Positions 1 to 64,000 of a stretch of 64,000 bases of DNA are shown one piece after another. The notes under the pieces were generated by a model, which was given only the letters and a program-made list of their open reading frames with translations, was not told the DNA's origin and searched no databases. Origin of the DNA: Blastocladiella emersonii ATCC 22665. Its lineage: Eukaryota; Fungi; Blastocladiomycota. Numbering within the stretch: the stretch's first letter is position 1; each line of letters starts with the position of its first letter. Both the position numbers and the translations under genes were made by a program. Where the stretch lies: contig JANHCV010000002.1 of NCBI GenBank assembly GCA_025594325.1, forward strand, positions 496,001 through 560,000, given 5' to 3'.

Positions 1-1389
1 CGATCGACGTCTCTGCCACATCCATTGCAATCGACGATCTTTCCACTCTCGAAGAGTGCCGTTGGGTCGGCGGAGGCAAGCTTGTACCGAGCGCCGACCT
101 CACCGCAGACGAACTTTTCCGCGACTCGGTGCTTCCTGGGATCGCCGCACGCTTCAAGACGCGCGAGGAGCTTTCCGACATGGTCGAGAAGTTGGTCGAA
201 AGCGCCAAGCAATGCCACGCCGAGGTGAACGACATTCTTCGCCACTACGAGCGCCTCCACGGTGCTCGTGAGCTCGCTTTGCTCATGGAGGTACGTATAT
301 CGAGGCCGTGCTACACGTGGTGCTCGACTCTGATACCAAGACTCGGCCCGAGCGGATTGCGGACCAGCGGCTTCGGGCCGCCGTTGTTGCACATCGCCGG
401 TTTGGTCTGCTCCCGCCTCTGTTTTACCCAGAGGGCTCGGACGAATTCTACCTCGACGTCGCCGACGCTCTTTTTTGCGCCATTTACGACACCGCCGAGC
501 GCATCCTCCCAGCGTACTTCGAAATGCTCGACCATAACCTTCTGCAATACTTCATTCCCAAGTTCGAGGACGAGGTTCGCCAAAGCTTTATCAACGGTAC
601 CACAACTCTGGCGGCTCAGCTCACGTCGAGGAGCGGGTTATTGTGGAGGACATGAAGAAGATGCTCCTCAGGGCAACCACAAACCAGCGGATTCGTGACC
701 TTACTCAGCTTCTCAAGCAGCCCCTTGACAAAATTCGCCCGTTGCAAATGGTTGCCGTCATGCCCGAGCTCGTCCGCGATTACGTCAAACTCGGCGCCCT
801 ACCGCCCGACTATCGCTATCCCCCACTCATTCCAGACATCGAGGTTGTCAGCCGTGTGATTACTCTCAAATTCACCGCGTTCCACAACCTTTTCGTTGCC
901 GGCCCGAATCCAATGCTCTCTGCCAATTTTTCATCTCCTCTTCCCCACCCAACGGACGCGCTCGAGGCGCTTATTGGAGGCAAGGGCAAAGCACCCGCAG
1001 CCATTGGTGCAATCAAGTCGCGCGACGTGGAGCGCGTCGAGGCGTGGCTCCGCGCAGGAGTCACGCATGGACTCGAGGTGTGGGACGCGATGCTCCGCGT
1101 CATGAACCATTTTGTGAAACCCGAGCACCTGTGGACGGTAGAGCCGGCCGATCAGGCGGGTGCAACCACGACTCGCCGCCGTCGCTGGTATGCGGGACTG
1201 ATTGTCGTGGTCGACGACAAGTTTCGCATCTGCGGATACGAGGGCGGGGTGCAGCTGAGCGCCAGAGAATACCAGCTCTCGGCTGTGGAGATGAAGTCGC
1301 TCGTTGCCCGAATCGACGAGTGGCGCGTGCACCAGGACCAGCTTGCGCAGCAAATGCAATCGCTGTCGCTTGGGTCGGGGCGCCGCTAG
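1..1389 (+). pseudogene. Unknown family, A-type copy A1; 5' end lies outside the window; two frameshifts
   Basis: Three successive frames (open from base 3, then ORFs 308..655 and 643..1389) align end to end with the intact paralog at 24684..26213 (LTADELFRDSVLPG vs LTADEFFRDTVLPG; GAIKSRDVERVEAWL vs GAIKSRDVQQVEDWL). Frameshifts near 291-300 and at 614-623. Confidence 0.8.
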
Positions 1390-1813
1390 CGACGATCTCC
1401 GTTTGGCGCTCTCACGGCGCATCGATAGCCGCGCTGCCTGACCCGCAGCGCCGAAAGTCTTGAGTGTGCGGGAGCGGCGGGGTCGTTGAGCTCGCTCGTT
1501 GATGATTCGTTTCGTTTGCGTCCAAGATTCGCCTCATCACCACGTTTCTCGCCTGGATGCGTTAGCCTGCCGCTTTTTGTTCTGCATCAATACCGATCAT
1601 TTTTGTGATATGTCATCTCTTGTTCCCATGCAATCGGTTCTCCAAACGGTTCATTCGCGCGGATAAGCCACTCTCACCTATCAAATCCTCACGTCTCGCG
1701 TAAGCTTTTGGGAGTAATTTCCGAACCGTAACGGAGAGGGACTGCGAAAATCATGTCGCGGCTTGATGACAGTCGGTCGAGGCAGGTGTAAACGCGCGAC
1801 TGCTCGCACATCC

Positions 1814-1850
1814 GAGACGCGACGGGAAATCATGTGAGACTCAGGTGATG
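1814..1850 (+). promoter_or_regulatory. Conserved upstream block of B-type genes: GAGACGCG-N8-TCATGTGA followed by TCAGGTGA
   Basis: Nearly identical to the reverse complement of 24321..24357, which lies upstream of the paralogous B2 gene. Confidence 0.7.
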
Positions 1851-1978
1851 TGAGCCACACCTCGTTTCCACCCGCTGCCCGCGCCCATCCCCACGCCCTC
1901 AGCTTCAGCTAACCATCGCCAAGAGCCTAGACTCTCTCTGGCATCGTCCCACTCCATGCAACGCACCAAACGAATCCC

Positions 1979-3763
1979 ATGAAACACCGTCGAACCCGCC
2001 CCCGCCAAGACAACAGGCCGCCGGCCGACCAAGGCGACATCGGCCCTCCGCCCGAGCTGCTTGGCGAAAACGTCGGCCCCGCTCCCAACGAGTACTCGTG
2101 TGCCGGAACGGGCGCCATGGCAATCCACACGCTTCCGGCTTCCGAGTTCTTTCGCACGAAACTGGTTGCTGGCCTTGACTTCCACCGGAATCTGCGCATC
2201 AAGAGCGTCCAGACGAGGCTGTCCAGTTTTCTGAACGGCTCAACCCGGTTCCACCTCGACGTGAAACGCTTCTTTGCGCGATACGAGCAGTTGTTCGGCA
2301 CCCGCGAGCTTGCACTCTTGCTCGAGTCGCAGGAAAAGACGGTCATGCTGTTCCGCGCCATGTGCGACCGTCGCGGGTACCTCCGCGATCCCGACATGGT
2401 CACCGACCTCCGTATCCGCGAGGCGCTTGCCACCTACCAGGGCTCATCGAAAGGCAACGCTGTCGCATGGTCCCCGGGCTCCGAGGTGTACTACCGCGAG
2501 CTTGGAGCTGAACTTTGCTCTGGCATCATCGATGCTGCGGAGCGCGATCTCGACGCGTTCCTGAACATGCTCGCCGACGAGCTGACCGACGACTTTGTGG
2601 CGCAGCGCGACTACGGCTATCCCCCGGGCAATGTTCGAGGCCGTGCTGTGCTGAGCGCGACTTTGGCTGCTCGGCGCGAAAGCGAATACGAACGCACGGC
2701 ATTCGACCAGATGACGTGGCACTTTCGCGGCGCGGTCGACGCAGAACTCGCGGGTCTGCTTGGCCACCCGGCCGACTTTAGCCACCCGGTTCGGCTGTTT
2801 GCCGTCCTCCCGAAGCTCATGGCGCGGTACGTCGCACGGGGGATCGTTCATCCGAAGTACCAGCCTCCCACGATCGTTCACTCGGCCGAGTCGGTCAATC
2901 CCGTCCTGCGCGTCTCGTTTGAGACCTTCTGCCGCTTGTACATCGAAGGCGAGCCACCGCTTCCCGCTCTTCCTCCCGCCTTGGGGGTGCCCACCAAGTC
3001 GATCGACGCTCTCATCGGAACCAAGACGAACCCGCCCGAGGCCATTGAGACCATCACCCCGCGCGACGTAGAGCAGGTTGAAGCGTGGCTGCAAAACGGC
3101 GTCGATCGCGGACTCGCGGCGTGGGATACGATGCTTTCGATCATGTACCACTACGTCAAGCCCCAGCACCTTTGGAAGGAGCAGACGATCCTCATCAACG
3201 GCCAACTCGCGACGCGCAAGCTCCGCTGGTTCGCGGGCTACATTGCGATGCCCGACCGGAAGACGGTCCAGATCTACTCGTACGAGGGCGGCGTGCGGCC
3301 GTGTTCGGGGGATCCGGACCTGTCGCCGTACGAGCTGCTGGCTCTGCGCGCCCGCGTCGACGAGTGGTACGCGCACCGCGGCCAGCTCGGCGGTCCAGTC
3401 CCGCGCGACGTGTACGAGTACGCGACCGCCACGATCACCGACTTTGACCCTCGCGCGCACGAGGACGAGGGCGATTACGAGGTTGACTACGACGACTCGT
3501 ACGGCGACGAGGACGACCAGCCCATCAGCGACGAGGAACCAGGCGCCGCGGCGGCCGAGCGCGTGACCAAGGGCGAGGACGCCACCAGCAGTGCCAGTGT
3601 CACCGTCCCCGAGCCCAGGCGCATCCTCGACGATGCCTTCGACGACGTCCAACCACTGGCGGAGAGGATGGGCGGGCTGTCCGTTGAGTCTGGAGAGCCA
3701 GTGCCAGCGGGTCCTGCGTCTCCTCCCGCGTACTCGATTCCGTGGCTCGATTCGGACGAGTAG
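1979..3763 (+). CDS. Unknown family, B-type copy B1 (594 aa, intronless, acidic C-terminal tail)
   Basis: Intact ORF with strong similarity to 22369..24240 (RKLRWFAGYI...VQIYSYEGGVRP...YELLALRARVDEW) and weaker similarity to the A-type copies. Confidence 0.85.
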   Translation: MKHRRTRPRQDNRPPADQGDIGPPPELLGENVGPAPNEYSCAGTGAMAIHTLPASEFFRTKLVAGLDFHRNLRIKSVQTRLSSFLNGSTRFHLDVKRFFARYEQLFGTRELALLLESQEKTVMLFRAMCDRRGYLRDPDMVTDLRIREALATYQGSSKGNAVAWSPGSEVYYRELGAELCSGIIDAAERDLDAFLNMLADELTDDFVAQRDYGYPPGNVRGRAVLSATLAARRESEYERTAFDQMTWHFRGAVDAELAGLLGHPADFSHPVRLFAVLPKLMARYVARGIVHPKYQPPTIVHSAESVNPVLRVSFETFCRLYIEGEPPLPALPPALGVPTKSIDALIGTKTNPPEAIETITPRDVEQVEAWLQNGVDRGLAAWDTMLSIMYHYVKPQHLWKEQTILINGQLATRKLRWFAGYIAMPDRKTVQIYSYEGGVRPCSGDPDLSPYELLALRARVDEWYAHRGQLGGPVPRDVYEYATATITDFDPRAHEDEGDYEVDYDDSYGDEDDQPISDEEPGAAAAERVTKGEDATSSASVTVPEPRRILDDAFDDVQPLAERMGGLSVESGEPVPAGPASPPAYSIPWLDSDE

Positions 3764-3834
3764 TTGCAGCGCGTGTGAGGCGCGAGAATATAGAGTGCCT
3801 TTTTGTGACCGTTTCAGCCAACGCCTCAGCGTTT

Positions 3835-3858
3835 GAGACGCGTCGCGCTATCATGTGA
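3835..3858 (+). promoter_or_regulatory. Composite element GAGACGCG-N8-TCATGTGA
   Basis: Same motif and spacing as at 1814, 22269, 24334, 26332, 28018, 31606 and 55263; about 320 bp upstream of the ATG at 4180. Confidence 0.6.
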
Positions 3859-4179
3859 GGCTCGGCTGATCGCCGCCCGCGCCAACGGCGGTGTCACGAT
3901 GAGCCACCGCGCCGTGCCCACGCTGGCCCAGGGACCTGCCCAGGGACTCTGTTTTCGGGCGCCTCCGCTCGCGCTCCTCTCTCTTCTCTCCCCGCTTTCA
4001 GCACAACATAACTGCATGAATCTCGGCGTGGCGCCGCTCGATGGACAGCACGCCCCGACTAGCCGCCGCCGCCGCCACCACCATCCGTTGACGCCGACAC
4101 CGACTCGCCTCGCCTGCTTGCGCCACTGCCTGCGCGCCGACCTCGGTCCCTGAGCCCCACTGCTACCGCCGCCGCCGCC

Positions 4180-6180
4180 ATGTACCACCAGCCGCCGCTG
4201 TCGCCGACGGGCGGCATCCACTCGTCGCTGGGCGACCCGAGCGTCGACTACACGCGGTACCCGGCACCAACTGCGGGGTACCGCCTGGACATCCCGCCGG
4301 TCCCGCCGCTCCCAACCTCCCTGTCGCCGCTCGCCAACATCGACCTGTCGGCGCTGACGATCGACGAGCCGACGACGGGCACGTTCCACCTGACGCTGAC
4401 GCGTGGCGGGCCGAACGGCCCGCTGGTGCGCACCTACGACGACTTTGTGGCGCTGCACTCGGCGCTGTTGCTAGCGTTCCCGGACGCGTCGGGCCGCACG
4501 GGCCGCCAGCCGCGCACGCTGCCGTTCCTGCCCGACTGGCCGTCGCACCGCGACGCGGTCGCCGAGCGCCGCCTGCGCCGCGGCCTCGAGTTCTACGTCG
4601 AAGACCTGCTGCGGCTCCCGCCGTCGATTACCGCGCACCCGGCCGTCGTCCGCTTCTTTGCCCCGCCCGCCGGCGACGTGGAGCCTAACGACAGCGCGTC
4701 GAATGTCAGCACGCTGTCGCAGGGCCGCCGGAGCGCGCCCGCGTCGTCGGCCGTCGGCGGGCCCGCGCTCTCGGTCGTCGACGGGACGCCAAGGAACGCC
4801 TCGCTCGTGCCCGGCAGCCCGTCCGTGCCGCACCACGCGCGGTCGCACTCGGTCGGTTCTGCGCCACCCGCCCCGCCCTCGCAGCGGACGTACCACGACG
4901 CGCCGCCCATGCCGTACCCGCGTAGCGCGCCCGGGAGCCAGGTCGGGAGCGCGCGGTCGCGGTCCCCCGCACCGCCGTCCCCGCGCCCGCCGCGCCGCGC
5001 CGATGCGTCGCTCGCGTACGATGATGAAGATGAGGAGGAGGTGCAAGAGCGCGCGCAGCCCGAAAAGCGGCGCGACGTCGACGACCTCGACGAGCGGTAC
5101 CGCGTGCGTGCGCGGCGCGACGAGTACGGGGCCGGGGCCGATCGTGCGCGCCGGTCCCCGTCGGTGCGCCGCGACGAGTACAACAACGGGGCCCGGTCGG
5201 CGTCCGCCCGCCGTGATCGGGACCGCGATCACGACGACTACGACTGCGATGCGCGGCCGTCTCGGTCGTCGTCCTCGGCGGCGCGCCGCGACGACGAGTA
5301 CGATTACGACGTGCCCCGCCGCTCCCCATCCACGCGCCGCGGTGACAACGACTACGACTCGCGGCCAGCGCGTTCGCCGGCGACGCGCCGCGGGGAAACC
5401 GAGTACGACTCGCGCCCGTCCCGCTCGCCTTCGACGCGCCGCGGTGAAGAATACGACTCGCGCCCAGCGCGCTCGCCGTCGACGCGGCGCGGCGACGCCG
5501 ACCGGTCGCCGTCGGTCCGTCGCCGGCGCAGCCCGAGCCGGTCGCGCGACCCTTCTTCCGGTAACGGCGTGCCTCCACCGCCGCGCCGCGGAAGCACCGC
5601 GCCCAATGTCAACGGCGGGAACCGTCGCCCAAGCGCCGCGAGCGCGCCGCGTTCCCCCGTGCGGCGCGACTCGCGCGAGCCGGTCGCCGACGCGTACGCG
5701 AACCCGCGGCGGCGGACGCGGAGCCCGAACCCACCCCCGCTGCGAGGGAACGATTACGGTCCGCCGAGCCCGCGCGTCGCGAGCCTGGCGTCGGCGCCCG
5801 CGTCGCCGACGTACCCGCGGGCGACGACCATGTCCACGTCCACGTCCTCCGCGCCGAGCTCACCGTCGCTGCGCCCTACCGCCGACCGCGACCCGGACGC
5901 GACAATCAAGGTGACGTTCGTGCTCCCACGCGTGCAGCACGTGTCGGCGGTGCGGATCGCGGCGTCGCAGGTGTCGATTCCGACGCTGTTGAGCGCGGCG
6001 GAGAACAAGGTGGACCAGGCGTACGCGGGCGGCGACCAGCAGCAGCGGAAACCGACGTCGTTTGCGCTCGTGTGGCGCGACCCGCACGGGCGGAACGTCA
6101 AGATCAACTCGGGCACGCTGGCGTCGATCTTGCGCGCGGTCGGGGACGCCGGGAAGCTGGTGGTGTTTTTGGTGTATTAG
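4180..6180 (+). CDS. PX and PB1 domain protein, Bem1/Scd2-like scaffold without SH3 domains
   Basis: N-terminal PX signature (RTYDDFVALHSALLLAFPDASG...RTLPFLP...LEFYVEDLLRLP...VVRFFAP), long Ser/Arg/Pro-rich linker, C-terminal PB1-like fold (TIKVTF...FALVWRDPHGRNVKI...KLVVFL). Confidence 0.7.
   Translation: MYHQPPLSPTGGIHSSLGDPSVDYTRYPAPTAGYRLDIPPVPPLPTSLSPLANIDLSALTIDEPTTGTFHLTLTRGGPNGPLVRTYDDFVALHSALLLAFPDASGRTGRQPRTLPFLPDWPSHRDAVAERRLRRGLEFYVEDLLRLPPSITAHPAVVRFFAPPAGDVEPNDSASNVSTLSQGRRSAPASSAVGGPALSVVDGTPRNASLVPGSPSVPHHARSHSVGSAPPAPPSQRTYHDAPPMPYPRSAPGSQVGSARSRSPAPPSPRPPRRADASLAYDDEDEEEVQERAQPEKRRDVDDLDERYRVRARRDEYGAGADRARRSPSVRRDEYNNGARSASARRDRDRDHDDYDCDARPSRSSSSAARRDDEYDYDVPRRSPSTRRGDNDYDSRPARSPATRRGETEYDSRPSRSPSTRRGEEYDSRPARSPSTRRGDADRSPSVRRRRSPSRSRDPSSGNGVPPPPRRGSTAPNVNGGNRRPSAASAPRSPVRRDSREPVADAYANPRRRTRSPNPPPLRGNDYGPPSPRVASLASAPASPTYPRATTMSTSTSSAPSSPSLRPTADRDPDATIKVTFVLPRVQHVSAVRIAASQVSIPTLLSAAENKVDQAYAGGDQQQRKPTSFALVWRDPHGRNVKINSGTLASILRAVGDAGKLVVFLVY
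5296..5495 (+). repeat. Coding tandem repeat, about four copies of a 16-17 aa unit (YDSRPxRSPxTRRG)
   Basis: Repeated TACGACTCGCG...CGCTCGCC...ACGCGCCGCGG units within the PX-PB1 linker. Confidence 0.85.
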
Positions 6181-6440
6181 ATTGATTCATAGATACCACG
6201 CGCACATGCGTAATTCAACGACGACTGTATCCCGCGCACCTTCACGAGACGAGGTCGGTGGCCTGGTCGGCAGGGGTGGTGGTGGCTCAGCAGCTCGCTC
6301 CTCGGGTGTAGCGCGGCGCGACGACCTTCCGAGCTCTCAACCACGACTCTCAGCGACGCGCGATCGCGCGGGGACGGGCAAGCTCGCGATAGTCATGTTT
6401 TTGGGTGTACTAGGTTCCTCAATGAATGTATATCCTCGTC

Positions 6441-8630
6441 TCACGACGCGTTGAGCGACGGCGGACGCACCTCGCGCGCCTTGGCCTCCTGCGACGACGC
6501 GTAGATAGCGCGGAGCGTCTCCTTCTCCTTCTCAGCGCGCGCGCGCTCGAGCGCCGCGACACCGCCCGTCGACCGGAGGCCGCGGAGGCGGCCGCCGCCG
6601 GGCACCGCGACCACGACGCCCGCCGTGGGTGGCGCAGCAGCGGGCGCGATCTCGGCCGTCGACTTGCGCCCAGCAACGACATCCTCGACCTCCCCGAGCG
6701 ACGCCGCGACGCCGGCGAACTGGCGGAGCTCCCATGAAAAGTCGTCGCGGCGGTGCTCGCGTTCCCAGCGGCGCAGGGTCTCGATCCGGCGCGCGGCGCG
6801 CACGCGGCGTTCCGAGAGGGCCGCGGCGGTTTCGCCGTCGAGGACCGCGGCGAGCTCGGCCATGACGGACGGCAGGCCCTCAAACTCTTCTGCATCGGGC
6901 ACGCCGAACTCGGGCGCGGGACGGCGCGGGATCACGGCGTCGGGGTTCGTGGCCGCGATCGTCGCGACGCGGTTCAGCTGCGCGGTGAGTTTGGCGACGG
7001 CGTCGAGCCGCTGCGTCGCGTCGTCGAGGGACGTCTCGGCGCGGTCCAGCAAGTCCTGCTCGGCGACGACCCGACGCAGGTCGTGCTCCCACACGGCCTT
7101 CCACGCGGGGCGCACCTGGTCGACCTGGGTCTCGGCGAGGGTCACGGCGCGCGCGAGCTCGTCGAGTTCGGCGGCCGCGTAGTCGAGCGCGGCGCGGTTC
7201 GGGATCGCGCCGCGCGAGACCATGTCCCGGCGCATCTGCTCGACGAGGTCGTCGAGGTCCCCGACGCGGTCGCCGAGACCCGTCGTCGCGGCGGTCAGCG
7301 CGGCTTTCGTGCGCTCGAGCACGTCGCGGTTGAAGTCGGCACCCGAGGGGGCGGACGACGGGTCCACGATCCCGCTGTCGCGGTTGGAGGACCCCGACGA
7401 CGACGCGTCGGGTGCGCGGATCGCGGCGTGCAGCTGCTCGCCGATCCCCGCAAGCACCGCGCGGAGCTCGAGCGCCTGGTCCTGCACCTGCGCGCGGAGG
7501 CGGTGGAGGTCGCGGCGGAGTGTGCGGACCGCGGCCAGTTTCTTCTGGAGCGCCGGCAGCGCGGCGGGGACCGCGCCAACCCCCGCCGCCGCAGCCGCGC
7601 GGTTCGCCGCCGCCAAGGACGCGGCGAGCGCGGCGCCCGTCATGGGCGGGGTCGGCGGGGACATGGAGGTGCCGGGCGCCGTGTGCAGCTGCAGGAGGCA
7701 CCCGTCGGTCACATCCCGCAGATCCTCGAGCTCGTAGCCGACCTGCGACGCCGGGTCCTGCAGGTACAGTTTCGGGAACAGGGCGGGGTCGGCGGGCGGG
7801 ACGAGCTGGAACTTGGCGACGAACAGGGATTGGAGGGTGGCCAGGTCGACGGCGGGTTTCGGGTACTTGACGCGCTTCACCTCGTGGCCGACCTGCAGGT
7901 ACAGTTTCTGGACGGTGCCGCCCTCGGGGTTGGTGGCGGTGCGGAGCGGCGACGAGGAGCGCGACGAGCGGCGGCGCGGGGTGCCGTTGAGCGACGTGCC
8001 GGCCGCGGGCGATGGCGCGGCGGACAGCGACTTGCCGGCGGAGCTGCTGCGTCGGCGGCCGTAGTGGTCGGCGTACCCGTTGGCGGGGTGCGGGGGCGGC
8101 GTGAGGAGCGTCGCGGTCGGGCTCGCGCCGCCGTTGGGCGGGGCCACCGCGGCGGCCGACGCGACCGCAACAGCGCCCGCAAGAAACGCGCGCGCGCGGT
8201 CCTGCAGGCCCTTGATGAGCCGCGTAATCAGGAGATTGATCTCCTCACCCGAGACAGCGTCGTCCTCGGGCGCGTCGCCGGGCCCCGTGTCGGCGGACGG
8301 CGAGTAGGCCTGCTCGAACACGTTCTCGAGGGCGGCGCGCAGGGCGTCGGGGAACCCGCGCAGCTCGTCGAGGTCGATCCCCAGGGCCTCGTACTCGTCG
8401 CACGTCTCGAAGAAGGCCTTGACGACCGCCGTGTACAGCAGCGACACCTGCTCGTCCGAGATGTCCGAGTAGTCGAGCAGACCCAGCAGCAGCGCGCGGC
8501 ACGCGCTCGTGATCCGCTTGATGCTCGCCTGCAGCGTCGCGGCGGCGCTCATGGCGGCCGCGTTGGGCGGCGGGGTGCCCGGTGGTGGCGGGGAGGCGGA
8601 GGCGGGACTGCTCCCGCTGGTCGGTGGCAT
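6441..8630 (-). CDS. bud6: Actin-interacting protein Bud6/Aip3
   Basis: N-terminal helical block (LQASIKRITSACRALL...GIDLDELRGFPDALRAALE), AIP3 core (KLYLQVGHEVKRV...LYLQDPASQVGYELEDLRDVTDGCLLQL), WKAVWEHDLRRVVAEQ motif; ATG at 8630. Confidence 0.85.
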   Translation of the reverse strand: MPPTSGSSPASASPPPPGTPPPNAAAMSAAATLQASIKRITSACRALLLGLLDYSDISDEQVSLLYTAVVKAFFETCDEYEALGIDLDELRGFPDALRAALENVFEQAYSPSADTGPGDAPEDDAVSGEEINLLITRLIKGLQDRARAFLAGAVAVASAAAVAPPNGGASPTATLLTPPPHPANGYADHYGRRRSSSAGKSLSAAPSPAAGTSLNGTPRRRSSRSSSPLRTATNPEGGTVQKLYLQVGHEVKRVKYPKPAVDLATLQSLFVAKFQLVPPADPALFPKLYLQDPASQVGYELEDLRDVTDGCLLQLHTAPGTSMSPPTPPMTGAALAASLAAANRAAAAAGVGAVPAALPALQKKLAAVRTLRRDLHRLRAQVQDQALELRAVLAGIGEQLHAAIRAPDASSSGSSNRDSGIVDPSSAPSGADFNRDVLERTKAALTAATTGLGDRVGDLDDLVEQMRRDMVSRGAIPNRAALDYAAAELDELARAVTLAETQVDQVRPAWKAVWEHDLRRVVAEQDLLDRAETSLDDATQRLDAVAKLTAQLNRVATIAATNPDAVIPRRPAPEFGVPDAEEFEGLPSVMAELAAVLDGETAAALSERRVRAARRIETLRRWEREHRRDDFSWELRQFAGVAASLGEVEDVVAGRKSTAEIAPAAAPPTAGVVVAVPGGGRLRGLRSTGGVAALERARAEKEKETLRAIYASSQEAKAREVRPPSLNAS

Positions 8631-8900
8631 GGTGGCAGCGGATCGGCGGGCGGAGTGCGTGCGAGGGCGCGGTTGCACGCAGTCGGCGGCGATTCGTGGC
8701 AGACAAGGACGCGTCGTGCGCGATGGGGGTTTCCTGGGGGGAGGAATGGTGGCGCGGTGGCTTTGCTTTGCGGCCGCGAGAGAAGGAGGAGAGGAGACGC
8801 GCCGCCGCTGCGCGTCACCTGACGCTTCTCGGTTCACTCTTTTCTCGCTCCCGTCCCTCGCGCTTCGCCCTCCCTCCCCGCACACCATCCCGCACCCACC

Positions 8901-10309
8901 ATGGACGACTCGATGCACTACGACGACGCCGACGCGCCGCGCCCCTCCGACGGCGACGCGCCCGAGGCGCAACCCGCCCCCGCGCCGCCGGCCACCGGCG
9001 TCCTGCCGCCCCCACCGCCCGCCAACATCTTTGAAGCGTTCGCCGAGTTTGGCGGCGACGACGAGTCGGAGCTGTCCGAGGTCGACCTCGAGGAGGAGGA
9101 CATTCCGCTGCCCGGGCCCACCCCCGCGCTCGCGGAACCCGAGCCGAGCCGTCGCCCACCGGTCGAGGCGTACGACGACGAGGACGAGTATGAGGGCGAG
9201 GATCTCGGCGATGGGACACGGCGCAAGTACGTTTTGTGGGGATGGGGTTTGCGGGGATGGGTGCTCACGGGCGCGTGGGCGAGTGTAGGAAGCGCAAGAC
9301 GACCAAGGCCGCCAAGCCTGCCGCGCAGCGGCTCGGCCCGTTGCCTGCTGGGATCGACGAGGATGCTGCCGGTACGCTACCCTTCGCGATCACCCTCCGG
9401 TACCCCACTCACACATCCCCCGAAAGCGCGTATCCTCGACGTCCGCAAGTCACTCGACAACGTGGTCAAGACGACGTCTAAGACGCGCAAGCGCAAGCGC
9501 GACATGGACCTGACCGAGGCCGAGGAGCTCGTTCGGTCGGTGCGCGAGCGCATGAAGCAGGCCGCGCAGCACGACATGGACGCGCACCAGCGCAAGGAGC
9601 TCGCCGTCCACAAGCTGCAGATGCTGCCGATCCTCGAGCGCGAAATGGGCCGCGCCGACATGCAGGAACACTTTCTCGACCACCACATCCTCGAGGGGTT
9701 CATGGCCTGGCTCGAGCCCCTCCCCGACGGCTCCCTCCCGCTCTTCGATATCCGCAAGACGCTGTTCGCGATGCTCCAGAAGCTGCCGATCGCGACGGAT
9801 CACTTGCGCGAGGACCGCATCGGCCCGCTCGTCGCGTTCTACGCCAAGTGTCCCCGCGAAACGCCCGAGATTCGCCGGATTGCGCAGGAGTGCATCAGTA
9901 CGCCCTTCTCTCCCTTACCGCTCACCACGCGACTCACCATTCCCCAAAACTAGCCAAGTGGAGCCGCCCGATCCTCAACCTGTCCGACAGCTACCGCGAC
10001 GTGCGCGTCGAGCAGCGGTCCGTGGACCTGGCCCAGCTGCGCTCGCGCCGCGTCCTGCCGCGCTCGTCGCAGGCGGGCAACGCCGTCGACGGGTCCCAGG
10101 GTCCCGCCGCCTCTTCCTCGCAGGATCCCGGCGCCACCCCCGGCCGCCGCGCCCGCGTCCCGCTCCCGCGCGCCGCTGGGTACATGGTCCGCCCCGCCAG
10201 CAACGTCAGCGCCGCGGCCGCGGCCGGCGTGGGCGAGGGCGGCAAGAAGAAGAAGAAGGAGATGCGCGCCAACGACCGCGCGCTGCTCAAGATGCGTACC
10301 GGCAAGTAA
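8901..10309 (+). CDS. iws1: Transcription elongation factor Iws1/Spn1 (introns 9227-9288, 9372-9426, 9898-9953)
   Basis: Acidic N-terminus and TFIIS-N-type domain (AVHKLQMLP...WLEPLPDGSLP...IG...TKWSRPIL); canonical GT-AG introns keep the frame. Confidence 0.9.
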
Positions 10310-10371
10310 CGCGCCAGGGGGAGCGAGGTTGGGCAGGCTGTTATTATGATACACACAAAAATGGATGGAAT

Positions 10372-11687
10372 CTACACCACCTCGCTCGGCTTCGCGGAAG
10401 TCGGCTTCACGGCAGCCGTCGCGTACCGCGCACGCTCGCGCTCGCGCCACCGCGCCGCGGCGAACGTGCCGCCCGACGCGAGCACTTGTACGATCTCGGT
10501 CCCGAGAAACAGCTTGGCGGCGCGGTCCGAGCTCCGGTCCCACCACGCGGCGGTGCGCGAGTTGCCGACGATGACGAACAGGAACACGGTGCGCACGAGT
10601 TGCGTCAGGAGGGAGATGGTGAAGAAGGCCTAGCGGTTGCGGGACGGGTGAGAACGGCGATGGTGTGGGCTGCCAAGAGACGTACGTAGCCGAGCGCGGT
10701 CCGCTTCGCCTTGCGCGCCGCGACCAGCGCGAGCGCGTCGGCGGCGAGCCCCGCGGCCATGAAGAAGCCGAGCAGCTGCACCGTCTCGGCCGCGGTCGCG
10801 TCGAGCCCGCGCAGCTCGAGGCCCAGGAACGAGTAGGCGCCGTTCGGCAGCTTGTTGGCCGTTGCTACAAATGGCCATGTCAGTCACAGCTCACAGCGCG
10901 CGATCGCCAAGGGAAACGGACGCAGGATCAGCAGCAGCATCACGGCCGACCCGCCGCACAGGAACGCGTGGAACGCCGTGTACACGGCGCACACCCCCAA
11001 AAGCAGCGACGCGGCGGCCTCGGCCATGAGCCACCGCGCAAACCACAGGCCGCACTTGCTCCGCGGTTTCACGGACACGCCGTCGTCCTTTGGCGGAGAC
11101 GATTTCGTGTCCTCGGTGCCCGCGCGCGACGACGAGATGGACCGCGTGCCCGTATCTGCGCGAGGCCCAAAGTACCCCGACGCCGATGAGTGCAGATCCG
11201 ACGCTTCCGACGGCGACCGCGGCGGCGGGTACCCGGCAGCGGGACTCGGGCGCAGCCCCGTCGCGGTCCGGCTCGGGTACGTCGGCTGCGAGTCCAGCTC
11301 GCGCGTCGGCGTCCCGCGGTCGCTTCCCCCATAACGCGGCGGAACCCCGCCCGTGCTCGCGCTGTCGGACCGGCCGCGCGCGGGAGGAAGACCGCGCGAT
11401 GGGCGGCGTGGGCGCGGCGACCACCCGTCGGCGTCGTCATCGGCGGAGCGAGGCGAGATGTAGCGGTTGGTCGAGGTCTGCGAGGACGGTGCAGCTGGGT
11501 CGCCGTAAGCGCGGCGCGGGGTCGGGTAGCCGGTTCCCGCCGTGGGTGATGGGCGGTCCCACCGGTCGTCGGCACCGGTGGCGGAGCGCGGCGAGGACGG
11601 CGACGACGACCAGTCGTTGGCGGGTCCCGATGGGGGCGGCTGCCGCTGCTGCTGCTGCTGCTGGGTGCGCGAGGTCCAGAAGCTCAT
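10372..11687 (-). CDS. Hypothetical membrane protein with about four TM segments and a disordered N-terminus (introns 10865-10921, 10630-10685)
   Basis: Spliced frame gives hydrophobic segments LLLGVCAVYTAFHAFLCGGSAVMLLLIL, VQLLGFFMAAGLAADALALVAA, AFFTISLLTQLVRTVFLFVIVG and LFLGTEIVQVLA. Confidence 0.6.
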
Positions 11688-12130
11688 CGTCTAGTGTACT
11701 CGTGGTCTATCTGAGGTTGGAGAGAGAGCGTCCCCGGAATGGGCGGCCTGCTCTCTCTTGCATGGCGGCAGGATTCGCCTCCGCTGATCGGATCACCTCT
11801 CAAGAAGGGCCCGCATGGCCACCCTCCAAAACCGAGCGGCCGGGAACGCGACGCGCGTCACGCCACGCGCATGTGACCGGCCCGAAACCCGGTTTTCGAA
11901 GAACGCGTGTCTCATCTCTTGCGGCAACGTTGCCCCCGGCGCGTCGCTCATCGCCGCTCGCCCACCGACGACCACGACGCACTCCCCCCGCTGCGCCGTA
12001 GACCCGCTGCCACTTGGCGCACTCGCCGCCCGACCTCCCCGATCGCACTCTCCGACGCGTCGCGCGCGTGTTTACACCCAGAACCCGCAGCACGCCGCAC
12101 GCCGCACGCCGGCACCACAACGTCGCAACC

Positions 12131-14829
12131 ATGGCGAGCAACACGACCTACTTCCGGTCGGAGCCCATGTCGCTCGTCCAGCTCTACATCCCGGGCGACA
12201 TTGCCCAGGCCACCGTCACAGAGCTGGGCGAGCTGGGCATGATCCAGTTCCGCGACGTGCGTGCTCTGTGCTCGCGGTGTATCGAATCCACGCTCACCAG
12301 TGCGCGCGTGTCGCTATAGCTCAACCCTACCGTCAGCGCCTTCCAGCGCCACTACGTCTCCGAGATCCGCCGCCTCGACGAGATGGAGCGCCGCCTGCGT
12401 ACGCTTCCCGCCCGCCCGCTCGGCCCTACCCCTCACCACTAACCACGACACGGACCACGCCAGGCTTCCTCACAGCGCAGGCTGAAAAGGCCAACGTGAC
12501 CATCAACCTGTCGCACCGCGGGCCCGCCGCCAACTACGCGCGCAAGCAGCAGGAGCTCGATGAGCTGGACGCGACGCTCGCCGAGTCCGAGAACCGCATC
12601 CTGCAGATGAACGCCAGCCAGGTCGCTTTCAACAAGAACTTTCTCGAGCTGACCGAGATGCGCCACGTGCTGCGCGAGACGGCCGCCTTCTTCTCCGAGG
12701 CCGAGACGCGCCGCGACGAGATTGGCGGCGTTTCTGGGGGTGACGACGACGGCGCCCTGCTCATCAACGACGTCGAGGCGCCCATGGGTGGCGGCGCCGC
12801 GCACTCGACGCACCTTGGGTTCGTCGCGGGCGTCCTCGACCGCAAGAAGCTGCCCGCCTTCGAGCGCATCCTGTGGCGCGCCCTGCGCGGCAACCTGTTC
12901 CTCAAGTCGGTCGACATTGACGAGGTGATTGTCGACCCCGTCACGGACGAGCCCGTCAACAAGGCCGTCTTCGCCATCTTCGCCCACGGCCGCGAGACGC
13001 TCGATAAGATCCGCCGGCTTTCGGAGTCGCTCGGCGCCACGCTGTACCCGGTCGACGCCAGCGCCGACAAGCGGCGCGCGGACCTGCTCCAGGTCCGCGC
13101 CCGGCTCGACGACCTCAACCAGGTCCTCTACAACACCAACGCCACCAAGCGGCACGAGCTCACCAAGCTCGCCGACATGCTCGGCGCGTGGCGCGTGCTC
13201 GTCACCAAGGAGAAGGCCGTGTACCACACCATGAACCTGTTTGCGACCGACGGCAACGGCAAGACGCTGATCGCCGAGGGCTGGTGCCCGACCGAGGCCA
13301 TCCCGCAGATCCAGCAGGCGCTCACCGTCGCCAAGGAGGCGACGCGCGGCATGGTGCCGTCGATCCTCAACGTGCTGCAGACGGCGCGCGTGCCGCCGAC
13401 CTACCACAAGACCAACAAGCTGACAGCCGGGTTCCAGAACATCATCGACGCGTACGGCATGGCGCGGTACCGCGAGGTCAACCCGGGCCTGTTCTCGGTC
13501 ATCACGTTCCCGTTCCTGTTCGCCGTCATGTTCGGCGATTTCGGCCACGGCATCATCCTGTTCCTGCTCGGCCTGTACCTGTGCGTGCGTGAGGACTCGC
13601 TGCGCGCCAAGGCCAAGACGTCCGAGATGTTCGGCATGGTGTTCGGCGGCCGGTACATGATCCTGCTCATGGGCCTGTTCTCCGTCTACACGGGGTTCAT
13701 CTACAACGACACGTTCTCGCGCATGATGTCGCCCTTCGCGTCCGGGTGGACGTGGGAGGAGCGCAAGGGCGAGGGCATCATGGCCGGCAAGCAGACGGGC
13801 GTGTACCCGATCGGCGTCGACTGGGCGTGGCAGTTTGCCGAGAACCGGCTCCTGTTCACCAACTCGTACAAGATGAAGATGTCGATCGTGCTCGGCGTCA
13901 TCCACATGACCTTCGCCACGTTCCTGTCGCTCGCCAACCACCTGCACTTCAAGAAGCGCATCAACGTGTACACCATGTTCATCCCGCAGGTGCTGTTCAT
14001 GCAGGCCATCTTCGGGTACCTGGTCGTCTGCATCATCTACAAGTGGGCCGTCGACTGGAACGCGCCCGGCGCCAACTCGCCGCCAGGGCTCCTCAACATG
14101 CTCATCTTCATGTTCCTGTCGCCCGGGTCCGTCAAGCCCGCCGAGCAGCTGTACCCGGGCCAGGGCCCCGTCCAGCAGGCGCTCGTCCTCATCGCCCTCA
14201 TCTGCGTCCCCTGGATGCTCGTCGTCAAGCCGTACCTCCTCAAGCGCGAGCACGACCGCACCGTCGCCCAGGGGTACGCGTCCCTGTCCGGCCACATGCC
14301 GCACCCCGACGACGAGGCCCACTCGGCGCTCGCCGGGCCGTCCTCCTCGGCGGCCGGTGCCAGCTCGAGCGCGGCGGTCGCCCCGCAGCCCGCAGCGGTT
14401 GCGCCGGCGGCCGACGAGCACGGTGGCGGCGGGCACGGGCACGGCGACGACGGGCCGTTCGATTTCGGGGCCATCGTCATCGACCAGGTGATCCACACGA
14501 TCGAGTACTGCCTCGGGTGCATCTCCAACACGGCATCGTACCTCCGCCTGTGGGCGCTGTCGCTCGCGCACGCGCAGCTGTCCGAGGTGCTGTGGGACAT
14601 GACGCTCGGTGGGGTCCTCACCATGTCGTCGGGCATCCAGCCCGTCGCCCTCGTCATCATCTTCCCGATGTGGCTCGGCGCGACCGTGTTCATCCTGCTC
14701 GGCATGGAGGGCCTCTCGGCGTTCCTCCACGCCCTGCGTCTCCACTGGGTCGAGTTCAACAACAAGTTCTACGAGGGGTCCGGGCATAAGTTTGTGCCCT
14801 TTGCGTTCTCGGCGATCGTGGACGCGTGA
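12131..14829 (+). CDS. vph1: V-type H+-ATPase V0 subunit a (introns 12257-12319, 12399-12463)
   Basis: FRSEPMSLVQLYIP start, YREVNPG, FLFAVMFGDFGHG, NSYKMKMS, SNTASYLRLWALSLAH, SAFLHALRLHWVEF. Confidence 0.97.
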
Positions 14830-15397
14830 GCGTGTGCGCGAGGTGGTGTTGTGGTGTCGCAGTGCTGTGCATGCAAGTTCCCACTCTTCTCTTTCGACTT
14901 CTTGTTCGAATTCGGTCGTGAGATTCGACAGTCGTGAGGGCGGTCCCTGAGTGAGGCCTCGCCGACGTCACTGTGAAGACGCGCGAGGCTCACGCGCACG
15001 CGGCGCGGCGTATTTTGCGAGGCAGTCACATGGGCAGCGCCGACCCAGGGTGGCGTCGGGACCCGCCTGCCCTCGCCGCCGCCGCCGCCGCCGCCCCCGC
15101 TCGCCCGCCCGCCGTCTCTTCTCTCCTCCCTGCGCAATCGAGTAACCTGTTGCAACTGCACCGCTACGGATCTCTCACTGCGTGCGCCCGTGGCTGCACC
15201 GACCAACTCGCCAAGGCCGCCGCCGCCGCAGCGGGCGCTCGTTCCCACCCGCCCAGCAGCCCGACCAGCCAGCAGCGATCCCGACCTTGGGTCCACAGCT
15301 CGCTCGCTCCTCGTTCTCGCGGCAACGTCAACGCCACACGGCTGATACCACCACTTATACTACACTCGCCGCCGTCACCAACACCACCAACCGCTTC

Positions 15398-18300
15398 ATG
15401 GCCGCCGCCGTCGACACCAAGCCGGCCGACGCGGCCAAGTCGGTCGACTCGCTCCTGGCGCTGTACACGACGGGGACCCGCGTGTGGGTGCCCGACGACG
15501 TCGAGGGGTGGCTCGGCGCCACGGTCTCGTCGCTGTCCCGCACGGGTTCTGGGAGTTCGCCCAACGATGCCGTCACGGTGACGGTCCTCACGGACCGCGG
15601 CAAGGAGATCAAGGTCGCCACGACGGTCGCCAAGATCGCGTCGGCCAAGGACCGCGACCGCGAGGAGCTCCCGCCGCTCCGGAACCCGCCAATGCTCGAG
15701 GGGATCGAGGATCTCACGAATCTGTCGTACCTGCACGAGCCCGCTGGTGCGTTCGTTCTGTCCTCGAAGCGTGCGAGAGCGCGATTGCTAACCGGGCCGC
15801 CGTGTAGTCCTGCACAACATCCGCACGCGGTACTCGCAGCACAACATCTACACGTACTCGGGCATCGTGCTCATTGCCATGAACCCGTTCCAGCGCGTCC
15901 AGCTGTACACGCCCGACGTGGTCCGCGCCTACTCGGGCAAGCGCCGCGGCGAGCTCGAGCCCCACCTGTTCGCCGTCGCCGAGGACGCGTTCCGCGGCAT
16001 GATCCGCGACAAGAAGAATCAGTCCATCATCGTCTCGGGCGAGTCCGGCGCCGGGAAAACCGTCTCGGCCAAGTACATCATGCGCTATTTCGCGACCGCC
16101 GACGCGTCCGACTCGGGCAGCGCTGGCGCCGAGTTTGATGGCGGCGCCCTCATGTCGCCGACCGTCCTCGCGTCCAGTGCGGACGCGAACGGCATGTCGG
16201 AGGTCGAGACCCAGGTCCTCGGTACGCTGCTGCTCGCCTCGCTGTGCGCTCGCGCCGCGCGCAACTGAGCTGACACATCCCGCGCCCGCATAGCCACGAA
16301 CCCCATCATGGAATCGTTCGGCAACGCCAAGACGACGCGCAACGACAACTCGTCCCGGTTCGGCAAGTACATTGAGTTGCTGTTCGACGGGCAGTCCAAG
16401 ATCATCGGCGCGCGCGTGCGCACCTACCTGCTCGAGCGGTCGCGCGTCGTGTACCAGCCCGAGACCGAGCGCAACTACCACGTCTTCTACCAGCTCGTCG
16501 CCGGCGCCCCCGCCGCCGAGCGCAAGGAGCTCGGCCTGCAGCCGCACTCGTACTTCAACTACCTCAACCAGGGTGGTGGGACCGGCACCGTCCCCGGCGT
16601 CGACGACGCCCAGGAGTTTGACCTCACCCAGCGCGCCCTGTCGACGATTGGCGTCTCGGTGTCGGTCCAGTGGAAGATCTTCCGGCTCCTCGCGGCCATC
16701 CTCCACCTCGGTAACGTCCAGATCCAGAACCTCCGCAACGACGAGGCGTACATTGCCGAGGACGACGCGGCGCTCATCACGGCGTCCAAGCTGCTCGGCG
16801 TCGCGCCCGGCGAGTTCAAGAAGTGGCTGGTCAAGAAGCAGATCACGACGCGGTTCGAGAAGATCGTGACGGCCGTCAACGCGACGCAGGCGACCACGAC
16901 GCGCGACTCGGTGGCCAAGTTCCTGTACGCGGGCCTGTTCGAGTGGCTCGTCGACAAGACCAACGACTCACTGTGCCCCGAGCACGTCGCCTCGTCGTTC
17001 CAGCGGTTCATTGGCGTGCTCGACATCTACGGGTTCGAGCACTTCCGCAAAAACTCGTTCGAGCAGTTCTGCATCAACTACGCCAACGAGAAGCTCCAGC
17101 AGGAGTTCACCCAGCACGTGTTCAAGCTCGAGCAGGAGGAGTACGTCAAGGAGCAGATCGCGTGGTCGTTTATCGACTTCAATGACAACCAGCCGTGCAT
17201 CGAGCTCATCGAGGGCCGCCTCGGTATCCTCGCCCTCCTCGACGAGGAGTCCCGCCTCCCCTCCGGCGCCGACAAGTCGCTCGTCGAGAAGCTCTACACC
17301 AACTTTGACAAGAAGCACAAGTTCTTCTCCAAGCCCCGCTTCTCCAACAACTCGTTCATCGTCCACCATTTCGCGCACCACGTCGAGTACGACGTCGACG
17401 GGTTCATCGACAAGAACAAGGACACGGTCCCCGACGAGCTCCTCACGCTGTTCAAGGAGGCCCAGTTCGACTTCCTCACCGAGGCCATTGACGCGCACAA
17501 GGTCAACAAGCCGTCCGACGCCGCGGCTGGCGCGAACGGGTCCATGGGCGCGTCCCGCAGCCCGCCCGTCGCCCGCAAGAACGTCAAGCCGACGCTCGGG
17601 TCCGTGTTCAAGCAGTCGCTCGTGCAGCTCATGGAGACCATCAACTCGACCAACGTGTCGTACATCCGGTGCATCAAGTCCAACTCGGAGAAGAAGCCGT
17701 TCCACTTCGAGCCGCAGATGGTGCTCAGCCAGCTGCGCGCGTGCGGTGTCCTCGAGACCATCCGCATCTCGACGGCGGGGTACCCGGGCCGATGGTCGTT
17801 CGACGAGTTTGTCGAGCGGTACTACCTCCTCCTGCACTCGTCCGAGTGGAACGGGTTCAAGGACATCCGCGGCCTGTGCAGCCTGCTCCTCACCCGCACG
17901 CTGCCCGACCAGGACAAGTACCAGATGGGCCTGACCAAGATCTTCTTCCGCGCGGGGCAGCTCGCGTACCTCGAGAAGCTCCGCGCCGCGCGCCTCAACG
18001 CGTGCGTCATCATGGTCCAGAAGAACATCAAGTGCATGGTCGCCCGCGAGCGGTACCTCGCCCTGCGCCGCGCCGCGGTGCTCCTCCAGGCGCGCGTCCG
18101 CGGCCGCCAGGCACGGAAGGCCGCGCAGGCGATCCGCGAGGCCCGCGCCGCCACCGTCATCCAGACCGCGTTCCGCCGCTGGCTCGCGGTCCGCGAGTAC
18201 GACCGCACCCGCGCCGCCGTCGTCACGGTCCAGTGCGCGTGGCGCTCGTTCGTCGCGCGCCGCACGCTCCGCCGGCTCCGCGAGGAGAAGGCCGCGCTCG

Positions 18301-20744
18301 CGATCCAGGCCGCGTGGCGCGGCTACCTCGCGCGCCGCGAGTACCACGCCGCCGTCAAGCGCGTCGTCCTCGCCCAGTCGTGCATCCGCCGGTACCTCGC
18401 CAAGAAGGAGCTCAAGCAGCTCAAGATGGAGGCGCGGTCCGTCAACCACTTCCGCGAGATCTCGTACAAGCTCGAGAACAAGGTCGTCGAGCTCACGCAG
18501 TCGCTCGACACCAAGGAGAAGATGGTCAAGCAGCTCAACGACACGGTGCGCGCCCTCGAGGCCCAGGTCAAGTCGTGGAAGGACAAGTGGGAGGCCGGCA
18601 ACGCCGCCCAGCAGAAACTCGCCGACCAGCTCGCCGACGCCGGCGCGTCCACCCGCGAGATCGAGGCCCTCCAGGCCCAGATCAAGGGCCTCACCTCGCA
18701 GCTCAACGGCGCCAACGACATGGTTAAGGCCAAGGACGCCGAGCTCGCTACCGCCAACGAGGCCCTCGCCAAGGTCCGCGACGAGGCCGCGAAACGGTCC
18801 CGCGAACGGTCGGCCTCGGTCGGCCCGCCGCCCATCGCTACCTCGCCCGCGCCGTCGTCGCCGCTCCCGCCCGTCCCCGCGATCCCCGCCGCCATCCAGA
18901 CCGGCGCCATCGCACCCGCCGCCGCGACAACGGCCGGCTCCTCGCCGCCGGGTTCCGCCGGCACCAGCGGCGTCGTGTCCCCGCAGGCGACGCCGTACTC
19001 GCCGCGGCCCGCCAAGCACATGACGCAGCAGGAGCTCCTGATCCTCGAGTCGACGCAGATCAACGTGCTGCGGCAGGAGATTGCGCAGCTCAAGCAGCAG
19101 CTCGACGCCGAAAAGGAGCGCCACAAGTCGCTCGCCGAGGCCCGCCAGCGCCGGCCCTCGGTCGACACGGTCCAGACCGATATCGTGTGGCGCCAGGTCG
19201 CGCCTATCGGCCCCGACTCGGGCCACGCCGACGAGCTCGAGTCGGCGGCGTCCTCGCCCGCGCGCCGCCCGCTCGGCCCCGATTTCGGCGATACGAGCGG
19301 CGGTGCGGCCCGCGCGATGCGCAAGATGCGCCGGTACTCGTCGGCCGAGGTCTGGAACGACGCCATGAAGCAGCGCGTGTCCGTCGACCCGAACGCGCTG
19401 CTCAACGGGCTCGCGTCGCCCGGCGGGATGTCGTCGAATGGTGGCGCCAACGCGCGCGAGCCGTCGATTGCCGGCAGCGTCAACGGCGCCGCCAACAACC
19501 GCGCCATGTCCCCGCCGCGCACCGTCGAGGAGGCGCTCATGGAGCAGGAGCACACGTTCTCGCTGCTGCAGGACCCGAAGCTCGAGGCCGAGGTGGTCGA
19601 CGGGCTGGTGCGCAACCTCGTGGTGCCCAAGCAGGCGACGCAGGACTGCTCGCGGCGCCAGGTCGTGTTCCCCGCACACGTGATCGGGCTGTACGCGATC
19701 AAGATGTGGCAGCACGGCATGAACAGCAACATGTCCGGGTTCCTGCGCAACGTCGCCCAGGCGGTCGAGGACCGCGCCACCTACTCCAACTACGACGACG
19801 AGACGGTCGTGTTCTGGCTGTCGAACCTGCTCGAGATCGACAGCATCCTCAAGTCGGCGAGCGCATCGGCATCGGCGGCGGGTGCCGCAGCCGCGGCGCA
19901 GCGGCGCACGTCCATCTACATGGAGGGCGAGCGGATCCTCAACAAGGCGCGCACCGAGCTCGACACCGTGTTCACGGGCATCTACTTCCAGTGGCTGCGC
20001 ATCGTCAAGAAGCGCATCACCAAGTTCATCATCCCCTGCGTCATCGAGAACCAGTCGCTGCCCGGGTTCGTGTCCAAGGACTCGGCGTCGCTGTTCAAGA
20101 AGTTTGTCTCGACGCAGCAGTCCTACACGATCGAGCATCTCCTCGACGCCGTGTCAGGGGTCTGGCGCGTCACGAAGTACTACTACATGGACGACCAGGT
20201 GATCCGCACGTCCATGTCGGAGCTGTTCAAGACGATCGGCGTCACGGCCTTCAACCACCTGATCATGCGCAAGAACTTTGCCACGTGGAAGCGCGGCATG
20301 CAGATCCAGTACAACGTGTCGCGGCTGTCCGAGTGGTGCTCGCAGCACTCCCTGTCCGAGGCGGCGCTGCACCTCGAGCGGCTCATGCAGGCGGCGAAAC
20401 TCCTGCAGCTCAACAAGGCCACCCCCGCCAACATCGAGCTGTACATCGAGGACCTCTTCGACGTGTGCTTCCTGCTCTCGCCCACGCAGATCTCCAAGCT
20501 CATGTCCATCTACACGGTCGCCGACTTCGAGAACCCGATCTCGCCCGAGATCCTCCGCGCCGTGGCCTCGCGATCCGTGTCCAACGACAAGAACGACATG
20601 CTCCTCCTCGAGGCCACCAACGACAGCGACGTGTCGTGGTACGCGCGCCCCGAACCCCGAAAGCTCCTCGGCGTCGAAAAGTACCTCCCGCAGGACCTCG
20701 AGATGGAGATGCCCCGCGTCGTGCTCCTGTTCAAGTTCGCGTAG
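15398..20744 (+). CDS. myo2: Class V myosin (introns 15747-15807, 16222-16293)
   Basis: P-loop [23 protein letters not shown], six IQ motifs, coiled coil and DIL cargo domain ([17 protein letters not shown]). Confidence 0.97.
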
Positions 20745-20986
20745 GCGTGGGGAGGCCCCGCGAGGGAGGGGCAAGTAGGTTTTGGGCTTTGATTGCAACA
20801 GTTTTAACTATAGACGAGTGAATGATGCAGTTCTCCTCCTTGTGTGCGAGTGGTTGAGCGGGATCGAGGGAGGAGAGTCGGCGTGGGCGCACACAGGGGC
20901 GTACATCGCGGCAGCGCTTGAGCGTTTCAAGACGCGTCGCGCGCTGCGCCACGAGTGAGCTCTCCCCGTTTCAAACGAAACTTACC

Positions 20987-21292
20987 ATGGAAACAAATGC
21001 ACTTAGCGAGACTAGCCGCATTAGGCTGTGCGAGTTGCCGACCGAAGTCCTTGGCGTTGTTATCGCGCAGCTCGCCCAGTTCGGACTGCTCTCGGTCTGG
21101 CTCGATCCGACGCTCGACGCTAAGCGCAACGGCATACATGCACTCTACAAGCCGAATCTGCGCACCCACCATCTCGATGCGTCGCGGCTGCGAGTTGAAT
21201 CGATTTGCCCGAGATTTCGTTTCTTGATAGGTCTAGGGTGTGAAGGCCGGGCGGCAGAACTCGGACAATCAGGTCCAGCTCGGTTCCATTGA
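20987..21292 (+). pseudogene. Probable N-terminal fragment of an F-box-like gene
   Basis: METN start and LCELPTEVLGVVIAQL resemble the N-termini at 55530, 58084 and 62846; its 3' part overlaps the opposite-strand LRR gene. Confidence 0.4.
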
Positions 21293-22186
21293 GATCAAAT
21301 CCGCGCAATTTGAAGGTTCGAAGCTGCGCCGGGAGTCCGCGCAGTAGCAACGCGAGTGAAGCCGGTGGCATCCTGCTGTACGCGATGGTAAGCTTCTCAA
21401 GCAGAGGAGGCCACGTGAATTTGGAATTTGGACAGCCGTGCGCTCGCAACGTCGTCCTTGAACCACGTCGCGTCGACAAAGAGCATGGCCGGCGTCACCG
21501 GAAGTCGGAGAGCTCTGAGTCGCGGGACATCGAGCGTGCAGTCGACAAATTTGAGTTTGGTAAGAGCCTGGTTCGGGCTGGCCATGGCACGGTTCAGAGC
21601 GTGGATACCGTTCATGGTGATCACGACCTTGTCGAGCTTCAAGGAGCTCAAATCGCCGTCGGCGAGAGCCTGAAGCTCGGCGGGCGGCTAGACGGGCGTA
21701 GGCAAGGATCAGTCGTCAGGATGCAAGGACGACGGCTATGAATTTTCGCACGTGGTCCTCGTCGTTCAAGTTGAGATCCCTGGGCACAAGCCCCAGTGGG
21801 ACGAGGTAAGTCACGTCCAGCACGTCGATGACGTTCGGCGGAAGGTCCCGCCCGCGAAACCACTCGAGAACTGCAAGGTTTCTCGGCAAGGCAGCAGCTG
21901 TCAGCCCACTCAGCGTGACCGCAATCGACAGGCCGAGCTCGAGTCGCCGTTCAAGCACATCGACGCGACCAGCAGCACAAGCTGCATCGACAGAAAACTT
22001 GGGCGAGCGATCGAGAATGGCGCGTTGAACGCCGGGAGCGTCGTCGTGGCGCAGGACGCGGGCATAGTGCAAAATCGAGTCGTCGTCAAGCGCCATGTGC
22101 AAGTAGACGGCGCGGACAAGAATGTTCTCGAGAATGTGCGGGACACTGGTCCACGATAGTTGCGCCATGTTACATATGTTTGTCAT
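21120..22186 (-). pseudogene. Ankyrin-like plus RNI-type LRR gene, frameshifted and apparently 3'-truncated (intron 21688-21751)
   Basis: VDAACAAGRVDVLE and NLAVLEWF ankyrin-like motifs; LRRs (LRTFKLRGFDL, LHTLDLSRNEISG); frameshift from a 7 bp duplication at 21418-21431. Confidence 0.65.
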
Positions 22187-22268
22187 GGGGGTTGTGGTGG
22201 TGCTATGGGAGGAGTGGGGCGGCGACGGCAAGCACACCGGAACGAGTTGCGCCCCGTGTCGCCCCCGA

Positions 22269-22292
22269 TCAGCTGATTTCGCAACGCGTCTC
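22269..22292 (-). promoter_or_regulatory. Composite element GAGACGCG-N8-TCAGCTGA
   Basis: About 85 bp upstream of the LRR gene ATG at 22186, in the gene's orientation. Confidence 0.6.
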
Positions 22293-22368
22293 AAAATGTC
22301 TCACGCCTGCCCATGGTTGACGTGGAGGTAAATAGCATGAGCAAGGGTATTTGTAGTGCACTCATAGG

Positions 22369-24240
22369 CTACCAACCGCGGTTACTCGGGATATGGTACA
22401 CGGGTGGTTCCGCAGGAGGCGCTGGTTCGGGCTCCTCGACCTCGGCCAATCGCATGCCTGTTGTCGTCGCGGGCAGCTGAATGGAGGCGACAACCTTGCC
22501 GGCTTCGTCCTTGGGCTCCGTTACGGCAGCGAGAGGGACAGCGACAGCGTGGCCAGGTTTCTCGCCGCTGCTCACGCGCGGAGGCATCACGGCACATGGA
22601 TACTCGTCGTCCCTGGCCTCGTCATCATCGCTGGAACCGTCAAAGTCGACCCCGCAGTCTTCCTCGCCACCATACGAGTAAGCGTACGAGTCGTCGATAG
22701 TCGCGGTCGCGTAGTCGTACACGTCGCGCGAGACCGGGCCGCCTCCGTGTAGGGACATGGCGCCGAACTGGTGGGCAAGCGGGCCAGCGCGGTGCAGGTG
22801 CCACTCGTCGATGCGGGCGCGCAGCGCCCGCAGCTCGTACGAAGAAAGGTCCGAGAAGCCCGCGCTCGGCCGCACGCCGCCCTCGTACGAGTAAATCTGG
22901 ACCGTCTTTCGGTTGACGGCCGAGATATAGCCCGCGAACCAGCGGATCTTGCGCGTCTCAAGCCGCCCGTTAACGACAATCGCCTGGTCCTTCCACAGGT
23001 GGTTCGGATGGACAAAGTGGTACATGACCGAAAGCATCGCGTCCCACGACGCAAGACCGCGCGCGACGCCGTCGCGCAACCACGCCTCGACCCGTTCCAC
23101 GTCCTGCGGCGTAATAGACTCGATGGCCGCGGGCGGCGCGGTTTTGGTCCCGATGAGAGCGCCAATCGACTTGGTGGGTGGGTTCGCCGCGGGAGGAAGC
23201 GCGGGAACCGGCGGCCGGCCCTCGACAAACATGCTGCGGAACGCCTCAAACGAGACGCGGACGACGGGCTTGACCGACTCGGCAGACGTGATGATTGAGG
23301 GGCAAGTATAGTTGGGCGCGATCACGTTGCGCTCGGCGTAGCGCGTCACAAGCTTTGGAAGAGTAGCAAAGAGTCGAAGCGAGGAATCCATGTCGTTCGG
23401 GTTATCAAGCAGGGCAGCGAGATCGGCATCAACCACGCCGCGGAAGTGCCGGGCAAGCCTGTCAAACGCAGCGCGCTCGGTATTGCGCCGCGCAAAAAGT
23501 GTCGTGCTAAGCGCGTAGCGGGCGTGAGCGTTGCCCGGGGGACAGGCATAGTCGCGCTGAGCAACAAAGTCGTCGGTCAACTCGTCGGCGAGAATGTTCA
23601 GGAACGCGTCCAGATCGCGCTCGACAGCCTCGAGAATAGCGGCACGCAAGTCGACACCAAGCTCGCGGTAGTACACCTCGGCGCCCTGCGGGTGGTTGAC
23701 GGCGCCGCCCTTCTTAGGTCGGTAGTACGTGGCGACAGCCTCCCGGACACGAAGGTCGGTAACGCCGTCGGGGTTGCGCAAGTACTGGCGGCGGTCGGAC
23801 ACGGCGCGGTACACCATGGCAGTCAATTGAGGCGACTCGAGCAGAAGCGCAAGCTCGCGGGTGCCGTGCAGCTCCTCGTAACGGATGAAGACGCGCGTCG
23901 CTTCGAGGTGGCACCGGCTCGACCCAGCATTGAGTTTGTGCAGCTTAGGCGTGACGTTCTTGCGGTAGAGGCTGCGGTGAAAGGCAAGACCCGGCAGCTT
24001 ATCGAAGCGGAAGAAATCGGAAGCCGGAAGCGTGTGCACGGTCATGGTCCCCGTGCCGGCGCACAAGTACTCGTTGGGAGCGGGGCCGACCTTGTCGCCG
24101 AGAAGTTCGGGCGGCGGGCCGAACACGCCGCCGACATCGGGCGGCGGGGACCGATGGCGATGGTAGCCGCCGCGGCGACCTCGGAAATTGCCTCGGCCGC
24201 CTCTCCATTGGAAGTGATTCATGGGTTCGTTGCGTTGCAT
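22369..24240 (-). CDS. Unknown family, B-type copy B2 (intronless)
   Basis: Intact ORF from ATG 24240 (MQRNEPMNHFQWRGGRG); collinear paralog of 1979..3763. Confidence 0.85.
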   Translation of the reverse strand: MQRNEPMNHFQWRGGRGNFRGRRGGYHRHRSPPPDVGGVFGPPPELLGDKVGPAPNEYLCAGTGTMTVHTLPASDFFRFDKLPGLAFHRSLYRKNVTPKLHKLNAGSSRCHLEATRVFIRYEELHGTRELALLLESPQLTAMVYRAVSDRRQYLRNPDGVTDLRVREAVATYYRPKKGGAVNHPQGAEVYYRELGVDLRAAILEAVERDLDAFLNILADELTDDFVAQRDYACPPGNAHARYALSTTLFARRNTERAAFDRLARHFRGVVDADLAALLDNPNDMDSSLRLFATLPKLVTRYAERNVIAPNYTCPSIITSAESVKPVVRVSFEAFRSMFVEGRPPVPALPPAANPPTKSIGALIGTKTAPPAAIESITPQDVERVEAWLRDGVARGLASWDAMLSVMYHFVHPNHLWKDQAIVVNGRLETRKIRWFAGYISAVNRKTVQIYSYEGGVRPSAGFSDLSSYELRALRARIDEWHLHRAGPLAHQFGAMSLHGGGPVSRDVYDYATATIDDSYAYSYGGEEDCGVDFDGSSDDDEARDDEYPCAVMPPRVSSGEKPGHAVAVPLAAVTEPKDEAGKVVASIQLPATTTGMRLAEVEEPEPAPPAEPPVYHIPSNRGW

Positions 24241-24320
24241 GGTAAGGGAGGGAGCTAGTGAGAGGGTGGATCGGTGACGGCGGGAGCGACGCTCAAAACG
24301 AGGCACGGCGGTGCGGCTTA

Positions 24321-24357
24321 CATCACCTGATTCTCACATGATTTCCTGTCGCGTCTC
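24321..24357 (-). promoter_or_regulatory. Conserved upstream block of B2 (GAGACGCG-N8-TCATGTGA...TCAGGTGA)
   Basis: Reverse complement matches 1814..1850. Confidence 0.7.
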
Positions 24358-24683
24358 CAATGTGTCAGCCGTCTCGCGCGTGTTTGCCCAGTTCTTGACC
24401 GAGAGTCGTGCAGTCAACCCCTACGACGTCAGCGAGTGCGGCTGAGCGAAAACCCACGCCGCTTAGCTGAGCCGTCGATGCGGAAGCGCGTCAGTCAGCG
24501 TTCTCACGGATACGGTGACGAGACAAAGGTGGAAGAGATACTGATGTATAAAATGGAGAAATTGCTCGCTCAAACTGAGGGCGAGGCACGAAACAAAACA
24601 AAGCCTCACACATGAGGCAACTTGACCTTGGAACGCGACGCGACGCACGCCGAGCATGCAGCCTGAATCAGAGAGCCCGAAGT

Positions 24684-26213
24684 CTAGGCCGAGTCGGCAT
24701 CGGCGAGGTTGGCGCCATGCAGCTTCATAGCCTCGAGCTTGCGCGCAAGCTCGCATTGGTGCGCGCGCCACTCGTCAATGCGAGAAACAAGCGCGTTCAT
24801 TAACTCGCGCGGATACTGCTTCGCCTTAAGGCTGACCCGGATCCCGTCTTCATACGAGTGAAACTTGATGTTTTCGCCGTTGAACCCGATCGGATCCACA
24901 AGCCAGCGCTGGGAGCAAGTGCCCGCGGAGCCCGCAACGTCGTTCGCAACCTGTTTCCACAGATACTCGGGCTTGATAAAATGCTGGAAGATCGAAAGCA
25001 TCGCATCCCACGATGCGAGCCCGTGTGCGACGTCGGCACGGAGCCAGTCCTCGACCTGCTGAACGTCGCGCGACTTGATGGCACCAAGAGCCAGGGGAGG
25101 CATACCCTTGTCTCCAAGCAGGTTGACAATCGAATAGACAGGGCAGCGCATCACAGGCGGGAGCTTGGGAACCGGGGGCGGGCCGTCAATGAAGAGGCCG
25201 CAGAGAGTTTCGAACGAAAGAGGAAAGTAAGCACAATGGTCTTTGATGGCGGGGATGAGTTTGGGATAGCCGTAGCCGGGCGGAAGAAGACCGACTTTGA
25301 TGTAGCGTTCAACTACCTCGGGAAGCACGGCAACGAGCTGCAGCGGATGCGGGTCGCTAGCTGCACTCGGGAGGCAAGACTTGATTCTCTGCATGACCTC
25401 GCCCATCGTATACTTGAAGTACATAAGCTTCATTATTTCGTCTGAATCGAGATCGAGCTCGCGAAACTTTTCAAAATCATTGAACGATTGAAATAACGTC
25501 GAAATGAGATCGGTGCCAGCATGGCGCCGGTAAAAGGGTGTGAGATCATCAGTGAGCTTGCGCAAGAACGGATTAAACGCATTCTCTGCGGTGAAGGAGA
25601 TGGCGCCACAGTAAACGGCAAGCACTTCGTTGTAAAAATTGTCCGAACCCTTGGGATGGAAGATGCGCTGGCCAGGCGCGGAATGGCGGTGCGCAGCGAT
25701 GGCCGCTCGAAGTCGCGGATCCGAGACCGCCTTGGGACCAATCTTCGAGACAGGGTCGAGGATTGCACGAAAGACGGCAGCGACGTTTGAGCGAGTCTCG
25801 AGAAGCGTAGCAAGAGCGTGAACGCCGTGAAGGCGCTCGAAGTGACGAAAAACGCTGGCCGCTTCGGCTTCAAGCTGCTGCGCGCCGTCGGTAAGCTTGT
25901 TGAGGACCTCGACAATTTCCTCGCGCGTCTTGTAGCGGGCATTGATTCCGGGGAGCACGGTGTCGCGGAAAAACTCGTCGGCAGTAAGTTTGTGCGACTC
26001 GAGGCTCCCGCCGCCAGCAAAGCGATACTCGTCGGAAGTGGGTCGAACGTCGGTACCGACGGGCGAAGGCGGAGCATCCAGCGCTGGCTGGGCGTCATGT
26101 AAAGCAGCTGAGACATCGAGAGTCGGCGGCGAGTCGCGAGCCCCAGCGGAAGCACGCGAGTTCTTGGCCTTGCCGCGGCCGCGGCCACGTTTACCACGTT
26201 TCATTGGATTCAT
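24684..26213 (-). CDS. Unknown family, A-type copy A2 (intact, intronless)
   Basis: ORF from ATG 26213 (MNPMKRGKRGRGRGK); shares GLASWDAMLS...P..LW and ...IDEW motifs with A1, B1 and B2. Confidence 0.85.
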   Translation of the reverse strand: MNPMKRGKRGRGRGKAKNSRASAGARDSPPTLDVSAALHDAQPALDAPPSPVGTDVRPTSDEYRFAGGGSLESHKLTADEFFRDTVLPGINARYKTREEIVEVLNKLTDGAQQLEAEAASVFRHFERLHGVHALATLLETRSNVAAVFRAILDPVSKIGPKAVSDPRLRAAIAAHRHSAPGQRIFHPKGSDNFYNEVLAVYCGAISFTAENAFNPFLRKLTDDLTPFYRRHAGTDLISTLFQSFNDFEKFRELDLDSDEIMKLMYFKYTMGEVMQRIKSCLPSAASDPHPLQLVAVLPEVVERYIKVGLLPPGYGYPKLIPAIKDHCAYFPLSFETLCGLFIDGPPPVPKLPPVMRCPVYSIVNLLGDKGMPPLALGAIKSRDVQQVEDWLRADVAHGLASWDAMLSIFQHFIKPEYLWKQVANDVAGSAGTCSQRWLVDPIGFNGENIKFHSYEDGIRVSLKAKQYPRELMNALVSRIDEWRAHQCELARKLEAMKLHGANLADADSA

Positions 26214-26331
26214 GTTCGCTTGTTGCTCAGAGGAGACAGAGGCGGCGGGGACGAGTGAACTCGCGAGTGCAACGGTGAGCTGGACAGCCCCTGGACGCGA
26301 GAGTCTAAGCCGGGCGCGCCACACGCGGTTG

Positions 26332-26355
26332 TCACATGTTTTCTCGACGCGTCTC
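26332..26355 (-). promoter_or_regulatory. Composite element GAGACGCG-N8-ACATGTGA
   Basis: About 120 bp upstream of the A2 ATG, in the gene's orientation. Confidence 0.55.
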
Positions 26356-26628
26356 ACCTCGTTCTCACCTCGCGCAAGGCGATTCACGCCGAACTCGAAA
26401 TGCCGGTTGAGTTAAACACTACTGCGCCCGGACTTGTGCCCAAGTGTCTCCGCCTTCTTCAAAATGACCTTTCGATTGAAGCGTGAGGACCGCGCGTTCG
26501 CCTGATTTCACTGGTCAGTCCAGTCCCACTCGCTCACCGTTGTTGGGAAAGAACAAATGACATAGAACATGAATATTGCATTATTGAACAATAATACTAC
26601 GATCCACCAGACCCGTGCCCCGGCTGCG

Positions 26629-27495
26629 CTACCAATTGATGAAGAACCTCGAGGTCCAGTAACCATCAGTCCGAACGGTGGTCTCAACGCGATAGCGCAG
26701 TTTCCATCCTCCATCTTCGTGGCGCAAGTCCGGATACGAGCGCTTATCTACGATCTCGTCGTACTTGTCGCGTTCGTCCTCGTTGCAGAGAATCAAGTAC
26801 GCAAGCTCGGCAAACTCGGCGCTCTTGGCCGACTCCTCGTCCTTCGAACGAGCGAACGCGTCCCGTTGATCTTTGTAAGCAGCGAAAAGGAGGCGGCCTT
26901 GGCTGGAGACGCTTGGATCCACCTCAAGAAACTCGTACAAACACCTGATGTCTCGTTCTCCGCTGTTATAAAGTCCGGGCTTTCGAGAGGTCCGAGTGCG
27001 ACCAGTATAGCCGGTTGCAGTGTCGCGCGGCACGACCTTGCGGAACTTCATTTTGGCCGGGAGCGGCTTGTACGTCGACGTGGGAGCAGCGCTGCGACCA
27101 AAGGATCCGTACGATGAGGGCGAGCTGCTGCGGTCAGTTGACGACTGGGAGCCGTGCGTGACGGTGACGACCTCGCTTCGCGACAAGGACGACGGCAAAG
27201 AATACGCGCTATTCCCCGAGCGGCTGAACCGAGTCGTATTGGTGGAGGTGGAGTCGCTTCCCGCTCGACTAAACCGAAACGACGAATCTGTGGAGCTAGT
27301 GTAGCTTCCGGAGCGACTAAACCGAGCCGAGTCGGTGGAGCTGCTGTAGCTGGTTTGTGCCGGGAAACTTGAATTGATGGAGGAGCTCTCGACAGGGCAC
27401 ATTGGCTTGGGTCTCTCGGTCTCGGTGGACCGCGATGTGCACTGCCATAGCGCGAAGGCCACGCCGGCCAGAAGCAAGAGAACGACGAAATCCAT
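26629..27495 (-). CDS. Membrane-anchored protein with Ser-rich repeats and a degenerate J-like domain
   Basis: N-terminal hydrophobic segment (MDFVVLLLLAGVAFALW), three RFSRxG repeats, and LYEFLEVDPSVS...AAYK...AYLILCNEDERDKYD resembling a J-domain without HPD. Confidence 0.6.
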   Translation of the reverse strand: MDFVVLLLLAGVAFALWQCTSRSTETERPKPMCPVESSSINSSFPAQTSYSSSTDSARFSRSGSYTSSTDSSFRFSRAGSDSTSTNTTRFSRSGNSAYSLPSSLSRSEVVTVTHGSQSSTDRSSSPSSYGSFGRSAAPTSTYKPLPAKMKFRKVVPRDTATGYTGRTRTSRKPGLYNSGERDIRCLYEFLEVDPSVSSQGRLLFAAYKDQRDAFARSKDEESAKSAEFAELAYLILCNEDERDKYDEIVDKRSYPDLRHEDGGWKLRYRVETTVRTDGYWTSRFFINW

Positions 27496-28017
27496 GGTGT
27501 GCGGGCGGGTGCTTACTTTCCATGCTCGGGAACGATGGCGCTTTATTGCCTGACTTGCAATCCCCCGTCGAGTTGACTGGGACTCATCACCTTGGACAGA
27601 CAAAAGAAATTTGCGGGACAGTTTTTCTGGGATTCATTGAAGCCTTTTATTGACAAACCGTGGACAGACGTCCCGTTAATTGACAAGATGAGGACATACT
27701 CCTCTCTCGATCGTTAATATAAACGGGAAAGTCTTGGCGGCTGTATCTTTTGCGAACTCGACATTGATATGCTCGGTCCGCAGGCGCTCACGGAGCTCCA
27801 AATTGCCGCGAGACGCGTGATGAAATCAATTATATTCTTAAACGCCGTGGAAAATGAAGTGACTTGGCGCGTCGGACTCGCGGTCCATGGCCTCGCCTTT
27901 CGGCTCGGTTGGCATGAACGCCTCAACCGCGGACGTGGGAGCTCCGCGTTAAAACCCAGTTTGGCGCGTGTTAGTGGACTCGTCTTGGTTGCGAAACGAG
28001 GACTCGCTCGAGGGCGC

Positions 28018-28040
28018 GAGACGCGTCAAGCAATCACGTT
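28018..28040 (+). promoter_or_regulatory. Composite element GAGACGCG-N8-TCACGTT
   Basis: Same spacing, E-box with one mismatch; about 130 bp upstream of ATG 28173. Confidence 0.5.
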
Positions 28041-28172
28041 TCAGCATGTGAGCGGCGGGGCGATCAAAATTGCGGCTGTTTGGCGGGTTGCTCTCTCCAC
28101 CATCCCGCCGCCCATGTATCTCGCCGCGCCTCGGCAACCACTCTAGACTTGGCGCAACCAGTTTCTTGCACC

Positions 28173-31100
28173 ATGCTGGCCGTCTTCCGGGCGACGGTGC
28201 TCCGCTGTGCCCGACATGCAACCCGGCACCCTCCAGCAGCCTCGCCCCTGGCACTCCTTCGCCTCGACCCCTGCTCCATCATGAGCCTCCGCACCCTCTC
28301 TACCCGATCTCCTCCTATACCTGCGACAGCAACAACCGTCCCCGAGCTCGATGTGTCCCTCGCCGCCAAGTCGCCCTCCTCGCGGCCGCCAAGGCCGGCC
28401 CCCAAACCGATTCCCAGTCGCTTCCGCATTCTCCCTCCACCACCAAGGCTGGACGAGCTGAGCCAGATCAACGACTACCTCCGCTACATGCTCTCGCCCC
28501 GCCGACCGCTGTCGCCCGTGCTCCGCCTCGCCCGCATCGAGCACGCCTTCCCCGAACCACCGCCCGCGGGCGACCCGCCACCAGAGCACGGTGCATCACC
28601 TCGCCTTCTCGACGGCGTGTCGGGGTTGGAAGAGTTTGTCGATCCGCACGCCGACCCGGCACCTGCCTCGGTTGAGGAACCACCACGACCAGCGCGCCCG
28701 CCGCTCACGGCGACAGCGCGTGGCATCGTGCTTCGCGTCCTGTCGCACTGCGCGGCGCTCGAGCTCGCACCCGACGCCCAGCTGCTCTCGTCGCTCGCCC
28801 GGTGCGCGCAACTCGACCGCGACTGGAAGCTCGTCCTCGACCTCGTCGCCGCCATGGACCACATGCCGCTGGACGCGCGGATCCCGCTGTGGCGGCGGGC
28901 GCTACCCTACATTGCAGCCGATGCCCCGACGCTCGCCGTCGGCGCTGCGCAGGCCCACCTGCTGCCCGACGACGCGCCGCCACTCTTTGACGTGCTCGAC
29001 GATCACCGCGTCGCGTCCGCGCTCGTCGAGGCGACGCGGCACTCGGGCGAGGACGGAGTCGTCTTGCTCCAGCGGCTCGCCCAAGTCGCCCTCCACGCCG
29101 AGCGGCAAGGCGACCCCGGCTACGGCCTCCGCTGCGCGCTCGCCACCTTTATCGTCCGCAACCACAAGGGCGTCGACGCGGCGCTCATCGCGGCCGAGCG
29201 CGACGCCATCACGCGCGCTCCACTCGCAGCGGACCCGAAAACCGGCAGCGCCGACGAGCACACGGTCCAGCTCGTCCACGCCATGTGCGCGCGCGACATA
29301 CCCGCTGGTCTCGCCCTGCTCGAGTCCTCGCTGCAGTCGGATGCGCTGCTCGACGTCGCCGCGCGGTATCTCCTACGCGACCGCGGGCACCGCTCCATGG
29401 CAATCAAGATGTTCGCGTCGCAGCTCGGCCGCCCGCGCGCGCGTCCCTCGCTCGACACGTTCCGCTCCATTCTCGTTCACGCGCCGCGGCGGTACGCATG
29501 CGACCGCGTCTGGTACCGCCTGCATCGCGACCACGGGCTCGAGCTGACGCGCGACGCGGCGTTCGACCTCGCCCGGTGGGTCGCGCTCAACGCGCCGGTG
29601 CGGCTGGGCAGCCTCGTCCGCTACTACGAGCGGTGCCGCATCCAGCTGCACGAGACGCCGAGCCAGTGGCGCGCCTTCTTCCGCTCGCTGCGCGCGTCGC
29701 CCGACTGCGCCAAGGTCGACGCCAAGCTCGTGCTCGCACTGTACGAACTGCTCCCGCGCGCCGCAGACCCGGCCGACGTGCTGCCCACGCGCCGCGAGGT
29801 CGACGCCATGTTCCTCACGCACGTGTGCGCGCTCGGCGACGCCGACGCGGCCCGTGAACTCGCCCTCGGCCGCATTGCGCAGTACCCGATTGTCGCGGAC
29901 GGGATTCGCGGTGTCGCGGGGAACCTCCCGCCGACCCTCGCGTACGGCCTGCTGCGCCAGATCTGGGCCCGCGCACGCAACGTCGCCACGGTCGCTGATG
30001 ACGCGCCCGATATCGTCAAGCTCCTCGGCACCGCGCAGAAGCTCGCCGCGCGGGTCCGTCCCACTGACTGCGCGCGGTGGGCGCGACACCTCGACAGCTG
30101 GCTTCGCGTCCTTCCGCCCAACCACCCGGCCCGCGCGCGGTCCGATTCGTGGAGCGTCTCGGTGCGTGCGCTGGGCCGCGTCGGCGACCGCGACGCTCTC
30201 GCGTCCATTGTCAGCAACGCACCCGCACTCGCGCCCGGCGCCGAGTCCGAGGCGCACAACGAGCGGCTCGCGCACCTCGCCACCGCGTACGCGCGCACCT
30301 TGCAGCACGACGAGGCGCGGCGCGTGCTCGCCGGCATGGACCCCGACTCGGCCGCGACCAAACACGCGCGCGTCGCTGTCGCCGCCGCGTTCCTGCGCAC
30401 CGGTGCCCCCGTCGACCCGGCGCGACTCGCGGCCGAGATCAAGCCGGAGCCCGGGTGCATCGCGTCGATCAACGTACAGCTCGCCGCGCTGCGCAACGTC
30501 GGCGACTTTGCCGCGCTCCGTGCCATTGCCGACGCACTCGGCACCCCGCCCGACGCCGCGACGCTGACCATCATCCTCACGGCCGCCCTCCGCGCCGGAC
30601 TCGCCGACCGAGCGTTCGCATCATGGGCCGCCGACTACATCGAGGCTCACGCGCCGCGCGCGGGCCACCGGCACCACGCCCATTTGCTCATCGACTTGCT
30701 CGCGACGACCGCGCGCGACTGGCCGCGCGTCGCGCGTATCGTCGCCGCCATGGCCGCCGACCCGCCGCTCTTCAACGGGTCCCGCAACCGCGCGTCGCAC
30801 GCGAAACACGCGCGGCCGTCGGACGTCACGTTCCGCGGCGTCCACCGCGCGGCGGCGCAGCGGCTCGCCGCGTTGGGTGTCGTGGATCCCGACGAGGCTG
30901 CGGTGTTCGCTTCGGCCGCGCTGGCGCAAGGCGACGGCGACGTGGATTACGTCGCGTGGGCGGAGCCTGCAGCCACGGGCGTCGGGATGCGGATAGTGCC
31001 GAGCCGCGTCGTGGTCCCGCGCGGCGTCGATACCGCCGAGGCGCGCGCTATTCTCGAGTGCATCGAGCGCGTGCTTGAGGTCGAGGCCGCCGAGCGCAGG

Positions 31101-31187
31101 CGGCCGCGGCGGGTCCCGCTCGGCAGCGAGGCGGCGGCGGCGCTCGAGCGCAGGTGGGACGAAGAGTATGGAGTGGGCGGGGTGTAA
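28173..31187 (+). CDS. Large helical-repeat protein, probably mitochondrial and PPR-like
   Basis: Arg/Ala/Leu-rich presequence-like N-terminus; degenerate PPR-type segments (PSLDTFRSIL, PDAATLTIILTAALRAG, PSDVTFRGV). Confidence 0.55.
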   Translation: MLAVFRATVLRCARHATRHPPAASPLALLRLDPCSIMSLRTLSTRSPPIPATATTVPELDVSLAAKSPSSRPPRPAPKPIPSRFRILPPPPRLDELSQINDYLRYMLSPRRPLSPVLRLARIEHAFPEPPPAGDPPPEHGASPRLLDGVSGLEEFVDPHADPAPASVEEPPRPARPPLTATARGIVLRVLSHCAALELAPDAQLLSSLARCAQLDRDWKLVLDLVAAMDHMPLDARIPLWRRALPYIAADAPTLAVGAAQAHLLPDDAPPLFDVLDDHRVASALVEATRHSGEDGVVLLQRLAQVALHAERQGDPGYGLRCALATFIVRNHKGVDAALIAAERDAITRAPLAADPKTGSADEHTVQLVHAMCARDIPAGLALLESSLQSDALLDVAARYLLRDRGHRSMAIKMFASQLGRPRARPSLDTFRSILVHAPRRYACDRVWYRLHRDHGLELTRDAAFDLARWVALNAPVRLGSLVRYYERCRIQLHETPSQWRAFFRSLRASPDCAKVDAKLVLALYELLPRAADPADVLPTRREVDAMFLTHVCALGDADAARELALGRIAQYPIVADGIRGVAGNLPPTLAYGLLRQIWARARNVATVADDAPDIVKLLGTAQKLAARVRPTDCARWARHLDSWLRVLPPNHPARARSDSWSVSVRALGRVGDRDALASIVSNAPALAPGAESEAHNERLAHLATAYARTLQHDEARRVLAGMDPDSAATKHARVAVAAAFLRTGAPVDPARLAAEIKPEPGCIASINVQLAALRNVGDFAALRAIADALGTPPDAATLTIILTAALRAGLADRAFASWAADYIEAHAPRAGHRHHAHLLIDLLATTARDWPRVARIVAAMAADPPLFNGSRNRASHAKHARPSDVTFRGVHRAAAQRLAALGVVDPDEAAVFASAALAQGDGDVDYVAWAEPAATGVGMRIVPSRVVVPRGVDTAEARAILECIERVLEVEAAERRRPRRVPLGSEAAAALERRWDEEYGVGGV

Positions 31188-31802
31188 AATATACTGTCTG
31201 GTGTGGTCTTTGAGAATACGAGCGGATCACGGAGGAAGGAAAGAACGACTTAGGTGTCGGGGTGACTCCCGCAGGCGTGGCGACGCGCGCTTCAGCTCAG
31301 ATCAGGGGCCTTCTTCAAAGAATTGTTGTGGACACGAATCTAGAGGACAATGCGAACCGATGAAGAGTATGCAAGATATGAATCGGCCAAGAAGGTGAGG
31401 CCCCCGATCGCAATCAAGCGATAATGATGTCAGGTTGGATCAGTGACCGGATCAGAGCTGGAGCGGTGCGTTGCTCCTGCGTTGGCCTGCTTCTTGATAT
31501 CGTCAATCCAATTGTAATTTTGTTCACTTTCGGATTTGTTCGCCCCTCAGAAGCGTCGTGACGCGACCAAAAATTGGGAAGCGACGCGACCAAACCTGCG
31601 ACGCGACGCGTCGATCAATCACGTGTGCTGTGAGACAAGTTTGTCTCCGCGGCACTGCTCAGCAGGGAGCCCCCCTGCTGCTCAGCCATCCATCCACTCG
31701 CCATTCGCGCTGTCCTCACTCACAAGGGACGGGCAGGTGATTCGGATAATATACATTGTGCGAAAACGCGAACAAAAATCATCAAAACTGAGCTCACCAC
31801 GC

Positions 31803-34800
31803 TCACCGCGGCTGCTGCATCTGCTGCTGGCCCGGCGCGGGTCGCATGTACGCCTGGGAGAACGCTGGTGGTGCGCCGTACATGTGCTGCGGGTTGGACT
31901 GGGCGAGCTGCTGCTGGTGCGAGTACTGCTGCTCGCGGGCGGCCTCCTTCATCTTGCGCGCGTACTTGGACCGCTCGTCCTTCCACTCGCCGAACTGTTT
32001 CATGGGGATCTGTGTCACGTCGAACTTGGCCTGGTGCGCGCCGCCCGACCCGTGGCCCTCGTCGAGACCAACGATCTGGCGCGTCTTGCCCCTGTGAGAA
32101 GCGAGCGGCGGAGGCGTGGGTGAGTTTTCGCGATCAACACGAGAAAGAGATCGAGGAGAAAGAGAGAGATCGAGCGGCAGAGATGCGGGAGAGTTTTCGC
32201 GATCAACACGAGGAGAAAGGGATCGAGGGGAGAAAGATCGAGTGGGCGTACCACGAGAAGTCGTCAAAGTGCCAGAAAGCTACAGGAGAACGCGACGGTC
32301 GAGGACGGGTGTGAGTGCAAGGGTCGGCCGCAGGCAGCAGAGAGGGGCGGTGGCGGGCGTACCGTAGACGGGCAGGACAAAGTTCCAGATGGGGATCGCG
32401 AAGATGTACACGACCATCCAGAAGATGTAGATGAGCTTGCGCGTGGTGACGAGGATCAGGATGGCCTGGAGCAGGAACATGCACGCCATGAGGATGAGCG
32501 GCAGGATCACGTTCGGGTCGCCCATGGCGGCGCGGACGATGAGGTAGACGAGGAAGAGCAGCATGGCGGGGAGCGACAAGGTGGCCACGAGCTCGATTCC
32601 CACGACAAACTGCATCGAGAAGCAGAACGTGCCGCACAGCTGGCTCGCGGACACGAGCTTGTACAGGTTGTGGATGGTCGAGTTGATCCAGCGGCGACGC
32701 TGCGAGAGCAGGACCGAGAAGGTGTCGGGGACCTCGGTCTTGCACACGGCGCGCGGGACGAAGATGAGCTTGCGCTTGGGGAAGTGCGACAGCATGAGCG
32801 TGGTCAGGAACCGGTCCTCGCCGAGCAGCAGGAGGTTCTTCTCGTGCAGCGTCTCGACGTCGTTCTGCGAGTACTTTTCGACGATCTGCGGGCTGGCGAG
32901 GATAGGCACGAAGTACTTGCCCTTCTTGCCGTCGGGCGTCGTCTTCGGCGCGCGGATGCGGTACGCGCAGAAGCACCTGCCGCGCCGAGTTGAGTTGGTC
33001 AGTTTTCGGTGACGCGAGCGGTCGCACCCAGCAACGAACGTACCCAGGAAGACAGGTGACACCGCCGAAAATGGACTCGAAGGCCTACACGGGGTGACGG
33101 GCGATCGGGGTCAGTTCGAGTCGCGAGGCCGGCAAATCGACCCCTCGGCCTCCGCCGACCCCGGGACGAGTTGCCGGGCATCACCGGAGCCCAGAAAACC
33201 ATCGTACCTTGCCCAAATGGTGCGAAATATAGTACTCGAAGACCTGGATCATCGAGACCCACGACGCGCGCTTGTTGGCGATGCGGGTCTCGCCGCACAG
33301 GCCCATGATCGCCTCGTCCTTCTCAAACGCGGTGACCATGCGTCCGAGCGAGTCGGGGAGGACGAGGGTGTCGGCGTCGACCATGAGGACGATCTCGTAG
33401 ATGGTGGGGAACTTGCCGACGAGCCGGGCGACCTTATCCGAGAGGTCAAAGTCGAGCGGGGTCATGCGGTCGTTGAAGGAGAGGCGGTTGAGCCAGTGCA
33501 TGAGGATGAGCTGCGAGTCGCGTTTCCCGCGGTTGCCGGCCTTGGGCTTGCCCTGCTCCTCGGGGGTGCCGACCTTGTTGATGAGGACGAACGGCACCTT
33601 CTGGCCGTCGTACCGGTAGAACCCGGCGTGGACCTCGGCCATGTTGTGGCGCTTGGGCCCGTCGCCGATGGCCACGTACGAGTAGGGTTCCGGGTACGAC
33701 GGCATCCAGGGCGCGGGCTCGAGCATGTCCTTGACGATCTCGGGCGTCGACTTGGGCTGCCCGGCGCCCGTCACGTTGCCGTCGGCGATCACGAGCAGGA
33801 GCTTCTGGTGGTTGTTGTAGTGGGTCGCCGACAGGCTGTCGAGTGTGGTCTTGAGCCCCTTGCGGTCCTCGGAGTAGCACGTCACGAGGCAGATGACCCA
33901 CGCGTCCGGGTGCTTGTCGTCGAGCCGCCCGAGCTTGCGCGACAGGATCCAGTCGAAGAGCGTGGCCGAGACGAACTTGATGGCGATGAGCCCGAGCAGG
34001 ATCACCGAGATGATGATGGTCACGAGGTTGGACGTCAGGCACTCGACCGTGGTGCCGTCGAGCCGCCCGACGCGGAAGTGCACGTCGAGGCACGGCAGCA
34101 TGCGGCGGAGGTTGGGCGACCGCTCGATGGCGAGCGTCGCGTCGGTGCCCACGAGATCGAGCAGCTCCTTGTCGGCAATGTTGAGCACCTTGGACAGGAA
34201 CCGGTCGCCGGCGTTGCCGTCCGACAGGTAGTAGTTGAGCGTGTAGACGCGGCCCGAGTAGACAAACAGCTTGTTGGCCTTGACGTCCGTGATGTTGTCC
34301 CACGACCACGCCACGTCGAAACCCGTAAAGTGCTTCTCGAGCATCTGGTGCGCGGCCATGGTGACGTGGCACACGAGCGGGGCAGGGAGCTCGAGGCACT
34401 TGTCGACGGCGGGGTTGGCGGGGCAGCCCGTGATTTCGGGCGGGAGCGGGAACAGGGGCGTGATATCCTTGCCGAAGAACTGGGTGATGTTCGAGTCGAT
34501 GGCCTTGAGCTGCTCGTTGTCGAACGTGGACGTGGCCTTGGTCACGGCCACCTTGTGGTCGCCGTACCGCTGCATCGCGGCGATATCGTAGAGCCGGCCG
34601 CGGACGATCGCGTACGCGTTGGGCCCGGACGGCGTGGTGCCGAACTCCTGGTTGATGGTGTCGCGGAACAGCGGGCGGATCGGGCGGCACACGGCGGTCG
34701 AGAACCCGAACGTGAGGAACCCGACGACCGCCGACACGAGCAGGATGATGAAGCACAGGGCCATCTTTTCGCGCCACGCCTGGCGGACCTGGGCGTTCTC

Positions 34801-36118
34801 GAGACCAAACGCCTTCTGCAGGAGCACGCGCGGCGCCCAGAAGGTGACGGCGCGGGAGAACCACACCCAGCACTTGGACCGCTCGCCGGGTTTCGAGGTA
34901 TCGAGGTTGTTGAGGGCCTCGTTCATGGGCGCCATGGCGGCGGCCTGGTCGAACTTGGCCGTGGACCGCCGGTGCAGGGCCTTGCGGCGGGCCATGTCCT
35001 GGACCGCCACGTACTGGTTGGCCTGCTGCGTGGCCTGCGCGCCGGGCGTCATGTACGTGGCCTGGCCGGACCCGCCCTGCAGCTCGTTGAGCGGCACCAT
35101 GACGGACGTAAGGTCGTCGGACATGCGGTGCGGGTCGTTGTTGAGCGTGCCCGAGGATCCGGCGTGCATTGCCATCATGGGGCCGTACGGGTTGCCGGGC
35201 ATGGGTTGCGGCGCGGACCGCGGGAACGACTGCAGAGGCGGCTGCTGCTGCGCCGCCTGCTGCTTGTTGGGGTCGGCGGGCAGCGAGTTGAACCGCACGG
35301 GTTCAGGCACGACGGGCGTGCCGGGCGTGTGCGGGAGCGTCGCCGAGCGGACGGGCGTGGCGCCGGGCGGTGGTGGGCGGGCGAGCGCGGCCATAGCGGC
35401 GTTGGACCCGGCGGCGTGGGCAATGGCCTTGGCGTTCTTGCCGTCGGGCGCCGTGATGTTGGTGTCGGCGCCGGCGCGGAGGAGCGCGGCCACGACGGCG
35501 GCCTTGTCGGCGTGCGCCGCGAGCATGAGCGGGGTCCAGCCGAACTGGTCGACGAAATCGACGGGGAACCCGCGGCGCAGGAGCAGCTCGACGACGTCGG
35601 CCTGGCCCTCGGTGGCGGCCAGCGACATGGCCGTCTGCTCGGACGCGTTGCGCGCCAGGACCTGCGCGCCGCCCGCGTCGAGCAGCGTGCGGACGACCTG
35701 GATGTGGCCCGAGAAGGCCGCGATCATGAGCGGCGTGGTGCTGTCCTGCAGACGAGTCCAGGGAAGAACGGGTTAGCCGAGCGGGGCAGGGTGGCGCAGA
35801 CAGAGCGAGATGACGTACGGCATTGCCCTGGTCGACGGCAGCGCCGGCCTTGAGTAGGATCTCGACGCCGGCGAGGAAGCCCAGCGCGGCAGCGAGGTAG
35901 AGCGGCGACTGGCCCTCGTTGTCGGGGTCGTTGAGGCAGGCCGCGGTCTCGGTCGACAGCAGGTACTGGAGGACCTGGGTGCGGTTGTGGACGACGGCCG
36001 CGTGCAGCAGCGTGTGGCCGGCGATGCCCTCGCGCAGGCGCGGGTCGAAGAAGCCGCGCTCGGCCTGCAGCCCGGAGATGTCGCCGCGCTGGACCAGGTC
36101 GAACGGGGTGCCGGACAT
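31803..36118 (-). CDS. Division-2 (class IV-like) chitin synthase with N-terminal ankyrin repeats; five introns
   Basis: Ankyrin repeats ([34 protein letters not shown]), RQAWREK, cytochrome-b5-like region, [22 protein letters not shown]|[14 protein letters not shown]|[25 protein letters not shown]. Confidence 0.92.
32122..32241. repeat. Two-copy direct repeat (period 69 bp) in the last chitin synthase intron
   Basis: GAGTTTTCGCGATCAACACGAG at 32122 and 32191, each followed by similar GAGAAAG/GATCGAG tracts. Confidence 0.8.
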
Positions 36119-37275
36119 GGTGATGGTAATGGATGGGTAAGAGGGCGGGCGAGATGGGGGGAGGGGAGGGGCCGGTTGGTATCGGTTGGAGTAGGGTCGC
36201 CCGCTGTCAGCAGCGAGAGTGTGCTAGGAGAGGAGGAGGAGGGGGAGGTCTATACGCCGGCGGCGAGTGGACGGCGGCGGCGGCGGAGGTGTATCAGGTC
36301 TAGAGATGCTCTATGAGGGGTTGCGAGAGGGAGGAGTGGGAGAGCGAGGGATGCCGGGTTCCGAGTTGGTGGTCGTCGTAGTAGGCGATTCGGTCGGTCG
36401 GTCGTCGTCGCGGTGATGGTGCGTGATGCGGGCCGAGTTCCGTAGCGAAGCAAGCGAGCGACGAGCAGCGTGGAGAGCGAGGGCGGAGAGCGAGCGTAGC
36501 GGGCGTCCAAGGGTCAGTGGCGGTCGAGGCGAGGTGAAGCGGGCGCAAACAACGAGGCGGCGGCGGCGGCATCACGGCGCCGCTGGTGCGGAGCAGCGGC
36601 AGGAATAGGCCGGAATGAAACGCCCGCGTGCGCGCGTCACGCACGCAGAACGGCCCGTCCCTGCGCCGGTGGCCGCGGTCATCGTGGTCGCGATGGCAAC
36701 GTCGACGGCCACCAGGTGGGCCGCCCGCGCGCATGTGGGGCCGCCGCGACTGAGCCACCGCTGGGAGTCGACGAGGGTGGCCGTACATGGAAGGAGGTTG
36801 TGGGGCGGACGGAGCGCCGCGATGGGCGAGCAGCAAGAGTTGTGTTACAGCGACGATGTCGACGGCGAGGATTGTGGAGAAATGGCGACGTAGGCCACGA
36901 AGAGAGCGGGAGCGGAGACCGAAAGGGCGAGCCTCTGAAGCGCCGTCATTTTCGCCTGGACGCCACACACCAACGTGTTCGCGCCAAGCCGCCGCCACTA
37001 CGCTCGCTCTCTGATCCCCCGCACGCGGCGTCGCTGTGTCGTCATGAACGGGCTTTCGAGCTTGCGCTGGCCCCGCGCTGATCGAGTGAGTGCGTTCCCT
37101 TCGCCGCGCGTCAAGGTGGCGCAGCACCCACGCTCGCTTCCGTGATCCCGGCATGATCCGTCTGGTAGGTCACTGGCGAAGAACTTTTTCTATGAGCGAG
37201 AAGCGATTACACATGGGGTGGACTACAGGTGCTACTACATGATGATAAATAGACAGGGTGTGGTGATCGAGAGCG

Positions 37276-39381
37276 TTACTCGTCCCACGTCACGGACCGC
37301 GATGCCGACGGCCGGGCCTCGCGGCGCTCGAACGTGGACCGCGCGGGCTTGCCGTCGTGCTGGCGGGGCGAGAACTGGGTGCGGTTGGGCCGGTTGAACC
37401 CGCCCGACGATGTCCGGTGCGAGCTGCCGCTGCCGCCGAATGCTGGCCGGCGGAACCCATTACTACCGCCGCGCTGGTTGCTGCGCGGCTCCGAGAACGA
37501 CCCGCGCAGGGCCTGCGGGAGGTTCGGGACGTGGTCGAGGCCGAGCGACGTGACGAACCCCTCCATGTCGTGGCGGACCTCGTGGCCGTGGATGCCCGCG
37601 GCCTTGACCGTGTCCATCTGGCCCTGGTAGAAGCCGAGGTTGCCGAGGTACAGGTCCTCGAGCATGGTCTGGTCGAGCATGTTGGCGGCCTGGCGGACCG
37701 CGCCCGTCGCGGCCTCGACGTCCCACTCGATCTTGTCGCCGAACCCGGTCGCGACCACGTGGTTGTTGACGGCCACCTGCTCGAGCGGCAGCTCGGCGAG
37801 CCCGTTGAGGAACGCGCGCTCGAACGGCGCGAGGACCAGGAGTGCGGCGCCCTCGCGGCCGGCGCGGCCCGTGCGCCCGATCCGGTGCACGTACTGGTCG
37901 GGGCTGGTCGGCATGCCCATCTGGACGACCAGGTTGATGCCCGGGTAGTCGACGCCGCGCGCGGAGACGTCCGACGTGAACAGGATGCCCGACTTGGCGC
38001 GGCGGAACCGGTCCGAGATCTTGACGCGCTGGTCCTGCGACTTGCGCGAGTGGATCTCGAAGATGTGGCGGGCGTCGATGGCGCCCATCGGGTCGGGGAG
38101 CGCGAGGCTGGCGAGGTTGCGGAACAGCTGCGTGTACAGCTCGACGCTGCGGGTGGTCGGGAAGAAGACGATAGCCTTGAACTCGTGGTTGCGCGACTCG
38201 GCGGCAAACGCGCGCGCGAGCACGCTGTACAGGAGGTGCGGCTGCTGCTTGAGCGGGACCACGGCCTGCGACTGCTTGACGAGATGCACGGTGCTCACGT
38301 CGTCGGGCGAGATGGTGTTGACCACCTCGTACCCGGGCTTGAGCGTCGAGTCGACGAGCGCGCTCACGTTGGACGGGTAGGTCGCCGAGAAGAGCAGCGT
38401 CTGGCGGTCGCGGTTGATGTACTTGACAATCTCCTCAATGTCGTCCTTGAACCCGATCTCGAGCATGCGGTCGGCCTCGTCGAGGACCAGCGTCTCGACG
38501 CCCTTGAGGATGTCGCGCATCTTGGCGTCCGACTTGATCATGTCGAGCAGGCGGCCGGGCGTCCCGACAATGATATCGGTGCGGCGGCGCGTGAGGTCGC
38601 GCGACTGGCGCAGCTTGGACTCGCCGCCGACGAGCGTGTGCACGTCCATGCGCGCCTTGAACACGAGCTTCTTGGCCTCGGCGCCGATCTGCAGGGCGAG
38701 CTCGCGCGTGGGCGAGATGACGAGGACGCGCGCGGTGCGGCCCGTCTTGTCGATGCCGTTCTGGATGGCGCGGTTGACGGCGGGGACCAGGAACGCCAGC
38801 GTCTTGCCGGTGCCCGTCTTGGCCTGGACCACCAGGTCCTTGTCGAGCGGCATGCGCTGCGCAATGGCCGCCTGCACGGGCGTGCACATCTCGTAGCCGA
38901 AATCCTCGGCGAGCGCGCGGCGCACGGGCCGCACCAGGTCGTCGACGCTGCCCCACGCCGTGTCGGGCGTCGGCGTGTACTCGAACGGGCTCTTGAACGA
39001 GTCGAACTCGCCAATGGCCTTTTGCTGCGGCACGAACGCGCGCGGCTCGCGGCGCTCGAAGCCGCGGTCGCCGCCGGAGCGGTAACCCTCGGTGCGGTTG
39101 TTGGTGTTGCCGCCGTCGCGGTTCCAGAAGTCGCGGCGCGGGCGGTCCTCGCGGTCCCCACCGAAATCGCGGCGCGGGCGGTCGTCGCGGTTGCCAAAGT
39201 CGCGGCGCGGGCGGTCGTTGCGCTCGAACAGCGAGATGGGCGCGGTCGAGAAGGATCGCGGCATGGGGACCGCGGCGGCCATGGACCGGAAGCCCGCCGA
39301 CCGCGCGACGGCGAGGGCGGCCGCCGAGGTGGTGGCGGCGACGTGGTGCCGGGCGAGAATGGACGAGAGATTTGATAGCAT
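37276..39381 (-). CDS. mss116: Mitochondrial DEAD-box RNA helicase, Mss116/CYT-19-like
   Basis: Presequence-like N-terminus, three DRPRRDF repeats, motifs TPVQ, AKTGTGKT, PTRELA, TPGRL, DEAD, SAT, ARGVD and HRIGRTGR, basic C-terminal tail. Confidence 0.85.
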   Translation of the reverse strand: MLSNLSSILARHHVAATTSAAALAVARSAGFRSMAAAVPMPRSFSTAPISLFERNDRPRRDFGNRDDRPRRDFGGDREDRPRRDFWNRDGGNTNNRTEGYRSGGDRGFERREPRAFVPQQKAIGEFDSFKSPFEYTPTPDTAWGSVDDLVRPVRRALAEDFGYEMCTPVQAAIAQRMPLDKDLVVQAKTGTGKTLAFLVPAVNRAIQNGIDKTGRTARVLVISPTRELALQIGAEAKKLVFKARMDVHTLVGGESKLRQSRDLTRRRTDIIVGTPGRLLDMIKSDAKMRDILKGVETLVLDEADRMLEIGFKDDIEEIVKYINRDRQTLLFSATYPSNVSALVDSTLKPGYEVVNTISPDDVSTVHLVKQSQAVVPLKQQPHLLYSVLARAFAAESRNHEFKAIVFFPTTRSVELYTQLFRNLASLALPDPMGAIDARHIFEIHSRKSQDQRVKISDRFRRAKSGILFTSDVSARGVDYPGINLVVQMGMPTSPDQYVHRIGRTGRAGREGAALLVLAPFERAFLNGLAELPLEQVAVNNHVVATGFGDKIEWDVEAATGAVRQAANMLDQTMLEDLYLGNLGFYQGQMDTVKAAGIHGHEVRHDMEGFVTSLGLDHVPNLPQALRGSFSEPRSNQRGGSNGFRRPAFGGSGSSHRTSSGGFNRPNRTQFSPRQHDGKPARSTFERREARPSASRSVTWDE

Positions 39382-39665
39382 GGTGGTGGGTTGATTCGTC
39401 CGTTGGCAGGTAAGCCTTTTTTCTCTCGCTGGCCAAAGAGGAGGCGCGCGCCCAGCCAGGCCAGCCAGCACGACACGACCCGACGCGCGCGGCCGCACAA
39501 CAAGGCGCGTTGATGTCAGCGTCACGTGGGGAGGCATGCCGGCGTTGCCGCGAGACGCGGTCACCTGACGCGCTGCAGTTAGTGGCGCAATGCGTGCGGA
39601 CGCCACGGCGGGCAGGGATGCTCCGCCCTCGCCCTCTAGACCATGCAACTGACCCTCACGACTCT

Positions 39666-41682
39666 ATGAAACCCGCCATGAACGCACCGGGGACCCCCGC
39701 CACGCCGTCGCCCGCGACGTCCGCGACGCCGTGGTTCCGCCAGGTCGCGAAGCTGACGGCCGGCGCGAGCGGCGCCGCCGGCGAGGAGGTGCTCGGCACG
39801 CTGCTGGGCGCGCTCGTCGCGGGACGGCACTGTATCTTCCACGTCGCCCCGCCACGATCATCGGCGGTGGAAAACCCGCCCGCGAGTCCGCGCGACGCGG
39901 CTGGAGCGGCTTCGAGTCCGTCCGCCGACTCGGTCGCCGCCGTCCTCGACAGCCTCGTCTCCGCGATCGACCAGGTCGCGACGCAGGTGCTCCACGCCAC
40001 GTCGGTCCGCGTCAACGTCGCGCACGGCCGCTCGCACCAGCACCAGTTCCACCATCACGGTCACGCCCACCACGCGAATGCGAGCCAGTCGTTCCGCGCA
40101 TCACACGCCTCAGGCTCCCTCGCCGCGCAGACTGCGTCGCCACCGGGCTCGGCAGGCCTCCCGCGCGGCTCGCTCGCGAGCGCCGCGGCCCTAACGGCTT
40201 ACTCGTACACCGAGGGCATGATCCCGCCGCACATCCCCGACTCGACCGCCGGCACCTCGTCGCTATCGACCGCGCGACCGCCGCCGCCCATTCCGCCGCC
40301 GCCACCGCACTCGGCGTCAGCGCTCGGCAATGCGGCGACGGCGCTCGACTCGTCCGCCATCATGCTGACCTCGTCGATCCCGCTGTCGCGGTGGGCCGCG
40401 GTTCCGCCGGCGATCCAGTTCCAGGCGTGTCTGTTCCACTCGCCCACCATGACGCAGGGCAGCAGCTCGCTCGGCGGCGAGGACCTGGCGCCACAGGGCG
40501 GTGCGCGGTCGCTCGCGCGGCACTTTACCGAGGACACCATTTTCTCTCCCTCCTCCCCACTCGGCCCGCGGCCGTCCCCGTTCCCCGAAGTCGCCGCAAG
40601 GCAGCAGCAGCACGGCGGCGGTGGGTCCGGGAGCATGTCGCACACGATGCCGCACTCGTCGTCGCGGCGACGGCCGCCCGACGCGATCGACGAGGTGCCT
40701 GGCGGCACCGGCGACTCCGTCGCGTCGCGCCACCGCGGCATCGCCGCTGCAGCCGCGTCCGGGCACGCGGGGACCAACAGCGGCGACTCGTACGGGCGCA
40801 GCCCGCGGCAGCACCTGATCAACAGCCGGCGCAGCGTCGCCATGGCGGCTGCCGCGGCCGCAGCCGCCGGCGCTGGCGGTGACGCCGGCCTGCTCACGTC
40901 TTCGGCGAGTTTGACGCACGCGCGCAAGGCGCTGGCCAATTTCCCCGTGATCGTGTGGGACGCGAGCGAAGGAGCCGATGCCGAGGCCGGGATCCCGGAC
41001 GTGGTGCAGGAGACCATAGTCGAGATTCTGACCCGCCGGTCCGTGTTTGACGGGAAGCAGCAGCACCACCTGCCGCGCCCGTTCATGTTCGTCGTCGTGG
41101 TCGTGATGCCGCCCGCCGGCGCGGGCGCGGTGGCGCCGACGCATTACATGTGGCCGCACCTGGTACGTTTCGGCATCCCGGCTCGCGCGTAACACGACTA
41201 ACCAACGACGAGGCATGTAGCTCAGCTCGTTCCTCCTCTCCACGACCCTCGACCGCGCGCTCCCGCCGAGCCTGTTCGCCTCTCCCGTCCCCAAGTCCCT
41301 CGCCCTAAAACTTCACGCGCTCGAGTCCATGACGCACTTCCTCCCGCGCATCCACATCCACGCGGACCTGCGGCGGTACCTGCGCGACCTGGTCATCTCG
41401 CTGCGCACGCACCCGGGCGGGCTCACGGTGCCCGCGGTCGTCCAGCACGACGTGCAGCTCGCGCTTGCGGCCATCTCAACTCTGTACGGACACGCGTTTG
41501 GAACGCCCGAGACGATCGCGTGGATCGCGCCCCGGGTGCTTAGGCACCGGTGTCTCCCCGCGCGGCACGGAAGCGCGGGGCGCGGTGTGCCGACGGCAGC
41601 GGCGGGGGCGGGGGCGGAGGGGTTGGGGCGCGGCATGGTCGCGGTGCTCGAGGCGCTGGACCGGGTGCCGCTGCCCGTGTAA
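39666..41682 (+). CDS. Low-complexity protein with a C-terminal AAA-lid-like domain (possibly Mtc2-like); intron 41163-41220
   Basis: Spliced C-terminus RIHIHADLRRYLRDLVISLRTH...FGTPETIAWIAPRVLRHR resembles MoxR/ChlI-type lid helices; no intact P-loop seen. Confidence 0.5.
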
Positions 41683-42269
41683 CAAAATGTATAGATTTGA
41701 CCGCTTCCTGTGTGTGATCCATTGTTCGGCACGGAGAGAAGGCGACTGCGAGACAGACACGTTGCCGCAGGTGCGAGACGCGACGCGGGGTCGCCAGTTA
41801 CGCGCTGAATTCGTCCGCGTGACCCACGCGACGCGTCGCGCCCGCGTCGCTGTGCCGTGCCGCCGCCGCGATCCGCCCTCACACCTTTGACGCTTCCCGC
41901 CGCATATCGCTCGCGCACTTCACGCAACGCAACGAGTCCACTCAACCGCGCCGGCGCGAGCACCTCTCGTTCGCCCGCGGGAAACCCATGAATCAGCGCC
42001 GCTCGTCGTCGCGGGCATCCCCAACGCGGCGTCGCTCGTAAAACACTCAACAACATCCGGCCTCCGAGAGAGAGAGGAGGCACCTCGACTTTCCGAAAAC
42101 GACCGCCAAACTGTCGCTGTCACGGACCTCGTTCACCCCCGCCGGGTCGCGCCAGCACACGGCGCGCGGGAGCGCCGGCGCCGGCGGCGGTGGCGGGGGT
42201 AGCAACGGAAGCGTGGGCGGTAGTGGCGCCGGCCCGGGTCCCGGCCCTGGCGGCGGCAACGGCGGCGGG

Positions 42270-44677
42270 ATGCTGACGACGAGTTCGTCGGCGGACCTGC
42301 AGTACTACAACCAGCCGATCCAGCACACGCGGGGCGACGACAAGTCCGGCTTGGCGTCGCGGTACGACATGGGGAGCAAGCTCGGCAAGGGCGCGTTCGG
42401 GACCGTGCGGCTCGTCACGGACAAGGCGACGCGCGAGGTGTTTGCGTGCAAGACGATCCACAAGCGCGCCAAGAACGGCGCCAGCATGGACCAGATCACG
42501 CGCGAGATCGACATCATGAAGAAAATACGCCACCGCCACGTCGTCCTCCTGCGCGAGGTGTACGAGACGCCGCAGAAGGTGTACATTATCATGGAGTAGT
42601 GCGTATCGTGGCTCGGTCCTGGCGGGATGCCCGTGCTGACGCGTACCCGTGTCCCGTAGCTGCAACGGCGGCGAGCTCGTGAAAAAGGTCCAGACCGCGG
42701 GCAACATTGACGAAAAGGACCTCAAGCTCGTCATTAAGCGCCTGGCCAGCGTCATTGGTGCGTGGCCACCGTCCGTCCGCGCGTTCTCGGCTGCCCTCCC
42801 ACTCACCTTCGCGTCCGGCCCGCATAGGCTACCTCCACGACCACGGCATCGTGCACCGCGACATCAAGCCAGAAAACATCCTGCTGTCCACGTCCGACCC
42901 CGACGACCCGTACAACATCAAGGTGTCCGATTTTGGCCTCGCCGCGTTCACGGGCGGCGGCAAGCTCATGGAGAACGTGTGCGGGACGCCGCTCTACATG
43001 GGTACGATCTTCCTCGGACCGCGTGGTTTGAGCGGGGACTGACACGTCAGTGTAGCGCCCGAGGTCGTGGCCGGGCTCGGGTACAGCCAACAGTGCGACA
43101 TCTGGAGTATCGGGATCATGACCGGCCTGCTGTACGCCCCCCTCTCCGGCTTTTCACCACGACTGTGCTGACCACGCGTACCGTAGGCTGTGCAACTACA
43201 CGAAGCGAGCCGAAGCCGCGCTGCGCGAGATGGTGCTCGAGGGCCAGATCCAGATCGGGCACGAGATGTGGGACGAGTGCTCGCCCGCTGGTACGCGCGC
43301 TCGCTGATGGCCGCCGTGATCCCGCCCGCTGAACCGCGCCTGTCGCCCCTCGTAGCACGAAATTTCATCGAGAAGATGCTCCAGGTCGACCCGGCGCAGC
43401 GGATATCGGCCAAGGAGATTCTCATCCACCCGTGGATCACGGTACGCTCGCCCGCCCGTCCCGCCCTCCCTTCCCGCGGCTAACGCAACGCAACGCAGGG
43501 CGAGAAACTCGAGGCCCAGACCGTCCTCGAGATGATGCGCAGCTACCGCGCCGAGCAGCGGTGGAAGAAAGCCTACCACGTGGTCGTGGCCGCGCGCCGG
43601 TTCATGATGGCGCTGCGCGGGCCCAACTACACCTCGTCGTCGTCGGGGTCGCCGACGGCCGCCACGTCGCTCGAGCGCATCTCGGGCGGCAGCGGCGGGT
43701 CCGCCCCCTCGACGCGCGGCGGCAGCGGAGGGTCGCACCGGTCGGGCTCCTCGCTCGCGGCCGCCGCCGCCGCCTCGCCCGGCTCCTTTCACCACTACCA
43801 GCAGCAGCACCACAACGGCGGAGGCGGCGGCGCCGGGCATCATCACGCGGCGTCCGTCTCGGGCTCCTCTGCTCCCAATTCCGGGAACGGTGGCGGGCCG
43901 TCTACCCCGACGGGCAAGCGCGGGAGCAGCGGCGGGTCGGGCGGGTCCAGCAAGCTCGCGCCCAGCAGCACCGGCGGCGGGGCCAGCAGTATCCCCACGG
44001 TCCTCTCGTCGCCGTCGCTCCACCAGCCCGAGTCTGCTGCGCCCGGGCCCGGATCGACGACCGTCTCGCGCGGCGGCAGCGGCGGGTCCATGACGGGCGT
44101 ATCCACCTCCAGCTCCTCCTCGTCCGGAAGTGCAGGCAAGTCGAAACCCGTGCCCATCCCGACCCTCTCCATGAGCCCAAGCCCATCGTGCTCCGCCGGC
44201 GGCGGCATGGCCGCGGGCCCGCCGTCCCCGTCGCTCGCGACGTCCGCCTCAACCCTGCCCCGCCCCCGCTCGCGACATGAAGGCGGCGCGTCCGCGACCT
44301 CCCTCGGCGCGTCGCCGCACGGCTCGCCGCACGGGTCGACGGACAACCTGATCGCCGCGTCGCTCTCGCCGTCGTCGCCCGTGCGCCGCGCGAGCCTGCA
44401 GGGGAGCAAGCGGCGGCCGCTCGCGCCGATCCCGGCGTCCGCGACCGCGTCCAATGCGTCGTCGACGTGCGGGCTCTCGTCCTCGCCCTCCCCCTCCTCC
44501 GCGGCGTCCGCGGCCGCTGCCATGGCCGCGGTGGCCGCGGCGATCGTCGTCGAGGGCACGCTGGGCCCGGGCAGCGGGCCGGGGACGCCCGCGGGACTCA
44601 GCTCCCCCGCGTTGTCGTCGGGCCACGCGACGCCGAAGCGGGCGGGCGGTGGCGGCGGCAGGATGCAGCCCGGTTGA
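42270..44677 (+). CDS. CAMK-group Ser/Thr kinase, STK33-like; six introns; start uncertain
   Basis: [25 protein letters not shown]|[15 protein letters not shown] and TVLEMM, as I recall them from STK33; Ser/Gly-rich tail. Confidence 0.85.
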
Positions 44678-44747
44678 GAAACTTGCACGCGGTATCCCAG
44701 TCGTCGTATGAAAAGGCTTTTAATAAGAATACATCAATCTCTCTGCC

Positions 44748-47351
44748 TCACCGCGGCCCCTCAGCGGCCGACGCGGACCCGAGCATGCGGTCGAGCGACT
44801 CGACCGACATCATGTGTGCGTCGCCGTCGCCCATATCTGAGACGCGCGACCGCAGCGTGCTGGACGTCGAATTCGTCGCGCCGTAGAGCGCCGACGCGAT
44901 GCGGTCGGCCGTCGACGCCGCGTTCCCGCCGCCCCACCCGGGCACGGGCGCCAGGACACGCTCGAGCGTGCGCTCCAGCGTGCGGCGGTCGATATCCATG
45001 CCCGTACCAGGGAACGCGACTTCGTCGGCGCCCTCGAACAGGTGCGTGCGCATCAGCCGCTCGAGGCTCGTGAGCCCCGTCGACGACCGGCTCAAAGTGC
45101 TGATCGCGGACGTGAGGCGGTCGAGCGACATGGCGTCCGAGTCACCCCCGCCGCTGCCGGCGCCCGCACCGGTGCTCTCGGGCTCGGTCAGGTGCGCGTT
45201 CTGCGGCTGCTGGTGCGGGAACCCGCCCGCGCCCGAGTTGTTGCTGCCAGACTCGACGAGCGACGTCACCTCGCGCAGGAACCGGTCGAGCGAGTCGGCG
45301 TTGAACATGCCGCTCGCCGGGATCACGCCCGGCACCGTGTCGGCGAGCGTCAGCTGGAAGTCGTCGTCGCCGCCATCGGCGGGTGCGGGCGCCGGCGGTG
45401 CCGCGGCGGCCTCGGCGAGCGCGAGCCGCTCGAGCGTGCGCGAGATCTCCATCTCCTCGCCCTCCGCCTCCCCCTCCTCGGCGCCCTGCCCACCCTGCTG
45501 CGCCGTCTGCTGCGCGTGCTGCTGCTGCTGATGGGGCGGCGAAAAGTACTGCGGCGACATCGACGCCGCTGCCGCGGCCGCCGCCGCACTGTCGAAGGTG
45601 AACTGGTCGGCGGGCGCGCCCGAGAACGAGGCCGTGAACTCGTCGATCTGGTGGCTGAGCTCGGTCGGGTGGTGCCCGAAGTCGAGGTTGGCGGCGGCCT
45701 GGGCGCCGTCCGACAGGAACAGCACGGGGTCGGCGAGCGGCTGGAAGTCGGGGACGCCCTGCTGCTGCGTCTGCTGCGGAGGCTGCGGCGGGAGCGGGAG
45801 CGGTGCCGGCTGGAACGGCTGCTGCTGCTGCGGGTGTGCGAGGTGATGGTGGTGGTGGTGCGTGTAGTCCATGGCGTTGACGGCGAGCTGGCGGTGCGAG
45901 TGCACCTGCGCCTGCGCCGTGGTGGTGCCGGGGAACTGGATCGGCGGCAGGCTCGAGCTGAGCGCCGGCAGGTTGGCTGTGAGCGGGGGCAGGCTCGCGT
46001 TGAGCGGCGGCAGGTTGGCGGCGAGCGGTGGGAGCTGCTGGTACTGCATCTGTGGCTGCTGCTGCGGCACCTGGCGCGGCGGCGCGTAGCTGCCCGCCGT
46101 GGTCGCGCGGCGCGACAGCTGCGCCTGCGCCTGCTGCTGTGCGCGGGCCTGCGGGATGGGCAGCGGGAGCCCGTAGCCCTGACCCACAGGCTGCTGCTGC
46201 TGCTGCTGGAGCGGGATCTGCATCGGCAGGTGCGGCGCCTGGAGGTTGGGCGAGTAGCCCGCGTGCGTGTGGACGTGGTTGGCGTGCGGCGACCCGCTGC
46301 CGACGACGGCAGGAGCAGCGGGCTGGAACTGGATCGGGTTGGACTGCGAGATGTACGACGACGCGGTAGCGGGCGATGGCGCCGGGTGCTGGAGCGGCGA
46401 CGCCGAGGCGGCGTAGTTGAGCGAGGCGGACCGCTGCAGCATGGCGGCGGGCGGCGGGGCCATGGTCGGCAGCATGGCGGTCGGGTCGTACATGCCCGCG
46501 TGCGCGTGGTGGGAGTTCGGGTGTGTGTGCGGGCCGTCGCCGAGCGTCACGGTGAAGACCTCGGCGTCCGGGTCGTTTTCATCGCCGTACTCGTACTCGT
46601 AGTCGTACTGCTGGTCGTACTGCTGGTCGTACTGCTGCTGCTGCTGCTGCTGGTGGTGGTGGTTGTACTGTTGCGGGTGGTGGTCGTAGTACTCGCCGGC
46701 GTGGCCGACGTGCACGGGCGCGTAGACAGGCGCTCCACCGCCGCCGCTCGGCGAGCCGTAGTGCATGGCGGCAGCAGCAGCGGCAATGGCGGCGGCCGAC
46801 TGCTGGCCGGGGGTGCCCGGCAGGCTCGACGGGGTCGACTGCGGCGACGCGGTCGCCTTGCTCGCCTTGCTCTTGGCCGCGGCGGCCTTGGGCTTGGCGG
46901 CCACCGGCTTCGCGGGGCTAGCCGCGGCGCCGCCGTCGTCGACATCCTGGAGGTCGCCCTCGAGGAGCAGCAGCCACGACTTTGTCCCATACACGCGCTC
47001 GAGCTTGGCGTCGAGCTCGGGGTCGCCCGCGTTGGCGCGCACGTAGTCGGAGCAGGCGACGTGGGTCTTGATGTGGCGGCGGACCTGGTCCTTGCGGTTG
47101 GTGGCCTGCGTGCACCCGGGCCGCGGGCACGCGAACGGCCGCACGCCGAGGTGCCGCGTCTGGATGTGCCGGTCGCGGTCGTGCCGCCGCTGGAACGCCT
47201 TGGGCGGGTCGCACTGCGTGCACTGGTACCGGTTGCGCTCGTCAAAGTCGGCGGCGGCGGCCGCGACGGCGGAGGAGTCGCTGGCTGTCTCGGCGGGATG
47301 TGAGTGAGTGGCGCTCGGATGGGATGGCGGCGACGACGTACACGACAGCAT
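44748..47351 (-). CDS. C2H2 zinc-finger transcription factor with Gln/Pro-rich regions
   Basis: Two fingers (YQCTQCDPPKAFQRRHDRDRHIQTRH and FACPRPGCTQATNRKDQVRRHIKTH) and polyQ tracts. Confidence 0.85.
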   Translation of the reverse strand: MLSCTSSPPSHPSATHSHPAETASDSSAVAAAAADFDERNRYQCTQCDPPKAFQRRHDRDRHIQTRHLGVRPFACPRPGCTQATNRKDQVRRHIKTHVACSDYVRANAGDPELDAKLERVYGTKSWLLLLEGDLQDVDDGGAAASPAKPVAAKPKAAAAKSKASKATASPQSTPSSLPGTPGQQSAAAIAAAAAAMHYGSPSGGGGAPVYAPVHVGHAGEYYDHHPQQYNHHHQQQQQQQYDQQYDQQYDYEYEYGDENDPDAEVFTVTLGDGPHTHPNSHHAHAGMYDPTAMLPTMAPPPAAMLQRSASLNYAASASPLQHPAPSPATASSYISQSNPIQFQPAAPAVVGSGSPHANHVHTHAGYSPNLQAPHLPMQIPLQQQQQQPVGQGYGLPLPIPQARAQQQAQAQLSRRATTAGSYAPPRQVPQQQPQMQYQQLPPLAANLPPLNASLPPLTANLPALSSSLPPIQFPGTTTAQAQVHSHRQLAVNAMDYTHHHHHHLAHPQQQQPFQPAPLPLPPQPPQQTQQQGVPDFQPLADPVLFLSDGAQAAANLDFGHHPTELSHQIDEFTASFSGAPADQFTFDSAAAAAAAASMSPQYFSPPHQQQQHAQQTAQQGGQGAEEGEAEGEEMEISRTLERLALAEAAAAPPAPAPADGGDDDFQLTLADTVPGVIPASGMFNADSLDRFLREVTSLVESGSNNSGAGGFPHQQPQNAHLTEPESTGAGAGSGGGDSDAMSLDRLTSAISTLSRSSTGLTSLERLMRTHLFEGADEVAFPGTGMDIDRRTLERTLERVLAPVPGWGGGNAASTADRIASALYGATNSTSSTLRSRVSDMGDGDAHMMSVESLDRMLGSASAAEGPR

Positions 47352-47793
47352 CGTGGTTTCACTTGGATTCAGGACGCGCTCCGGCGGCAGCAGTTCATGG
47401 AGGGGAGGCTGTGCAGCGTCCCGGTACTGACCAGTGATGAGTGCGTGATATGGGAGGGGAGAGCGGCGAAGGCGCGCGGCCGGCTGGCAGGATCGAGGGC
47501 ACAGCCGGCCGAGCGCCTCGCCGCGCCCCGCGCACACCCGAGCCGAGGCCGAGGTTCCAAGTTTAGACGCCCCGCGGAAAGCCCCGCGACCTCGTCATGG
47601 ACCTGCGCTTCTCCTCCGACCTTCATCATCGCGGCGATGGAATATTTGATGAAGCTGAGCGGGTGAGTCGAAGGCGCGGTGGCGGTGGGTGGAAGGCGAG
47701 CGCGGCGTGGGACTCCTTTCGTCGGCCACCGCGCTCCCTTCTCTCGCTTCTTCGACCGCCGACCTTTCGACGACGACGAATCACACACACGCC

Positions 47794-49062
47794 ATGCAGC
47801 ACGACCACGAGACCAAGAAGTACGCGCGCGGCGTCGTCATCGGCAAGCTGTACCCAGTGCACGCGGGGCACGTCGCGCTGATCCGCCGCGCGGTCTCGCA
47901 GTGCGCCGTCCTGGACCTGATCCTGTGCGAGCGGCGCGGTGAGCACCCGTCGGGCGCGGTGCGCGAGTCGTGGCTGCGCGAGCTGCTCGCCGCGGACCTG
48001 GCCGCGGGCCGCGTGCGCCTGCTCCGCGTCGAGGACACGTACGACCAGGACGACAGCAAGCTGTGGGCGTCGCTGACCCTGAACTGGATCGCGCCGGGCC
48101 CGCCGCACCTCGCCGCCGTCTTCACGTCCGAGGCGTACGGCGACCCGTACGCCAAGTGGTTGACCGAGCTGTCGGGCCACCAAGTCGTCCACGAGTGCGT
48201 CGACCGGCCGCGCACTGTGGTCCCTGTCTCGGGCACGCTCGTCCGCACCAAGCCGATGCACCCGCGCATCTGGCCGCGCTGGCAATGGGCCGCCGGGCAC
48301 CCCGCCATCGTGACGGCAGCGGGCGACGTGCCGGACCTCCTCCCGCTCCCGACGCGCGCGTGGTACATCCTGCGCGTAGTCCTGTGCGGCGCCGAGTCGT
48401 GCGGGAAATCGACGCTCGCGCAGCGGCTGGCGGCGCACTACGCGACGGCGTGGATCGGCGAGGTGGGCCGCGACGTGACGGTCGACAAGCTGCGTGCCGC
48501 GGGGTCCGAGCCCGTAGCCCTCGCCGCCGAGGAGACGGCGCTGACGGCCGACTGGCACTCGTCCGATTTCGTCCGCATCGCGCGGATGCAGACGGCCGCC
48601 GAGGACACGGCCGCGCGCGAGGCCGCCGCGCAGGGCGTCCCGCTCGTCGTGTGCGACACGGACGCGCTCGCGACGCTCATCTGGCACGAGCGGTACATGG
48701 TCCTTGACCCCGCGGCCACCCCCGCCGCGCCCGAACCGACCGGCGAGCCGGTGCCCGCCCCCGCGCCGATCCAGCCGTACGTCGCGGCGCTCGAGGCGCA
48801 CGTCCGCGACCTCCCCGCGCACCGCCACCGCGCGCTGTACCTCGTGCCCGACCCAACCAAGGTGCCGTTTGTCCAGGACGGGACGCGCGACGGCGAGCAC
48901 CTGCGCGACTGGATGCACGCGCGGTTCGTCGCCGAGCTCGCGGCCCGCGGCGAGGCGTGTGCGGTCCTCGACGCTGACGGGTACGACGGCCGGTTCGAGC
49001 AGGCGGTCGCGGCGATCGATGCTGAGGTGGCGCGGCTTCGTGGCGGCGAGGGTGCGGAATAG
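47794..49062 (+). CDS. nadR: NadR-type bifunctional NMN adenylyltransferase / ribosylnicotinamide kinase without HTH domain (intronless)
   Basis: HxGH motif in GKLYPVHAGH, FTSE, VSGT, P-loop GAESCGKSTLA, Walker-B region VVCDTD, PFVQDGTRDGE. Confidence 0.85.
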   Translation: MQHDHETKKYARGVVIGKLYPVHAGHVALIRRAVSQCAVLDLILCERRGEHPSGAVRESWLRELLAADLAAGRVRLLRVEDTYDQDDSKLWASLTLNWIAPGPPHLAAVFTSEAYGDPYAKWLTELSGHQVVHECVDRPRTVVPVSGTLVRTKPMHPRIWPRWQWAAGHPAIVTAAGDVPDLLPLPTRAWYILRVVLCGAESCGKSTLAQRLAAHYATAWIGEVGRDVTVDKLRAAGSEPVALAAEETALTADWHSSDFVRIARMQTAAEDTAAREAAAQGVPLVVCDTDALATLIWHERYMVLDPAATPAAPEPTGEPVPAPAPIQPYVAALEAHVRDLPAHRHRALYLVPDPTKVPFVQDGTRDGEHLRDWMHARFVAELAARGEACAVLDADGYDGRFEQAVAAIDAEVARLRGGEGAE

Positions 49063-49271
49063 AAGGGAGAAGGAGGTCACGCGTGGGTTCATTTTTGCGA
49101 GCACAGCGAGGTGAGAGGTGGGTGCGCGACGCGTTTTGGGCGGCGGCGCCACTCGTCGGTCGCGCGGCGCGTGCGCGTCTGGCACTTGGCTCGCCCCAGC
49201 GCCCCCCCTTGTCCCTCTCCCTCTCCTCTCCCTCTCGTCCGCTGCAACGCTGAGCCGTGATCCGCGCGATC

Positions 49272-50514
49272 ATGCCCGTCGTAGTCCCTGCAACGCAATC
49301 CAACAGCACCACCACCATGGCATCAACAACCCCGCCCCCCACCGGCGCCGCCGCTCCCGCATCCGTCGACTTTGGCCCGTTCACGGCACACTTTGCGACG
49401 CAGCGCGCGCAGGGCAACCGGCCCGAGCAGCAGGACGAGACTTTGATCCTGGCCCCGCTGGACCTGGCCCCCGTCTTGCCCGGCCGCCCCAAGACGCTGG
49501 CGCGCGTGACCCCGCTCGCCCTGTTCGCCGTCATGGACGGCCACGGGAGCGACGGCGGGAAGGCCTCGCGCAGCGTGCGCGACGCGCTCGCCCGCGAGGC
49601 GCCCGTCCACTTTGCCGCCGCCGTCGCGGAACACGTCCCCGAGGACGGCGACGCCGAGGATGTGGCGGCGGTCGAGCGCGCGATCCGCCAGGCGCTCGCG
49701 GCGACCGTCCTCGCGGTGCATGGGGATCTCACGACGGACGCCGGCGTCGACTGCTACCTGTCGGGCACCACGCTCGTCCTCGCCGCGCTCACGGCACGGT
49801 CCGTGCATGTCGCCAACCTCGGCGATTCCCGCGCGGTGCTTGGGCGTGTGCGGCCGGACGGGTCGGTCGAGGCCAAGCCCTTGTCCAAGTCCGTTTTCTC
49901 GGGAGCGGTTCGGTGACGGGGCGAAGCTGACTCGAACGCGACGGCGACGACGACGACGTGTAGCGACCACACCTGCTCGAACAAGGAGGAGCTCGACCGC
50001 GTGTTGAAAAAGGGCGCCCGCGTCGAGCGGTCTGCGACCGAGGGCGCCGGCGACGGTACTCGCACCCCCTTGCACTCCCGCGGAACCGGCACTAACCCAC
50101 CGCGCGCACGCGCGTGTAGACGGCCCGCTGCGCCTGTTCAAGGGCTCGATGCCGTACCCGGGCCTGGTCGTGACGCGCGCGCTCGGCGACACGGCGTCCA
50201 CGGCGATCGGCGTGCTGTCGACGCCCGAGCTGACGGACCACGCGCTCGATGTCTCGGGTGGCGGCGGCGACACGATGCTGATCCTGGCCTCGGACGGCGT
50301 GTGGGACGGGCTGCCCGGGCCGACCGAGGCCATTGGCGTCGTCCAGCGCGTGCTCGCCAAGGCGCCCGCGAACGGCGGTGTCTCAGGCCGCGTCGCCGAG
50401 GTGGCGTCCAAGAAGCTCATCAAGGCCGCGCTCGCGGGACTCGACAAGCGGCAGATCGACGATAACGTGTCGAATGTGTGCGTGCTGCTCACCAAGAACG
50501 AGGGCGCCCAGTAG
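49272..50514 (+). CDS. PP2C/PPM-family protein phosphatase; two introns
   Basis: EQQD, AVMDGHG, SGTT, ANLGDSRAV, DH, VTRALGD, LASDGVWD, DN. Confidence 0.93.
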
Positions 50515-51189
50515 TGCGTCTGTGGGAGGAGACTGGAACGGGGAAGAGAGTAGTAGTAGTAGTGATTGCGGAAATCCAACGCCAAACATTTTTCTTGCCT
50601 TCTCCGCTGTCTCGCACGGCGCACGTGGCGCGACGCGACGCGACTCCCGGGTGCGAGACACGCTCGAACATGACACAGGATGCGTCACGCTGATCCGCGG
50701 CCGACGGATCGCCCCCCGCAAGGTTTCTCGCTCGTTCATCCGGCGGGGCGGCGCGCGCCGCGCCACCATCGCCGACGACTGGCCGCCGCCGTCAACACGA
50801 CAAGGTTCGCGCGCCGGCGTGAAAGGCAGGCGGGGAGAGGAGCAGGGAGAGGAGAGAATTCGGTCGCTCCTCGAGGCGTGGCGGCCGCCGCCGACGCGTT
50901 CCCACTCCTGGTCGGTCCTGGGCATGGTCAGCTTCGCGCGCACCGCTCCCTCTCTCTCTCTTGCTGCACTCAACGACTCTCCCTCCTTCTGCCACGTAGC
51001 ACTTGCTTGTGTTGTGTGTGATTGACTAGAGACACTCGCAGACTCGCTGCCGCCGCCCTACTCGCGCAACCTTCGCGCTCCCCCAACTCCATCCATCGCA
51101 TACGATACCCCGCGACTCTGCACCGTGCGCATCTCCATCTCGCTGCTGCTGTGCCAAGACGCGCGTGTGCTCACGCCACGCCCCGGTAG

Positions 51190-52445
51190 ATGGCCGCGAA
51201 ACGCACCCGCAGCACCTTCACCGCGGCCGAGGTGGCCAAGCACGCGTCCGAGAACGACTGCTGGATCACGCGCCGCGGCCGCGTCTACGACGTGACGCCG
51301 TTCCTGCACGACCACGTACGTCCCTGTTCTGCGCGTGTGCTCGCGCCGCGAGACTAACCGTGACCCCATTGTAGCCCGGAGGTCCCGACCTCATCTCCGA
51401 GTACGCCGGGCGCGATCTGGACGCGCTGATGCGCGACGGCGACGTGCACGAGCACTCGGAGGTCGCGTACGACATTCTCGAGGACTACCTGATCGGCCAC
51501 CTCGAAGACAGCGGCGACAACGCGTCCGACAGCGGCGCCGACGTCGGCGACATGGACGACGCGCTGCCCTCGACGACGTCGACGACGACGACGGTCCACG
51601 GCGCCGTGCGTGCAGCGCGCGCCGCGCAGACGCTGGCCGGGATCGTGGACCCCGTGTCCGCCCTCGACGACCAGCTGACCGAGGAGCTCGCGTCGGCCAA
51701 GCAGCCGCTGCTCGACCTGTCCAAGCCGCTGCTGTGGCAGATGCTGACGGCCAACTTCTCCAAGGACTACTACATGACGCAGGTGCACATTCCGCGCCAC
51801 CTGCCCGAGCCCGCCACCATCTTCGCGAATCCGGTCCTCGAGCTGCTCACGCGCACGCCCTGGTACCTCGTCCCGCTGTGCTGGCTGCCCGTCGTCGCGT
51901 ACCTCGCCTACGACGCGACCGCCACGGGCGGCATGTCGCTGCCCGTCCTCGGCGCGCACTTCGCGGCGGGGCTCGTCATGTGGACCTTCTTCGAGTACAC
52001 GTTCCACCGATTCCTGTTCCACGCCGACGCGCTGCTGCCCGACCACCCGCTCGCCCTGACGGTGCACTTCCTGATGCACGGCATCCACCACTACCTGCCC
52101 ATGGACCGCATGCGGCTGGTCCTCCCGCCCGTCTTCTTTGCCCTCATCGTGCAGCCGCCGTGGTGGGCGTTCCGCGCCGTCCTCGACTACGCCACGTGCG
52201 CCGCGCTCTTTTCGGGCGGCATCGCCGGCTACGTCGTCTACGACCTCACCCACTACTACCTCCACCACGCCCGCGTCCGCACCCCGCACCTCCGCGAGAT
52301 GAAGAAGTACCACCTCGCGCACCACTACAAGAACTACGACTCGGCCTACGGCATCACGTCCAAGCTCTGGGACTACGCCTTCGCCACGGTTCTCGACTAC
52401 GCGGCGCCCGCGCCGGGGGCCAAGGCCAAGCCCAAGGCGGCGTAG
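51190..52445 (+). CDS. scs7: Sphingolipid fatty acid 2-hydroxylase with N-terminal cytochrome b5 domain (intron 51316-51374)
   Basis: VYDVTPFLHDH|PGG heme motif and His boxes EYTFHRFLFH, HGIHH, YDLTHYYLHH, HLAHHYKN. Confidence 0.95.
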
Positions 52446-52649
52446 TGGATTGTGGAAGATGGTTGGGTCGCTTGCATTGCCCCCCTCATTGTCACGGTAA
52501 ATTAATTCGTTGCATTCTATTTTATGTGTGCGGTTAGCGAGTGAGCGAGGACCGACCTCGGAGCCCTCGCGCCGTTCAAGTCCGCGCGCCCCTCGCCTCC
52601 ACCCCTCGACGCCTCGCACTGCAGCACATGTAAACCACTTGATGCATCC

Positions 52650-55053
52650 ATGACCGACGCGACGCAAAAGTTCATCACCAAGCTCTCGGCCGCCATCGAG
52701 GCCGAGCGGCTCGCCGAGGTCGAGGAGACCGAGGCCCTGCTCAAGAGTACGCCGCCGCGTCCCTGATCCGCGTCACTCCGCCCCCTGACGCTCTCGCCGC
52801 CGTACCGTAGAGTACTCGCCCGCCCAGGTCCAGAAGGCCGGCCTCGGCCTCATCAATCTCAAGATCGGCGCGACGCGGACCGGGCTCGGCGGGAAATGGT
52901 GCGCCGCGCGCGCCGCGCGCGCCTCGCCTCCGCCGACTCTCGCTGACGCCGTACCCGTGCTAGCCTTGTGGACCTCGAGCCTGCGACGCCGGGCGTCGAC
53001 GCGCTCCCGCCGCACAAGCTGCGCACCGGCGACATTGTCGCGCTCGAGAACCACAGCTCGTCCGACCGCCCCACCTCCGCGAAACCCGCGGACGGCGGCA
53101 GCGGTAAGGCGGGCAGCGCGACCAGCGGCGTCGTGTACCGCGTCACCGAGGCGAAAATCACGCTCGTTCTCGATGACGATCCGTCGGACGAGCTCAGCGA
53201 GAAGCTGCGCATGTACGCTTCACCCGTCGCAGCTCCACCATGCCCTCGGAACTGACATCTCGTGTAGTATCCGCCTCGCCAACGAGATCACGTACAAGCG
53301 GCTGCAGGCGACGCTGCGCGACCTGACGGACGCCGTCGACGGCAAGCACCCGGCCGCGCAACGGTCGTCGCTCCCGCGTGTCCTGCTCGGGCTCGGGGCG
53401 CCGTCGTTTGACGAGTCGAGCACGAAGCCGCTCAAGCTGTTCAACCCGGACCTCAACGCGAGCCAGAAGGAGGCGGTCCGATTCGCGCTCACGGCGTCGG
53501 ATGTCGCACTGATCCACGGACCTGTGCGCTCGAACTCACTGCGTCTCCTCGCGCGACGTACTGACCCCGAGAACACTTTTAGCCCGGCACTGGTAAGACC
53601 CAGACCCTGATCGAGATCGTGCGCCAGCTCGTCGCGCGCGGCGAAAAGGTCCTGTTCTGCGGGCCCTCCAACATCTCGGTCGACAACGTCGTCGAGCGGC
53701 TCGCGCCCACCAAGCTCCCCGTCCTGCGCATCGGCCACCCGGCGCGCGTCCTGCCCTCGGTCCTCGCCCACTGCCTCGACGTCCGCGTCCGCACCTGCGA
53801 CGAGGGCCAGATCGTCGCCGACGTCGTCCGCGATATCGACACCAAGCTCGCCGGCGTCCGCAAGACCCGCAGCCGCGTCGAGCGGCGTGCGATTTATGCG
53901 GACGTCAAGCTCCTGCGCAAGGAGCAGCGCGCGCGCGAGGCCAACGTTGTCGCGAACTTGTTGACGCAGGCCAAGGTCGTGCTCACGACGCTTAACGGCG
54001 CGGGCAGCAGGAAGCTCGGCAAGTACGACTTTGACACGGTGATTATCGACGAGTGCGCGCAGGCGCTCGGTACGCTCTCAACTCCGTCATCTTGTTGCAA
54101 AGCCGCGCTCATCCCGCGCCGAGTGTAGAGCCCGAGTGCTGGACCGCGCTGCTCAAGGGCCGCCGCGCGATCCTGGCCGGCGACCATCTGCAGCTCCCGC
54201 CGACCATCAAGGCGTCGACGGGCACGACTGCGGGCGTGCTCGCGACGACGCTGTTCGAGCGGCTCATGCAGCGACACGGCGACGCCGTCGCGCGGTTGCT
54301 TTCGGTGCAGTACCGCATGCACGCGGACATCATGGGCTACTCGAGCGCCGCACTGTACGACGGCAAGCTCGAAGCGCACGACACGGTAGCCGCCCACGTC
54401 CTGCCCGACCTGCCGCACCTCACGGACACGGAAGACACGCGCGCGACGCTCGTCCTCATCGACACGGCCGGGTGCGACCTGCTCGAGACGCGCGGCGACG
54501 CGGACGGCGCGAACCCGCTCGCCGCCGACTCGAAATGCAACGAGGGCGAGGCCGACCTCGTCGTCGCGCACGTCCGCACGCTCGTCGAGGCCGGCCTACC
54601 GCCGCGCGACGTCGTCGTCCTCACGCCGTACAATGCGCAGGTCGCGCTCATCAAGGACTGCCTGCGCGCCACCGCGGCTGCGGGCGACCTGCCCGCCGCA
54701 GTCGTCGGGTCGACCGAGGAGCTCGCGATCGAGGTCGGGTCGATTGACGGCATGCAGGGCCGCGAAAAGGAGGCGGTCGTCATCTCGCTCGTCCGCAGCA
54801 ACGACGCGCGCGAGGTCGGGTTCCTCGCGGAGCGCCGCCGGCTCAATGTTGCGATCACCCGCGCCAGGCGGCATTTGTGTGTCATCTGCGACAGTACGTT
54901 ATCTCTGGGTGCGTTGTCAGTGGGTTGATGGGTGCTAACGGACCTCGTTCGTCGGGGGTGCGTGTAGGCGAGACGGTGTCGACCAACGAGTTTTGCCGCG
55001 GCCTCGTCGAGTATATGTCCGAGCACGGCGACCTGCGATACCCGGGTTACTGA
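52650..55053 (+). CDS. hcs1: SF1 Upf1-like DNA/RNA helicase Hcs1/IGHMBP2; about seven introns
   Basis: LNASQKEAV, IHGP|PGTGKT, PSNISVDN, IIDECAQA, LAGDHLQLPP, QYRM, SIDGMQGREKE, RRLNVAITRA. Confidence 0.93.
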
Positions 55054-55262
55054 ACGCGATGTTCCCGATCTTCTTAAACCTTGAATAATTGATTCGATCT
55101 CGCTCTATGCCTTGTGCAGTATCGTTGACCTGGATGTGGCCGCTGCCGACCGCGGCAGGACCATAAAAGAACCCGCGTGATGGCTTCGCGCCGACAGCGG
55201 TGACCACGAGTGACGTCAATATCATCGACTGCGGCATCAAGGGCGAGAGGAGGGACCGACGA

Positions 55263-55283
55263 GCGCGTCAGATCGTCACGTGC
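55263..55283 (+). promoter_or_regulatory. Composite element GCGCG-N8-TCACGTG
   Basis: Same spacing; about 250 bp upstream of ATG 55530. Confidence 0.5.
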
Positions 55284-55529
55284 GGATGAGGAACGCGAAA
55301 CGGCTGGGTTCGATAGAGCCAACGCCTCTAACGAGTCCGAAAACGAGGGCAAACACCGGCATAAAATACTTAGCCTGATCTTTTCTCTGGTCGTAGTGGA
55401 TAAAAACAGGCGAGAAGACCGGAAGCCACACGCAAAGGAACTGCCGTGGCGGCAGCGACTCCCACGCGCCGGCCGCCTTCTCGCCGCTGCCGCGCTCGTG
55501 CCGTGCTTACCCACCCCGCGCATACAACC

Positions 55530-57896
55530 ATGAATCAAACAATGGAACTTCATGCAATGGACTCGGGCGACCCTTCGCTTGCTCGGCTGCCCGCGGAACT
55601 GGTCAGCGCTATGCTTCAGCTGGCGGTGCCGCGTTCAGCGATCGCGGCCGCTTCGGCTTCCCTTCGCGCAATCCTTCTCGTCGATGAGCCTGTTCGCATT
55701 GCCTGGACCGTCAGAGTTGTGAAGAAGCTCTGCAGACGTTCACGTTCCGCGCGAGGCCTTCGTTCCGACCCGTTGGCTCGACTCCTGCTTCCGAAATTTG
55801 GTCACTCCAACAGGTACGCCAAGTCGGAGCTCACGTCATACGAGCGCATTCCGGCACCGACGATACTCCTCTTAAATATTGTTGCGTACATGTGCCGTCG
55901 GGTCCGCCAGATCAGCGGCGTCAGCACAGCTCAAAGTTCTTGAGCAAGCGATTGAGACCGAAATCTTTCCTTCCTGGCCATTCAATACGTCGGCGCCCCC
56001 CTCGTACCCTCGTTCGCATGCTTTTTTGCGGCGGCCCTGTTCGGATGGACCGAATTCCTCCATCGCGCACTTGATATCGTTGCCGCGACTGTACCGCAGC
56101 TGCTTAATGTGTCAGTGTCCCTTGGCCACGTCGCAACGTTCATTCGATCTCACGAGCTTCCGTTGAAGTTACTTGACGAGTCCGAAGGTCTGTCCTCCTA
56201 TTCTGTGCGTCTCGCGGACATTCTAGCGTATTTGGCAGTCTCGTCGTGGAAGTACTCAACCTTCCAGCTCCTGATCGGCGAGCCCCGCTACGCGGTGGGC
56301 ACGGCAGCGTTGCTTGCACAGCTTTGCGCGCCCGTTCCGTCGGACTTTGTACTCCAAATTTGCGGAACCCGAACGAGCAGGTCTTGGAGCCGAGCATATA
56401 TTTGCTTGGATTTTTGAGCGCTGCTCAGAAATGCCGGACCGGGTGCAGCAGACGTATGTATGCTCCGCCGCCGAAATGGGCCACACGGTCTTCATCCCGC
56501 TACTCGCCCGTTTTCCCGACCGGGTCAAGCTCGCTCTCCCGTTCCGCAACGACATTAATGATGCCTACATCGGCCTTCAGTGGCTGCCTGACGTTGAGGA
56601 ATTTGACGACGACAGTGTGTATTTCCTGGGCACCTTTGTTTGGTCGTGGTCCTGCGAGGAAACCTTCACAGCTGAAGCTTTTGACCTGCTGGATTCGCAC
56701 AACCTCATTGCCCGCTGTACTCGGAGCTGCCTCGTTTCATGGTATTTCACGCGTGGTCGGCTTGGTTTCACTGAGCGACTTCGCATGCGGTACACGCCCG
56801 AGCAGTGGCAGCGTCTGCTCTTGGATTGTGCGTTTCAATGCTTCCGTTCTAATGCTGACGAGACTGTGCATCATTCTAACCTAACTAGCCCAATCGATGT
56901 AGCGCACCGTCATGGTTGCGGTAGTTACCAGTACGGGTGTTGGAGACGTGGACGTGTTTGCGAAGCTGTGCTTCGATACGCGCTCTCCCCATCACCTACC
57001 GCTGGGAGCAGCTTCGGTCCTCTGAGCCTGGACGACTTTGCACGCGAGTTTTGCTTTGGTTCGCTCGGAGCAAACGAGCCACCCGCCATCACCTGGCAGT
57101 GCGACTTCCTCTTCACCGAGACGGGGTCCTTGGCCATCCCCACCGAGCTGCTTCCCTCGCCAGACTCTTGCGATCAGGACGAGCGCGTTGTTTGGGAAGT
57201 CGCCGTCGACTTGACGTGGCTGCTCGTGTCGGCCTTCTTGGTTCCCGAATGCAATTCAAAGCTCAAGCGCCTCATCAAGGAGTCGAATACGGCGCCCATC
57301 CTGCTCCGTGCCGTCGCTCGGGCGCTTTTCCCGCCTGCTGGCGTGGCCATCGCGCCGAAAGGGCTGCACTACCTTTGCGGCTCCGTTGCGAAAGTTTGCG
57401 GCGATTGCCCGATCATGGCGCAAGCAGTCTGGCGCGACCTCGTCAGCGCGCTCTTCCGGCGCTGCAGCCGTGAAGACTACCCATCGCTCTTTCCATCAGT
57501 CGGCAACCTGTGGTCGCGACTGTGGGGGCTACTGACAAGCGGCCCGAGCAAGTGTGCCGCCGCACTCACAAGCAACGAGTCGAGATGTGACTGCGTTGGA
57601 GCTGCTCAATCCTTTGTGCACATGCTCGTCATGAGCGACCCGCAGCGCGCGATCGCCACGCTTTGGGCCGAGTTTGCCGCGGGCGGCCTGCCGCTGGGTG
57701 TGCTGCGTCTGCTCCCCACCGCGAAGCTGGACGATCTGGTTGGTCCCGAGGCGTTGAGCGGGCTCTTCAGGACACTTATCGCTGGTGCTGCTTTGGCGAA
57801 CGACCAGTCCTGGGTCCCTGGGTCAAGCTCGAGTTCGCGCGGATCGCGCCAAAGGCGTCCGCACTTACGAGTAACGGGATGCGTGTTCGTTCGTGA
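55530..57896 (+). pseudogene. F-box-like N-terminus, unknown family D, copy D1; several frameshifts; in-frame intron 56828-56902
   Basis: LARLPAELVSAMLQL N-terminus; collinear with 60498..61969 (WQCDFLF...GSLAIP.ELLPSP; AVDLTWLL.SAFL; IKESNTAP.LLRA); frameshifts near 55920-55960, at 56396-56401 and at 57809-57824. Confidence 0.7.
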
Positions 57897-57977
57897 AAAG
57901 TCTCTTATTCATATTATGTTCTGTACCATTCGACCGATGATCGACAGAATGGAAGCGGCGAAGAAGAAAAAGCGAAA

Positions 57978-58000
57978 ACGCGTTGCGCCACATCAGCTGA
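57978..58000 (+). promoter_or_regulatory. Composite element ACGCGTTGCGCCACATCAGCTGA (N10 variant)
   Basis: Near-identical copies at 62076 and 62720, each 45-105 bp upstream of a family-C ATG. Confidence 0.65.
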
Positions 58001-58083
58001 TGAGCGGCGAAGTGCGCTACCCGAGTTGGTTCTCACGCTTTGTGCGCGATCCATCCGCTCGCTCCGCACCACGCTGATCACCG

Positions 58084-60446
58084 ATGGAGCAAGCGAATGA
58101 AATGTCCGACAACACTTCCAGCAATGTCACGACGCTGGGCGCGCCCGCGCTCCCGTCGCTTCCAACCGAGGTCTTGACCATCCTGCTGCAGCTCGTCCGC
58201 CCTCGCACCACCTTCTGCACTGCTTCACGCGAGCTCTTCGCTGTCTCACGGTCGGAGCGCGTCAAGTTTCTTTGACTCGACCGACGGATTGCACGCGCGC
58301 GCAAGGTCTATTTGGATGAAGAAGAGGGAGAGAGCAACTGGAGCTTCGAACCGAACAGTATACGACGGATGCGGGCGTGGTGCTTCTTGTTGGCTCCCTC
58401 GAGAAGCGCACTTGCGTGATCCCTGGCAGCCCCGACTACCACCGGGTCGTCTCGCTCTTCACCGTCTTGACCGAGCGGCTCATTGGTCTCGCAGCCCCGG
58501 TCATCAGCCGATTTGGCGGTAATCTTGCGCCCCTTGCCGCCAAGGTCAAATCGTCGGCCCACAAGTGTGGCATGCCTCGCAGCATTCGCAAGGACCCTAT
58601 CTTCGCAGTCCTGCAAACTCTCGTTCTCGCCGTGGTATGCCTCGATCCGCCGAATATGGTCCGCGTTCTCTCAGCCGCGCACACCCGGCTGCGCGACCTC
58701 TTCCACGTTCGCATGTCGCTCCGCCGCTGGGTCCAGGTGGCCGATCACCTTCGACACTACGTTTGGGTTCATCGCCGCAACCGGAACGACCAAGTTCCGT
58801 TCTGTAACGTCCGCCTTGTCGAATTCTTGGCGGTTGCCGCTGTTTTCACGTGGAGTCTTCCTACTTGGAGCGCCTTTCGCAATTCCTTCCCCTTCCTTGA
58901 CATAGACTGGGCTATCGGAGCTTTAAACAGTGTCGCTCTCCGGGTCCCTCTGCTTGAAATGAGCCAGGACACGGAGCGGGACCGTCACATGCTCGGTTGG
59001 CTCATGCGCGACTGCTGGACGAATGAGACCCTCAAATATGGAAGGGCACTTGTCCTCGACCTATACGCCAAGCCTCGATTGCTTCGTTACGCCGCTAAAC
59101 TCGACCCCGACCATGTTGTCCGGGCTATCACTGACGATGATCGCGACCAGCTAGTGGAGGCACTTGATGACCACGATTCCGAATTCACAGTTGATCAGAT
59201 CGAGGCACTCGATGACCTGCAAATGCTTGACAGCACAGCGTGGGATCGTGTCCTCGGTTCCGTGCATTTCGAAGTGGACCAGCTTGGACCGCTCCATCCG
59301 ATTGCTGCCCTCGCGCTGCAGCGGCTCGACGACGGTTACATTGCTGTCTTGGACAACTGTACAATTATTCTCGCGTGTTCACACCGCAAAACAGCATCTG
59401 ACTGATGATCGGTTGACTGTTTAGTCCTGGAGCCCTACCTGCAAGCGGACGACTGGACAGAGTCCCCGCTACAGCCGTTGCTGCGCTTTGCTCGGCGCCA
59501 TTTCGGCGACCGTGGCGTCGACTTTGTCGTTACCGAGCTCCTCAAATTTGTCGCCACATTGCCCCCTGGCACACCCGGGCTTCACTGTGCGCACAATCCT
59601 CCGTGCTTGGAAGCGGTTGTCTGCGGAGCGCTGAAGCTCATCTTTTTGAGTGATATGGACGCGAAACTGTGGGACGTTTTCTGCGCTGTGCACGAGGCGG
59701 TTGCCAAGCACTTTTCGTTTGAGCTTTGCTCCTCACTTGCGTGGGCCCCCGTGGCCATCATGCACGACCCGAAGTTGCGCGACCGCGCGATTGCCTATAT
59801 GCGACAGAACGAGTCCATCAGCTCATTTCTTGGCGTCATGGTCGTGGCCATGGCGCGCAACGACGCTGTCGGCCGGCACACAATTCCCCTAGGCGCACCC
59901 GCTTCAAAAGCCCTGGCCTGCGGTCAATGCGAGCTCTCGCGGCAACATGCGTATATCAACACGATCCGTGCGCTACTGGAGCTCGACGCTGGGATCATCT
60001 CCGAGCTTTCTCCTCGTGTTTTGCGATCGCTTCTTTCAGTCCTTGCCGCCAACGAGGACCTCGCCTCGATTGTCTCCGTCCAGGCAGACGCTCCACCGCT
60101 GCCGAAATGTTCCTCGGGATGCAAGTCGATCTCCGCTCCGTACCTCGAGTTGTTGAAGGCCTTGATTGCCACCAATCTTGCAAACCTGATCGACTCCCTC
60201 ATGAATGAGGTCCGTCCGCCACGTGCGCCGCTTCCAATCTCGTTCTGGCGGGCTGTTCCCGACGACGCCCTCGACGGGGTCAAGAACGCACGCTGGCTTG
60301 CCCGAACTGTTTTTGCCTTCCAGCAGCAGCCCGACGCTCGTGTCCTCGAGGATGAACTTTGGCGTGTTGCACCCAAGACTCTGGAATCCGACGAGTACAA
60401 GAGCGCGCTGTCGGCGCTCAATCGTCGAGCAGTCCGGGATGAGTAG
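58084..60446 (+). pseudogene. F-box-like N-terminus, unknown family C, copy C1; nonsense codon plus frameshift; intron 59359-59424
   Basis: Aligns with 62846..64000; TGA at 58273 where the paralog has TGG (KFL*LDRRI vs NYSWLDRRI); 5 bp duplication at 58347-58356; the intron joins ORFs 58377..59405 and 59478..60446 in frame. Confidence 0.75.
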
Positions 60447-60497
60447 CGGTTCAATTATACCTCTTTATGATTTAACAGCTTGCGTCAATGACATTAT

Positions 60498-61969
60498 GAG
60501 GGCGAGCCTGTGGATTTTCGAGCATTGTCCGCGCATGCCATCCACCGTTCAGCGGACGTACGTCTACTCGGCCGTCAATATGGGGCACAACATTTGTTTG
60601 CCGCTGCTTTCGCGCTTCCCCGATCGAGTCGCTCCTGCTTTCGCCCCTCGAGCCAACATTGACGACGCGCGCATCGACCTTTGATGGCTCCCCGACATTG
60701 AAGAGTTTGAGGACGACAACGTTTACCATCTCAGCAACTACATCGAGCACTGGTACCGGAGGGGCATTTCGCCCGAGAATCTTGACCTGCTTGACACGCA
60801 CAACCTCATCGCACGTCACGCGCGGAGCTGGATTGTTGGCAAGGAACTCGCGCGCGGCCGCCTCGACTTTGTTGGGCGCCTTCGCGCGCGCTACATGCCC
60901 GAGCAGTGGAAGGGCCTGCTCCTGGACGGTACACGCTCGCTCAGCATCGCGGATTGCGATTCTGGACTAGTCCTAACCCAGGTGCGAAACGGTATGTGTA
61001 GCGTACCGAGATGCTCGCCGAAACTTGTCGCGCGAAAACGGTGTGGATGTGAGCATTGACGTGCTTCGGTTCGCGCTCACTTCGGTTCCTCCCGCCGACA
61101 GCAGCAGCGGGCAGCTGAGCCTCGACGACTTTGTTCATGACGTTTGCCTTGATTCGCTCGAGGACGGCGAGTCGCCCGCCACTGGCTGGCAGTGCGACTT
61201 TCTCTTCAACGAGCAGGGGTCGTTAGCCATCCCCGCCGAGCTTCTCCCTTCGCCGAACTTCCGCGATCAGGATGATTGCACAATATGGGCGGTCGCTGTT
61301 GATTTGACGTGGCTGCTCGCGTCGGCCTTCTTGGCCGCTGAATCCAAGTCTCGGATCACAGATCTCATCAAAGAGTCGAATACGGCACCCGTCTTGCTTC
61401 GCGCTCTCATTCGGGCTCTGCTACTGCCGGCTGGCGTTTCCCAGGCGCCGGAGCGGCTGCACTACTTTCGCGGCTCCACCGACAAGGTGTGTCGCGACTG
61501 CCCACTCATCTCGCAGACCGTCTGGCGCGATATCTTCGGGACGCTCCTGCATTGCTGCGCTCGCGGGGACCTTTTATCGCTCTTCCCGAACGTTACTGGC
61601 CTGTGGTCGCGACTCTGCCAGCAGTTTGGGACCGAAATTCATGGCACCTCGCACGTGTGCGAGCCGTTCGGCTGCGACCGCCTTGCCTCTGCTCGACTTG
61701 TTGTTCGTACGCTCATCTCGAGCGATCCGCAGCGGACTTTTGACACGTTCCGCGGCGAGGCCGAGTCGACCAGCGGCCTCATGCTGCGCGCATTGCGGCT
61801 GTTCCCCAACGGCACGTTGGATGAGATTGCCGCTCCCGAAACGCTGAGCGAGCTCTTCAAAAAGATGATCGCGGCTGGAGGCACCAGGACTGGCCAGTCG
61901 ACTCTGGCCGAGCTAGAGCTGGCGCGGGTCGCGCCAAAGGCATCCGCGCTCTCAAGTATCGAGTTTTAA
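60498..61969 (+). pseudogene. Family D copy D2, 5'-truncated, with a nonsense codon; intron 60929-61001
   Basis: Homology to D1 starts abruptly at RASLWIFE; TGA at 60682 (IDL*WLPD vs IGLQWLPD); intron at the same position as in D1. Confidence 0.7.
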
Positions 61970-62141
61970 TCGTTGTGATGCGATGATTCTCTCGGAATGT
62001 ATCATGTTATCTCCTGTGATGACTCAAGATAAGGGGTTTAGTGATCGAGCAGAACGATGCGCTGCAAGCCACGAACCGCGTTGCGCCACATCAGCTGACT
62101 TTCGTGGCGTTCATCTCGGTCCCCTTTTTCTCACCCAAAAC

Positions 62142-62495
62142 ATGCCTAAACCTAAACCTAAACCTATACCTAAACCGGTTCTCGACCCGTACCTCGCACT
62201 GGTTCAAACCCTGATCAGTACCGATCTGGCTGGCCTCATTGACACTCTCAGGGCTGTATCCGACCCAGCGGGCGCACTGCTTCCTCTTTCGTTCTGGCGG
62301 GCTGTTCCCGACGACGCGCTCGACGTGGTCAAGAGCGCACGCTGGCTTGCAGGAACTGTTTTTGAGGTCCAGGGTCAGCCCGACGCGACTGTCCTTGAAG
62401 AGGAACTTTGGCGCGTTGCACCCCGGACTCTGGAATCGGACGAGTACATGAGCGCGCTGTCAGCGCTCAAGCGTCGAGCGGTTCGGGATGCTTAA
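62142..62495 (+). CDS. 117 aa stand-alone copy of the family-C C-terminal module with a PK-repeat N-terminus
   Basis: SFWRAVPDDALD..K.ARWLA.TVF...QPDA.VLE.ELWRVAP.TLESDEY.SALSAL.RRAVRD matches the end of 59478..60446; upstream element at 62076. Confidence 0.5.
   Translation: MPKPKPKPIPKPVLDPYLALVQTLISTDLAGLIDTLRAVSDPAGALLPLSFWRAVPDDALDVVKSARWLAGTVFEVQGQPDATVLEEELWRVAPRTLESDEYMSALSALKRRAVRDA
62145..62176 (+). repeat. (CCTAAA)n hexamer microsatellite, five units with one variant
   Basis: CCTAAA CCTAAA CCTAAA CCTATA CCTAAA CC, encoding PKPKPKPIPKP. Confidence 0.9.
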
Positions 62496-62572
62496 CGGTC
62501 CAATTATAGTCTTTGTCTGATTAACAAACACCCTGCGTTAAAAACATGGTGAGGGCGAGAACACGTACCTTT

Positions 62573-62593
62573 TCGCATATCGCATATCGCATA
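62573..62593. repeat. Three perfect copies of TCGCATA
   Basis: Direct reading of the sequence. Confidence 0.9.
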
Positions 62594-62845
62594 CGTGGCA
62601 GCGTCGTGCCGCGCCGGTCACCATGGAACTGAATCCGTTCGACTATCAACGTGCGCGAGCGCAGTCTATCTTTGGATATTTACCGAGAGTACGAGGCCGC
62701 ACACAAAACGGGACGAGAGACGCGTTGCGCCACATCAGGTGACCGTTGTCGATCAGGTGGGTGCGCCTTGCGCCACTCGCTCCCACGCTCGTCGCGTTCG
62801 CCTCTCTTTCTCTCCCTACGCCCAACGTCACCCGGACTGTCCGCA

Positions 62846-64000
62846 ATGGAAACCAATGAAATGCTCGCTGCAACTTATGGCAACGTCGCCGCTTCGGGCG
62901 AGCCCACGCTCCTATCGCTTCCCGTTGAGTTGTTGACGGTTGTGCTGCAACTCGCCCTCCCGGACGCGGTGCTCTGCTGTGCCACCCGAGAGCTTTCTGC
63001 TGTATCGCGCTCCCCTCGAGTCAATTATAGCTGGCTTGATCGTCGAATCGAGCTTGCCCTCCTGTGCGAGGAGGACACGAGCGAAGATGACAGCTATTGG
63101 CGAGCCGAAAAATACACGACGGCAGCTGGCGTGGTCATTTTGGACTTTTACGATCGCTCCCTTGACTGCTCGACGCCGAGTGACTCGACCCGCGACGCTC
63201 TCGTGTCGCTTTTTGCCGTGCTCACGGAAAGGCTGATTCAACTCGCAACTCCAGTTCTAGTCCAGTTCGGCGGCCATCTGAATCCGCTCAACGTATCAAT
63301 TCGAGCGTCTTCTGGAACGAGCGGACCTCCGCGCGATATCGAAGAGGATCCAATTTTTGCTATCCTCCAGACAATGGTACTTGCCGTCGTCTGCCTCGAC
63401 CCACCGAACATGGTTCTACTTCTGTCTACCGCCCATCACCATCTCCGTGACTTGTTCCATGCTCGGATGTCGGTTGCCCGCTGGGCGCAAGCAGCGGACC
63501 ACATCAACTTCTTCATGTATCGTCCGCCCCGCAAACATAGGTGTCTCCGCAACGTTCGCTTGATCGATTTCCTTGGTCTCCTCGCCGTTTTCACAGGGAA
63601 CTTCTCGAAATGGACTACCCTCCGAAATGCCTGTCCCGCCCTTCATGTTGAGTGGGTCTTCCAGGCTTTGAACGCGACGCCGCTCAAGGACTCTGTTCTC
63701 GATGTCATCCGAGACTCGGATCAAGGTACGGACACGCTCGGCTGGCTGATTCGCGATTGTTGGTCCAAGGGCGCTCTCAAATCGACCGACGGTGAGCCGA
63801 TTGCTTTTAACTTGTATCACTCTCCGGAATTGTTGCGATTTGCTGCCGAAGTCGACCCTGAACGCATTGTGCGGGCCATCACGGACCATGACCGTGACAT
63901 ATTTGCGCGCGGGATGAAGTCACACGTTTCCTGCTACTCCATCGAAGAGATCGCATTGCTTGATGACCTCAACATGCTTAGCAGCTCGGCCTGGTGCAAC
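62846..64000 (+). CDS. Family C copy C3 with F-box-like N-terminus; open to the window edge (absent from the ORF track)
   Basis: My translation from ATG 62846 has no stop before 64000 (METNEMLAATYG...LLSLPVELLTVVLQLAL...DPIFAILQTMVLAVVCLDPPNM...); collinear with C1. Confidence 0.8.
   Translation, partial: METNEMLAATYGNVAASGEPTLLSLPVELLTVVLQLALPDAVLCCATRELSAVSRSPRVNYSWLDRRIELALLCEEDTSEDDSYWRAEKYTTAAGVVILDFYDRSLDCSTPSDSTRDALVSLFAVLTERLIQLATPVLVQFGGHLNPLNVSIRASSGTSGPPRDIEEDPIFAILQTMVLAVVCLDPPNMVLLLSTAHHHLRDLFHARMSVARWAQAADHINFFMYRPPRKHRCLRNVRLIDFLGLLAVFTGNFSKWTTLRNACPALHVEWVFQALNATPLKDSVLDVIRDSDQGTDTLGWLIRDCWSKGALKSTDGEPIAFNLYHSPELLRFAAEVDPERIVRAITDHDRDIFARGMKSHVSCYSIEEIALLDDLNMLSSSAWCN

Follow-up and report, generated by a model that had tools for sequence, protein, structure and literature searches.

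Short tandem duplications among the disabling lesions of lineage-specific gene families in Blastocladiella emersonii

Disrupted gene copies in a 64,000-nt stretch of Blastocladiella emersonii ATCC 22665 (contig JANHCV010000002.1, positions 496,001 to 560,000; hereafter the window) are very probably the product of pseudogene decay in lineage-specific families, following the well-documented tendency of short insertions to be tandem duplications, which are the commonest sort of small insertion in many organisms. This is ordinary gene decay and not the special mutating or switching system envisaged in the original prediction, in which five frameshifts were each resolved as a short doubled sequence. 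All five doublets are present in the window. Comparison with paralogs upheld two of them as duplications (sites 2 and 4), left a third as probable (site 5) and a fourth at about even odds (site 1), and removed the remaining one from the list of lesions (site 3).

Genomic setting of the affected families

The window contains clusters of lineage-specific, tandemly arrayed families: an orphan family designated A, a family of leucine-rich repeat (LRR) genes, and the orphan families C and D, which have an F-box-like N-terminal motif in common. These array clusters are located in lower-GC islands, and the surrounding fungal genome is very GC-rich. The paralog of the window LRR copy belongs to LRR_6 (Pfam). 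A search of a protein collection with the D1 ORF returned no match, not even the D1 ORF itself. Three of the candidate repeats lie in D1 and C1, inside an inverted duplication:

53761 to 62125, no strand assigned: arm of the inverted duplication, in which D1, C1 and D2 and the full set of their lesions are located

The mirror arm, at C11:561636-570000 or beyond on the same contig, matches over 8365 nt with 1 mismatch and 0 gaps across a 3.5-kb spacer, and the three D1-C1 repeats are in the same state in both arms of this near-perfect duplication.

Lesions compared with paralogs

The best-defined candidates are those in the LRR copy and in the 3' part of D1.

21417 to 21432, minus strand: site 2, exact 7-nt tandem duplication (AATTTGG twice on the plus strand), flanked by 2 nt of microhomology and frameshifting a truncated LRR copy
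57809 to 57824, plus strand: site 4, exact 8-nt tandem duplication (CCTGGGTC twice) without microhomology, frameshifting the last ~25 codons of D1

At site 2, the AATTTGG doublet was confirmed at 21418-21431, within a periodic run (21417-21432) that reads GA-ATTTG-GA-ATTTG-GA. Two paralogs, L012 and L015, continue in a single uninterrupted frame through ...LSKF|TWPP... at this position, and the window copy carries +7 nt relative to its paralog, with exact register. Removal of one unit was originally said to restore the reading frame at every site; this was exact at site 2 and did not hold at site 3. Judged against its paralogs, the doublet at 21418-21431 reads solidly as a true frame-breaking tandem duplication, derived relative to them. 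The copy that carries it can be aligned to residues 1-166 only, the paralogs being 386 residues long.

At site 4, frame 1 of D1 is homologous to D2 as far as 57810, and past the CCTGGGTC doublet it is frame 0 that agrees with the D2 tail, 12 of 16 residues being shared. The frame change is confined to ~24 nt, an interval in which an 8-mer doublet would arise by chance with a probability of ~0.001. D1 differs from D2 by net +5 at 57809-57824, and after collapse D1 falls one codon short of D2, such that the claimed restoration of register with the paralog is one codon off here. The paralog comparison nonetheless argues solidly for a true frame-breaking tandem duplication at 57809-57824, again a derived state.

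Two features of C1 were placed by comparison with C3.

58347 to 58356, plus strand: site 5, CGAAC twice, at the shift of C1 from frame 1 to frame 0
58273 to 58275, plus strand: TGA in C1, at a position that is Trp in C3

The C1 frame change is real and coincides with the doublet, its junction having been located at 58347-58350 by tblastn, and collapsing the doublet yields W-x-x-E-x-YTT, in register with C3. C3 itself, however, has CGAGCCGAAA at the corresponding position, and an alternative MAFFT alignment places a 5-nt insertion (AGCTT) just upstream in C1, with the CGAAC doublet then being ancestral; a rough likelihood estimate favoured the duplication by ~10 to 1. The C1 doublet is thus probably a 5-nt tandem duplication, as far as these alignments indicate. 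Distant C-family paralogs gave no resolution of the CGAAC site, which lies in a variable loop, and the "C fragment", which lies between D2 and C3, does not extend over it.

Two lesions were found in A1.

614 to 623, plus strand: site 1, GCTCA twice, within the stretch to which the second A1 frameshift maps
291 to 300, plus strand: 4-nt deletion in A1, seen in the DNA alignment to both paralogs (columns 327-330)

The second A1 frameshift is real; conservation around it is poor, and the net change relative to both paralogs is +2. A 5-mer doublet is expected by chance in its interval ~5% of the time; the odds that GCTCA x2 is a tandem duplication are about even. The upstream frameshift near 291-300, previously listed as unexplained, is a 4-nt deletion relative to both paralogs, with a net change of -4 near 297 obtained with four queries. 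Short introns were considered as a reading of the frameshifts, the organism being a eukaryote with GTACGT at 291-296, and rejected, since alignment with the paralogs runs through this position and reveals the 4-nt deletion in A1, and 5-8 nt are involved at the remaining sites.

Three further features lie in D1.

56396 to 56401, plus strand: site 3, ATATAT, no lesion, coding H-I-F in the correct frame
56367 to 56376, plus strand: true position of the D1 +1 frameshift, from intact C17 paralogs
55941 to 55943 and 55953 to 55955, plus strand: two in-frame TGA codons of D1, from alignment to C17 paralogs

Removal of a unit at 56396 had been thought to restore paralog register; however, ATATAT is already in the correct frame, its H-I-F aligning with N-I-F of paralog q1462 (contig C17), and it was rejected as a duplication lesion. 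The shift lies at 56367-56376 instead, given that the intact C17 paralogs align in frame 0 to 56366 and in frame 1 from 56377, with a net change of +1 in four queries. The second "unexplained" frameshift, at 55920-55960, proved to be the two TGA codons, around which one and the same frame is homologous to the paralogs on both sides. Tentative bounds for a D1 intron (56828-56902) were not retained because paralog homology extends to about 56877 and conflicts with them.

Lesion spectrum and chance level

The same families carry lesions of -4, -1, +7 (non-tandem), -10, -1 and several +1, in addition to TGA codons, and duplications account for 2-4 out of 13 or more indels that break the frame. The presence of deletions, single-base insertions and nonsense codons in the same families indicates that duplications do not dominate, contrary to what had been proposed with respect to deletions. 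Among insertions of at least 4 nt, 3-4 of 5 are tandem. An automated frameshift scan returned 29 junction clusters, many of them reciprocal views of one event and others antisense or F-box-motif artefacts; the clusters were curated by hand and the tally was used qualitatively only. In the curated set, which is a tiny sample, insertions relate to deletions as ~9 to 4. Such a surplus would be unusual if this genome has the common deletion bias, and part of the +1 calls may reflect assembly errors or events shared between copies. Flanking microhomology amounts to 2 nt at site 2, which is weak, and is absent from sites 1, 4 and 5; with three of the four candidates lacking it, the set is not a neat fit to a microhomology-mediated model. 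Two paralogs that are 89% identical over 2.76 kb differ by zero indels, which argues that indel frequency is not unusually high.

We compared tandem doublets with third-order Markov shuffles, both in 117 kb of non-redundant sequence and in the window alone. In the 117 kb, doublets were observed versus expected as follows: 420 versus 481±21 for 4-nt units, 144 versus 172±11 for 5-nt units, 20 versus 17±5 for 7-nt units, and 6 versus 5.8±2.2 for 8-nt units. Out-of-frame doublets of these four lengths were not in excess over the Markov expectation in either set. The shuffled-sequence comparison, a kind of check suggested earlier, placed these units at or below expectation and spoke against a mutational system concentrated in accessory DNA. 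By contrast, in-frame units were enriched in the 117 kb (124 versus 54 for 6-nt units and 8 versus 1.7 for 9-nt units), an in-frame-only enrichment such as a general duplication process would leave after filtering by the reading frame. The window alone showed the same picture.

The caution that short repeats are not rare by chance was well placed, in that 4-21% of searches around any frameshift would turn up a doublet of the matching class. An ORF-rescue test brought up two further 8-mers, both of which were set aside: the exact doublet at 19893 is a chance doublet inside an intact myosin-like ORF (GC3 ~0.95, same frame on both sides), and that at C11:755948 sits upstream of an A-family start codon. 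Elsewhere on the contig (C11:2719595-2719675), an exact 38-mer duplication with 5 nt of microhomology lies in a long, conserved-looking ORF.

Explanations and comparison with known systems

On the pseudogene-decay reading, several family copies are pseudogenes in which many kinds of disabling mutation have piled up, and these include a few short tandem duplications: those of 7 and 8 nt are certain, whereas of the two 5-nt cases one is probable and the other doubtful. We infer the molecular route behind each duplication, which may have been replication slippage, microhomology-mediated tandem duplication, or staggered-break fill-in followed by end joining. The duplications would survive here only through relaxed selection on redundant copies, whereas out-of-frame duplications in working genes would be purged. 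Relaxed selection was already named in the original prediction as an explanation of where the lesions survive, and this part of it is upheld. Each of these genes carries further disabling lesions, so that collapsing the duplication would not restore function.

A lineage-specific, largely microhomology-independent process making short tandem duplications, such as staggered-break fill-in, is unlikely, and marginally more so if it is taken to be unusually active and to leave a signature of the lineage. If true, it would generate exact 5-40 nt duplications genome-wide, conserved genes included, together with an insertion-biased frameshift spectrum. The three candidates without microhomology, the insertion-rich small tally and the 38-mer on the same contig point in this direction; however, out-of-frame doublets are not in excess in the 117 kb, the 89%-identical 2.76-kb pair is free of indels, and the 38-mer itself has 5 nt of microhomology.

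We give a similarly low probability to an assembly or polishing artefact, or to one allele of a heterozygous site having been kept after haplotig purging. The published assembly to which this genome appears to correspond was built from HiFi reads and haplotig-purged, after which 65-nt Illumina reads served for polishing with Pilon (PMC9730499), and short-read polishing is able to miscorrect paralogous regions. HiFi errors, on the other hand, are chiefly homopolymer indels rather than exact duplications of 7-8 nt in complex sequence, the genes affected are independently broken, as real pseudogenes would be, and the palindrome arms agree with each other.

Slightly less probable again are the footprints of cut-and-paste transposons, left by insertion, target-site duplication and later excision. 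An 8-nt duplication without microhomology has the usual hAT target-site length, and hAT dimerisation domains occur in the genome at low copy number (7 matches), yet none of these matches is on this contig and the surroundings of the sites showed no remnant of a transposon. The lengths, at 5, 5, 7 and 8 nt here and 38 nt elsewhere, fit no single family, and the copies directly abut, without altered or leftover bases. Excision of hAT and P elements typically leaves altered or extra bases, and CCTGGGTC is not in line with what we take to be the hAT target consensus.

Least credible by far are reversible on/off contingency switches of accessory genes: in fission yeast, two-copy tandem duplications are capable of precise reversion at high rates (PMC8639346), but each affected gene is disabled in other ways as well (two TGA codons plus a separate +1 in D1, a TGA in C1, the 4-nt deletion in A1 and truncation of the LRR copy), the D1-C1 states are equal in both inverted-duplication arms (1 substitution in 8365 nt), and each site has two copies with no long hypermutable tract.

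Pseudogene decay, as the preferred reading, gives the observation little importance in itself, since the decay of redundant family copies follows a mutational route known from textbooks. In annotation, pseudogene status is appropriate for A1, D1, C1 and the LRR fragment, and the apparent duplication pattern is not to be taken as evidence of a switch or as a transposon trace.

Several known systems bear comparison with these sites. Bacterial-type contingency loci (phase variation) likewise toggle the reading frame through a change in repeats, but they consist of long tracts in intact genes, unlike the two copies in multi-lesion genes described here. The footprints of hAT, P and Mutator elements share the short direct duplication within a gene, 8 nt being the hAT target-site duplication, and differ from our sites in the varied lengths, exact junctions and absence of a nearby element. 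Small duplications result when breaks with 3' overhangs are filled in (PMC8355091), and this route, completed by end joining, gives exact 5-8 nt duplications without microhomology like those seen here; that work concerned engineered breaks in mammalian cells. Microhomology-mediated duplications are a feature conserved throughout life, and coding regions are depleted of them (PMC13167724). Site 2, an arm-segment-arm-segment-arm arrangement with a 2-nt arm, resembles such tandem duplications (PMC8639346, PMC13167724), as do the 38-mer with its 5-nt arm and, with regard to coding depletion, the shortfall of doublets with 4- and 5-nt units, whereas sites 1, 4 and 5 have no arm.

Messer and Arndt (2007) reportedly found that short insertions arise as tandem duplications. 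In flies and primates, 80-90% of short insertions are tandem (Tanay and Siggia 2008, PMC2374710). Although that rule was drawn from neutral genome-wide alignments and ours is a handful of events in fungal pseudogenes, the inserted bases here likewise copy their neighbours exactly and are absent from the paralogs, and the tandem share of 3-4 in 5 among the insertions of at least 4 nt is in line with it.

The five repeats and the frame changes beside them

All five repeats that the original prediction had read as frameshifting tandem duplications are present in the sequence:

Site 1: 614-623, GCTCA x2, in A1, a gene of the orphan A family
Site 2: 21418-21431, AATTTGG x2, in an LRR gene on the minus strand
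Site 3: 56396-56401, ATATAT, in the D-family gene D1
Site 4: 57809-57824, CCTGGGTC x2, in D1
Site 5: 58347-58356, CGAAC x2, in the C-family gene C1

The duplication at site 2 is borne out, as the upstream and downstream pieces of the gene meet at one codon of two paralogs that are uninterrupted there (between ...LSKF and TWPP...), and the window copy has 7 nt more than the paralog while keeping exact register with it. A 16-nt periodic run at this site implies 2 nt of microhomology, and a paralog of the gene has an LRR_6 match in Pfam. Alignment of the window copy covers no more than residues 1-166 of the 386-residue paralogs, so it is a fragment in any case. At site 4, D1 frame 1 resembles its relative D2 as far as 57810, and the D2 tail ELELARVAPKASALSS resembles D1 frame 0 right after the repeat (12 of 16 residues), with the frame shift narrowed to about 24 nt. 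Because an exact 8-mer doublet (two abutting copies) would arise in this interval by chance with a probability of ~0.001, site 4 is a real duplication. D1 differs from D2 by a net +5, so its register with this paralog is not exact.

Site 5 is less clear. C1 changes frame at 58347-58350, and after collapse (removal of one unit) its W-S-F-E-Q-Y-T-T lines up with W-R-A-E-K-Y-T-T of the C-family gene C3, as had been proposed; MAFFT, however, pairs the whole C1 doublet with CGAGCCGAAA of C3 and puts a 5-nt insertion (AGCTT) upstream. Once this alignment cost is set against how rarely an exact doublet would arise there by chance, we regard a tandem duplication as probable, favored roughly tenfold by a rough estimate but unproven. 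More distant C paralogs are uninformative, as the region is a variable loop in them. A1 does change frame at site 1, yet its net difference from both paralogs is +2 and collapse leaves it one codon short, amid ~10 poorly conserved codons. Two histories are about equally likely: a 5-nt duplication combined with loss of 3 nt, or a simple +2 insertion beside a chance doublet.

Site 3 was rejected as a lesion. Intact D paralogs on contig C17 (~490 residues) align with D1 frame 0 to 56366 and frame 1 from 56377, placing a +1 shift within 56367-56376 instead of an ATAT addition, and ATATAT codes for conserved residues (AGLGAEHIFAWIF in D1 aligned with ADRGAANIFPWIL in the C17 paralogs). Of the two formerly unexplained lesions, one is a 4-nt deletion near 297 in A1; the other, in D1, is a pair of in-frame TGA codons (55941 and 55953) flanked on either side by homology in one and the same frame.

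Doublets and indels against expectation

Counts of exact two-copy repeats in the 64-kb window, and in a non-redundant set of 117 kb that adds paralog loci to the window and leaves out mirror copies, were compared with Markov shuffles.

Table. Doublets by unit length, observed (expected)
4 nt: window 245 (250-273); 117 kb 420 (481±21)
5 nt: window 102 (89-103); 117 kb 144 (172±11)
6 nt: window 93 (24-34); 117 kb 124 (54)
7 nt: window 17 (8-11); 117 kb 20 (17±5)
8 nt: window 3 (2.1-3.4); 117 kb 6 (5.8±2.2)
9 nt: window 5 (about 1); 117 kb 8 (1.7)

The anticipated excess of out-of-frame duplications over shuffled sequence did not appear as a general feature of either data set; enrichment was confined to in-frame units (6 and 9 nt). 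A doublet of the frame class needed for a +1 shift lies within 8-25 nt of any point in 10-21% of cases; where the shift is +2, the figure is 4-9%. Chance doublets of 8-mer size do occur, as one at 19893 lies within an intact ORF (GC3 ~0.95, one frame on either side).

A paralog scan for frame changes, hand-curated with an A-family DNA alignment, yielded a small set of at least 13 indels that break the frame in these families:

A1: -4
A1, site 1: net +2
Upstream A copy: +7, non-tandem
A copy at C11:756915: -1
LRR gene: +7 duplication
D1: +1 and +8 duplication
C1: +5
D paralog at C17:1897527: -10 (four queries)
C11:1483791: -1 (nine queries)
Remaining: several +1 events

D1, C1 and D2 carry nonsense codons in addition. 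Tandem duplications account for only 2-4 of the 13 indels and so do not dominate the lesions, contrary to the original prediction. Insertions outnumber deletions by about 9 to 4 in this small tally, in which some +1 calls are perhaps shared events or errors, and no weight is placed on the ratio. Among insertions of at least 4 nt, 3-4 of 5 are tandem, a share that fits the published spectra of flies and primates, where tandem duplications, simple or complex, make up 80-90% of short insertions (PMC2374710). The absence of any indel from a 2.76-kb paralog pair with 89% identity argues against a hyperactive indel process.

Nor are such lesions confined to accessory families: an exact tandem 38-mer x2 at C11:2719595-2719675 (locus L041:1995-2075), with 5 nt of microhomology, lies in a long minus-strand ORF, which grows from 504 to 699 codons on in silico collapse. 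CGCGTCT x2 is present at C11:320749-320762, with no clear ORF break.

Gene families and genomic setting

The genome comprises 32.65 Mb in 21 contigs, the window being C11:496001-560000. Core genes are extremely GC-rich (GC3 ~0.95 in a myosin-like ORF at 16308-20744), in strong compositional contrast to the accessory-family islands (1-2000, 20000-28000 and 54000-64000; 56-63% overall GC, GC3 ~0.6-0.7). The C family (62633-64000 and genome-wide) has at least 93 matches on many contigs, most with open frames of 400-560 codons, and no Pfam match. Its N-terminal motif, which looks F-box-like, is common to C and D, so the affected families are partly related rather than unrelated. In the D genes a short segment (56878-56967, 60928-61060) lies between two homologous modules. 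It is interrupted by a stop in the C17 paralogs, changes frame in D2 and contains CTAAC and TAG signals; it is probably a short intron. A conserved ~25-nt motif, GACGCGTCGAGAAAACA(G/T)GTGAC with an ACGCGT core, occurs in four copies (L003:1185-1216, ~150 nt upstream of an A-family start codon; C11:493503-493533; window 26331-26358, minus strand; L008:1039-1061) and could be a shared promoter element.

The segment at 53761-62125, with D1, C1 and D2, is one arm of an inverted duplication whose mirror arm is at C11:561636-570000 (L029:1636-10000). The arms, at least 8365 nt long, differ by 1 substitution in 8365 nt without gaps, and their 3.5-kb spacer contains C3. An interstitial telomere-like tract of ~5.5 CCTAAA units, one variant, lies at 62145-62177, starting 20 nt past the inner end of the arm. 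It is a possible sign that a break was healed here or that the palindrome arose by breakage-fusion; AAACCT is the telomere-like motif of the published 21-contig HiFi assembly (PMC9730499). Two further near-identical segmental duplications on C11 are an inverted pair ~43 kb apart (C11:824186-829490, L011/L013, and 873020-878324, L010/L012; 4 mismatches in 5305 nt) and a direct pair 137 kb apart (C11:620311-622210, L004, and 757183-759082, L003; 1 mismatch in 1900 nt).

Origin of the duplications

An assembly artefact is unlikely. The published assembly was built from HiFi data, cleared of haplotigs and polished by Pilon using 65-nt reads (PMC9730499), but an exact duplication of 7-8 nt in complex sequence would be an atypical error; a search of the protein collection for independent assemblies gave no match. 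Excision of a DNA transposon is possible for the single 8-nt case, and the genome holds seven hAT domain matches; it does not account for the set as a whole, given that none of the seven is on C11, candidate lengths vary, the two copies of each doublet abut exactly and the candidate sites have no remnant of an element nearby. Reversible switching is not supported, because collapse restores none of the affected genes, each having other disabling lesions (in A1, the -4 deletion and +2; in the LRR copy, truncation; in D1, two TGA codons, the +1 shift and the 8-nt duplication; in C1, the +5 and a TGA in place of the Trp of C3), and the two palindrome arms agree at all three D1-C1 repeats, a weak test since gene conversion could homogenize them.

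In summary, the tandem duplications here are ordinary pseudogene decay in lineage-specific families. The original prediction was right that the repeats are present and some are real duplications, but the evidence does not support a special mutational system or a switch, with no general excess of out-of-frame doublets and mixed lesions. On the basis of published work, short tandem duplications are one expected class of lesion (PMC2374710, PMC13167724, PMC8355091).

What the first reader, a model, noticed from the sequence alone, without database searches (positions are those of the whole stretch)
47794..49062. Bacterial-type NadR NAD-salvage enzyme in a fungal genome: horizontal transfer candidate
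Established: NadR-family proteins fuse an HxGH nucleotidyltransferase to a P-loop nicotinamide riboside kinase and are typical of bacteria and some phages, whereas fungi use separate Nrk1 and Nma1/2. Seen: both domains with intact motifs, no HTH, no introns, two Ala/Pro-rich insertions, host-like GC-rich codons, and intron-type eukaryotic neighbours (the adjacent PP2C gene has two introns), which argues against contamination. Inference: an old, ameliorated transfer providing a one-enzyme route from nicotinamide riboside to NAD.
Basis: partly seen in the sequence, partly recalled or inferred. Interest (0 to 1): 0.7.

Follow-up and report, generated by a model that had tools for sequence, protein, structure and literature searches.

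The report
Fungal NadR enzyme, half of a PnuC-NadR pair
This water mould has an intact enzyme of a mostly bacterial type that should turn the vitamin nicotinamide riboside into NAD, plus the matching importer elsewhere; in a few other fungi and in giant viruses the two are fused.

Summary
Window 47794-49062 (+) is an intact, intronless 422-aa ORF encoding an HTH-less NadR-type enzyme: an NMN adenylyltransferase joined to a P-loop ribosylnicotinamide kinase. All motifs are intact, and it carries two lineage-specific disordered insertions. Codon use matches the host and the neighbouring genes are eukaryotic.

Single-exon orthologues (46-51% identity) sit among eukaryotic genes in Catenaria and Allomyces macrogynus and beside genes with general Pfam families in B. 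britannica. Two further Allomyces proteins join the same clade.
- In the tree its sister is not a bacterium. It is a clade of PnuC-NadR fusion proteins from the ascomycete Geoglossum (95/89 support). Further fusions occur in a chytrid, in EukProt records and on giant-virus contigs.
- The same chromosome carries a separate PnuC transporter gene. It is 42-50% identical to the PnuC halves of those fusions, against 32% or less for the bacterial PnuCs compared.

So the gene is the enzyme half of a split PnuC-NadR riboside-salvage module. It was acquired before the sampled blastoclads diverged. A bacterial pnuC-nadR operon is the likely ultimate source, but the immediate donor is unresolved: direct bacterial ancestry of the NadR half is not rejected (AU p 0.295). 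Activity and expression are untested.

The parts
47794..49062 (+). Complete intronless ORF (422 aa plus stop) for an HTH-less NadR-type bifunctional enzyme
47821..48261 (+). NMN adenylyltransferase domain (residues about 10-156)
   Evidence: TIGR01526 match to residues 12-156. The model shows a Rossmann-type strand/helix pattern. Foldseek matches NadR and archaeal NMNAT structures.
47842..47871 (+). First nucleotidyltransferase motif, GKLYPVHAGH (the HxGH motif)
   Evidence: Conserved in blastoclads, fusions and bacteria. Aligned to GKFYPLHTGH of 8x7f.
48226..48246 (+). Second transferase motif, VSGTLVR (ISxTxxR type)
   Evidence: Aligned to ISATMIR of 9x6f. Conserved.
48274..48333 (+). Insertion 1 (residues 161-180), in the linker between the domains
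   Evidence: Absent from all 16 bacterial and 17 fused relatives in A4. pLDDT 53-57, with no secondary structure.
48340..49041 (+). Ribosylnicotinamide kinase domain (P-loop, AAA_28; residues about 183-416)
   Evidence: Pfam AAA_28, E 1e-23. PRK08099 match. Model and Foldseek.
48388..48414 (+). Walker A motif, GAESCGKST
   Evidence: The lysine is kept here, whereas the bacterial relatives P0007 and P0046 have GT in its place.
48652..48666 (+). Walker B-like motif, CDTDA
48706..48783 (+). Insertion 2 (residues 305-330), Ala/Pro-rich
   Evidence: Absent from bacteria and fusions, shorter in other blastoclads. pLDDT 54-68.
48868..48894 (+). FVQDGTRDG, the conserved Arg-containing lid-type motif of the kinase
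   Evidence: Nearly invariant across A1, A2 and A4. Aligned to WVDDGLR of 9x6f.

Best explanation
The ORF encodes a working cytosolic NadR-type enzyme without the DNA-binding head. Its C-terminal P-loop kinase would phosphorylate nicotinamide riboside (NR) to NMN. Its N-terminal HxGH adenylyltransferase would then convert NMN plus ATP to NAD+.

It is the enzyme half of a two-part PnuC-NadR salvage module. The transporter half is a PnuC-type NR facilitator encoded about 1.9 Mb away on the same chromosome (G000:C11:2454506-2455087). PnuC would let NR in, and phosphorylation by the NadR-like enzyme would trap it. This is how Haemophilus, Lactococcus and the phage NARP3 system work.

The module belongs to a sparse eukaryote and giant-virus clade in which the two halves are usually one polypeptide. 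In blastoclads they are separate genes. It entered the blastoclad line once, before Allomyces, Catenaria and Blastocladiella diverged, and has been inherited vertically since. The ultimate source was probably a bacterial pnuC-nadR operon. The immediate donor could be a bacterium, another eukaryote or a giant virus, and is unresolved.

Shown here: the sequence, motifs, fold, relatives, the partner gene and genomic integration. Inferred: enzyme activities, coupling to PnuC, and the direction and vector of transfer.
For: Identity and integrity.
- Family and PDB matches and all catalytic motifs.
- AlphaFold model with pLDDT 88.8 and pTM 0.88.
- Its best fold matches are NadR structures across both domains: 8x7f, 1lw7 and 6gyf with bound NR, TM by target 0.68-0.72.

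Partner gene.
- A Pfam NMN_transporter match elsewhere on the same contig, E 8e-27.
- A match to the solved PnuC 4qtn, E 2e-15.
- It is 42-50% identical over about 240-300 residues to the PnuC halves of the fusions, and it shares their N-terminal extension.
- Against bacterial PnuCs it reaches only 26-32% in the motif scan, and 28% over 87 residues to the PnuC beside the nearest named bacterial NadR.

Relatives.
- The exhaustive profile search gives the blastoclads 629-733 bits. The next hits reach about 310 bits and include many 560-890-aa PnuC+NMNAT+AAA_28 proteins.
- Named ones are Nowakowskiella, Geoglossum and two EukProt records.
- A reversed fusion lies on a 168-kb IMG/VR contig that also carries Pox_VLTF3.

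Tree and inheritance.
- Careful tree: blastoclads 100/100, sister to the Geoglossum-type fusions at 95/89.
- The three orthologues whose contigs were read are single-exon; two lie among clearly eukaryotic genes, and none shares synteny with the window.
- Each gene tracks its host's GC content.

Mechanistic precedent. The phage PnuC plus HTH-less NadR pair imports NR and makes NAD+ (PMC13464706). In Pyrinomonadaceae, pnuC lies 9 bases upstream of nadR, in the same order as in the fusions.
Against: - There is no expression data. No RNA run was found for this organism.
- No enzyme assay exists for any eukaryotic member.
- The protein scores 104 bits against TIGR01526, whose curated cut-off is 341, and Pfam CTP_transf_like does not match it. 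It is a divergent member.
- The NadR half alone is about equally similar to bacteria (39-40%) and to fusions (40-42%).
- The AU test does not reject grouping the blastoclads with the nearest bacterial clade (p 0.295).
- Deep branches of the tree are weak and the tree is unrooted.
- I could not check whether other blastoclads have PnuC.
- The two genes are unlinked here, so their coupling is inferred from relatives.
- The genome keeps a canonical NMNAT, so the gene may be dispensable.
Confidence: 0.6

Rival explanations
1. Direct, ancient transfer of a bacterial nadR gene (or a pnuC-nadR operon) into the blastoclad ancestor, independent of the fused genes seen in other fungi and in giant viruses.
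For: - The family is overwhelmingly bacterial.
- The NadR half is 39-40% identical to acidobacterial and planctomycete proteins, about the same as to the fusions.
- The AU test does not reject blastoclads plus the nearest bacterial clade (delta lnL 8.3, p 0.295).
- The 55-row tree puts the fungal clade and the named bacteria on the same side of a 92/90 branch.
Against: - The best tree joins the blastoclads to the Geoglossum-type fusions at 95/89.
- The blastoclad PnuC is far closer to the fused proteins' PnuC halves (42-50%) than to any bacterial PnuC compared (32% or less), and it shares their N-terminal extension.
Confidence: 0.2
2. Vertical inheritance of a PnuC-NadR module from an early fungal (or older eukaryotic) ancestor, followed by loss in nearly all other fungi. 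No transfer into blastoclads as such.
For: - Members occur in three fungal phyla: Blastocladiomycota, Chytridiomycota (Nowakowskiella) and Ascomycota (Geoglossum).
- Blastoclads and the Geoglossum-type proteins are sisters.
- All the genes are fully host-like in composition.
Against: - The distribution is extremely patchy. Besides the blastoclads, only two other named fungal genera appear, in searches of 1.8 and 5.8 billion proteins.
- The chytrid proteins do not group with the other fungi.
- Relatives sit on giant-virus contigs.
- All fungal copies examined lack introns.
Confidence: 0.15
3. The protein keeps the fold but works mainly as an NAD/NMN/NR-binding sensor or regulator, or as a single-activity enzyme, and not as a two-step NAD synthase.
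For: - Some close bacterial relatives have lost the Walker A lysine (P0007, P0046), which shows that the family tolerates loss of kinase activity.
- A canonical NMNAT is present in the genome.
- The two large insertions could be interaction sites.
Against: Every catalytic motif of both domains is intact and invariant in all six blastoclad proteins. The matching transporter is retained.
Confidence: 0.04
4. Bacterial contamination or a misassembly.
For: None found, beyond the mostly bacterial affinities of the family.
Against: - GC3 of 0.94 and RSCU r of 0.97 with host genes.
- The gene is flanked by a C2H2 zinc-finger ORF and an intron-bearing PP2C gene on a 2.8-Mb contig.
- A contig of run X1 spans both junctions at the genome-wide depth.
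- Orthologues lie among clearly eukaryotic genes in two other blastoclad assemblies.
Confidence: 0.01

Closest known systems
Phage NARP3 (Escherichia phage Bas30 PnuC-like Bas30_87 plus HTH-less NadR-like Bas30_86; PMC13464706)
   Same: - The same two components: a PnuC-type NR transporter and an HTH-less NMNAT+RNK enzyme.
- The best PDB sequence match of the window's protein, 9x6f (E 2e-13), is a 357-aa chain named nicotinamide-nucleotide adenylyltransferase. It may be this phage enzyme; I did not verify the link.
- The system is also carried by viruses, here giant viruses of eukaryotes.
   Different: - In phages the two genes are adjacent and serve to counter NAD-depleting bacterial defences.
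- Here they are 1.9 Mb apart in a cellular eukaryote, and no defence context is known.
- The proteins are only distantly related (about 20-25% identity).
Bacterial NadR of Haemophilus influenzae (1lw7), Lactococcus lactis (6gyf, 6gzo) and the trifunctional NadR of 8x7f
   Same: The same two-domain fold (TM by target 0.68-0.72), the same motifs, and the same expected chemistry (NR to NMN to NAD+), working with PnuC.
   Different: - About 20-23% identity.
- No HTH repressor domain, unlike enterobacterial NadR.
- About 95 residues longer than its nearest bacterial relatives, owing to two disordered insertions and several smaller ones.
- It sits in a eukaryotic nuclear genome.
PnuC-NadR fusion proteins of Geoglossum, Nowakowskiella, EukProt eukaryotes and giant-virus contigs (uncharacterised; found here)
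   Same: - Closest relatives of both the NadR-like gene (40-42% identity, sister in the tree) and the genome's PnuC gene (42-50%).
- Also intronless.
   Different: - In those proteins the transporter and the enzyme are one chain of 560-890 aa, in either order. In blastoclads they are two unlinked genes.
- None has been studied experimentally.
- I found no paper on them.
Canonical fungal NR salvage: Nrt1 transporter, Nrk1 kinase and the Nma1/Nma2/Pof1 adenylyltransferases (PMC7072712)
   Same: The same overall pathway, from NR to NMN to NAD+.
   Different: - The proteins are unrelated or only distantly related, and are encoded separately.
- This genome has its own Nma-type NMNAT (L006).
- Whether it has Nrk1 could not be settled.
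- From memory only, Pof1 may be related to the NadR transferase domain. I could not test this.

Membership tests
NadR-type bifunctional NMNAT/RNK | N-terminal nucleotidyltransferase domain with an HxGH motif | tested here: met
   GKLYPVHAGH at residues 17-26. TIGR01526 match to residues 12-156.
NadR-type bifunctional NMNAT/RNK | Second transferase motif (ISxTxxR type) | tested here: met
   VSGTLVR at residues 145-151, aligned to ISATMIR of 9x6f.
NadR-type bifunctional NMNAT/RNK | C-terminal P-loop kinase with Walker A, a Walker B-like Asp and a lid Arg motif | tested here: met
   GAESCGKST, CDTDA and FVQDGTRDG. Pfam AAA_28, E 1e-23.
NadR-type bifunctional NMNAT/RNK | Two-domain NadR fold | tested here: met
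   Model pLDDT 88.8. Foldseek ranks 1-8 are all NadR structures aligned over both domains.
NadR-type bifunctional NMNAT/RNK | Score above NCBIfam's curated equivalog cut-offs (TIGR01526: 341 bits; PRK08099: 201 bits) | tested here: not met
   104 and 72 bits. It is a divergent member, outside the equivalog definitions built on bacteria.
NadR-type bifunctional NMNAT/RNK | NR kinase and NMN adenylyltransferase activities | not testable with these tools
   No assay was possible. This is inferred from the motifs and the fold.
Trifunctional enterobacterial NadR | N-terminal HTH repressor domain | tested here: not met
   The protein starts 12 residues before the first transferase strand. The upstream in-frame extension has no ATG.
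PnuC-NadR NR-salvage module (NARP3-like) | A PnuC-type transporter in the same genome | tested here: met
   G000:C11:2454506-2455087. PF04973, E 8e-27. 4qtn, E 2e-15.
PnuC-NadR NR-salvage module (NARP3-like) | Physical linkage of the two genes (adjacent or fused) | tested here: not met
   They are about 1.9 Mb apart on contig C11. They are fused or adjacent in relatives.
PnuC-NadR NR-salvage module (NARP3-like) | NR import coupled to NAD+ synthesis | not testable with these tools
   Shown for the phage system in PMC13464706. Here it is inferred.
Canonical eukaryotic NMNAT (Nma1/2, NMNAT1-3) | Match to Pfam CTP_transf_like with the eukaryotic NMNAT sequence pattern | tested here: not met
   No PF01467 hit for this protein. 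The genome's canonical NMNAT is a different gene, L006.

The most novel reading that the evidence does not exclude
Giant viruses of eukaryotes carry fused PnuC-NadR proteins. These would be a one-chain counterpart of the phage NARP3 system, used to rebuild or boost NAD+ in infected cells. Such viruses have spread this originally bacterial module among zoosporic and other fungi. On this reading, the blastoclad NadR-like and PnuC genes are a domesticated copy that was split after capture.
Probability: 0.25. Interest if true: 0.8.

Novelty: new variant of a known kind. Interest (0 to 1): 0.6.

Why it matters
It would give fungi a third, bacterial-style way of using nicotinamide riboside: a PnuC facilitator plus a single enzyme that carries out both remaining steps to NAD+. 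This would stand beside the textbook Nrt1/Nrk1/Nma route.

The fused versions in other fungi and in giant viruses are a natural gene-fusion argument that transporter and enzyme work as one unit.

Their presence on giant-virus contigs connects eukaryotic virus biology with the recent finding that phages carry the same pair to restore NAD+ during infection.

It is also a well-documented case of an old cross-domain gene acquisition in an early-diverging fungal lineage. It is testable with simple enzyme assays and yeast complementation.

Tried and rejected
- **Word-index search with the N-terminal domain alone.** It found nothing. The Atlas feature search of residues 1-175 returned only bacterial and phage clusters. 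A link to yeast Pof1 could therefore not be tested, and the Pof1 paper PMC4140913 is not held.
- **Careful tree of 100 rows.** It did not finish in three runs. I used its quick version and a finished careful tree of 55 rows.
- **Complex prediction of PnuC with the NadR-like protein.** This gives no evidence either way.
- **Search for Nrk1 in the genome** with Pfam AAA_18 and PRK. It found an AAA_18 protein with a strong match (not examined further), a two-domain AAA_18 ORF, uridine-kinase-like genes and a PRK-like ORF of unclear function, but nothing assignable to Nrk1. This remains undetermined.
- **RNA evidence.** No RNA run is on record for this organism. The DNA runs all come from one sample, which may be the source of the assembly.
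- **Context of the PnuC gene and of contigs L023 and L040.** The neighbours have no Pfam matches, so these are uninformative.
- **Paper on HGT in 44 early-diverging fungi.** Its main text mentions neither NadR nor these genera.
- **PP2C neighbour.** I searched it exon by exon only and built no joined model.
- **Contamination and misassembly.** Both were considered and rejected.

Full report
**1. What is at the coordinates**

An ORF runs from 47689 to 49062 on the plus strand, and its first ATG is at 47794. That gives a 422-residue product with no internal stop.

- NCBIfam matches the NadR NMN-adenylyltransferase model (TIGR01526, E 8e-30, residues 12-156) and the full NadR model PRK08099 (E 4e-20). 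Both scores are far below the curated equivalog cut-offs.
- Pfam sees the NadR-type kinase domain AAA_28 (E 1e-23, residues 194-393) but not CTP_transf_like.
- The only solved structures matched by sequence are NadR-type chains: 9x6f, 8x7f and 1lw7.

Both transferase motifs and the kinase's Walker A, Walker B-like and lid motifs are intact, and they are invariant in all blastoclad orthologues. There is no room for an HTH domain.

An AlphaFold model built on a 39-sequence alignment is confident (pLDDT 88.8, pTM 0.88). Confidence is low only at 161-180 and about 303-330. Foldseek ranks 1-8 are all NadR structures aligned across both domains, including the L. lactis enzyme with bound nicotinamide riboside (TM by target 0.68-0.72).

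**2. It is a resident gene of the fungus**

- Codon use is indistinguishable from host genes (GC3 0.94; RSCU r 0.97 against a pool of five host ORFs).
- The neighbours are a Gln-rich C2H2 zinc-finger ORF on the minus strand and a PP2C gene. The PP2C gene's two Pfam-matching pieces lie in different frames, so it has at least one intron. I searched these pieces separately and built no joined model.
- One contig of a public DNA run covers 46674-50800 without a difference, at the same depth as that run's other contigs. All the runs come from one sample, which may be the assembly's source.
- No RNA run is available.
The relatives found here fit a blastoclad.

**3. Relatives**

*Closest hits.* The word-index search gave five blastoclad proteins as best hits: Catenaria anguillulae at 51%, Blastocladiella britannica at 48%, and three Allomyces species at 46%. 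Bacterial and metagenomic NadR-like proteins followed at 34-40%. The Catenaria, B. britannica and A. macrogynus genes are all single-exon. The Catenaria and Allomyces genes lie among clearly eukaryotic genes (DHHC, ELMO, LSM, Utp14, MBOAT); the B. britannica neighbours (cyclophilin, ThrE and a weak complex I B14.5a match) carry more general families. None shares synteny with the window.

*Exhaustive search.* I ran a profile of the six blastoclad proteins against 1.84 billion representative proteins. The blastoclads scored 629-733 bits and the next hits only about 310 bits. In all, 4170 proteins had E of 0.001 or better.

*Fusion proteins.* Many of the next-best hits are 560-890 residues long. 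Pfam shows these are PnuC (NMN_transporter) fused to the NadR module.
- Named ones come from the chytrid Nowakowskiella (two isolates), the ascomycetes Geoglossum simile and G. umbratile, and two EukProt records. Bdelloid rotifers carry the PnuC part alone.
- The Nowakowskiella and Geoglossum genes are intronless. One sits beside a ribosomal L3 gene and the other beside a fungal GPCR gene.
- Fusions in the reverse order, NadR then PnuC, also exist.

*Giant-virus contigs.*
- One reverse fusion lies on a 168-kb contig that is an IMG/VR viral genome and carries the poxvirus-type late transcription factor VLTF3.
- Another fusion lies on an 83-kb contig with HNH/NUMOD endonuclease, dCTP deaminase, two tyrosinases, RING and F-box genes. 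This looks like a giant virus but is not proven to be one.
- A third fusion is on a clearly eukaryotic contig with a split SAC3/GANP gene.
- Two giant-virus MAG contigs carry the kinase domain alone.

*The partner gene.* This genome has its own PnuC gene on the same contig, about 1.9 Mb from the window, at G000:C11:2454506-2455087. It matches the solved PnuC 4qtn (E 2e-15). Its similarities compare as follows.

| Compared with | Identity | Span |
|---|---|---|
| PnuC halves of the fusions (shares their N-terminal extension) | 42-50% | about 240-300 residues |
| Bacterial PnuCs from a motif scan of 185,579 prokaryotic species genomes (5 loci) | 26-32% | core only |
| PnuC 9 bases upstream of the nearest named bacterial NadR (Pyrinomonadaceae) | 28% | 87 residues |

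That bacterial operon has the same gene order as the common fusion, PnuC first and NadR second.

**4. Tree**

- FastTree on 286 NadR modules puts the blastoclads (100) inside a supported group of 76 rows that holds 29 of the 30 fusions.
- A finished careful IQ-TREE (LG+C20 PMSF, 55 rows) gives blastoclads 100/100. Within them, Allomyces splits from Catenaria plus the two Blastocladiella. Their sister is the Geoglossum-type fusions at 95/89, and the named bacteria form one clade at 93/79.
- Deeper branches are weak and the tree is unrooted.
- An AU test does not reject holding the blastoclads with the nearest bacterial clade (delta lnL 8.3, p 0.295).
- The NadR half alone is about as similar to bacteria (39-40%) as to fusions (40-42%).

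So the NadR half favours a fungal sister but does not prove it. The PnuC half is what ties the blastoclad pair to the fused eukaryote/virus family.

**5. Function**

The phage NARP3 paper (PMC13464706) shows experimentally that a PnuC-like transporter plus an HTH-less NadR-like enzyme import nicotinamide riboside and convert it to NAD+ in two steps. The bacterial PnuC/NadR systems are the older precedent.

By homology, intact motifs and fold, the window's protein most likely does the same chemistry, fed by the genome's PnuC. The genome also has a canonical Nma-type NMNAT on the same contig. The NadR-like enzyme is therefore an added route, not a replacement. Whether an Nrk1 exists here is undetermined.

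Activity, expression and coupling are all inferred.

**6. History**

The best reading is a single acquisition before the sampled blastoclads diverged, followed by vertical descent and full amelioration.

Three observations bear on what happened before that:
- the family is overwhelmingly prokaryotic;
- its eukaryotic distribution is very patchy;
- it occurs on giant-virus contigs.

Together these favour horizontal spread, ultimately from a bacterial pnuC-nadR operon. Fusion would then be the simple way to keep both parts together in a eukaryote or its virus. Whether the blastoclad state (two genes) came from fission of a fusion or from separate capture is open. Zoosporic fungi are now known to host giant viruses (PMC13533422), but that paper does not mention these genes.

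**7. Novelty**

The enzyme type is known. What appears undescribed in the searchable literature is:
- its presence as a conserved gene of blastoclads;
- the split PnuC/NadR pair in a eukaryote;
- the clade of fused PnuC-NadR proteins in fungi, other eukaryotes and giant viruses.

Public records call the fungal proteins only "AAA domain-containing", "ATPase/kinase" or "hypothetical".

**Limits**

- Only the best 150 of 4170 profile hits were seen.
- Most relatives are unnamed metagenomic proteins.
- The motif scan of bacterial genomes finds only PnuCs that share two exact motifs.

Noticed in passing
outside the window: G000:C11:2454506-2455087 (+), = L017:1252-2175: Intronless PnuC-type nicotinamide riboside transporter gene (308 aa from the first ATG). 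It has an N-terminal extension of about 80 residues that it shares with the PnuC halves of the eukaryote/virus fusions.
   Followed up: yes
L018:3886-5829 (Nowakowskiella sp. JEL0407); L019:607-2511 (Geoglossum simile): Single-exon genes for 647- and 634-aa PnuC+NMNAT+RNK fusion proteins in a chytrid and an ascomycete. They sit beside ordinary fungal genes and are annotated only as hypothetical proteins.
   Followed up: partly
L021 = L025:8001-9674 (IMG/VR UViG 3300027898_000006); L020:8001-10010: Giant-virus or giant-virus-like contigs that carry fused NadR-PnuC or PnuC-NadR genes. L021 also has Pox_VLTF3. L020 has HNH/NUMOD, dCTP deaminase, two tyrosinases, and RING and F-box genes.
   Followed up: partly
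L026:7989-8552; L027:960-1505 (giant-virus MAG contigs): Stand-alone AAA_28 (NadR-type kinase) genes of 181-187 aa with no transferase domain. One is two genes away from a HAD hydrolase gene, the other is next to an Smr-domain gene.
   Followed up: no
outside the window: G000:C17:2007394-2007888 (-), = L010:1348-2010: A second, unrelated AAA_28-domain gene in this genome (E 2.5e-12), without a transferase domain. An adjacent 195-aa ORF on the same strand may be part of it. It might be a Ttd14-like protein; that guess is from memory and untested.
   Followed up: no
outside the window: G000:C11:357844-358413 (+), = L006:802-2184: Canonical eukaryotic Nma-type NMNAT gene with a long low-complexity N-terminus, about 140 kb upstream of the window on the same contig.
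   Followed up: partly
proteins P0007 and P0046 (bacterial or metagenomic NadR-like): The Walker A lysine is replaced (GTT instead of GKT/GKS) in some of the closest bacterial relatives, including Streptomyces. This suggests that the kinase is inactive in those lineages.
   Followed up: no
L041:3652-5975 (Pyrinomonadaceae MAG): A small AAA_18/AAA_28-like gene, then pnuC, then nadR, in tandem on one strand. pnuC and nadR are 9 bases apart, in the same order as in the eukaryotic fusions.
   Followed up: partly
window 44748-47537 (-): Long ORF (929 aa from a GTG) with a C2H2 zinc finger and extensive Gln-, Ala- and His-rich low-complexity stretches. It is divergently oriented to the NadR-like gene, with about 260 bases between them.
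   Followed up: no
proteins P0292 and P0293 (Rotaria sordida, R. socialis): Bdelloid rotifers carry PnuC-only proteins of the same eukaryote/virus type, 37-38% identical to the B. emersonii PnuC.
   Followed up: no
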